Shown here: positions 1 through 28,227 of the stretch, piece by piece
Layout of the letters: every line of letters starts with the position of its first letter
Position numbering within the stretch: the first letter of the stretch is position 1
Assembly (NCBI GenBank): GCA_043818055.1
Contig: JBDRGF010000127.1
Span: forward strand, 1 to 28,227
Length of the DNA: 28,227 nt
Origin: Pseudomonadota bacterium
Lineage (GTDB): Bacteria > UBA10199 > 2-02-FULL-44-16 > JBDRGF01
Reading direction: 5' to 3'
Notes under the pieces: generated by a model
Told to the model about the DNA's origin: nothing
Seen by the model: only the letters and a program-made list of their open reading frames with translations
The model's database searches: none
Translations under genes and position numbers: made by a program

Positions 1-38
1 ACTTTTCTGATTAATAACGCGCAATAAAGGAGGAAAAT

Positions 39-206
39 ATGGCACATAATATTTCAGATGAATGCATTGCTTGTGGGGCCTGTGAGCCGACTTGTCCTGT
101 GGAGGCGATTGAATCGGGAGAAGAAAAATATTCGATCAATAAGTCAAAGTGCACAGACTGCGGCGCTTGCGTCGATGCATGCCCGGTTGAAGCAATTACT
201 GCATAG
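39..206 (+). CDS. fdx: 2[4Fe-4S] ferredoxin (clostridial type), 55 aa
   Basis: Translated by hand (below the ORF track cut-off): MAHNISDECIACGACEPTCPVEAIESGEEKYSINKSKCTDCGACVDACPVEAITA*. Two CxxCxxCxxxCP motifs; AAGGAGG RBS just upstream of ATG 39. Confidence 0.96.
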   Translation: MAHNISDECIACGACEPTCPVEAIESGEEKYSINKSKCTDCGACVDACPVEAITA

Positions 207-207
207 A

Positions 208-249
208 CGTGAAGCGTGAAGCGCAAAAAAGGCATGCCACATGCGCTTT
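208..249. repeat. Heptamer (CGTGAAG)2 arm after the fdx stop, with short inverted partner
   Basis: cgtgaag cgtgaag cgca ... tgcgctt; same unit as at 13817 and 19597. Confidence 0.6.
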
Positions 250-257
250 CTATTGCA

Positions 258-1229
258 ATGAAAGATACTCTAAAAATCGGCCTTCTATCTTTATCTTCAT
301 GGGCTATCTCAGCTCCATTGGCCGGAATTTCATCGCTTCCATGGCGTGTCTTATTGCATGAGATGGGGGCGTCGCTCACTTTTTCTGAGATGATCAGTTC
401 AGAGGGATTGATACGAAACTGCGCAAAGACAAGGCTCTATTTTGAAAATGTTGATCAGGCCCGTCCCTTTGCCGCACAGATTTTCGGTGCTAATCCAAAG
501 AACTTAGCTTTAGCTGCAAGAATTCTCGATGACGAGCCCCTTGTCGATCTCATAGACATCAACATGGGATGCCCTGTTAAAAAGGTCGTGTCGAGGGGGG
601 CGGGCGCAGCCCTGATGAAAGATCCAATATTAGTATCCAGAATTGTTCAAGAGGTGAGAGGGGCAACCTCCAAACCGCTGACAGTTAAGATTCGTTCGGG
701 ATGGGATGAAAACAATATCAACTATATTGAAATTGGAAGGATTGCAGAATCTCATGGTGCTGATGCGGTGATCTTGCACCCAAGAACCCGAAGCTCTTTT
801 CTTAAAGGCAAATCGGAGTGGAGTCAAATTGGAGAATTGAAAAGCAAGCTCAGCATTCCTGTTATTGGAAATGGCGACATAAAGACAGCAGATGATGCGA
901 TAAGCATGCGATCAGAGACTCTCTGCGATGGAGTGATGATAGGACGTGCAGCTATCGGCAATCCTTGGATATTTAATCAGATTAAGAATGAAAGTTTATC
1001 GTCTCCCGATCAACAAGAAAGAATGAGAGTGATTTTGAGACTCCTTTCGCTCATGAAAGGACATCGATCAGAAAGATACTCCCTCACAAATATGAGAACT
1101 GTCATCCCATGGCATGTCAAAGGGATGAAGGGGGCAAAAGATCTTTTGAGAGAGGTGAACATCACAAAAAATACAGGTGATCTAATAAATTTGCTCTCGG
1201 AGTTTTTTACATTACCGACAACATGTTGA
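258..1229 (+). CDS. dusB: tRNA-dihydrouridine synthase (DusB family)
   Basis: APLAGIS, SEMISS, QIFG, DINMGCP, VKIRSGW, HPRT, IGNGDI, GVMIGR motifs. Start placed at ATG 258 because the ORF extension from 216 is repeat-derived. Confidence 0.92.
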   Translation: MKDTLKIGLLSLSSWAISAPLAGISSLPWRVLLHEMGASLTFSEMISSEGLIRNCAKTRLYFENVDQARPFAAQIFGANPKNLALAARILDDEPLVDLIDINMGCPVKKVVSRGAGAALMKDPILVSRIVQEVRGATSKPLTVKIRSGWDENNINYIEIGRIAESHGADAVILHPRTRSSFLKGKSEWSQIGELKSKLSIPVIGNGDIKTADDAISMRSETLCDGVMIGRAAIGNPWIFNQIKNESLSSPDQQERMRVILRLLSLMKGHRSERYSLTNMRTVIPWHVKGMKGAKDLLREVNITKNTGDLINLLSEFFTLPTTC

Positions 1230-1800
1230 TTAGTGTGGGTAAAGAGAGGCCTATCACATTGGTAAAACATCCTTCGATAGCTTCAACAAAGATGGCTCCC
1301 TTTCCCTGGATCGCATAGCTACCGGCTTTTCCGAATGGTTCCCTCGTCGCAACATACCAATCCACCATATCATCGCTCATATCTATAAATTTTACCCTTG
1401 TCGATACAACCTCGACCATAAGCCTCTCTGAACTTCTGTTCAGAAGCGCAATGCCGCTTACCACATCATGCCATCTGTCAGAGAGTGTGTAGAGCATCCT
1501 CCTCGCATCATCCGCATCAATCGGCTTGCCCATTATAATCTCATCACATACTACCGTCGTATCAACCGTTATGATCAGCGCATTATTGTTTTTCGGCCTG
1601 ATCGATAGGGCCTTCTCCTTTGCAAGTCTCTTGACGTAATCTTCGGGAGACTCTTCCGGATAAATAATCTCGTCGATCTTGGGAAATCTCACGCGGAAGG
1701 GGAGCCCCGTCATCTTCATGAGCTCTCTTCTTGCTTTCGATGAAGTAGCTAAGATTAATGGCCTTTCGATATCCAGCATTCCTTTTAATTCATTAGACAT
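1207..1800 (-). CDS. maf: Maf-family nucleoside triphosphate pyrophosphatase (YhdE-like, dTTP/UTP)
   Basis: LILATSSKARRELM, LAKEKA, DTTV, GKP, KAGSYAIQG, NVIGLSL; overlaps the dusB 3' end by 23 bp (convergent). Confidence 0.93.
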   Translation of the reverse strand: MSNELKGMLDIERPLILATSSKARRELMKMTGLPFRVRFPKIDEIIYPEESPEDYVKRLAKEKALSIRPKNNNALIITVDTTVVCDEIIMGKPIDADDARRMLYTLSDRWHDVVSGIALLNRSSERLMVEVVSTRVKFIDMSDDMVDWYVATREPFGKAGSYAIQGKGAIFVEAIEGCFTNVIGLSLPTLINMLSVM

Positions 1801-1899
1801 GTTAAACCTCCATGAAGATAAAGGGAGTGTATACTAAACCATCCATCAGAAAAATCACTTATTTTGTTTTATTACTTCATATGCTATAAGCCCTATCTT

Positions 1900-2790
1900 A
1901 TGAAGAAAAATAAAAAACAATTAGGCAAGTCTACAAATAAACCGGTAAAGAGACCTCAAACCCCTGCCAAAATAAACGCAAATATTGAGAGTCTAAAATT
2001 TGAGCTTGAGAGACAAAAACACAAGCTCAGATTAGTCAACGAAGAGAAGATCAATTTATATAAAGAGCTTGAAGAGACAAACAAAAAACTTCAAAAGATC
2101 GACCAACTCAAATCGGACTTTGTCTCAATGGTCTCTCATGAGCTTAGAACCCCCCTTGCTAACATAAAGGCCTCTGTGAGTCTTTTAAGGGATGGTATCT
2201 CCGGAGAGGTAAATGAGACACAGCGTACTCATCTGACAATCGCTTCGAACAACATCGACAGGCTCCTGAGGATTATAAACAACCTCCTCGATCTATCAAA
2301 GATAGAAGCCGGAAAACTTGAATTGCATAAAGAGCGTGTTGATCTCAATTTTATCATAAAACAGATCGCGATCTCCTTTGAACCTAAGATCGAAGAGGCT
2401 CATTTAAAGCTGAAAACTCATATGCCAAATACACCAACCGATGTTTTTGCAGACCCGGACAAGATGACTCAGGTCATCACTAATCTCATAAGTAACGCTG
2501 TCAAATTTACACATGAAGGATTTGTCGAAATATCGCTTCGGGAAAAAGGGAACCAGATTGAATGCACTGTTCGTGATACAGGAGTCGGAATAGCTAAAGA
2601 GGATATGCCAAAGCTCTTCAGCAAATTTGAGCAGTTCGGAAAGCCAAAAGTTACCAAAGAAAAAGGGACCGGGTTGGGACTTTCAATAGCCAAAGGTATA
2701 GTCGAAGAACATAAAGGAAAGATGTTTGTAAAAAGCGAACTTGGCAAAGGAACTGAATTTACATTCACACTGCCAAAAAATACCGATTGA
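1900..2790 (+). CDS. Cytoplasmic histidine kinase (coiled coil + HisKA + HATPase_c), no obvious sensor domain
   Basis: H box SHELRTPL, N box QVITNLISNAVKFT, G1 DTGVGI, G2 GTGLGLSI; no TM segment. Start ATG 1900 is inferred. Confidence 0.9.
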   Translation: MKKNKKQLGKSTNKPVKRPQTPAKINANIESLKFELERQKHKLRLVNEEKINLYKELEETNKKLQKIDQLKSDFVSMVSHELRTPLANIKASVSLLRDGISGEVNETQRTHLTIASNNIDRLLRIINNLLDLSKIEAGKLELHKERVDLNFIIKQIAISFEPKIEEAHLKLKTHMPNTPTDVFADPDKMTQVITNLISNAVKFTHEGFVEISLREKGNQIECTVRDTGVGIAKEDMPKLFSKFEQFGKPKVTKEKGTGLGLSIAKGIVEEHKGKMFVKSELGKGTEFTFTLPKNTD

Positions 2791-2862
2791 TCCTTATGAA
2801 TTTCCGACAGTTTTGAAAATTCTCAATGTATATGACCGATTCGTCAAATGTCGATAATCGAA

Positions 2863-2906
2863 ATTTCTAAACTTACGCACTTAAACACTTCTACACTCAA
2901 ACACTT
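2863..2906. repeat. Octamer tandem array (ACTTAAAC/ACTTCTAC family) directly after the aclA stop
   Basis: atttctaa acttacgc acttaaac acttctac actcaaac actt; same family as 18504, 19115 and 19653. Confidence 0.8.
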
Positions 2907-2908
2907 GT

Positions 2909-4735
2909 TCACTCCGTCATATAAGCAATCTCATCATACGGTGTTCTGTAGAGAGGTTGTTTGAGGCGCTTCTGGTCGAAGATGTGACCGATGATTCCGA
3001 TCGAGCGGCCGATGACGAATAGGGCGTTCAGACAGCCAAGTTCGATGATCTCGTCGACCTCTTTCCTGGTAAAGAGGTCACAGCTCTTTAGAAGATCGAC
3101 GAAGCATATGCCGATGCATCCATCGACATTCAAAATCAGATTTCCCTTTTTGGAAGTTGTCAGTGCTTCGACCTCTAAAGCATAATCGAGAAGCTCAGTT
3201 TTTGGAAAATGTTTTCTGCAGAATTTCTTGAGCTGTGTCACGCGCATGTCGGGGTTGGTGACGCTCTTCACAAGATGTCCGATGCCCGGGATGTTGATGC
3301 CCTTCACCTTCATATCCTTTACAAAATCGGCCGGCTTCATTTTTGATTCAATCGCACGTTTGAAATTTCTCGCGGCATCATCGATAGCACCTCCGAAACG
3401 AGGACCTATGGTAAGAAGTCCTGAGACGAGTGCAGAGATGACATCCTTGCCAGCCCTTGCCGTAACAATAGCGTTGTGCGCGCCGGAGACGGCTGGACCG
3501 TGATCTGCTGTAAGCACCAAAGCCAATTCCAGAAATTTTCTAGCATATTCGGGAAGTTCCTTTTTAAACCACAAAAGTCCGATCACGCCTCCAATGCCGA
3601 TCTCGCTCTCGATTACTTTCGAAATCGGAACTTTGCTATATTCGAGTTCTTCCTTTCTGTCGTTTGATATCGTGGTGATAAATGTTGCCGGCTTTCTGAT
3701 CTTTCCCTCTTTAACAGCCTGTGCATAGTCCATAGGGAAATTGGGGGAGACGTTATCCTCAACGGAACTTACTAGTCCCTGTTTAGTCAGTCTGGTAAAA
3801 ACCTTCTTCACCTCTTCACCATAGTCGTCGAATGAGTTTGGTACGATAGCGCCGGCATCTTTTAAAGCCTTGTTCTTGGCTTCAGCCGTTTCTAAATCAC
3901 TTCCCGCCTTAGCGCCGGCATGACCGAATTGAACACCAGCAGGAAACATTTTCGAACATGTTCCCGTCACCCAGATGACTAGCGGCTTGGTTATCCTTCC
4001 ATCTTTGAGCGCATCGACTATTTTAAGTTCATCAGTTCCGCCGATCTCTCCCAACGCTGCTATCATCTTAACATCGTCGATCGCTTCGTATCTCATTATG
4101 TGCTCGATGAGCGTCGAACCCGGATAGGCATCCCCTCCGATTGCGATCCCTTCGTATAAACCGTCGCTGTTTCGGGCTATGATGTTATAGCATTCGTTCG
4201 ACAAACCGCCCGACTTTGAAACAAAGCCGACCGATCCGGGACGATGTAGTTTTGATTCGATGATGTTATCAATCGTGCCGGCGGTGTTTCCAACTTTAAA
4301 ACAGCCGGCCTTTATGCCTCCAACCGTCGCCGGTCCTATGATCATCTTATCCTGTTCTTTGGCTGTTGCTGCGAGGATACGTGCCTTTCTCTCCGGAACA
4401 CCCTCAGCTATGATGGCCACAGTCTTTATATTTGGATTGGCAAGGGCTTCCATGCTTGTAGGATACGCGCTTCTGAAAGATGAAAAATTCACAAGCACAT
4501 CTGCTGATGTATGATTATCGCTTGCCTCTTTGAGCGTCCTGTACATAGGAATTAAAATTTCCTTCTGGCCATAGAATGCCTTATGAAACCCTTCACGCGT
4601 CGGATTGACGATGGCTGCCACCGATGGCGTCAACCTTCCACAGACAAAATCGAAATCAAGCATGCGCTGAATAGCGTTCTGCTGATAGCCATAAACGATC
4701 GATGTTGTATCCTTTGTAAAAAGTTCCGCCTTCAT
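2909..4735 (-). CDS. aclA: ATP-citrate lyase large subunit (CoA-binding, phospho-His and citryl-CoA lyase domains)
   Basis: QRMLDFD, IIAEGVPE, IGPATVGG, VSKSGG, QFGHAGA (catalytic His), DHGPAVSGAHN, GPRFGGA, PGIGH, LNVDG; 608 aa. Confidence 0.96.
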   Translation of the reverse strand: MKAELFTKDTTSIVYGYQQNAIQRMLDFDFVCGRLTPSVAAIVNPTREGFHKAFYGQKEILIPMYRTLKEASDNHTSADVLVNFSSFRSAYPTSMEALANPNIKTVAIIAEGVPERKARILAATAKEQDKMIIGPATVGGIKAGCFKVGNTAGTIDNIIESKLHRPGSVGFVSKSGGLSNECYNIIARNSDGLYEGIAIGGDAYPGSTLIEHIMRYEAIDDVKMIAALGEIGGTDELKIVDALKDGRITKPLVIWVTGTCSKMFPAGVQFGHAGAKAGSDLETAEAKNKALKDAGAIVPNSFDDYGEEVKKVFTRLTKQGLVSSVEDNVSPNFPMDYAQAVKEGKIRKPATFITTISNDRKEELEYSKVPISKVIESEIGIGGVIGLLWFKKELPEYARKFLELALVLTADHGPAVSGAHNAIVTARAGKDVISALVSGLLTIGPRFGGAIDDAARNFKRAIESKMKPADFVKDMKVKGINIPGIGHLVKSVTNPDMRVTQLKKFCRKHFPKTELLDYALEVEALTTSKKGNLILNVDGCIGICFVDLLKSCDLFTRKEVDEIIELGCLNALFVIGRSIGIIGHIFDQKRLKQPLYRTPYDEIAYMTE

Positions 4736-4753
4736 ATAACCTCCGTAAAAAAC

Positions 4754-4837
4754 CGTATCGCGTTAATCGTGATACGGATAACGTCCAAGGAAAATAATAA
4801 GATAAAACCTTTAACGTTTCACGAACAACGCTTCACG
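4754..4837. repeat. Degenerate inverted heptamer element between aclB and aclA
   Basis: CGT recurs every 7 nt at 4754-4788 and ACG every 7 nt at 4814-4837 (cttcacg abuts the aclB stop). Includes a hairpin, ccgtatcgcg-ttaat-cgtgatacgg, at 4753-4777. Confidence 0.6.
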
Positions 4838-6100
4838 TTATTTAAGCGCCATCGAAACTATCTTCGTCATATGCGTCTCGGGGCCATAGACCTCTATAGG
4901 AACGCCAAGTGTCTCTCCTAGCTTTCTTATTTTCTGTAGCCCCTCCTGATAATTTGGGCCGCCTCGACGCACATAGATCTTAACCTTGTGTTCTATTAAC
5001 TTGTCCTTAAATTCATTTAGTGCCTGAATTATACCTGTGAAGGTCTTTGCTACATCCGTGAAGTTAGCAATTCCACCGCCGATCAATAAAAATTTTCCCT
5101 TTGGATCCTTTTCACGCGTCATCAGATCCAAAACTGTCTTTGCATATTGATAGGTCTCTTCGGTTGTGGGATTGCCCGAATACTCCCCGTAATTTGCGAG
5201 TTCCTTTGAAAATCCGATATCGCAAACCGTGTCGGCATAGATGACGGAAGCCCCTCCACCAGCTACCATCGACCAGATTCTGCCTTTTGGATTTAGTATC
5301 GTGAGTTTCAATGAAGAGCCGCTCTTCTCATCGAGTCCCTTTATGAACTCTTCCTCTGGTGCATGAGATGTTCCAAATGATGCTGGAAAATCGATCTTTC
5401 CCCAGATTTGCGAGCATTCGAACTGGGCGGTGTCGTCGAGTTTTGCAACCATATCGAGAGGGACTATGTCATCACCCCAGAATGTGAAGGGGTTTATTTC
5501 GAGATAAGAAAAACCTGCGTTTGCATACATCTTATGAAGTCCCATGAGAAAGGAAATCACGTTATCCTTTCTGTTTCCAAGATTTTTAAGATGACTTTCA
5601 AAGTCGACCTTTTCAACGGGCTCCAAAATGGAAACTGGAATCTGTACGACCTGATCCCAGTTCTCTTCGACGTAGATTCCACCCTTTGTCGAAAAATAAA
5701 TTATATCCCTCTCCCGCTCTGAACGAATAGCGACAAACCATTCATCATCTTCGGCATGTTTAAAAAATGGTTCAATGAGAAAGTGAGTGAGTGTTCCTTT
5801 TGTCTCACCGACTGTGACTTCCTGATTCATGCGCTCATAGGTCCAGTCCCACGCATCTTTCCAATTTGCATTGAGGCAGAGGAGTTTGTGTTTGCCGCGT
5901 TTTCCGAAGAGCTGATCCGGCTTAACTACGAGTTTTTCCTCCTCAAGCCATGGATGCGTTTTTACCAACTCTTTAGGGTCGGTATCCGGCGTGACAAGCG
6001 CTAGTTTGGGTTTGTCGCTTTTAAAAGCCTTTGTGTAGAGAGGAAGCTGTTCGAACAGAATCCTCTTTGCGTCGTATTCTCTGATACCTCGTTGGGCCAT
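4838..6100 (-). CDS. aclB: ATP-citrate lyase small subunit (ATP-grasp + citrate-binding domain)
   Basis: GIREYDAK, VVKPDQLFGKRGK, YLEINP, KLDDTA, MVAGGGASVIYAD, NYGEYSG, GGGIANFT, VRRGGPNYQEGL, GPETHMT; GGAGG RBS. Confidence 0.96.
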   Translation of the reverse strand: MAQRGIREYDAKRILFEQLPLYTKAFKSDKPKLALVTPDTDPKELVKTHPWLEEEKLVVKPDQLFGKRGKHKLLCLNANWKDAWDWTYERMNQEVTVGETKGTLTHFLIEPFFKHAEDDEWFVAIRSERERDIIYFSTKGGIYVEENWDQVVQIPVSILEPVEKVDFESHLKNLGNRKDNVISFLMGLHKMYANAGFSYLEINPFTFWGDDIVPLDMVAKLDDTAQFECSQIWGKIDFPASFGTSHAPEEEFIKGLDEKSGSSLKLTILNPKGRIWSMVAGGGASVIYADTVCDIGFSKELANYGEYSGNPTTEETYQYAKTVLDLMTREKDPKGKFLLIGGGIANFTDVAKTFTGIIQALNEFKDKLIEHKVKIYVRRGGPNYQEGLQKIRKLGETLGVPIEVYGPETHMTKIVSMALK

Positions 6101-6112
6101 ATTTCCTCCGGA

Positions 6113-6174
6113 AGTTTACAGTTTACAGCTAGCAAAAATAATTTCTTATAACTGTGAACTGATAACTGTAAACT
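6113..6174. repeat. Inverted heptamer element (AGTTTAC / GTAAACT) between icd and aclB
   Basis: agtttac agtttac agctagc ... ataact gtgaact gataact gtaaact. Confidence 0.8.
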
Positions 6175-6177
6175 TTT

Positions 6178-7374
6178 TTACAATCTCTGCGCGACCTCAT
6201 CAATAAATTCCTCGGTGTTCACATGTTTGTTTGTCGAAGGTGTTAGCAGGGGGGAGAGATCCTTCGTGACTATGTTGTTTTCTATACAATCAATAACTGC
6301 TCTTTCAAGCTTGTCAGCGAATTCCACGACTTTAGGCGTATCGTCCAGTTCGCCGCGCTTTTTGATGGCGCCGCTCCAGGCGAAGATCGAAGCTACGGAA
6401 TTTGTGCTTGTGGCATTTCCCTTCAGATGTTCGTAATAGTGGCGACGGACAGTGCCGTGGGCCGCTTCATATTCGAATTTGCCGTCGGGGGATACGAGTA
6501 CCGATGTCATCATGCCTAAGCTTCCGAATCCAGCTGCGACCATATCCGAGAAGACATCTCCATCGTAATTCTTGCACGCCCACAGGATACCACCTTCGTG
6601 TTTCATGATCTGCGCGACCGCGTCGTCAATCAACAGATAACGATAGCTGATGCCTGCCTCGTCCATCTCTTTTTTACGGCTTTCAACCTCTTTGCCGAAG
6701 ACATCCTTGAAATGAGCATGATATTTCTTGCTGATAGTATCTTTCGCGCCAAACCAGAGATTCACTTTTTCAGAGAGGGCATAATTTACGCAGGCCTTTG
6801 CAAATGAGCGGATGGATTTGTCGGTGTTGTGAATTCCCATGACTATTCCATCCCCTTTGAACTCGTGGATGGTCATTCGAATTTCCTGATCGCCGCTCGT
6901 TGGCGTAAAGAGTATCTCGGCCTTGCCGGGCTGAGTTACGACCATCTCGACGCTCTTATATAGATCGCCATATGCGTGACGGCCGATGGTGATCGGCTTC
7001 TTCCAGCTGCGGACAGCGGGAACGATATTTTTTACCATGATCGGTTTTCTGAATACCGTGCCATCCAATATCGCACGGATAGTGCCATTAGGGGATTTCC
7101 ATTGTTGTTTTAGATTATACTCCTTCACGCGATCGGCGTCGGGAGTAATCGTAGCGCATTTCACTCCTACGCCATGTTCCTGAATTGCATGAGCCGCGTC
7201 GCTAGTGATCTGATCATCTGTCGCGTCTCGTTTTGTGACGCTCAAATCGAAATACTTTAGATCGACATCGAGGTGGGGAAGGATCAACTTTTGTTTGATC
7301 ATCTCCCAGATGATCCGGGTCATCTCATCGCCATCCATCTCGACAATCGGGTTTTTAACCTTGATCTTTGACAT
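6178..7374 (-). CDS. icd: NADP-dependent isocitrate dehydrogenase (type II homodimeric)
   Basis: [52 protein letters not shown]. Confidence 0.96.
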
Positions 7375-7395
7375 GAAAATTCCTCCAATTTTTAG

Positions 7396-7448
7396 AGCGT
7401 ATAGCGGGTAGCGTATAGAAAAACCTATGCGCTCTACGCTATCCGCTA
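7396..7448. repeat. Inverted heptamer element (AGCGTAT family) between acn and icd; overlaps the acn TAG stop
   Basis: agcgtat agcgggt agcgtat ag ... ctatgc gctctac gctatcc gcta. Confidence 0.8.
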
Positions 7449-9377
7449 TTCTACCGTGTAGTTGAGCAACCCTCCAGAGAGCACAATCTTCTTCTGCCTG
7501 TCGGAGAGTTGATATTCACACTCAATTGTCTCGCCTGATCTTTCATTCTTAATCTGCACAAGCTTTCCTTCAGCTATCAAACTCTTCCAGTCTGACGAAC
7601 TCAACTTGTCGCCCTGTTCCACCTTCTCATAGTCGGCTGCATTTTTGAAAGTGAGCGGCAGTATACCGAAGTTGATCAGGTTTGCGGCATGAATCCTTTC
7701 AAATGATTTTGCCACAACGGCCTTCACCCCCAGATACATCGGGCAGAGTGCGGCGTGTTCGCGGCTAGAACCCTGTCCATAAGATTCTCCGGCCACTATT
7801 ATATTCTGTTTGTTGTTCTTTTTATTCTCCATGCAGCGTTTTGGAAATGTGCTATCGACATTTTCGAAGACGAATTCAGAATATTTAGGCACATTCGAAC
7901 GATATTTGAGCCTTGCGCCAGCTGGCATGATGTGGTCGGTCGTGATCTTATCGCCGACCTTTATCATAACCTCTCCTGTCAAAGCATCTGCCATCGCAGA
8001 GTTTCTCGGAGGTTCGCCGATATTTGGACCGCGTTCAATCTCAACCGGGCCTTTGACATCCTTTGGAAAGATGAACATAGAATCATCTATGAAAAAATGC
8101 TTGAGCATTTTGAACTTCGGATATTCCATTCCCAGCTCTCTCGGATCAGTTATCTCTCCTTTGATTGCAGCCGCTGCTGCGACTTCAACGCTTGTGAGAT
8201 AAACATCGGCATCTTTCGTTCCGCTTCGCCCCTCAAAATTTCTGTTCGATGTTCTGATGGAAACTCCTTTGGACTTCGGAGAGAAGCTGTTGCCGATGCA
8301 AAAGCCGCAAGTGCTCTCCAAAAGCCGCGCGCCGCTGCTGAGCATCGTGAGTAAAGCGCTCTCCTTTGTAATCATCTGCAGCACCTGTCTGGAGCCGGGA
8401 GCGACTCCAAGGCTGACATCCGGATGAACCTTTTTGTCCTTCAGAATTTCAGCGGCCGTCATCATATCCTTGAACGACGAGTTGGTGCATGAGCCTATGC
8501 AGACCTGATCGACTTTAAGCCCTTTTAGTTCCGAGATCTTTTTTACATTGCCGGGGCTGTGTGGCGTTGCTGCCATAGGTTCTATAGTGCTAAGATCGAG
8601 ATCGATCACACGGTCGTATTCCGCGTCGGCATCGGCCTTGACCTCGACCCAGTCATCCTCTCTCCCCTGAGCCTTTAGAAAATCCTTTGTAATATGATCC
8701 GATGGAAAGATCGATGTAGTCACCCCCATCTCGGCGCCCATGTTGGTTATCGTCGCGCGTTCCGGCACGGAAAGGGTGACAACGCCGGGACCTGCATATT
8801 CGATTATCACACCGACATTCCCCTTGGTGGTTAGCATCTCGAGCATTTTTAAGACTACATCTTTGGCCGATATCCAGTCATTCAGCTTTCCGGTGAGGTT
8901 GACCTTATAGACCTTCGGCGCTGTGAGGTAAAAATTGCCGCCGCCCATTGCAACCGCTACATCGAGGCCACCAGCGCCGATGGCTATCTGTCCGATGCCG
9001 CCTCCTGTTGGGGTGTGGCTATCGCTTCCAAGCAGCGTAGTACCCGGCTTTCCAAAGCGCTCCAGATGCACCTGATGGCATATGCCGTTGCCCGCGCGTG
9101 AAAAGATTATTCCATATTTTGCCGCAACCGATTGCAGATAGCGATGGTCATCGGAGTTTTCAAACCCGACCTGAATGGTGTTGTGATCGACGTAAGACAC
9201 TGAAATGTCTGTTTTTATTTCGGTAAGGCCCAGCGCTTCGAATTGAAGATATGCCATGGTGCCGGTCGCATCCTGTGTTAGCGTCTGATCGATGCGTATT
9301 CCAACTTCGCTTCCCGCCTTGAGCTTACCCTCTTTTAGATGGGCATCTAGAAGCTTCATCACAATATTCTTACCCAT
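7446..9377 (-). CDS. acn: Aconitate hydratase (~640 aa single-chain type)
   Basis: [52 protein letters not shown]; adjacent to icd. Confidence 0.93.
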
Positions 9378-9600
9378 GGACCCCCCTACTGTGACAGTTT
9401 ATTTATAATATTTCCACTAGTGAAACTCACCCCTGATGTGAATTGTCAATCCACGCTCAGGGGTTAGTTTGTTAGGCCTACTCATATTATCATCTGCATT
9501 TTTTGTCTATACCTTTTGTTGATGTGGTGTGAATATGTGGAAAATTGAAAAAGTCTAGACCTGATTTTTTACAGCTCTTGTGGAAAATGTGGGCTATTTC

Positions 9601-11073
9601 TTATCTATGTCGTCTGCGGCGTTTTGAGCGGGAGGACTTCTTCTTTTCCTCTTTTTTCTCTTCTTTTATTTTCTCTTTCTGTTCTTTGGAGGGAAAGACG
9701 CCCAGAATGCTTTGAGGTTCCTGAAAATGCGGTAGAGATTTAACGACGTTTTGTACTATGCTGGGAGTTATGAATATTAACAGCTCTGTTCTGTTATTTA
9801 TGCTCGTCTTGCTTTTGAAGAGATTTCCTATGATCGGAATCTTGTAGAGTCCCGGCACGCCCTTCACCGACTTTGCATCCCTCACCCTGAAAAGACCGCC
9901 GATGATGGTCGTGTCGCCATCTTTCAACAAGACAGTTGTTGTAGCAGTGCTGTCTATGACTGCCGGAATGCCCTGTATCGCTCTTGAAAAATCGGCCTCC
10001 GACTCTGTAGCTGCTATTGTAAGTTTTACCAAACCACCTGTTGTAATCTGAGGTGTCACTTTGAGTTCTATGCCAGTATCGATCTCCTGAAGCGTGCCTG
10101 ATGACCCTACAGCTGTGCCTGCTGATGTACCACCACCTCCTCCACCGCCAGTCCCGATTGTCACATCGCCGCTTGTGCGGACATAGAACTTCACACCGCT
10201 TCGGATCGAAGCCTGCTGGTTATTCAGCGTGACTATCGATGGTCTCGAGAGAATATCGATCTCACCCTTCTGCTCAGCGGCGGAGAGCTGAAAATCTGTC
10301 AGGATTCCTCTGAAGCTTCCCAAAATCAGTCCAAGACCTCCCAGAGGAGGACCGCTGTTGAGGCTAGTAGCAGGCGCATTTAAAATAAGGGCTCTTCCGC
10401 TGTCAGCAGTGCCGACCGCGGTCAGCCCAGCTGTCTGTACGGTGCCGCCTGTTTTTGTGACACCCCACTGAATGCCGAGACTTCGCACAAAGTCTGATGA
10501 GGCATCTATGATTTTTGCCTCTATCAATACCTGCGGTTCTTTTTTGTCCAGATTGTCTATCATGAATATGATATTATCGAGAGCCACTTTAGAATCCCTC
10601 ACATGGATCGAGTTCGTCCTCTCATCTGCGATCGCAGATCCCCTTTCAGAGATCAGGGACTGAACATGCGGGAGTATTTCGTTTGCCTTTGCATATTTGA
10701 GATAGAAGGGCTCGGTGATCAGATCCTCACCCAAACTCATCAACTCTTTTCTCGGCATGACCTGCATGATATTTTTTTCAGTCACGATACCAAAACCGTG
10801 TGTCTTTAAAATGGCGTCCATGGCATCTTTAATATAGATATTCTTAAATCTCGCATTGACCTTCGCATTGACACCGTCGGGGACAACTATATTTCTTCCC
10901 TCCATCTGAGCAAGCAGCCTCACCGCACCGCTCAAATCCGCATTCTTGAACTCGATGTTGTATTGTTTTTCGGCAGAGGCCCCAATTTCTGTCAGAAATA
11001 AAAGTGACAAAAAGAAAAGAGAAATAGATAAGAACAAAACATTTCGCATTTTTATTTTACAGTTATTTTTCAT
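9601..11073 (-). CDS. Outer-membrane secretin (PilQ/MshL/GspD family)
   Basis: Signal peptide, N0/N3-like domains (LKYAKA, DERTNSI), QVLIEAKII, TGIELKVTPQI, IIGGL, VPGLYKIPIIGNLFK, ELLIFITP. Confidence 0.93.
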   Translation of the reverse strand: MKNNCKIKMRNVLFLSISLFFLSLLFLTEIGASAEKQYNIEFKNADLSGAVRLLAQMEGRNIVVPDGVNAKVNARFKNIYIKDAMDAILKTHGFGIVTEKNIMQVMPRKELMSLGEDLITEPFYLKYAKANEILPHVQSLISERGSAIADERTNSIHVRDSKVALDNIIFMIDNLDKKEPQVLIEAKIIDASSDFVRSLGIQWGVTKTGGTVQTAGLTAVGTADSGRALILNAPATSLNSGPPLGGLGLILGSFRGILTDFQLSAAEQKGEIDILSRPSIVTLNNQQASIRSGVKFYVRTSGDVTIGTGGGGGGGTSAGTAVGSSGTLQEIDTGIELKVTPQITTGGLVKLTIAATESEADFSRAIQGIPAVIDSTATTTVLLKDGDTTIIGGLFRVRDAKSVKGVPGLYKIPIIGNLFKSKTSINNRTELLIFITPSIVQNVVKSLPHFQEPQSILGVFPSKEQKEKIKEEKKEEKKKSSRSKRRRRHR

Positions 11074-11084
11074 AGAGAAAAAAA

Positions 11085-11483
11085 TTATTTACCGCTCTGT
11101 TCAACATTTCTGAGCGGCACGCTAAAAAAACCATTCTCATTTTTAAATATGACCCTGTTCTCTTCTATCTCAACCACCTCATTGAATCCTATGCTCTCGC
11201 CCTCTCTCACCACCTGATTATTGACGAGAGCTGCTGAATCATCTTTGCTATAGACGATTCCTGTGAGAGCGAGTTCGTTAACAGCGACATCGTCAACCGG
11301 TTGAACAAAGGGATTGTTTCTCCATATCATCTTGTCTCCTGTTATCTCCTCAAAACCCTGAGTGTTTAAACCGGAAAGCGGTTTCCCCTGAGCTTCTTGA
11401 GCATTGAGATTGAAGGAGGCAAAAAGGCAGATGATCACAACGATAATTTTCAAGAGAGCGTTATATGACAACCTATTGCTCAT
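11085..11483 (-). CDS. PilP/MshK/GspC-like exported pilus assembly protein
   Basis: Signal peptide, RNNPF motif, LTGIVYS...ALVNNQVVREGESI beta domain; directly upstream of the secretin. Confidence 0.7.
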   Translation of the reverse strand: MSNRLSYNALLKIIVVIICLFASFNLNAQEAQGKPLSGLNTQGFEEITGDKMIWRNNPFVQPVDDVAVNELALTGIVYSKDDSAALVNNQVVREGESIGFNEVVEIEENRVIFKNENGFFSVPLRNVEQSGK

Positions 11484-11496
11484 AATCTGGCACCCC

Positions 11497-12075
11497 TTAT
11501 TGTTTCCACCCATAAACCGTCATATCAGCATTTACATCGACCCTTCCAAAACCATCCTTTGAAGATACTACATCAAGGCTCTCTGTAATCAACAGGAGCG
11601 GAAGTTGTTCGATTTTATCAAAATATCCTGCTATTGAAAAGAAAGAACCGTTCAAAGATAATTTGATCTTCTTCACCATAATGCCATCTTGTGGTTTCGA
11701 TTCGTCAAAATCGAAGGCAGTTACCTTTACATCTCCCAAAATTGAAGGACTAGTGAAATCCCTGAGCAGAACGACTTCGGGGGAGTTTGCAATCCTTCTC
11801 GCCCAGGAGGAATATTTTTCTCTCATATCTTTGCTGCCATTCCATTTCGATACTGATTCCTCGGCTGCAGCCTCTGATAGCGATTTTTTTAGTTCATTCT
11901 GTTCTGTGGTAACGTCGGTAAGACTGGTTTTGACTAAGGAGAGCGCCTTGCCGCTTGGAACGAGACACGATCTCAAAAAGACAACCAACAAAAGAAATAT
12001 CACAATGAAGAATATTATCCTCTCCTTCTTTGTTGGTACTGAGTTCCAATCAACCTTTGTAACTTCAAGCTTCAT
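11497..12075 (-). CDS. PilO/MshJ-like inner-membrane alignment protein
   Basis: KKER + single TM + coiled coil + LSLNGSFFSIAGYFDKIEQLPLLL signature; gene order. Confidence 0.75.
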   Translation of the reverse strand: MKLEVTKVDWNSVPTKKERIIFFIVIFLLLVVFLRSCLVPSGKALSLVKTSLTDVTTEQNELKKSLSEAAAEESVSKWNGSKDMREKYSSWARRIANSPEVVLLRDFTSPSILGDVKVTAFDFDESKPQDGIMVKKIKLSLNGSFFSIAGYFDKIEQLPLLLITESLDVVSSKDGFGRVDVNADMTVYGWKQ

Positions 12076-12078
12076 ATT

Positions 12079-12666
12079 TTAAACGCCCGGTTTAGTTTTA
12101 GAATCGTTTTGCAAATGCTTTATTGAACATTCGATATCGTAATCGAGCCTCACCTTTCCATCCTTTTCCACAGTATCCGATTTAACGAGTTTGACATTGG
12201 CAAACAAAGGACTCTTGTCCAGCACATCCAGAAGGTTTGCCAGTGAGCTTTGATCGATGGTCTGTCCGGTTGCCTTCATCTTAGGATTCTTACCGTCGGT
12301 TGCGCTCAGTGAGTTTAACCAAACTCTCTGAGGCAGGTTATCTGAAAGGGTGTTCAACACCTTCGACCAGAGTATGCGTTGATCGAAGTCCTTGAAGATA
12401 TCCTCTTTATTCCCCCTTTTATTGACATCGATACCGCTCTCCGTAGCCTTCCTCTTCAATTCGTAATTCAGTGTTTCATTTTTAACGACATCGCCCTGAA
12501 GGAGGGATAATCTCAATTTTTGAACTATCCCGAATAGCAGCATCAGGGAGATGCACCCGCCCGCGATGACCAACATCATCCTCCGGTCGAGCTTGAACTC
12601 TCTGATGTTGACAATCTCCATCAGTTGACTCTTGAGATCTTTATGTTCCGCAAAGTTTATGTGCAT
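12079..12666 (-). CDS. pilN: PilN-like protein
   Basis: HINF start motif, TM helix, WSKVLNTLSDNLPQRVWLNSL, SPLFANVKL. Start ATG 12666 (the upstream ORF extension is repeat-derived). Confidence 0.8.
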   Translation of the reverse strand: MHINFAEHKDLKSQLMEIVNIREFKLDRRMMLVIAGGCISLMLLFGIVQKLRLSLLQGDVVKNETLNYELKRKATESGIDVNKRGNKEDIFKDFDQRILWSKVLNTLSDNLPQRVWLNSLSATDGKNPKMKATGQTIDQSSLANLLDVLDKSPLFANVKLVKSDTVEKDGKVRLDYDIECSIKHLQNDSKTKPGV

Positions 12667-12679
12667 AAAATAATCAAAA

Positions 12680-12768
12680 GCGCATGTAGCATGTAGTATG
12701 TGGCATGTGGGCAAAAATTTGCTTGAAGGGTTTTTTACTACATACTACATGCCACATGCTACATACGC
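12680..12768. repeat. Inverted heptamer element (CATGTAG/CATGTGG), 31-bp arms, between pilM and pilN
   Basis: gcgcatgtagcatgtagtatgtggcatgtgg ... ctacatactacatgccacatgctacatacgc; the six arm mismatches are all transitions. Confidence 0.9.
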
Positions 12769-12778
12769 CTTTCTCTTT

Positions 12779-13801
12779 TCAATCCACTGCCAATCCACAT
12801 GCTACTGCAAACAACGCCTTGCTATTCTTTAACATCTCCATGTCTGAACTCTTCACATTTATTTTTTTAAAGGGATTAAATATTTCAACTGGAACATTCA
12901 AATTTTTATTCAAAAATTCTTTCAGCTCTGTGTAATAAGCACCTCCGCCACATAGGCTTATCTCGCTTATGTTTTTCTTGCCAAACATTTGGGTGAAACC
13001 ATCGAGAGATCTTTGTACTTCAAGGGCGAAACGGGAGTAGAAGTGAGAGATGGTGTTCTTTAAAACGGAGTTCTGTTGTTCACTCAATTCGTGTTTGACG
13101 GCACCGCCGACACCAAAATATGAATCCTTTATCTCACCCGCTTTTTCGCTATCGGTGCCTATGTCCCTTGCGATCTGAGCTATCAGATTACTGTCAGCGC
13201 TCCCGGCAAGCGGTCTTGAAAATAAAAAACCTCTCTTTCCCATCACCACAAAAAGCGCATGGAAACTTCCGATATCAATAATGATATTGTAATCCTCTCT
13301 TGAAACTCCACTGCAATTGTCAAAGATCGAAGCTATCGCCGAGGCGTTTGGTTCAATTATCTTTGGATAGGCGAGCCCGATCTCTTTTGTAAAGTCAACA
13401 CATGCCTTTATAGCATCGCGTTTTATGGCGAAGACGATCAGTGGTATCTTATCGCTCAATTTCAAATCTTCGGTGTTTATCCTCGTATATCTGAATTCGT
13501 AATCTTCGACACTCCCTGCTACAAATTTTCTACACCCCCATTTGACCGCCTCGTTCAATTCAGCGTCTGGCATCTGGGGAAGGTCGAGCCGCCTGATCCT
13601 GAGCGATGGATTTTCAATGTTGATGCGCACATCCTTGGTTTTAATGCCGGCCTCTTTTATAAATTTCGCAATCTGTTCTTTTTTTTCATCGCATGAAAGA
13701 AATCCAAAAGCTGTGAGCTTATATCCATTGATCCCTGTCTCGAGACAGACGACCTTTAAATTTTTAGTCCCTATGTCGATGCCGATTGTGGTTTTAAACA
13801 T
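12779..13801 (-). CDS. pilM: PilM-like actin-fold pilus assembly protein
   Basis: IGIDIG, LPQMPDAELNEAVKW, IIDIG, EVQRSL, LCGGGA, NPF, VACGLA. Start ATG 13801. Confidence 0.88.
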   Translation of the reverse strand: MFKTTIGIDIGTKNLKVVCLETGINGYKLTAFGFLSCDEKKEQIAKFIKEAGIKTKDVRINIENPSLRIRRLDLPQMPDAELNEAVKWGCRKFVAGSVEDYEFRYTRINTEDLKLSDKIPLIVFAIKRDAIKACVDFTKEIGLAYPKIIEPNASAIASIFDNCSGVSREDYNIIIDIGSFHALFVVMGKRGFLFSRPLAGSADSNLIAQIARDIGTDSEKAGEIKDSYFGVGGAVKHELSEQQNSVLKNTISHFYSRFALEVQRSLDGFTQMFGKKNISEISLCGGGAYYTELKEFLNKNLNVPVEIFNPFKKINVKSSDMEMLKNSKALFAVACGLAVD

Positions 13802-13816
13802 ATAAAAACCGTCGTT

Positions 13817-13893
13817 CGTGAAGCGTAAAGCGTGCAACGTAAAACGCAAAAAAATATTCACGCGCTTCACGCTTCACGGGCGGACGCTTCACG
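13817..13893. repeat. Inverted heptamer element (CGTGAAG / CTTCACG) between the TPR gene and pilM
   Basis: cgtgaag cgtaaag cgtgcaa cgtaaaa cgc ... cttcacg cttcacg ggcggacg cttcacg. Confidence 0.88.
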
Positions 13894-13898
13894 TTCTT

Positions 13899-14909
13899 TC
13901 ACTTTCCCGTCAATCCCTTAACCCTCTCGGTCACCATGGTGAACAATTCATCATCCTTTTTGGGGTAGGTGTCGAGAAAGAGGCGATAGTATTTTACCGC
14001 TACACCGATATCTCCCAGCTGTTCATTCATGACTGCGAGATTGAAATATGGATCCGGGAGCGTGCTATTTATAGCGATTGCCTTCTCTAAATAATTTTGT
14101 GCCTCTTCATTTTCACCGATCTGAGATTTTAAAAGGCCAAAATTGTTTAAACAGATGGCGCAATTGCTGTCGAGCGATAACGCTTTTTCGTATTCGGACG
14201 CAGCGTTGTCAAAGAGCCCCTTTTTAAAATAGATGAGCCCAAGGCTGCTATGAAGCATCGCATTCCCCGGTTGCTTCGATATGGCCTGTTGAAAAAGAGT
14301 TATCGCCAAGTCCATGTTTCCAACGTTGTAAGCCGATGTCGCACCTTGCAGATCTTCTGTGATATCGACTTTTGGAGGTTCGGGCGATTTTTCCTCTGTC
14401 GCTACAGCCTTAATCTCCTCTTTAGCCTCTGTCGCAACTTCATTCCCACTATACATCGTCCTCCAGAGAATTACGCCGACAGCTATGATAAAAACAAGCG
14501 CGCTGAGCAGGATCAGTTTTTTCTTTCCTTTTGGGTTTAGCTCTAACGCTTCAAGTGCTTTGAGGGTTTTTATATCCTTTTCTTTTTTATTGTTACTCTC
14601 TCCATGGAAAAATCCGCTCGTCATCCCGGGCTTTTGCGCGATCAATGGAGAGGGGCTGCTCACAGGTACTTTAGGCTCAAGTGGCGGTTTTTTAAAAATT
14701 TGAGGCTTTGGTTGTATCTCGTTCACAACACCAGCTACCTTTGGTTCTGCCTCTCTCTTTGCCCCTCCCCCTTGAGGGGGGAGGGTGGGTGGGGGTGAAA
14801 TTTTTTCAACTGGCTTGTCAGGTGAAGATGGAGCCGGAGCCGGAACTTTTTTTTCCTCAGGCGCCTCTTTTTCTTTATTATCCTTCAGGGCTTTTAATAT
14901 TATCGACAT
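13899..14909 (-). CDS. Membrane-anchored TPR protein (MshN/GspB-like position)
   Basis: MSIILKALK N-terminus, Pro/Lys-rich linker, one TM helix, about four C-terminal TPRs; follows the ExeA-like ATPase. Confidence 0.8.
   Translation of the reverse strand: MSIILKALKDNKEKEAPEEKKVPAPAPSSPDKPVEKISPPPTLPPQGGGAKREAEPKVAGVVNEIQPKPQIFKKPPLEPKVPVSSPSPLIAQKPGMTSGFFHGESNNKKEKDIKTLKALEALELNPKGKKKLILLSALVFIIAVGVILWRTMYSGNEVATEAKEEIKAVATEEKSPEPPKVDITEDLQGATSAYNVGNMDLAITLFQQAISKQPGNAMLHSSLGLIYFKKGLFDNAASEYEKALSLDSNCAICLNNFGLLKSQIGENEEAQNYLEKAIAINSTLPDPYFNLAVMNEQLGDIGVAVKYYRLFLDTYPKKDDELFTMVTERVKGLTGK
14762..14798. repeat. GC-rich palindromic mini-repeat inside the TPR gene
   Basis: CCCTCCCCC-ttgag-GGGGGAGGG followed by tgggtgggggtga; encodes SPPPTLPPQGGG in the linker. 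Confidence 0.6.
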
Positions 14910-14921
14910 TCCATGAACCCC

Positions 14922-15800
14922 TTAACTGTTCAACCAGCTAAAAATGCGCTTCACAGTTCCAGTAAAAATTCCCGCGCCACTAAAACCCGATCTGCCTTCA
15001 ATCTCAGAGATAGCTTCATCGACCATATCCCTAGTCACCACATATTCCCTCGAGACATATGCCGCCAACAGACTTCTGTCGCAGAGTTTATTGATCTCGC
15101 GCGGTACCCCCTTCGTATATTCATACACGGCTCTCAGTGCCTTGCCGTCGAAATGAACTGAGTTTCCTCCACTGCTTGCGATAGTCAGCCGATGGAGAAT
15201 GTAGTTCACAGTTTCAACCAGCTTCAGTGAGCATAAAAAATTTCTGATTGCGATACGCTGGTTGAGCTGTCTCAATTGTGATAACCTCAATTTTGCTTCA
15301 AGCTCCTTTTGACCGATGAAAACGATTTGTAAGAGTTTTTCCTGTTCCGTTTCGAGGTTGGAGAGCATGCGGAGCATCTCGAATGCCTCGACTGATAGAT
15401 GCTGAGCTTCATCGATGACGATGACGGCATTCTTTTTTTGTTTGAGGCGCTTGAGAAGAAAATCGTTCAGCGCATCGATATGAGCCTTGACGCTCTGAGT
15501 TGAATTTATCTTATTTCCAAAGTCATCGTTGACCGCCTCCAACAGTTCCTGAACCGAGAGCATAGGGTTGAAGATGACGGAGGTATCGACCTCTTTGCCA
15601 AGCCTCCCCAGGAGCGCTCTGCAGATCGTCGTCTTTCCGGTGCCTATATCGCCGATGAGCGCTATGAATCCCTTCCGGTTGTTGATTCCGTACATGAGGG
15701 CTTCGATCGCCTCCTCGTGCTGATGGGAGAGAAAGAGAAAGGCCGGATCGGGCGTATTATTAAAAGGTTCTTTATGAAAATTAAAAAAGTCGAGATACAT
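14922..15800 (-). CDS. ExeA/GspA/MshM-family AAA ATPase
   Basis: MYLDFF..EPFNNTPDP, Walker A GDIGTGKT, Walker B VIDEAQ, LSNLET, GQ, GVPREINKLCDRSLL. Confidence 0.92.
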   Translation of the reverse strand: MYLDFFNFHKEPFNNTPDPAFLFLSHQHEEAIEALMYGINNRKGFIALIGDIGTGKTTICRALLGRLGKEVDTSVIFNPMLSVQELLEAVNDDFGNKINSTQSVKAHIDALNDFLLKRLKQKKNAVIVIDEAQHLSVEAFEMLRMLSNLETEQEKLLQIVFIGQKELEAKLRLSQLRQLNQRIAIRNFLCSLKLVETVNYILHRLTIASSGGNSVHFDGKALRAVYEYTKGVPREINKLCDRSLLAAYVSREYVVTRDMVDEAISEIEGRSGFSGAGIFTGTVKRIFSWLNS

Positions 15801-15816
15801 GATTCCCCTCGCTCAG

Positions 15817-15874
15817 GTAGGGGCAACCCCCTGTGGTTGCCCTTTTACGGGCGGCCACGGGGGGCCGCCCCTAC
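15817..15874. repeat. GTAG-family REP doublet (inverted pair)
   Basis: GTAG-GGGCAACC-ccctgt-GGTTGCCC and, inverted, GTAG-GGGCGGCC-ccccgt-GGCCGCCC, with compensatory stem changes. Confidence 0.85.
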
Positions 15875-15982
15875 AAAGCTCTTAAGGCCCAAACATACCA
15901 CAATTTCAGAACATGAAAAAGGAAATTATTTATCGGGAAGTCGTTAAAGAACTTTGATTTCAAGGGGATGGAGAAGAGAGAA

Positions 15983-17923
15983 TCATCCGTCAGGCGGTGT
16001 GAAGTTGCCTGTCGATTTTGTCGATCCATCACTCATTATGAAGGTGATGTTGAACGTGCGCCCGCTCATATCGGAGTTGAAACGAATACGGGTTATCGGG
16101 CGAGTTTGCGATGCTGAAAGGGTCACATTAGAGATGTTCAGATTTGATCCTGAACTTGCGCTGCCAGTCCAGACGTTAGAGTTGGAGACACGTATAACAC
16201 TGAGTGTACGGGATGGTGATGTCGGTGTCCAGCTGACTATAACCCTGTCCCAGGTGATCGTTGATGATCCAGTGTTGGTTATTGTTATTCCTCGCAAATC
16301 CTTATCGCTCCCCCCCCCAATGTTTGCACCAGAGATGTCAACCGAAAGAAAATCGGCCTGTGTTGAGGAGGTGGGTGTAAATGTAACAGATTTAGTCGTG
16401 CCATCCGACATCGTAAATTCCAATGTGAATTCTAATCCAGGTGTAATCGTATTATTAAAACCCAGACTGGTGATATCCCTGGCGCCATCCCCATCTCTCA
16501 AATAAATTCCGTTATCACCAAAGGAGACGAGCGTCCCACTGGAGGCATTGCTCGAATAGGTGTTGGAACCATCTGTATCCTCAATAATGCTCTGTTGTAG
16601 GCGCCTGCCGCCTTCACCGCTCCACGACATGGTGAGGCCGGTCATGCCGATATCCGCTGCACAGGTGTTTTCTATGGTAAGGCCGAGGATGTTCGTGCCG
16701 CTTGCTACAGCAGAACTTGTATCGATGGTTAAACAGTTCTGTTGACTGGCATTGAAGAGATCGAGCGATGTCGCTTTAGATGTGCCATCGACAAATGTCC
16801 ATATGATCGAATAGTTGCGTCCCAGCATATCTGCGTCAAACGCAAAGTAATTTGCTGTATAGGTCGATGAAGCCGCGTAGAGGTCGTTGCTAATATCTAT
16901 TAGCACACCGCTTCCTGCAGAACCGCCATAAATATTCGTCCCATCTATTCTAACAGTGTTCAGATTGCTTGATGGCGATGTAGGCGTCCAGCTGACTGTC
17001 ATCTTGTCAAGAATGATAGCTTCAGCACATGTGTTTTGGACTGTAGTCCCTGTCAATTGGCTCCAAAGGCTGCTATTCCATGTGAGCCTTGCACTTCCCG
17101 TATTCCATTGAAAACATGCAGCCTGATTATCGGCCAGAAAATTCACATCGACAACCTTTTCGTAATCGGAGCCATCATATGTGTAATGAAAGTGGAGTGT
17201 AAAATTGTGATCAGACATGTTCGTACTCCACCTGATGTCTGTTATATTATGAGCTGCAAAATCGTTGATGGTGTAATTGTTTGAAAAATTGACGCTTCCA
17301 CCGGATGCGGCTGACCCTGAAAATTCGGTAGGGTTACCTGCTATCCTGACGCGGACTAAACCCTCGCCAAGATCGGGCTCCCATGTCGTTCCTGACATTG
17401 CTGTGATAGTGAGAGGAAGAGAGCAGCTCGCATCCCTGCTCAGGGTTAAACCCTCCAACTCCCTGTTCGAAATGCCGGCACCAGTGGTATCGACATTCAG
17501 GCAATCGCCTGATGGAGGATTTGGATCGTTGATCTCAACTAAACTCCTCGCGTTCTGCTCAGCAGATGAAACATTAATTTTTCCAGCCGTCCTTGTGATA
17601 TTGACAGTCTCGCCGGAGAACTCTCTCGAAACTGAACTCCCCGACCAGCCATCGGTGATAATCTGCCCGAGCGCAAATTCCATGCCGAACTGAGATGAAT
17701 AAAAGGCCTGATCCCCTGTGACCTGCTGGATTCTCAACTGCTGATTGTATGATGAAAAATATGCGATGCCGAGACCCAAAGCGCCAAGCACAAATACAGC
17801 GATAATGGCAGCGATGACGGCAAAACCGGGCGCGCTATGTGCTATGCGCCATGCGTTGTGCGTTGAATGGGCTTTTCTGTTCAGCGTAGTTTCTAGAAAA
17901 AGTATTTTAAAAAATAACCTCAT
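15983..17923 (-). CDS. PilX/MshP-like minor pilin fused to four ~125-aa beta-rich repeats (putative tip adhesin)
   Basis: G|FAVIAAIIAVFVLGALG (no Glu5), QAFYSSQFGMEFAL PilX-like motif, four internal repeats. Start ATG 17923 is inferred. Confidence 0.72.
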   Translation of the reverse strand: MRLFFKILFLETTLNRKAHSTHNAWRIAHSAPGFAVIAAIIAVFVLGALGLGIAYFSSYNQQLRIQQVTGDQAFYSSQFGMEFALGQIITDGWSGSSVSREFSGETVNITRTAGKINVSSAEQNARSLVEINDPNPPSGDCLNVDTTGAGISNRELEGLTLSRDASCSLPLTITAMSGTTWEPDLGEGLVRVRIAGNPTEFSGSAASGGSVNFSNNYTINDFAAHNITDIRWSTNMSDHNFTLHFHYTYDGSDYEKVVDVNFLADNQAACFQWNTGSARLTWNSSLWSQLTGTTVQNTCAEAIILDKMTVSWTPTSPSSNLNTVRIDGTNIYGGSAGSGVLIDISNDLYAASSTYTANYFAFDADMLGRNYSIIWTFVDGTSKATSLDLFNASQQNCLTIDTSSAVASGTNILGLTIENTCAADIGMTGLTMSWSGEGGRRLQQSIIEDTDGSNTYSSNASSGTLVSFGDNGIYLRDGDGARDITSLGFNNTITPGLEFTLEFTMSDGTTKSVTFTPTSSTQADFLSVDISGANIGGGSDKDLRGITITNTGSSTITWDRVIVSWTPTSPSRTLSVIRVSNSNVWTGSASSGSNLNISNVTLSASQTRPITRIRFNSDMSGRTFNITFIMSDGSTKSTGNFTPPDG

Positions 17924-17973
17924 AATTTTTAATCTCAAGGCGCAAAGCTCACAACGCATAGCTCATAGCGCAC
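17830..17973. repeat. Inverted heptamer element (GCTATGC family), 33-bp arms enclosing the start codon of the PilX-like gene
   Basis: gcgcgctatgtgctatgcgccatgcgttgtgcg (17830-17862) pairs with cgcaaagctcacaacgcatagctcatagcgcac (17941-17973). Confidence 0.85.
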
Positions 17974-18513
17974 TTATTGAAATCCTGCATACGCGCTTGA
18001 AAATGGGCGGGGGAAGATCTGATTCCTCACACGCACAGCGCCGTAGCCGGTTCCTGCGCCGACAACCAGCTCAAAACCGATTCTTCTTATATCTGCCTGA
18101 GATCCTGCTGTGTTTCCATCCTGATTCAGATATGTGAAGGCGAGAGAGGAAATTCCGCTCGCCAATACGACGCCGCTCCTCTCGAGGTTTGTCCCGTTCA
18201 ATGAATAGTTGATATTATTTTCAGTAGGAAGATCGAACTGAACGACAGATGCCGTCCATGTATCGATTGAAGCGGTCGCAGGGATGAGTAAAATTTCAGC
18301 CCCCATCCTCTCCATGGCAAGGCGCGCCTGGGCTAGAGCAGCCTTTTGTCTCACCGCTAACGCGTATTGCCTGACACCTGATGAAATCACAGGACCAAGG
18401 AGTCCGGCAAGAATGCCGACGACAGCGATCGCCAGCACCATCTCGACGATGGTGAAACCAGAAAAGCCGTGAAGCTTTGAATACTCGTTTTTTCTTTTTA
18501 TTAACTTAAACAC
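17974..18513 (-). CDS. Minor pilin (MshO/PilW-like)
   Basis: G|FTIVEMVLAIAVVGILAG, ARLAMERMGAEI; start GTG 18513 behind AGGAG. Confidence 0.85.
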   Translation of the reverse strand: MFKLIKRKNEYSKLHGFSGFTIVEMVLAIAVVGILAGLLGPVISSGVRQYALAVRQKAALAQARLAMERMGAEILLIPATASIDTWTASVVQFDLPTENNINYSLNGTNLERSGVVLASGISSLAFTYLNQDGNTAGSQADIRRIGFELVVGAGTGYGAVRVRNQIFPRPFSSAYAGFQ

Positions 18514-18538
18514 TTCTACACTCCTACACTTAAACACT
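18504..18538. repeat. Octamer array containing AGGAG RBS and GTG start (copy 1)
   Basis: acttaaac acttctac actcctac acttaaac act. Confidence 0.88.
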
Positions 18539-18542
18539 GCTT

Positions 18543-19124
18543 TTATGGCATTACATATTCCGCAATCAACGTCTCGAGCTTTACGCTCTCGGTTGCGCCA
18601 CTCCAGCTCACAACAGTTGTAACCCTTGCATATCCGGAGCCTGGCGCTGGATCCAGAAAATCATCGGTGCTGTTATCGTCATCAGGGTCAACTTCCAGTA
18701 TAGTCACGTTTCTTGTGTATGCGCTGAAATTTCCGGGGAGCTGTCCATCGGAGTAACCCCCGGCGTTTGCAATCACGTAGGCGTATCCCTTGTTTGCCCT
18801 ATCTGCTATAACTTGTTCGAGTTTCTCCTTTGCAAGATTCGAGGCGACGACTGTTTCGTTAGCGACAAGTGAAGATCTCGCTCCGCCGCTGAAGACAAAC
18901 ATAATACCAATAAGCCCCACACCGACGATCGCAAGCGCGAGTATGGCTTCGAGGAGGGAAAGACCGGAAACGCCGTGAAACGCTTGCCCCGTCGAATGAC
19001 TTGGGGTGAAGCGTGAAGCGCTTGCCCCGCCGAATGGCTTGGGGTGAAGCGTTGAGAACCTGTTTTTTATTAACTTAAACACTTCTAAACTTCTACACTT
19101 AAACACTGTTTTTAACTTAAACAC
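18543..19124 (-). CDS. Minor pilin (MshD/PilV-like) with 54-aa repeat-derived leader
   Basis: G|LSLLEAILALAIVGVGL, ASNLAKEKLEQV, VTTVVSW; start GTG 19124 behind AGGAG. Confidence 0.85.
   Translation of the reverse strand: MFKLKTVFKCRSLEVFKLIKNRFSTLHPKPFGGASASRFTPSHSTGQAFHGVSGLSLLEAILALAIVGVGLIGIMFVFSGGARSSLVANETVVASNLAKEKLEQVIADRANKGYAYVIANAGGYSDGQLPGNFSAYTRNVTILEVDPDDDNSTDDFLDPAPGSGYARVTTVVSWSGATESVKLETLIAEYVMP
18975..19051. repeat. (GTGAAGC)4 array carrying two 24-bp hairpin inserts, inside the prepilin leader
   Basis: gtgaaac g[cttgccccgtcgaatgacttgggg]tgaagc gtgaagc g[cttgccccgccgaatggcttgggg]tgaagc. Confidence 0.9.
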
Positions 19125-19139
19125 TTCTACACTCCTACA
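19073..19139. repeat. Double octamer array containing AGGAG RBS and GTG start (copy 2)
   Basis: acttaaac acttctaa acttctac acttaaac actgttttta acttaaac acttctac actcctac a. Confidence 0.88.
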
Positions 19140-19140
19140 T

Positions 19141-19662
19141 TTATTGTATCGCCACCCGCCCTGTGACGGCGGTTACGGAGATTGTTTTGGTCAGCGAGCC
19201 GTCGGTGATCTGGACGCTGCCCCCACCTCCTGTAGTGGGAGCACCCAGTGAATTGAATTCGACGGTGTAATCGCCGCCTGTTATCGAAACACCGGGCCAT
19301 TTTGGAAAGGTCTCTATCAGATTTTCTTTATCGAGAGGGCTTTGTACCGGAGTTCCGACTGTAGTTTCATAGACCGTATATCTGTCATTAGCGTCATCGA
19401 AAAAGACGCCAAACGTCGTACCCCGCTTTGTCATCGCGAGGCTTCTCGCATGTTCGATATCCGAGCGCACCTTCTCCGAGGCTATCACTACATATGACTC
19501 TTTGATATTGTATATTTTACTGATTGCAGCAACAGCGAGAATGCCGATGAGCGCAATTACAAGTACGAGCTCGATGAGGGTAAAGCCGAAAATGCCGTGA
19601 AGCGTGAAGCGTGAAGCGTGAAGCGTCGAGCGCCTGTTCTTCCTTTTTACTGACTTAAACAC
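19141..19662 (-). CDS. Minor pilin (MshC/FimT/GspH-like)
   Basis: G|FTLIELVLVIALIGILAV, SDIEHARSLAM, FNSLGAP, ISVTAVTGRV; start GTG 19662 behind AGGAG. Confidence 0.88.
   Translation of the reverse strand: MFKSVKRKNRRSTLHASRFTLHGIFGFTLIELVLVIALIGILAVAAISKIYNIKESYVVIASEKVRSDIEHARSLAMTKRGTTFGVFFDDANDRYTVYETTVGTPVQSPLDKENLIETFPKWPGVSITGGDYTVEFNSLGAPTTGGGGSVQITDGSLTKTISVTAVTGRVAIQ
19597..19631. repeat. Perfect (GTGAAGC)4 plus one degenerate unit, inside the prepilin leader
   Basis: gtgaagc x4 (19597-19624) then gtcgagc; encodes STLHASRFTLH. Confidence 0.92.
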
Positions 19663-19679
19663 TTCTACACTCCTACACT
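19653..19679. repeat. Octamer array containing AGGAG RBS and GTG start (copy 3)
   Basis: acttaaac acttctac actcctac act. Confidence 0.88.
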
Positions 19680-19686
19680 GCTTTTA

Positions 19687-20109
19687 TCATCCACAAGTTG
19701 CTGCGACATATGCGAATGTTCCACTCGCGGTGCTGTATTGATAGTATGAGTTGTCTCCGCCGTCGGTGTACTGATAGCAATCGGCGTCCACCTTGGTCCA
19801 ACCTCTTGTAACTCCACCTTTGACGATTGTGCTGAAGCACTGATTCGCCTGAGAACATGCCGTTGCGTCGGCAACAGCATCGAGGGTTGCCGGATATGAC
19901 TCGGCATTTCCTTGCGAAATCTGTGATGCAGCATATAGGGATAGACCTGTCTGCACCGCGCCTACGACTGCGTCGCGCGCATTGGTCCTCGCGGTTGTAA
20001 GACTGATGTTGAAGATGTTGGGAAGTGCTGCGACAGCCAATATTCCCAAGAGTGCGATCACTAAAACAAGTTCGATCAATGTAAAACCCTTTGTGCTTCT
20101 GAGATTCAT
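19687..20109 (-). CDS. Probable major type IVa pilin (MshA-like), 140 aa
   Basis: MNLRSTKG|FTLIELVLVIALLGILAVAALP; strong AAGGAGG RBS; four Cys in the head domain; first of the pilin series. Confidence 0.88.
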   Translation of the reverse strand: MNLRSTKGFTLIELVLVIALLGILAVAALPNIFNISLTTARTNARDAVVGAVQTGLSLYAASQISQGNAESYPATLDAVADATACSQANQCFSTIVKGGVTRGWTKVDADCYQYTDGGDNSYYQYSTASGTFAYVAATCG

Positions 20110-20143
20110 AAAATTCCTCCTTAAACTTAAAAAATTATTATTA

Positions 20144-20512
20144 TTACCATTCGACATATTCTTTTGTAGTTGAATTAATCCATCCATTTATCGGACTATA
20201 TACATATGGGTGGCCAAATGGATCTTTCACGGCACCTTGTTTTCTCATCCTCTCCGGAAGATAATATTCGCTTCCACCTATCATCTTGTGTTTAGCAGTC
20301 TCAAGCTCAGTGAAATCATTTGGCGCCCGCGCGTTGTAAAGATAAAACGTGGCAACAGCAAAGCGAAGCGTTCTGAGTTCGTAGATCAGTGATAGTTCTT
20401 TAAAACGGTTGAGATTTCCAATGATGAGAGACCCATAGACTACAGCCAGTATGAATATGATTCCCAAAGAGACCAGCCAGTCGTATTTATATCTTCGGAT
20501 TGACAATGACAT
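20144..20512 (-). CDS. Small single-TM pseudopilin-like protein without a prepilin cleavage site
   Basis: TM helix, ELRTLRFAV, P.D...L, KDPFGHPYVY (GspG-like); GGGGGG RBS before ATG 20512. Confidence 0.7.
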   Translation of the reverse strand: MSLSIRRYKYDWLVSLGIIFILAVVYGSLIIGNLNRFKELSLIYELRTLRFAVATFYLYNARAPNDFTELETAKHKMIGGSEYYLPERMRKQGAVKDPFGHPYVYSPINGWINSTTKEYVEW

Positions 20513-20534
20513 CTTTTCCCCCCCAGCTTTATGA

Positions 20535-20894
20535 TCACCAGCCTTCATATCCGGGCGTGATTGACCAGATATTTCCCGTTTTTGGATCGTAGTCAATTTT
20601 ATTTCCAAATGAATCTATCGGATAATTTTCCTTATCAACCCTGATCCCAGTTAAATAATAACCCTGTTTTTGACCTATCGTGTATTGTTGTGTTGTCAGA
20701 GTTTTTAAATCAGGTGGTAATGTGCTGTTGAGCGTAAAATAGAGTTCAGCACCTGTTCTCACTGCTCTTAATTCAGCGATGAGTGCGAGTTCTTTTGTAG
20801 CGTTATCGTTTTTATGAACCCTGTAGCCGAGAAATGCTGCGGCGATCGCTATGAGAACAATGACAATAGCGATTTGAATCTTTCTATTTCTCAT
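20535..20894 (-). CDS. Small single-TM pseudopilin-like protein, paralogue of 20144..20512
   Basis: TM helix, ELRAVRTGA, PPDLKTL, IDSFGNKIDY, C-terminal YEGW. Confidence 0.72.
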   Translation of the reverse strand: MRNRKIQIAIVIVLIAIAAAFLGYRVHKNDNATKELALIAELRAVRTGAELYFTLNSTLPPDLKTLTTQQYTIGQKQGYYLTGIRVDKENYPIDSFGNKIDYDPKTGNIWSITPGYEGW

Positions 20895-20915
20895 CTGGAA
20901 TCCCCCTTCTAATGT

Positions 20916-20943
20916 GCGGGCGGTTCGCGAACCGCGCCCCTAC
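20916..20943 (-). repeat. Single GTAG-type REP
   Basis: The minus strand reads GTAG-GGGC-GCGGTTCGCGAACCGC-CCGC, 3 nt after the pilC stop. Confidence 0.7.
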
Positions 20944-20946
20944 TAC

Positions 20947-22164
20947 TTACTTTCCTAATATCACTCCTGAGACCTTCCACATCGGCAGGAATATCGCAAG
21001 GGCAAGTCCGCCCACCATAACAAAAATTCCGATCAGTAGCAAGGGCTCAATGAGAGTTGTCAGCTGATCCAGAAGATCACTTGTCTCTTCATCGTAAAAA
21101 ACTGCAGTCGATTCTAACATGTCGTCGAGCGTTCCTGATTTTTCGCCGACCAGGACCGATTCCACCATCAGCGATGTGAAATATTTTCTTCCTCTCATAG
21201 CGTCGGCCATGGAGGATCCCCTCTCGACCAAACTTTTAACCTCTTCAACTTCTATGCGATAAGCCTGATTGCCGATGGTGTTGGCGACTATCGTCAGTGA
21301 TCTGAATATCGGCAGGCCGCTTTTATATAATGATGACACGAGATGTCCGAACCTTGCGTTGGAGACCATCATGTTGAGTTTTCCAAAGACCGGCAATTTG
21401 AATTTGAACTGGTCAAGAAGGAGTCTACCAGGTCCCTTCGATGTAAATCTTTTAAAAGAAACATATCCGCCTATGCCGATGACAAGGCCGATATACCAAT
21501 AATTCACAATGAAATTGCTTATAGCTGTCATGATCAGGGTTGGAAGGGGAAGCTCGGCGCCGTAGCCTGAATAAAATTCTCTAAATGCCGGAACAACAAA
21601 GACCATCATCAGAATGAAAACGGCCACGAAGACGGTCAAAACAATTTTTGGGTAGAGTGTCGCAGACTTTACGTTCGCGTTTATTCGGTGCTCTTTTTTT
21701 AGCATCTCGGCTAGTTCAAAAAGATTCTTATCCAGTGTTCCTGCCTGCTCGCCAACATTGAGCATGTTCACATAGAGCTCACTGAAGAAATGCGGTTGTT
21801 TGCTGAAGCTGTCCGATAGAGAGAGACCGCTCGAGACATCCTGTTTGATATTGGCAAGGGCTTTTTTAAGGTCAGTGCTAGTGGCCTGATCAGAGAGTGT
21901 AGACAATATCTTATCCATGGGAACGCCGGCTTTGAAAAGTGCTGCAAACTGTCTGGTCAATCCGATGAGCTCTCTCGATTTCAACTTTCCCTGGAACTGT
22001 AGAAATTTTGGAAGGTGTAATTCGAGGCTCCCCCCCCTCACATCGACTGGAAAGAGATCCTGCTCGGAGAGTTTTAGCTTGGCCTCTGCAATATCCTCAG
22101 CCTCGATCTCTCCGGTGATAAGCCGGCCGGAATCGTCGCGGGCCTTATAGGAAAAAAGCTTCAT
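20947..22164 (-). CDS. pilC: PilC/GspF/MshG platform protein
   Basis: FSYKARD, TRQFAALFKAGVP, GEQAGTLD, YP, ELPLPT, GEKSGTLD, LIEPLL, AIFLPM. Confidence 0.95.
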   Translation of the reverse strand: MKLFSYKARDDSGRLITGEIEAEDIAEAKLKLSEQDLFPVDVRGGSLELHLPKFLQFQGKLKSRELIGLTRQFAALFKAGVPMDKILSTLSDQATSTDLKKALANIKQDVSSGLSLSDSFSKQPHFFSELYVNMLNVGEQAGTLDKNLFELAEMLKKEHRINANVKSATLYPKIVLTVFVAVFILMMVFVVPAFREFYSGYGAELPLPTLIMTAISNFIVNYWYIGLVIGIGGYVSFKRFTSKGPGRLLLDQFKFKLPVFGKLNMMVSNARFGHLVSSLYKSGLPIFRSLTIVANTIGNQAYRIEVEEVKSLVERGSSMADAMRGRKYFTSLMVESVLVGEKSGTLDDMLESTAVFYDEETSDLLDQLTTLIEPLLLIGIFVMVGGLALAIFLPMWKVSGVILGK

Positions 22165-22170
22165 ACTTTT

Positions 22171-23865
22171 TTATTCTTCCAGAATTCTCAACACTTCGTC
22201 GGCTGTTGTGATTCCAGCCTTAACCTTTTCAATTCCATCTTCGAGCATGCTATGAAAATCTGTTTTCTCCACCTTTTCCCTGATAACGGCCTCGGTGACA
22301 TTTTTTTCTATGGAGCTTCTTATATCATCATTGATATCCAGAATCTCAAAAAGGCCAACGCGTCCATAGTAGCCGGTCTTATGGCATTTTTTACAGCCTT
22401 GTCCTTTATAGGATTTAAAGTTGTTATGCTTTTCTGAAACATATTTCAGTATTTCCCGCGATGGCTCGATCTCGATCTTGCAATCCTGACAGATTCTTCG
22501 TGCAAGCCTCTGGGCCATGACACCAATGATGCCCGTAGAGATCAGGTATGGTTCAATTCCTAAATCCTTGAGCCTCACGATCGCCCCGATAGAGCTGTTT
22601 GTGTGGAGAGTTGAAAAGACTAAGTGTCCGGTCATAGCAGCCTGCAAAGCGAGTTCCGCCGTTTCATGGTCGCGAATCTCTCCGACCATTATCACATCGG
22701 GATCCTGTCGCAGCATCGATCTTAAAGAGGAAGCAAATGTCATACCCGCCTTCACATTCACCTGTTGTTGGTCGATACCTATTATTTCGTGCTCGATAGG
22801 ATCTTCCACGGAAAGGATATGCTTGTCCCTTGAGTTTATCTGCATGAGAGCCCCATAAAGGGTGGTACTCTTTCCTGAGCCGGTAGGGCCGGTGACGAGA
22901 AAAATGCCATGTGGTTTCTTGATCAGAGTTTCAAATTTTTTCATGTCATCTTTGACAAAGCCCATATCTTCGAGCTTTAGCAACTGATCCTTGCTCAGGA
23001 GACGTATGGCGACAGCCTCTCCAAACATCGTAGGATAGGTCGCGATTCTCATGTCGAGCTCTTTCCCCTGAATCCGAACCCTGATCCTTCCATCCTGAGG
23101 CAGACGACGCTCAGCGACATCCATATTGCCCATGATCTTCACGCGGGATACGATAGGAAGGTGCATCTCCTTTGGCAGCGATTGGATATCCTCAAGTATT
23201 CCATCTATTCTGAACCTTATCCTCAACGAACTTCTGCTCGGTTCAAGATGTATGTCGCTCGCCCTGTCTTCAAACGCCCTTGAGATGACATTGTTGACAG
23301 TCGTCACTATCTTTTCTCCCGAAGCTGCTTTTTGCAGATTTTCTACCGGAGCATCATCTGTTGGCTCGTTGTCCAAAGATCCTACTATTTCAACCTTTGG
23401 AGCGGCATCTGCTTCGGTCAGGCTGATTCCCCTGTAGTTTTCTCTGATAGCCCTGTCTATATCAGTCGCTAATGCAAAAATTGGGGTTACCTCGCATCCG
23501 ATCGCTGCGCGTATATCATCCAATGCTGTGAGATCGAGAGGATTGGCCATTGCGATAGTCACCTTATCTTCGATTTTAAAAAGGGGAATAGCACTATGGC
23601 TCTTTGCAACTGATAAGGGTAGGAGGCCTACAACATCGACATCTGCCTTGTATTTGGAGAGCGAGACAAAGGATGTGTTCATCCTTTTGGAGATGATCTT
23701 CAGGAGCTCATCTTCGCTCACAAGATTCTCGCTGATCAAAACCTCTTCCAGCGGACGCCCTGTAGATTTATGAATCTCTCTGGCCTTATTTAACTCCTCA
23801 AGGCTCAAAAGCCCTTCCTCTATAAGGATGGCTTCTATGTCATATGGACCGTGTTCAAATTCCAT
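22171..23865 (-). CDS. pilB: PilB/GspE/MshE extension ATPase
   Basis: ASDIHLEP, RRLPQDGR, Walker A GPTGSGKST, VEDPIE, LRQDPDVIMVGEIRD, TGHLVFSTLHTN, Cys4 zinc motif. Confidence 0.96.
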   Translation of the reverse strand: MEFEHGPYDIEAILIEEGLLSLEELNKAREIHKSTGRPLEEVLISENLVSEDELLKIISKRMNTSFVSLSKYKADVDVVGLLPLSVAKSHSAIPLFKIEDKVTIAMANPLDLTALDDIRAAIGCEVTPIFALATDIDRAIRENYRGISLTEADAAPKVEIVGSLDNEPTDDAPVENLQKAASGEKIVTTVNNVISRAFEDRASDIHLEPSRSSLRIRFRIDGILEDIQSLPKEMHLPIVSRVKIMGNMDVAERRLPQDGRIRVRIQGKELDMRIATYPTMFGEAVAIRLLSKDQLLKLEDMGFVKDDMKKFETLIKKPHGIFLVTGPTGSGKSTTLYGALMQINSRDKHILSVEDPIEHEIIGIDQQQVNVKAGMTFASSLRSMLRQDPDVIMVGEIRDHETAELALQAAMTGHLVFSTLHTNSSIGAIVRLKDLGIEPYLISTGIIGVMAQRLARRICQDCKIEIEPSREILKYVSEKHNNFKSYKGQGCKKCHKTGYYGRVGLFEILDINDDIRSSIEKNVTEAVIREKVEKTDFHSMLEDGIEKVKAGITTADEVLRILEE

Positions 23866-23884
23866 TTAAAACCTCATAAAACAA

Positions 23885-24131
23885 CGTATGTAGTATATGG
23901 CATATAGTATATGGTCAAAAGCTTATTTAACGAATTTTTACCATATACTATATGGGCACCTCTAAAAACCTCTAATTTTATCCTATGGTGTCATTGCGAG
24001 GAGCCCTTAGGGCGACGTGGCAATCCAGGGTTTATAAGCATTACCCCGAGATCGCCACGCCTCCATCCAGGAGGCTCGCGATGACAAACTGGAGGTTTTT
24101 AGAGGTGCCCATATGCCATATGCTATATACG
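23885..24131. repeat. Inverted heptamer element (TATATGG/CATATAG family) whose right arm is split by a MITE
   Basis: Left arm 23885-23914; the right arm rebuilt from 23941-23953 + 24115-24131 matches it at 28/30. Confidence 0.88.
23954..24110. mobile_element. 157-bp MITE with 19-bp perfect terminal inverted repeats and ATAT target duplication
   Basis: GGGCACCTCTAAAAACCTC ... GAGGTTTTTAGAGGTGCCC; ATAT at 23950-23953 and 24111-24114; internal palindromic element tgtcattgcgag...ctcgcgatgaca (23989-24086). Confidence 0.9.
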
Positions 24132-24142
24132 CTTTTGTTTTT

Positions 24143-24517
24143 TTACTCTCCCAAATGTTTTTTTATAATTGCCAACAGGTCGGCGCTTTCAAATGGTTTA
24201 GTGATATAATCATCTGCCCCGACGCTTTTGCCAACCTTCACATCCGATTCCTGACTCCTGGCAGTCAACATGACGACCGGAACATTTTTAAAATCTTCAT
24301 CGAATTTCAAAAACCTGCACACCTGGTAGCCATCCATCTTAGGCATCATGATGTCGAGCAAAATAAGATTGGGATGTGTTTTTCGGGCCTTATCAAGGCC
24401 CTCTTCTCCATCATAGGCAGCCACGACATCGTATCCGTAGGCCTCGAGCCTTTGAGATAATAGATCCACAAGATCCTTTTCGTCATCTATGATCAATATT
24501 TTTTTCTTTTCTCCCAT
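24143..24517 (-). CDS. Single-domain response regulator (CheY-like receiver)
   Basis: ILIIDDE, ILLDIMMPKMDG, MLTA, YITKPF; GGAGG RBS. Confidence 0.94.
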   Translation of the reverse strand: MGEKKKILIIDDEKDLVDLLSQRLEAYGYDVVAAYDGEEGLDKARKTHPNLILLDIMMPKMDGYQVCRFLKFDEDFKNVPVVMLTARSQESDVKVGKSVGADDYITKPFESADLLAIIKKHLGE

Positions 24518-24549
24518 GGTGACACCTCCATAATTCAACATTGTGCTTT

Positions 24550-26001
24550 TTACAAACCTAGCGTCCTTAACATTTCATCCGGATTATTCGCATCGTGCGG
24601 AAACGTTGCGGAGTTTATCAAAACTCCGACTCTATCCAGTATTTTGCTATCCATAAGATGTTTTTCATAAGCCACTTTGAGATTATTTACTATTTCCTTA
24701 ACAATTTTCTTTTCGCACCCCTGCAGAAAGACAATAAAACTGCCGGAGCCGGTAAACATTACCCTCTTTTTAATATCGATATTTCTCTGAAGCACTGTCT
24801 CAATATCGTTGAGAAGGAATAATAGTTCCCTAATGTCGATATTTTTTTTCAACTGGTCAAAATTTTCAAGCAGGACAGATAAAACCGAAGAGCACGACCC
24901 ACTCTTGATATCATTGCTCATTATGTCGTGAAGCTCACTTTTTAATATATCCTCATTATGCATTGGCAGTAAAAACTTAAAACAGGATCCTTTACCAATA
25001 TCGCTCTCAACCCATATTCTACCTTTATGCATCTCAACAATACCTTTTGTGATGGATAATCCCAGCCCTGTGCCTCTCTCTCCGCCACCCTCCGTCCTGT
25101 CGAACTGCTGGAATTTTTCAAAAACCTTGGACAGATCTTTGGGAGATATCCCCCCCCCTGTATCCTTTACACAAAATTCTATGCCATGGGATTTATAAAC
25201 CGCTGAAATTTCAATGTTCCCTTTTTCAGTGAACTTCAAAGCGTTTCCGATCAAATTGCTAAAAACCTGCACCACCTTATCCATATCGGCATAGATCATC
25301 ATCTGTTCGGATGGAGGTTGTAGTCTGAATTCCAATCCCTTATTTTGAACCGCCTGTCTAAAAAATTCATGAACCTGTGAAAGCAAGGCTGTGACTTCAA
25401 AAACCCTTTTTGTCAGCATCGATTTGCCGGATTCTATCTTGGATATATCGAGCAGGTTATTGATGATCCGTGATAATCTGTCGATATTGTCATGAGCTTT
25501 GTAGAGAATATTCTTCTGTTTGTCGCTGACTGGGCCGATGATCCCGTCCATGATAAGCCCAATACCCTCCTTTGTGATCGACAAAGGGGTTCTCAACTCA
25601 TGTGAGACGGTGGAGATGAATTCCCTTTTCATTCTATCCACCTCCCTCTCCCTCGTCACATCACGTAAAACAACAACAATACCGACAAGAGCACCGTGAG
25701 CGTCTTTCACAGGAGAGGCATCAAACCTGAACACCGCATGTTCGGAATCCAGGACAACAAATTCTTTGGAAATACAACCAGCGGCGCCATCATCAGAAAA
25801 TGAAATTTTCCATCCTCTTATATCTATTCTTTTATAAATTTTTTCGCCTGTTACAGTTTCGCTCTTTTTAAATCCAAGCATTTTTTTTGCCCGGGAATTA
25901 ATCACAACAACATCGTGATCATTGTCGATCATGATGACACCGTCGACTACGCTCTCAATCATTAAATCAATATTAGATGGAGCCTTCTTGAAAAAAGTCA
26001 T
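24550..26001 (-). CDS. Histidine kinase: PAS + HisKA + HATPase_c + degenerate GGDEF-like C-terminal domain
   Basis: DGVIMID...LRDVT (PAS), SHELRTPL, NLIGNALKFT, DTGGGI, GTGLGLSI; the C-terminus has a GGDEF-like pattern (LENF...GSGSFIVFL...ATFPHDA). Confidence 0.9.
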   Translation of the reverse strand: MTFFKKAPSNIDLMIESVVDGVIMIDNDHDVVVINSRAKKMLGFKKSETVTGEKIYKRIDIRGWKISFSDDGAAGCISKEFVVLDSEHAVFRFDASPVKDAHGALVGIVVVLRDVTREREVDRMKREFISTVSHELRTPLSITKEGIGLIMDGIIGPVSDKQKNILYKAHDNIDRLSRIINNLLDISKIESGKSMLTKRVFEVTALLSQVHEFFRQAVQNKGLEFRLQPPSEQMMIYADMDKVVQVFSNLIGNALKFTEKGNIEISAVYKSHGIEFCVKDTGGGISPKDLSKVFEKFQQFDRTEGGGERGTGLGLSITKGIVEMHKGRIWVESDIGKGSCFKFLLPMHNEDILKSELHDIMSNDIKSGSCSSVLSVLLENFDQLKKNIDIRELLFLLNDIETVLQRNIDIKKRVMFTGSGSFIVFLQGCEKKIVKEIVNNLKVAYEKHLMDSKILDRVGVLINSATFPHDANNPDEMLRTLGL

Positions 26002-26102
26002 TTATCCCCTCACAATATTTGGCGAGTTTTAACAATAACGTTTTTATATTATTTTGCGCTTGTTGGCAATTGATTAGAATGTCAGATTGGAGATTCAATA
26101 CA

Positions 26103-27491
26103 TTATAAAAGATATATATCCTCTAATGAGTAAAACCTGATCTCTGGGAATTTTTTATGCTCTTTGATAGTTTCCCTGCTGAATATTCTTCCCTGGATTG
26201 TTAAATTATCATCGTTAGGATATTTTCTTATTTTACTCCGTAGTTCATTGACCAGTTTATTTGTGGATTTTATCCCAGTCCATTTGCATTCGCATATATC
26301 GATTCCTTCTTTTTTGCGATGACCCACAACATCTATTTGAAGGCATTTATCCCAATACTCACCTATTTCGAAATCGCCATAGATGCCCTCAGTTAAATAT
26401 GCCCCAGCTAGCGCTTCGCGGCAAAGATTTTCGAAACAAGTTCCAAAATAGCTATCGATATAAGGTTTGACCAAATTTTGAAATGCGTCTTTTGCATTAA
26501 CCTGAGGGATATAGGCTGTGTTTGGGTATACAAAACGAAACCAGAATTTTAAGAGAGCATCATCTATGATGAACCTAACATTCTTAGAGGAATGTCTTTG
26601 TGTCAATAGAGGATAGCGTCTGCGCACATAGCCCAAGGCTATGAGCTGTTCGATATAGTAATACAATTTTTTTTCTTCAATTCCCGTCACTTTTGAAATA
26701 TCAAAGTAGGTAAGTGAACCGGCAGCCAGGCTCGTCAGTATCGCATAATACTTCTGTAACTCTCTTAACTCCTCTTTTAATAGAAAGTCTGCCTCTCTAT
26801 AAAGAGCTGAAAATTCACTAAAAAAATTCTCCTCAATATTTTTAAATATAGATTTATTTTCTGAAAAAAAGAGCAAGTAAAAGGGAACTCCACCACATAC
26901 AAAATAAGCCTTTGCTTTGTCTTTATAGGACCAGGATGGAAAAAAATCTGCAGCGTCTTTATAGTTGAACGGTTTTAATAAAATCTGTGCTGTCCTTCTG
27001 CCGAAAAGAGGGCTTTTTTCACCTAATATCTCTTTTTCCATAAATCCCATATATGAACCACAGATGATGAGCATGATATCTTTTCTTTTTTTCCATTCAG
27101 TATCTATAAACTCCTGCAAAATTGATATTAAATCTGGACTTGTCTCAGCCAACCATTGAAATTCGTCAAACACTACAACCATTTTTTTGTCAGTTTTTTT
27201 GTGCTTGACTATAAGTTCCAACGCCTCTTTCCAGTTATCGACCCTGCTATTTGCGATGAGTGGTTGAGAGTAGGTATTTGACAGAATATCCAGGAATTCT
27301 CTGATTTGTAGTTGTGGCGTTGATTTTTTTCCAAGCAGATAAATAGAAGGTTTTTTTTCTATAAAATGTAATATCAATTCACTTTTACCAATCCTCCTCC
27401 TGCCATAAACAGGTATGAATTCGCTTTTGGAAGAACCGTAAGCGTTTTCGAGCATAGTTAATTCATTTTTTCTACCAACAAATTTATTCAT
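26103..27491 (-). CDS. Archaeal-type AAA ATPase with wHTH and C-terminal DUF234/PD-(D/E)xK-like domain
   Basis: FVGRKNEL, Walker A YGRRRIGKS, Walker B VVFDEFQ, ICGS, SPLFGRRT, GGVPFYL, FWFRFV, FE, QIDVV...ECKW. Confidence 0.88.
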   Translation of the reverse strand: MNKFVGRKNELTMLENAYGSSKSEFIPVYGRRRIGKSELILHFIEKKPSIYLLGKKSTPQLQIREFLDILSNTYSQPLIANSRVDNWKEALELIVKHKKTDKKMVVVFDEFQWLAETSPDLISILQEFIDTEWKKRKDIMLIICGSYMGFMEKEILGEKSPLFGRRTAQILLKPFNYKDAADFFPSWSYKDKAKAYFVCGGVPFYLLFFSENKSIFKNIEENFFSEFSALYREADFLLKEELRELQKYYAILTSLAAGSLTYFDISKVTGIEEKKLYYYIEQLIALGYVRRRYPLLTQRHSSKNVRFIIDDALLKFWFRFVYPNTAYIPQVNAKDAFQNLVKPYIDSYFGTCFENLCREALAGAYLTEGIYGDFEIGEYWDKCLQIDVVGHRKKEGIDICECKWTGIKSTNKLVNELRSKIRKYPNDDNLTIQGRIFSRETIKEHKKFPEIRFYSLEDIYLL

Positions 27492-27517
27492 TCTCGGCCC
27501 TTTTTGATGTTTGTCCT

Positions 27518-27561
27518 ATCATGCCTTGACAAGTCTAAACTTGTCAAGTCTAAACTTGGCA
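27518..27561 (-). promoter_or_regulatory. Putative sigma70 promoter overlapped by a palindromic/tandem operator
   Basis: Minus-strand TTGACA (27547-27542), 18 nt, CATGAT (27523-27518); 15-bp tandem unit CTTGWCAAGTCTAAA x2.5 forming CTTGACAAG-N6-CTTGTCAAG. Confidence 0.6.
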
Positions 27562-27661
27562 TTAATCGATAGTTAAAGAGATGTGAAAATGCAATTGAAG
27601 CTCCATGTGACAAGCCGTTCAAGATACCTTTGATTTTTCTGTTAACCTAAACACCTACAGC

Positions 27662-28057
27662 CTAATCACCTTTATTATTTTTCTTCTTCTTCGCCAGAAC
27701 TTCCCGGATCACTTTATTGAGATGTTCGTGATCTATCGGCTTACTTATCAGACCATCTGCCATGCTTCTTATTTTGCCTGTGATCGTTGAGTCATCGTCA
27801 TGATAGATTGAAAAGAGAATTACGGGAGGTTCGACATTCATCGATTTCAGGGCGGCCAGCACATCCTCTCCATCCATTCCCGGCATTCTGAAATCTGTAA
27901 TCACAAGATCAAACGATCCCTCCTTAACCTTTTTCACACCTTCCTCCCCGGAGTTAGCAATCTCAACTGCATACTCACCCCCGGATTCCAGATTCAGCTT
28001 GATGAGTTCACATAAATCCTTCTCATCATCTATCAGGAGAATCTTTTTCTTTTCCAT
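27662..28057 (-). CDS. Single-domain response regulator
   Basis: ILLIDDE, VITDFRMPGMDG, LFS, SKP; start ATG 28057. Confidence 0.92.
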   Translation of the reverse strand: MEKKKILLIDDEKDLCELIKLNLESGGEYAVEIANSGEEGVKKVKEGSFDLVITDFRMPGMDGEDVLAALKSMNVEPPVILFSIYHDDDSTITGKIRSMADGLISKPIDHEHLNKVIREVLAKKKKNNKGD

Positions 28058-28058
28058 A

Positions 28059-28226
28059 TTACCCCCTGTTTTTAGGCAACACAATGATGACTTTCGTTCC
28101 TTTTCCTGCTTTGCTTTTGAGCGTTATAAATCCGCCGTGGCTTTCTATGATCGTTTTCGTAACACTAAGGCCGAGCCCTACACCCTTTCCCGGCGGCTTT
28201 GTTGAAAAGAAGGGGTCAAAAACCCT
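28059..28226 (-). CDS. Histidine kinase, C-terminal end (truncated by the window edge)
   Basis: Hand translation: RVFDPFFSTKPPGKGVGLGLSVTKTIIESHGGFITLKSKAGKGTKVIIVLPKNRG* (F box and G2 box). Confidence 0.92.
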   Translation of the reverse strand, partial: RVFDPFFSTKPPGKGVGLGLSVTKTIIESHGGFITLKSKAGKGTKVIIVLPKNRG

Positions 28227-28227
28227 T

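Follow-up and report, generated by a model that had tools for sequence, protein, structure and literature searches.

Short-period repeat arrays begin at or just behind 12 gene ends in the window, a 28,227-nucleotide stretch of contig JBDRGF010000127.1 of a Pseudomonadota bacterium (GCA_043818055.1). We conclude with moderate confidence that these arrays represent paired arms of small palindromic elements that belong to several dispersed families, lie just behind the 3' ends of genes and tRNAs, and are likely gene-less copies of cassettes that carry a PF05635 four-helix-bundle gene between the same arms. Each family is likely maintained by a cognate protein, which is predicted to bind its repeat units. 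The genome is 93.6% complete and is the sole member of its family.

In transcript orientation, the arrays start 1 nt (fdx), 2 nt (aclA), 0 nt (aclB), and 3 nt (icd) after the stop codon. The acn array overlaps its TAG stop; the gaps are 10 nt for pilM, 5 nt for a TPR gene, 10 nt for a response regulator, and 0, 4, 1, and 7 nt at four pilin junctions. A preliminary description, made from the sequence alone, had given these 12 arrays and gaps, and all of them were borne out; the gene labels in the window agree with NCBIfam wherever a family matched. Its statement that a complementary arm usually follows is correct for the six junctions that form complete hairpins (icd, acn, pilM, TPR, pilin 17974, and response regulator; z −3.8 to −12) and fails at the other six. 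Four of these (fdx and three pilins; z +0.3 to −2.0) are chimeric and join left and right arms of different families, aclA has a single arm (z +0.1), and aclB has no matching arm (z −1.1). An Rfam search of the window returned four matches, all far under the gathering score.

Table 1. Arrays and elements at gene ends in the window, by position and strand
Positions	Strand	Feature
208..249	+	fdx-dusB junction, chimeric: CGTGAAG-family left arm (208-223), then ACATGCY-family right arm (232-249)
2871..2906	-	aclA: single octamer left arm (AGTGTWKR), 2 nt past the stop; convergent spacer without partner arm
4811..4837	-	aclB: CGTGAAG-family left arm abutting the stop; matching right arm absent
6112..6175	-	icd-aclB spacer filled by a complete hairpin of AGTTWC-type heptamers, z −4.3
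7396..7449	-	acn: stop overlapped by a complete AGCGKWK-family hairpin, z −3.8
12676..12772	-	pilM: canonical element of fixed size, 4 RGYATRT units and 4 inverted ones around a 31-nt loop, z −7.5
13808..13893	-	TPR gene/pilM spacer: complete CGTGAAG-family hairpin, z −5.3
17832..17972	-	GCTATGM-type hairpin, left arm 17940-17972, right arm 17832-17865, z −4.4
18469..18538	-	Pilin junction, chimeric: octamer left arm provides SD and GTG start (18513); remnant ACGCTTC right arm in leader
18974..19139	-	Pilin junction, chimeric: doubled octamer left arm provides SD and GTG (19124)
19596..19682	-	Pilin junction, chimeric: octamer left arm provides SD and start 19662, then four ACGCTTC units
23880..24132	-	Response regulator: canonical RGYATRT element (3 units, insert, 1 unit, loop, 4 inverted units)
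23954..24110	.	157-bp miniature element inside the preceding one; has terminal inverted repeats and duplicates a 4-bp target (ATAT)

Complete hairpins of the window have counterparts at four-helix-bundle cassettes elsewhere in the genome. The arms of the acn hairpin are nearly identical to those of the cassette at C33:41124-41471, the pilM element is of one family with the cassette at C10:11129-11494 (RGYATRT), and the TPR-pilM hairpin is of one family with the cassette end at C76:31238 (CGTGAAG). In the pilin region, the repeats extend into coding sequence. The GCTATGM hairpin holds start codon candidates in its arm and loop, and its right arm is in frame within a prepilin-like leader. At 18974..19139, a 38-nt duplication with ACGCTTC units lies inside a leader of 40 to 54 residues, and position 19662 is the sole in-frame ATG/GTG/TTG for its pilin, whose four ACGCTTC units are translated in a 26-residue leader. 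The nested 157-bp element is younger than the heptamer element that it interrupts.

Genome-wide, we found 486 period-7 and 147 period-8 arrays, compared with 27 of period 5, 80 of period 10, and 72 of period 11. Relative to gene ends called with our own simple gene caller (2566 genes, unvalidated), 142 period-7 arrays begin 0 to 19 nt past a stop, against 1 to 5 per 10-nt bin 30 to 100 nt inside gene ends; this peak was absent for periods 6, 9, 10, and 11 in the same scan. Family patterns matched the genome 474 times but only 13 times after codon shuffling, and 429 of 632 merged arrays are intergenic. We counted 164 inverted array pairs and eight families, octamers among them; families with a cognate gene have 12 to 198 arm matches each. 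Placement is thus nonrandom, the opposite of what the preliminary description had said would speak against it. Anchoring to stop codons as such, which it had also proposed, is not supported, since in the same scan arrays also follow 6 of 46 tRNA/tmRNA genes, and they lie in the rRNA spacer. Among 236 stop-proximal arrays, G exceeds C in 186, C exceeds G in 43, and 7 are tied (all-gene background, 1319:970:271), and the first arm past a stop is of the left type 184 times and of the right type 19 times. The reported G-richer stop-proximal arm is therefore real, but a transcript-related signal is not supported: a palindrome of left arm, loop, and right arm reads alike on both strands, so the polarity is intrinsic, and of 10 copies 6 are oriented with transcription and 4 against it.

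The units had been thought to share architecture rather than sequence. Aligned in phase, however, they have a common R-G-Y-R-T-D-W, with a strict grammar in each family. In an unbiased test of middle units (n = 122), the conserved positions were G in 119, A in 114, T in 113, and T in 112, the R position was 64 A to 54 G, and the Y position was 88 C to 31 T. Where a spacer has both arm types, they belong to one family in 86 of 96 cases (31.7 expected); right-before-left order never occurred in the 254 spacers with matches, 156 of which have one arm type only under strict patterns. In the largest family, element size is fixed and unit positions do not vary, but the loop drifts. A 4+4 template fits 22 of its elements (14 are exactly 85 nt and all are 82 to 86 nt), the family profile has 192 matches when partial ones are counted, and the loop center is only 43% identical among 10 copies, with many transversions.

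The R and Y positions are not compensatory (51 G-U and 42 A-C in the 22 elements), and therefore strict pairing is not what is selected. Watson-Crick pairing overall is slightly above shuffled expectation (481 versus 457, p 0.02), an excess that appears to stem from subfamily composition (GT or AT type) and not from the R/Y positions. We found no sign of target duplication: direct repeats of at least 5 nt flank 5.8% of 137 elements, versus 8.3% after shuffling. GGG is absent from the common units, and no quadruplex-capable G-tracts were found in them, which argues against a quadruplex.

The genome encodes five PF05635 loci, each with a different arm family (AGCGKWK, RGYATRT, CGTGAAG, an octamer, and AGAAGYM), the first four of which are families of the window. 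Four loci are bracketed by inverted arrays; the fifth, truncated at a contig end, shows its right arm. The link to four-helix-bundle genes that the preliminary description had mentioned for similar arrays thus applies to this genome, and its suggestion that the arrays are traces of a mobile unit close to gene ends gains support. The intact C10 protein matches PDB 2GSC (XCC0516, 5 chains) with an E value of 5.6e-25. We know of no catalytic activity for PF05635, and no enzyme gene was found inside the cassettes. Inverted pairs up to 900 nt apart enclose PF05635 genes, a GxxExxY remnant, and ORFs of no assigned family, whereas the window elements contain no ORF. For at least three families (AGTGYDT, AGCTRTA, and AGTTWC), we found no cognate gene in the 93.6% of the genome that is represented. 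A plasmid search returned 43 records, mostly cyanobacterial four-helix-bundle genes.

Both arms are present at 88 of 128 four-helix-bundle loci, with a median of 4.7 units per arm. Arm similarity exceeds 0.4 in 54% of pairs at 60 to 70% protein identity, versus 1 to 3% of pairs below 50% identity. The C10 clade has 19 members, from Omnitrophota, Atribacterota, Syntrophorhabdus, and Planctomycetota; at least three GYATDT units occur in 13 of them, versus 0 of 109 others. The C76 and C159 proteins cluster with proteins of relatives that have the same units; the C33:41124 protein lacks a close relative (best, 54%, with a weak unit match). Judged from these sequence comparisons, the unit tracks protein phylogeny across phyla, an agreement that plain coinheritance would also produce, and related loci are not independent.

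Comparison with order-level relatives, as the preliminary description had suggested, showed orthologous junctions that are empty or hold unrelated hairpins. Among five relatives, acn-icd is occupied in three by one or other of two different hairpin types, one has a short empty spacer, and one has an ordinary spacer; icd-aclB is a 10- to 25-nt spacer in G001 and G018. A pattern of three RGYRTDW units, searched in 41 genomes, matched 114 times here, 27, 7, and 7 times in three relatives, and 0 to 3 times elsewhere. It is too family specific to address co-occurrence, and we therefore used unit-free periodicity, sampling about 100 kb per genome (28 kb only for G022). Long period-7 arrays numbered 3 to 12 in each of six relatives with PF05635 and zero in five of six relatives without it. 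The sixth, G001 (95% complete), has six long arrays in 96 kb, although no PF05635 or TIGR02436 gene was found in it; its weak TIGR02436 match proved to be an unrelated gene, presumably adenosyltransferase-like. A metagenome scan with icd recovered homologues of 58 to 63% identity only and no close strain, and the assembled contigs of four runs held no joint that skips an element. A joint of 4696-4853 in X6 is likely from another organism. Contigs from an RNA library span 5724-6434 and 17809-18426 unbroken; this run covers 28 of 30 bins, so that DNA carry-over is possible.

We infer both the binding by a cognate protein and the route of copying. A five-subunit ring of the Avd/XCC0516 type would read about 4 to 5 units of one arm, most likely on an RNA hairpin; in the available text of a study on the Avd pentamer, five protomers all contact one stem-loop, with flipped-out bases in the inter-protomer crevices (bioRxiv 10.1101/2023.10.23.563531). 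Only copies with intact units would be copied, which would keep the grammar while loops drift, and copying would leave no target duplication and use a helper factor. The placement behind 3' ends may reflect, at least in part, the selective survival of elements that leave promoters and ribosome-binding sites intact. Deletion or gene shuffling from one element to another could produce the chimeric junctions; in the case of the three pilin chimeras, a single 5' module would have been duplicated, which was presumably tolerated because the leader is cleaved off.

An alternative hypothesis, which we consider unlikely, is that the host selects the hairpins as RNA signals (RNase III sites, 3'-end stabilizers, or partial terminators) and that slippage and gene conversion spread them, with the four-helix-bundle gene just riding between the arms. 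The elements do occupy the usual position of 3' RNA signals, U-tails show a threefold enrichment (26 of 102 versus 7.6%), arrays occur in G001 without a PF05635 gene, and RNase III cuts the stem of the Coxiella intervening sequence (IVS) at the first heptamer, according to the part of the report available to us (PMC4990558). Selection for host signals sits poorly, however, with relatives that have nothing or unrelated hairpins at the same junction, with an orientation that is indifferent to transcription, and with a fixed size and related loops that suggest whole-unit copying. It also leaves one gene clade per unit unexplained. The transcribed strand has more G-U than A-C (102 versus 71, p 0.02), but this excess is weak in the best family (51:42), and a C-to-T bias on the coding strand can produce it.

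MITEs and REP/RAYT elements are short, noncoding, palindromic, multicopy, and extragenic, and their autonomous and gene-less versions have common ends. We think it improbable that the elements are of this kind, moved as DNA in trans by a host transposase (IS or HUH/RAYT) with the heptamers as its subterminal binding sites. The families resemble MITEs in being fixed-size, multicopy, and noncoding with inverted ends, the genome has two Y1 transposase genes, and REP-like hairpins occupy the same niche (84 of 297 motif matches near a stop). Yet the heptamer arms flank neither Y1 gene and consist of periodic units, and the full-length versions encode PF05635 and no transposase. The heptamer elements have no target duplication, whereas the nested 157-bp element has one; HUH enzymes leave none.

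Retro-copying, in which an Avd-like ring would deliver the RNA hairpin for reverse transcription in the manner of diversity-generating retroelements, seems quite improbable. Avd is a stem-loop-binding pentamer that works with a reverse transcriptase, its fold is one that we take to be kindred to that of PF05635, two reverse transcriptase genes are present, and an RNA route would agree with the location behind transcribed units. Those genes lie on C30 and C109, off the cassette contigs; neither is flanked by arms, and one resembles a group II intron. Adenine-specific mutagenesis was not found in the loops, where the consensus base was kept at 65 of 90 A, 78 of 120 T, 46 of 60 G, and 29 of 40 C positions, and the indifference of orientation to host transcription also counts against this route.

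Ordinary U-tailed intrinsic terminators with incidentally periodic stems, which the preliminary description had named as an outcome that would refute it, are very improbable: U-tails occur in 26 of 102 codirectional elements, and copies of the largest family are flanked by A-rich sequence on the left and T-rich sequence on the right, but 76 of the 102 lack the tail, 67 end at most 25 nt from the next start codon with no room for a promoter, the stems are 25 to 40 bp with a strict unit grammar, and a terminator scan of positions 1-20000, whose 8-nt loop limit by design excludes most of the full hairpins, gave 21 sites versus 19.2 in shuffled sequence and listed no full hairpin. A terminator role is possible for the U-tailed quarter of the elements only.

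Heptamer arrays are known from cyanobacteria (STRR). Xanthomonas (GGGAATC) and Nostoc [GGGGA(C/T)T] have intergenic heptamer arrays of mostly about four units, with 70 to 75 inverted pairs per Xanthomonas genome and the G-rich strand 0 to 50 bp past the stop on the coding strand and, ahead of starts, on the noncoding strand; the accessible text reports no mobile-element association and does not contain S23 or xcc0516 (Rehm et al. 2015, PMC4692102). The intergenic period-7 excess, inverted pairs, and G-rich arm just past the stop recur here, but in at least eight families, octamers included, and without G-tracts, as opposed to the one unit per genome in the accessible account of those taxa. In Coxiella, as far as the available text shows, an inverted terminal stem in the 23S IVS surrounds an S23p/PF05635 ORF, with tandem heptamers of variable copy number before its start (PMC4990558). 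Our cassettes likewise place a PF05635 ORF within an inverted heptamer stem, but they, like the gene-less copies, are located between genes for proteins and tRNAs and not in rRNA. The 23S gene of this genome has no period-6 to -9 array and no heptamer-armed insert; its 740-nt excess, considered as an IVS, is a group I intron that contains an endonuclease-like ORF. In the text available, the TAACTGA heptamers of Beggiatoaceae, cyanobacteria, and Bacteroidetes are direct repeats ahead of start codons; a single case is inverted, and no cargo gene is linked to them (MacGregor 2015, PMC4679880). They share with ours short intergenic runs at gene boundaries, and the icd-aclB units, read on the other strand, differ from the Beggiatoaceae TAACTGA by at most one base. 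We found no literature link between such arrays and four-helix-bundle genes outside rRNA in a search that covered few subscription papers.

The repeat class is thus already published, and what is new here is the one-family-one-gene match, the strict unit grammar, and the tRNA-end sites. Elements have also been absorbed into gene expression, since three pilin genes take their ribosome-binding site and GTG start from octamer arms. PF05635 is a very large family for which we know of no function. If the cassette reading is true, this orphan family becomes tied to the unexplained 7-base repeats of bacteria, and five protein-unit pairs side by side in one genome make specificity directly testable. 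Heptamer repeats are overrepresented in many bacteria with no accepted cause (Mrazek et al. 2007, as cited in the available text of PMC4679880). We speculate, tentatively, that PF05635 proteins are the sequence-reading pentamers of a very widespread selfish system, in which each clade would recognize its own 7- to 8-nt unit, about one per subunit, and drive the copying of cassettes and gene-less miniature versions to gene and tRNA 3' ends, with many protein-repeat pairs possible per genome. If so, the PF05635 system would be the source of the bacterial heptamer excess and a natural library of repeat-specific nucleic acid binders.

The array phenomenon is real. Genome-wide, we counted 486 period-7 and 147 period-8 arrays, compared with 27 at period 5, 80 at period 10, and 72 at period 11, and periods 7 and 8 alone showed a peak of array starts 0 to 19 nt 3′ of stop codons. 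The 12 stop-adjacent arrays of the preliminary description, with their gaps, were recovered when all gene ends in the window were read in transcript orientation. The inverted partner arm held only in part, with full hairpins at 6 of the 12 junctions, two-family chimeras at 4, and no partner at 2. By our own simple gene caller, on which distances and spacer counts are based, the share of spacers (40 to 400 nt long) with arrays was 59 of 181 between convergent genes, 190 of 881 between co-directional genes, and 33 of 228 between divergent genes; co-directional paired elements (n = 102) lay a median of 6 nt from the stop and 16 nt from the next start, and 17 of 28 elements with free room were within 20 nt of the stop (7.0 expected).

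By the same scan, 6 of 46 tRNA/tmRNA 3′ ends have an array start no more than 30 nt away (about 10 by eye), a rate no lower than that at protein genes (236 arrays in 2,566 genes), and the AGTGYDT family, which adjoins tRNAs in 9 of 30 matches, is also present in the rRNA spacer. Translation termination is therefore not required, and the proposal that the stop codon is the anchor gives way: the shared positional factor is the 3′ edge of the transcribed unit. This position may reflect targeting or survival, either of which is compatible with the data.

Unit sequences had been thought unrelated beyond a shared architecture, but stop-proximal heptamers align in phase as R-G-Y-R-T-D-W and are thus related. 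Eight unit families were counted in the genome. Left and right arms, the inverted runs of units flanking the loop, belonged to one family in 86 of 96 both-armed spacers (31.7 expected), and right-before-left order was seen in 0 of 254 spacers. Because a palindrome reads alike on both strands, “G-rich arm first” is a property of the element, and its earlier interpretation as transcript polarity falls away. The largest family (22 copies, 82 to 86 nt) consists of a ~31-nt loop with four RGYATRT repeats on one side and four inverted repeats on the other. When only the unit lying between two perfect units was scored (n = 122), four positions were nearly invariant and two varied almost solely by transitions, whereas loop centers were 43% identical between copies, with many transversions, which argues that the units are under sequence constraint. 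No target duplication was found at the elements. At the response regulator, a 157-bp element showing a 4-bp duplication has since split an originally canonical copy.

Of the five PF05635 (four-helix-bundle) loci found in the genome, two are intact; of the other three, one carries a premature stop, one runs off the end of its contig, and one has an internal deletion. No two share an arm family, and four of the five families also occur in the window (at acn-icd; at pilM and the response regulator; at fdx/aclB/TPR; and as the octamer); for at least three families in this genome, no gene was found. In a wider survey (133 loci supplied, 128 distinct loci scored), both arms were present at 88 of 128. 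Among 117 armed loci, arm similarity exceeded 0.4 in 54% of pairs at 60 to 70% protein identity versus 1 to 3% below 50%, and a Mantel comparison of units with the protein tree gave a P value of 0.001, which is overstated since kin are not independent. Of the 19 members of the C10 clade, which extends over several phyla, 13 had the GYATDT grammar at least three times, compared with 0 of 109 others. For the C76 and C159 proteins, the sister sequences are proteins of relatives that bear the same units. This agreement between unit and protein tree shows long co-inheritance, not recognition.

We lean toward the interpretation that the elements derive from four-helix-bundle cassettes as gene-less copies and are maintained by the cognate protein. 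We take Avd, the pentameric protein of diversity-generating retroelements, to have a fold related to PF05635. By analogy, a cognate PF05635-type protein would bind the arm units, a step suggested by the grammar of the units, by arm length at PF05635 loci (median 4.7 units), and by a passage describing all five Avd subunits as gripping one stem-loop (bioRxiv 10.1101/2023.10.23.563531). The cassettes contain no enzyme gene, adenine-biased mutagenesis was not found in the elements, and no heptamer arms were found at the genome's reverse transcriptase and Y1 transposase genes. The main rival is that the hairpins serve as host RNA signals, consistent with an excess of G-U over A-C in the elements (102 versus 71) and with a passage on the Coxiella 23S rRNA intervening sequence (IVS) in which RNase III cuts at heptamers (PMC4990558). 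In the largest family, variable unit positions are non-compensatory (51 G-U, 42 A-C); a U-tail is present in only 26 of 102 elements, still three times background.

The source genome is the sole member of its family. Long period-7 arrays numbered 3 to 12 per ~100-kb sample in all six PF05635-bearing relatives and zero in five of six without PF05635; the counterexample, G001, has 6 long arrays, yet no PF05635 gene was found in it. The acn-icd spacer holds a CCCTCTCCC-type hairpin in G001 and G008 and a GTCATCGCGAG-type hairpin in G016; in G018 it is empty (20 to 25 nt), and in G010 it is ordinary. At icd-aclB, G001 and G018 both have a short spacer. Junction content is thus exchangeable. Five relatives (G004, G017, G011, G020, and G019; L054 to L058) have another PF05635 layout, in many copies per genome: two head-to-head genes split by a perfect hairpin of roughly 100 nt with a ribosome-binding site at each end. 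No heptamer arms were found upstream of these pairs.

At three pilin genes, the octamer arm provides a Shine-Dalgarno-like sequence followed, after 7 nt, by a GTG start, which for one gene is the sole in-frame start. Pilin right arms are translated, giving leaders of 19 to 54 residues before the cleavage motif versus 8 in the array-free pilin. The three octamer-started junctions have a common chimeric layout, likely from duplication.

Other repeats and small genes were also observed (see the table). The miniature elements (131 to 157 bp, terminal inverted repeats) enclose GTCATT/C-type hairpins, and four of five sit within heptamer-type arms. The GTAGGGGC motif has 297 matches genome-wide, and 84 of these fall between −10 and 30 nt relative to a stop; a second family therefore occupies the same niche. 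A GxxExxY remnant and a DUF559 gene are other small genes having their own dispersed arm families.

Coordinates of features in the window and in other contigs (C-numbers) of the source genome
Location	Feature	Remark
Window 2909-9377	acn-icd-aclB-aclA cluster	Order kept in G001 and G018; aclB-aclA, labeled a two-subunit ATP-citrate-lyase-like pair in the preliminary description, matches succinyl-CoA ligase and citryl-CoA lyase domains
Window 4753-4777 (−)	Short perfect-ended hairpin with T6 tail between aclB and aclA	11 nt 5′ of aclA start; terminator-like signal in likely operon
Window 15817-15874, 20918-20943	REP-like GTAGGGGC hairpins	
Window 23954-24110; also C32, C6, C22, C68	Miniature elements	4-bp duplication at window, C32, and C22 copies
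Window 27525-27558	15-nt tandem repeat	Upstream of 462-aa gene with no NCBIfam match
Window 27640-27661	Short degenerate arm	Immediately after stop at 27662
C10:11129-11494	PF05635 cassette	Intact; protein matches Xanthomonas five-chain structure 2GSC
C33:41124-41471	PF05635 cassette	Intact; protein has no close relative
C73:10807-11286	DUF559 gene	Flanked by CCCTTCCCCC hairpins
C105:416-611	GxxExxY gene remnant	Between inverted CGCAGAGR arms
C126:31286-about 31990 (L305)	Group I intron in 23S gene	Homing-endonuclease-like ORF, presumably LAGLIDADG type
C126:33346-33516 (L305)	Group II intron fragment	3′ of 5S gene

Passages of earlier papers describe heptamers in inverted pairs whose G-rich arm follows the stop in Xanthomonas and Nostoc (PMC4692102), heptamers preceding S23p in the Coxiella IVS (PMC4990558), and runs of TAACTGA in Beggiatoaceae (PMC4679880). 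Our elements resemble the first in their inverted heptamer pairs with a G-rich arm 3′ of the stop and the genome's cassettes resemble the second in that heptamers accompany an S23p/PF05635 gene. In the literature, we found no paper that connects dispersed arrays with PF05635 genes at sites other than rRNA. This work adds the match of one family to one gene within a single genome, a measured unit grammar, the agreement of units with the protein tree, and the sites at tRNA ends.

Follow-up and report, generated by a model that had tools for sequence, protein, structure and literature searches.

The window analyzed here, a stretch of 28,227 nucleotides, makes up the whole of contig C127; the genome, G000, comprises 2.93 Mb with 43% GC. 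The window contains a minus-strand type IV filament operon that includes the repeat-bearing pilin genes of main interest here. The first part of the operon encodes a PilB-like ATPase, a PilC-like protein, two small genes, the major pilin and three minor pilins, referred to here as P1, P2, and P3, and the rest encodes a 646-residue pilin-like protein (P4), an AAA ATPase, a TPR protein, PilM, further assembly genes and a secretin. T2SSE, T2SSF, secretin, and PilM were all detected in the window, so that the pilin genes have the assembly-gene neighborhood expected of prepilins, and a prepilin peptidase (PF01478) is encoded on contig C60. A search of the window against Rfam returned no family.

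The major pilin-like gene, pilA (19687..20109, minus strand), has an ATG start, a strong Shine-Dalgarno (SD) interaction (-11.9 kcal/mol), an 8-residue leader free of repeats and a TIGR02532 match of 29.6 bits (cut-off 16.3). Following it on the same strand are P1 (19141..19662), a GspH/FimT-like protein matching PF12019 above cut-off (26-residue leader, 147-residue mature protein), P2 (18543..19124), a PilV-like protein whose TIGR02523 score of 30.1 bits is below the cut-off of 52.2 (54-residue leader, 139-residue mature protein), and P3 (17974..18513), with a TIGR02532 score of 20.1 bits against a cut-off of 16.3 (19-residue leader, 160-residue mature protein). P1 likewise exceeds the TIGR02532 cut-off and P2 has no match to that model. 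The three leaders end in glycine and are rich in lysine, arginine and serine, and the mature sequences begin FTLIE, LSLLE, and FTIVE, that is, with a hydrophobic stretch bearing Glu5. These are the properties by which PMC10191384 defines a class III signal peptide (hydrophilic leader with a Gly or Ala end, followed by 20–25 hydrophobic residues, usually with Glu5), and the same source reports prepilin leader length to be variable. A fourth pilin-like gene, P4 (15983..17923, minus strand), starts at the ATG at 17923, has a 33-residue leader that contains a repeat arm, which the initial annotation missed, and continues with G|F and a hydrophobic stretch lacking Glu5; a profile search found no pilin family match for it. 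Inverted heptamer arms of a further family flank its ATG (17838..17972; folding z -3.8), the downstream arm being within the leader.

P1, P2, and P3 are each preceded by an identical 25-mer on the minus strand (19653..19677, 19115..19139, and 18504..18528, respectively), an exact match that 100 shuffles did not produce once and that has exactly three copies in the 2.93 Mb genome, all of them here. The 25-mer comprises three octamer units plus a T, and the same units form a non-coding minus-strand array after a citrate-lyase-like gene, which we place at 2872..2903 and which has no AGGAG. In each pilin copy an AGGAG is followed after 7 nt by a GTG that is in frame with the pilin: AGGAG 19670–19674 and GTG 19662 for P1, AGGAG 19132–19136 and GTG 19124 for P2, and AGGAG 18521–18525 and GTG 18513 for P3, where the 25-mer is part of a four-unit array (18504..18536, minus strand). 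The leaders then read, on the minus strand, through CTTCACG heptamers, four of them in P1 (19596..19623), four in P2 (18974..19049), two of which are broken by 24-nt hairpin inserts (19020–19043 and 18982–19005), and a single one in P3 (18468..18474), to the common endings HGIFG, HGVSG, and HGFSG. The 24-nt hairpins belong to a separate dispersed family with six further look-alikes in the genome. The P2 leader also contains a second, internal octamer array (19074..19105, minus strand) with the layout of the P3 array and no AGGAG. Each leader is thus a hybrid whose upstream-type and downstream-type arms come from two different repeat families.

The 25-mer, its AGGAG-7nt-GTG and the leader endings agree with the initial annotation, as do the leader lengths of 26, 54, and 19 residues against 8 for pilA. 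It had further pointed out that the leaders differ by multiples of 3 nt, which is true, yet automatic for any set of in-frame starts; the informative quantity is the number of heptamers (4, 4, and 1). Its account of the length of P2 also requires a linker shorter by 6 nt (24 vs. 30 nt), giving 26 + 16 + 14 - 2 = 54 residues.

No in-frame ATG occurs in any of the three minor pilins from the in-frame stop upstream to the site of cleavage, again as had been claimed. The array GTG has an SD energy of -7.0 kcal/mol, compared with a genome median of -6.6 (values computed with the canonical anti-SD, whose core is carried by the 16S of this genome), and is the sole SD-backed ATG, GTG or TTG in each leader. 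Further in-frame GTG codons occur at 19106 and 19082 in P2 and at 18537 in P3, all without an SD, and an in-frame ATA occurs at 19070 in P2 and 18501 in P3; these codons score from 0 to -0.9.

The start regions were compared with those of orthologues. A GTDB scan found four orthologues at 64–70% identity, plus the distant locus L070, which was excluded, and a metagenome scan found homologues that are only 27–45% identical. Among the nearest orthologous loci, four carry names, and two of these are titled as Deltaproteobacteria MAGs from groundwater. The 60 relatives compared include none of the same family, and the order of events proposed below is therefore a reconstruction. At the eight closest syntenic loci (G056, G001, G040, G029, G025, and L067–L069) neither the octamer nor the HGxxG ending is present; leaders there are mostly short and begin with ATG, with an overlapping GTG for P1 in two and a TTG for P3 in three. 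Other repeats do enter orthologue leaders, namely a heptamer arm in P2 of L069, a palindromic element in the 42-residue P2 leader of L067, 9-mer units that supply the ATG of P3 in G056, and paired arms in a leader of the more distant G038. The mature proteins are conserved, and the columns invariant among orthologues are kept at 23/23 positions in P1, 24/27 in P2, and 20/20 in P3 (40/41 in pilA).

Of 62 loci examined, 61 yielded pilin N-termini by pattern detection, 184 in total (this leaves aside our own loci as well as L070 and the duplicate L066; the set has some near-duplicate loci and a few doubtful flags), and 21 of these N-termini were flagged for periodic repeats. The 163 unflagged N-termini have an ATG within 15 codons in 124 cases, only a GTG or TTG in 23, a more distant ATG in 13 and no start in three, and the flagged ones have an ATG in 20 cases. 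The remaining flagged case is P2 of G056 (L002:1935-2069), with eight heptamers and no open ATG, GTG or TTG start: its in-frame ATGs are closed by a stop, and another ATG misses the frame by the length of a heptamer. This gene is a candidate for a broken or switched-off copy, or for an assembly error.

These data bear on whether translation of the minor pilins might begin elsewhere, at an ATA after the array, at one of the other GTG codons, or through ribosomes that re-initiate on leaving the upstream gene or short out-of-frame ORFs, the SD-GTG being then a by-product. An in-frame ATA follows the array in P2 and P3, and in P2 of G056 as well; only 16–29 nt separate the upstream stop from the GTG, just before which short out-of-frame ORFs terminate; several orthologues use a GTG or TTG that overlaps the upstream gene; and the lack of an obvious start in 1/21 repeat-flagged and 3/163 repeat-free N-termini indicates that other starts or broken genes occur. 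Against these points, the SD energies of the ATA and other GTG codons are negligible, P1 has neither kind of codon, and coupling would most simply bring ribosomes to the same array GTG. We consider a start elsewhere unlikely.

The initial annotation took the repeats to be a standard translation-start cassette. The genome has 46 octamer arrays of at least three units (search with a unit list; one count per arm where two arms form an inverted pair), 42 of which are outside the P1–P3 leaders. Since the units repeat every 8 bases, AGGAG-7nt-GTG results wherever a TGTAGGAG unit has two further units behind it, and that combination is present in 11 of the 42 other arrays, where six yield a single residue and five yield 3–20 residues. 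No gene is opened by any of the 11, the longest product being 20 residues, compared with all three at the pilins. In three other octamer arrays a GTG is in frame with a gene that has an ATG further on. As more than one residue results from only five of 42 arrays, an open, in-frame AGGAG-7nt-GTG is roughly a 4% event per array; three independent events of this kind are unlikely, which points to selection acting as a filter, to copying, or to both. Copying is favored by the common terminal unit order, which is unique to P1, P2, and P3, by the P1 and P3 linkers, which are of equal length and identical at 19/30 positions (25/25 in the 25-mer), and by the common leader ending. The three cassettes look, from their sequences, like descendants of one module. 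The designation as a standard cassette is therefore not supported: its spacing is automatic in an 8-base array, it is missing at the eight closest loci, and its copies appear to have a single origin.

As to constraint, the loss of AGGAG from the redundant internal array of P2 is a weak sign that the copies in use may be constrained. The P1 and P3 leaders differ by four synonymous and seven replacement changes, distributed 4/5/6 over codon positions 1/2/3, a pattern that points neither way on codon-level selection. Repeats occur in 4/10 pilin-type N-termini and in ~9 of ~2300 other ORFs, but these are hand counts that include non-independent paralogues, made with a filter that missed P3, and we do not rely on the associated p of ~1e-7.

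The families from which the pilin arrays derive are dispersed through the genome. Period-7 arrays number 263, against eight in one codon shuffle of the genome, and period-8 arrays 14 against none; 270 of 308 strict 7/8-mer arrays were classed as untranslated, a scan that still includes chance matches (a looser scan was noisy). The octamer pattern was present in seven of 60 relatives, and at the nine loci of these seven that have octamer arrays no frame longer than 50 residues opened from a GTG. Many short tandem arrays in excess of chance, mostly intergenic and patchy among relatives, as observed here, are what characterizes dispersed bacterial heptamer/octamer arrays. All five loci encoding PF05635 (four-helix-bundle) proteins have adjoining repeat arms, on both sides in four and with a contig end cutting the fifth, and matching arms flank the PF05635 ORF at C33, C10, and C159. 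Octamer-family arms stand on both sides of the C33 copy, and CTTCACG arrays come after the C76 copy. In C33 (37524-37810; L035:1443-1728) the octamer-flanked gene is apparently broken, its 5′ part and its Pfam-matching 3′ part being in different frames, and the downstream octamer arm directly precedes the ATG of what we take to be an Obg-like GTPase gene. The four-helix-bundle gene of the octamer family has an AGGAG 11 nt before its ATG. Two four-helix-bundle proteins, L031 and L032, scored 32.6 and 20.6 bits against the Avd model of diversity-generating retroelements (DGR), below its cut-off of 80.

It is feasible that the 25-mer is a selected control element, with a repeat-binding protein (e.g., a four-helix-bundle protein) or pairing of the octamer and heptamer arms setting a common low level of minor pilin synthesis. 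The 25-mer and its unit order are identical at all three minor pilins and nowhere else, and an intact 25-mer beside a diverged linker could reflect selection on the whole 25-mer as a candidate binding site. Predicted folds pair the octamer and heptamer arms over the SD (z -0.2, -2.3, and -2.4); opening the start region of P1 takes 16.6 kcal/mol, which ranks near the 95th percentile among 150 genes, and the cost for P2 and P3 falls to about 2 with a terminating ribosome. The Avd score of 32.6 bits, a weak match, could be counted on the same side. However, orthologues manage without the 25-mer and the same octamer units occur at 42 unrelated places, and we regard such control as rather improbable, if somewhat less so than a start elsewhere. 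Gating of the SD by a hairpin was rejected, as the opening energy did not exceed that of controls with the downstream sequence shuffled (reached by 10, 11, and 33 of 60 shuffles). A far-reaching version, in which the octamer arm is a portable start module and the native ribosome-binding site (RBS) of its four-helix-bundle gene, an Avd-like protein recognizes mRNA arms, the minor pilins share one translational control, and the system writes starts and leaders across many uncultured lineages, strikes us as a doubtful speculation.

DNA contigs from sequencing runs were examined across the cassettes of P1–P3. One run, X1, which may be the source sample itself, spans the entire P2 leader as well as the P1 25-mer and nearly all of the P1 heptamers, and runs X3 and X4 span the P3 cassette; all matched letter for letter with zero gaps. 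(One X1 contig has a one-base insertion at position 20128, upstream of the RBS of pilA.) A length of four repeat units is short for slippage. A reading of the arrays as slipped-strand phase-variation switches that turn the minor pilins on and off could draw on the four perfect 7-mers in the coding leader of P1 and on the ATG in P2 of G056, 106 nt from the cleavage site and shifted from the frame by the length of a single heptamer. Nevertheless, contigs of four runs have zero indels in any array (contigs drop rare variants), P3 has a single heptamer unit, the units of P2 are interrupted, and the sequence of P2 of G056 fits an in-frame ATG closed by a later stop just as well. Phase variation is, in our estimation, very unlikely.

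RNA contigs from one metatranscriptome (X2) match parts of the bodies of P1, P2, and P3; they carry no information on strand, level or start, and absence of cover is no evidence. One of them departs from the reference at 18523, within the P3 octamer array, with 30 letters off the reference. This departure, together with the resemblance of arm pairs flanking four-helix-bundle genes to the layout of 23S rRNA intervening sequences (IVS), could suggest that RNA processing takes out the stretch between the arms, or else that the three genes have been freshly silenced. No joints were present in the X2 contigs listed, none of which spans a whole leader. Moreover, excision would delete the sole start, and the mature parts are conserved to the same degree as in orthologues. 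We attach even less probability to excision or silencing than to phase variation.

Repeat arms adjoin other genes of the operon without being translated. A CGTGAAG/CTTCACG arm pair at the pilM junction (13804..13880) and a heptamer arm pair before a PilN-like gene (12661..12787) are both upstream of the ATG common to orthologues and serve as untranslated controls; unlike in these two genes, where both arms precede the conserved ATG, the downstream arm of P1–P4 is within the leader. A second pilin or pseudopilin cluster (C15:10909-12662, L079) has one leader with a single CTTCACG, and the arrays at its major subunit precede that gene's own RBS and ATG. Outside the pilins, a heptamer arm enters an apparent lipoprotein signal peptide (C38:9287-9320, L076) and a gene of the UmuC/DinB family (C56:7283-7314, L075) has its likely ATG inside a heptamer arm. 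A CheA-like protein (C36:22094-23229, L071) has two in-frame heptamer-arm cassettes in linkers, and in three paralogous histidine kinases (C73:5581-5704, C75:27794-27869, and C99:45940-46014; L072–L074) heptamer arrays are translated just past the ATPase domain. The earlier proposal that the repeats are tolerated because the peptide is cut off suits the leaders, but the same families are in frame in the uncleaved linkers of the CheA-like protein and the three kinases. Judged from these placements, the repeats follow a rule of permissive sites, and among such sites pilin leaders are used most.

We believe, with a probability of roughly two in three, that the arrays replaced short start regions, that ribosomes start at the array GTG and that prepilin peptidase removes the resulting longer leader. 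The core of the initial proposal, repeat DNA as start and leader, is in keeping, by inference, with the sole SD-backed start, the conserved mature pilins and the presence of a prepilin peptidase. Octamer and CTTCACG arrays from dispersed families would have replaced the start regions of three adjacent minor-pilin genes, with the insertions kept because a usable start remained. Initiation would take place at the AGGAG-7nt-GTG of the array, possibly aided by coupling over the 16–29 nt from the upstream stop, and cleavage of the longer leader would follow. The module may have arisen once and been copied among paralogous 5′ ends, or one donor may have been inserted repeatedly, and P2 probably acquired its second array and two 24-nt hairpins later. 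Selection would have been a filter retaining versions with an open, SD-backed start rather than the designer of a cassette, and the repeats at the pilin 5′ ends look like a tolerated insertion, not a purpose-built start signal.

Each ingredient of this arrangement is already known, in the form of heptamer arrays near starts, repeats carrying an RBS and start, mycobacterial MIRUs and in-frame Rickettsia palindromic elements (RPEs), and the pilin case appears to be undescribed: no description of repeat-derived pilin leaders was found in the literature searched, which consisted of main texts without supplements and included few subscription papers. TAACTGA-type heptamer arrays of Beggiatoaceae, cyanobacteria, and Bacteroidetes have 2–6 units, are mostly intergenic and are oriented near start codons (PMC4679880). 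The arrays described here are similarly short, of 7 bases and mostly intergenic, with a smaller share at coding-sequence ends; however, TAACTGA units have little SD character and precede the start, whereas here the 8-base unit holds both AGGAG and GTG and the heptamer arm follows the start. The text of PMC4679880 mentions neither "pilin" nor "four helix." Neisseria REP2 and Borrelia IR are dispersed repeats in front of genes that carry an RBS and start codon (PMC3184786). Those elements are long, with a promoter and an ATG, and a regulatory role has been reported for REP2, whereas the SD and GTG of the pilin cassettes arise as a by-product of tandem 8-mers. A supply of starts like that of REP2 may exist at the pilins, where the array GTG is the sole SD-backed start as judged from the DNA, but most copies do not provide one, as only the three pilin genes and none of the 11 other SD-GTG arrays do so.

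MIRUs resemble the pilin cassettes in being junction repeats that leave the downstream gene translated, but each MIRU contains an ORF that is coupled to the native start at a spacing of -4, whereas the pilins have lost the native start and carry the repeat as part of the protein (PMC12548453, PMC3184786). RPEs likewise are in-frame repeats tolerated inside proteins, yet they are about 150 bp long and encode a conserved peptide, in contrast to the short periodic arrays without a conserved peptide seen here, mostly in leaders and linkers (PMC10969869). Assignment to MITEs, RPEs or MIRUs, which would be fixed elements with terminal inverted repeats and a target duplication, was rejected, as the upstream and downstream arms belong to different families and the units vary in order and number; the relatives compared offer no close empty site. 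The association with PF05635 recalls the 23S rRNA IVS that carry a PF05635/TIGR02436 ORF (PMC4990558), in that the arm families flank PF05635 genes elsewhere in this genome. Unlike the IVS described there, the pilin junctions have no PF05635 ORF and have arms of two families, and no excision was seen in the RNA contigs listed; an IVS-type element at these junctions, which would have matching arms around such an ORF, was likewise rejected.

The pilin cassettes alone reveal no new mechanism. They suggest that repeat DNA can take the place of a gene's native start region with the gene probably surviving, and that several unrelated repeat families come to lie in prepilin leaders. They also carry a warning for annotation, since GTG starts inside repeats produce unusual N-termini without any frameshift. 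A broader question concerns the origin and spread of the 7- and 8-base arms tied to four-helix-bundle genes, and the pilin locus offers a small, testable reporter for the effects of arms on translation.

Repeats also occur elsewhere in the window. At the start of a Dus gene (208-254) there is a hybrid junction in which a CGTGAAG arm is followed by a heptamer arm of a different family, and a low-GC gene for an AAA/DUF234 ATPase (26103-27558) is preceded by a repeat with a 15-nt period (27525-27558).
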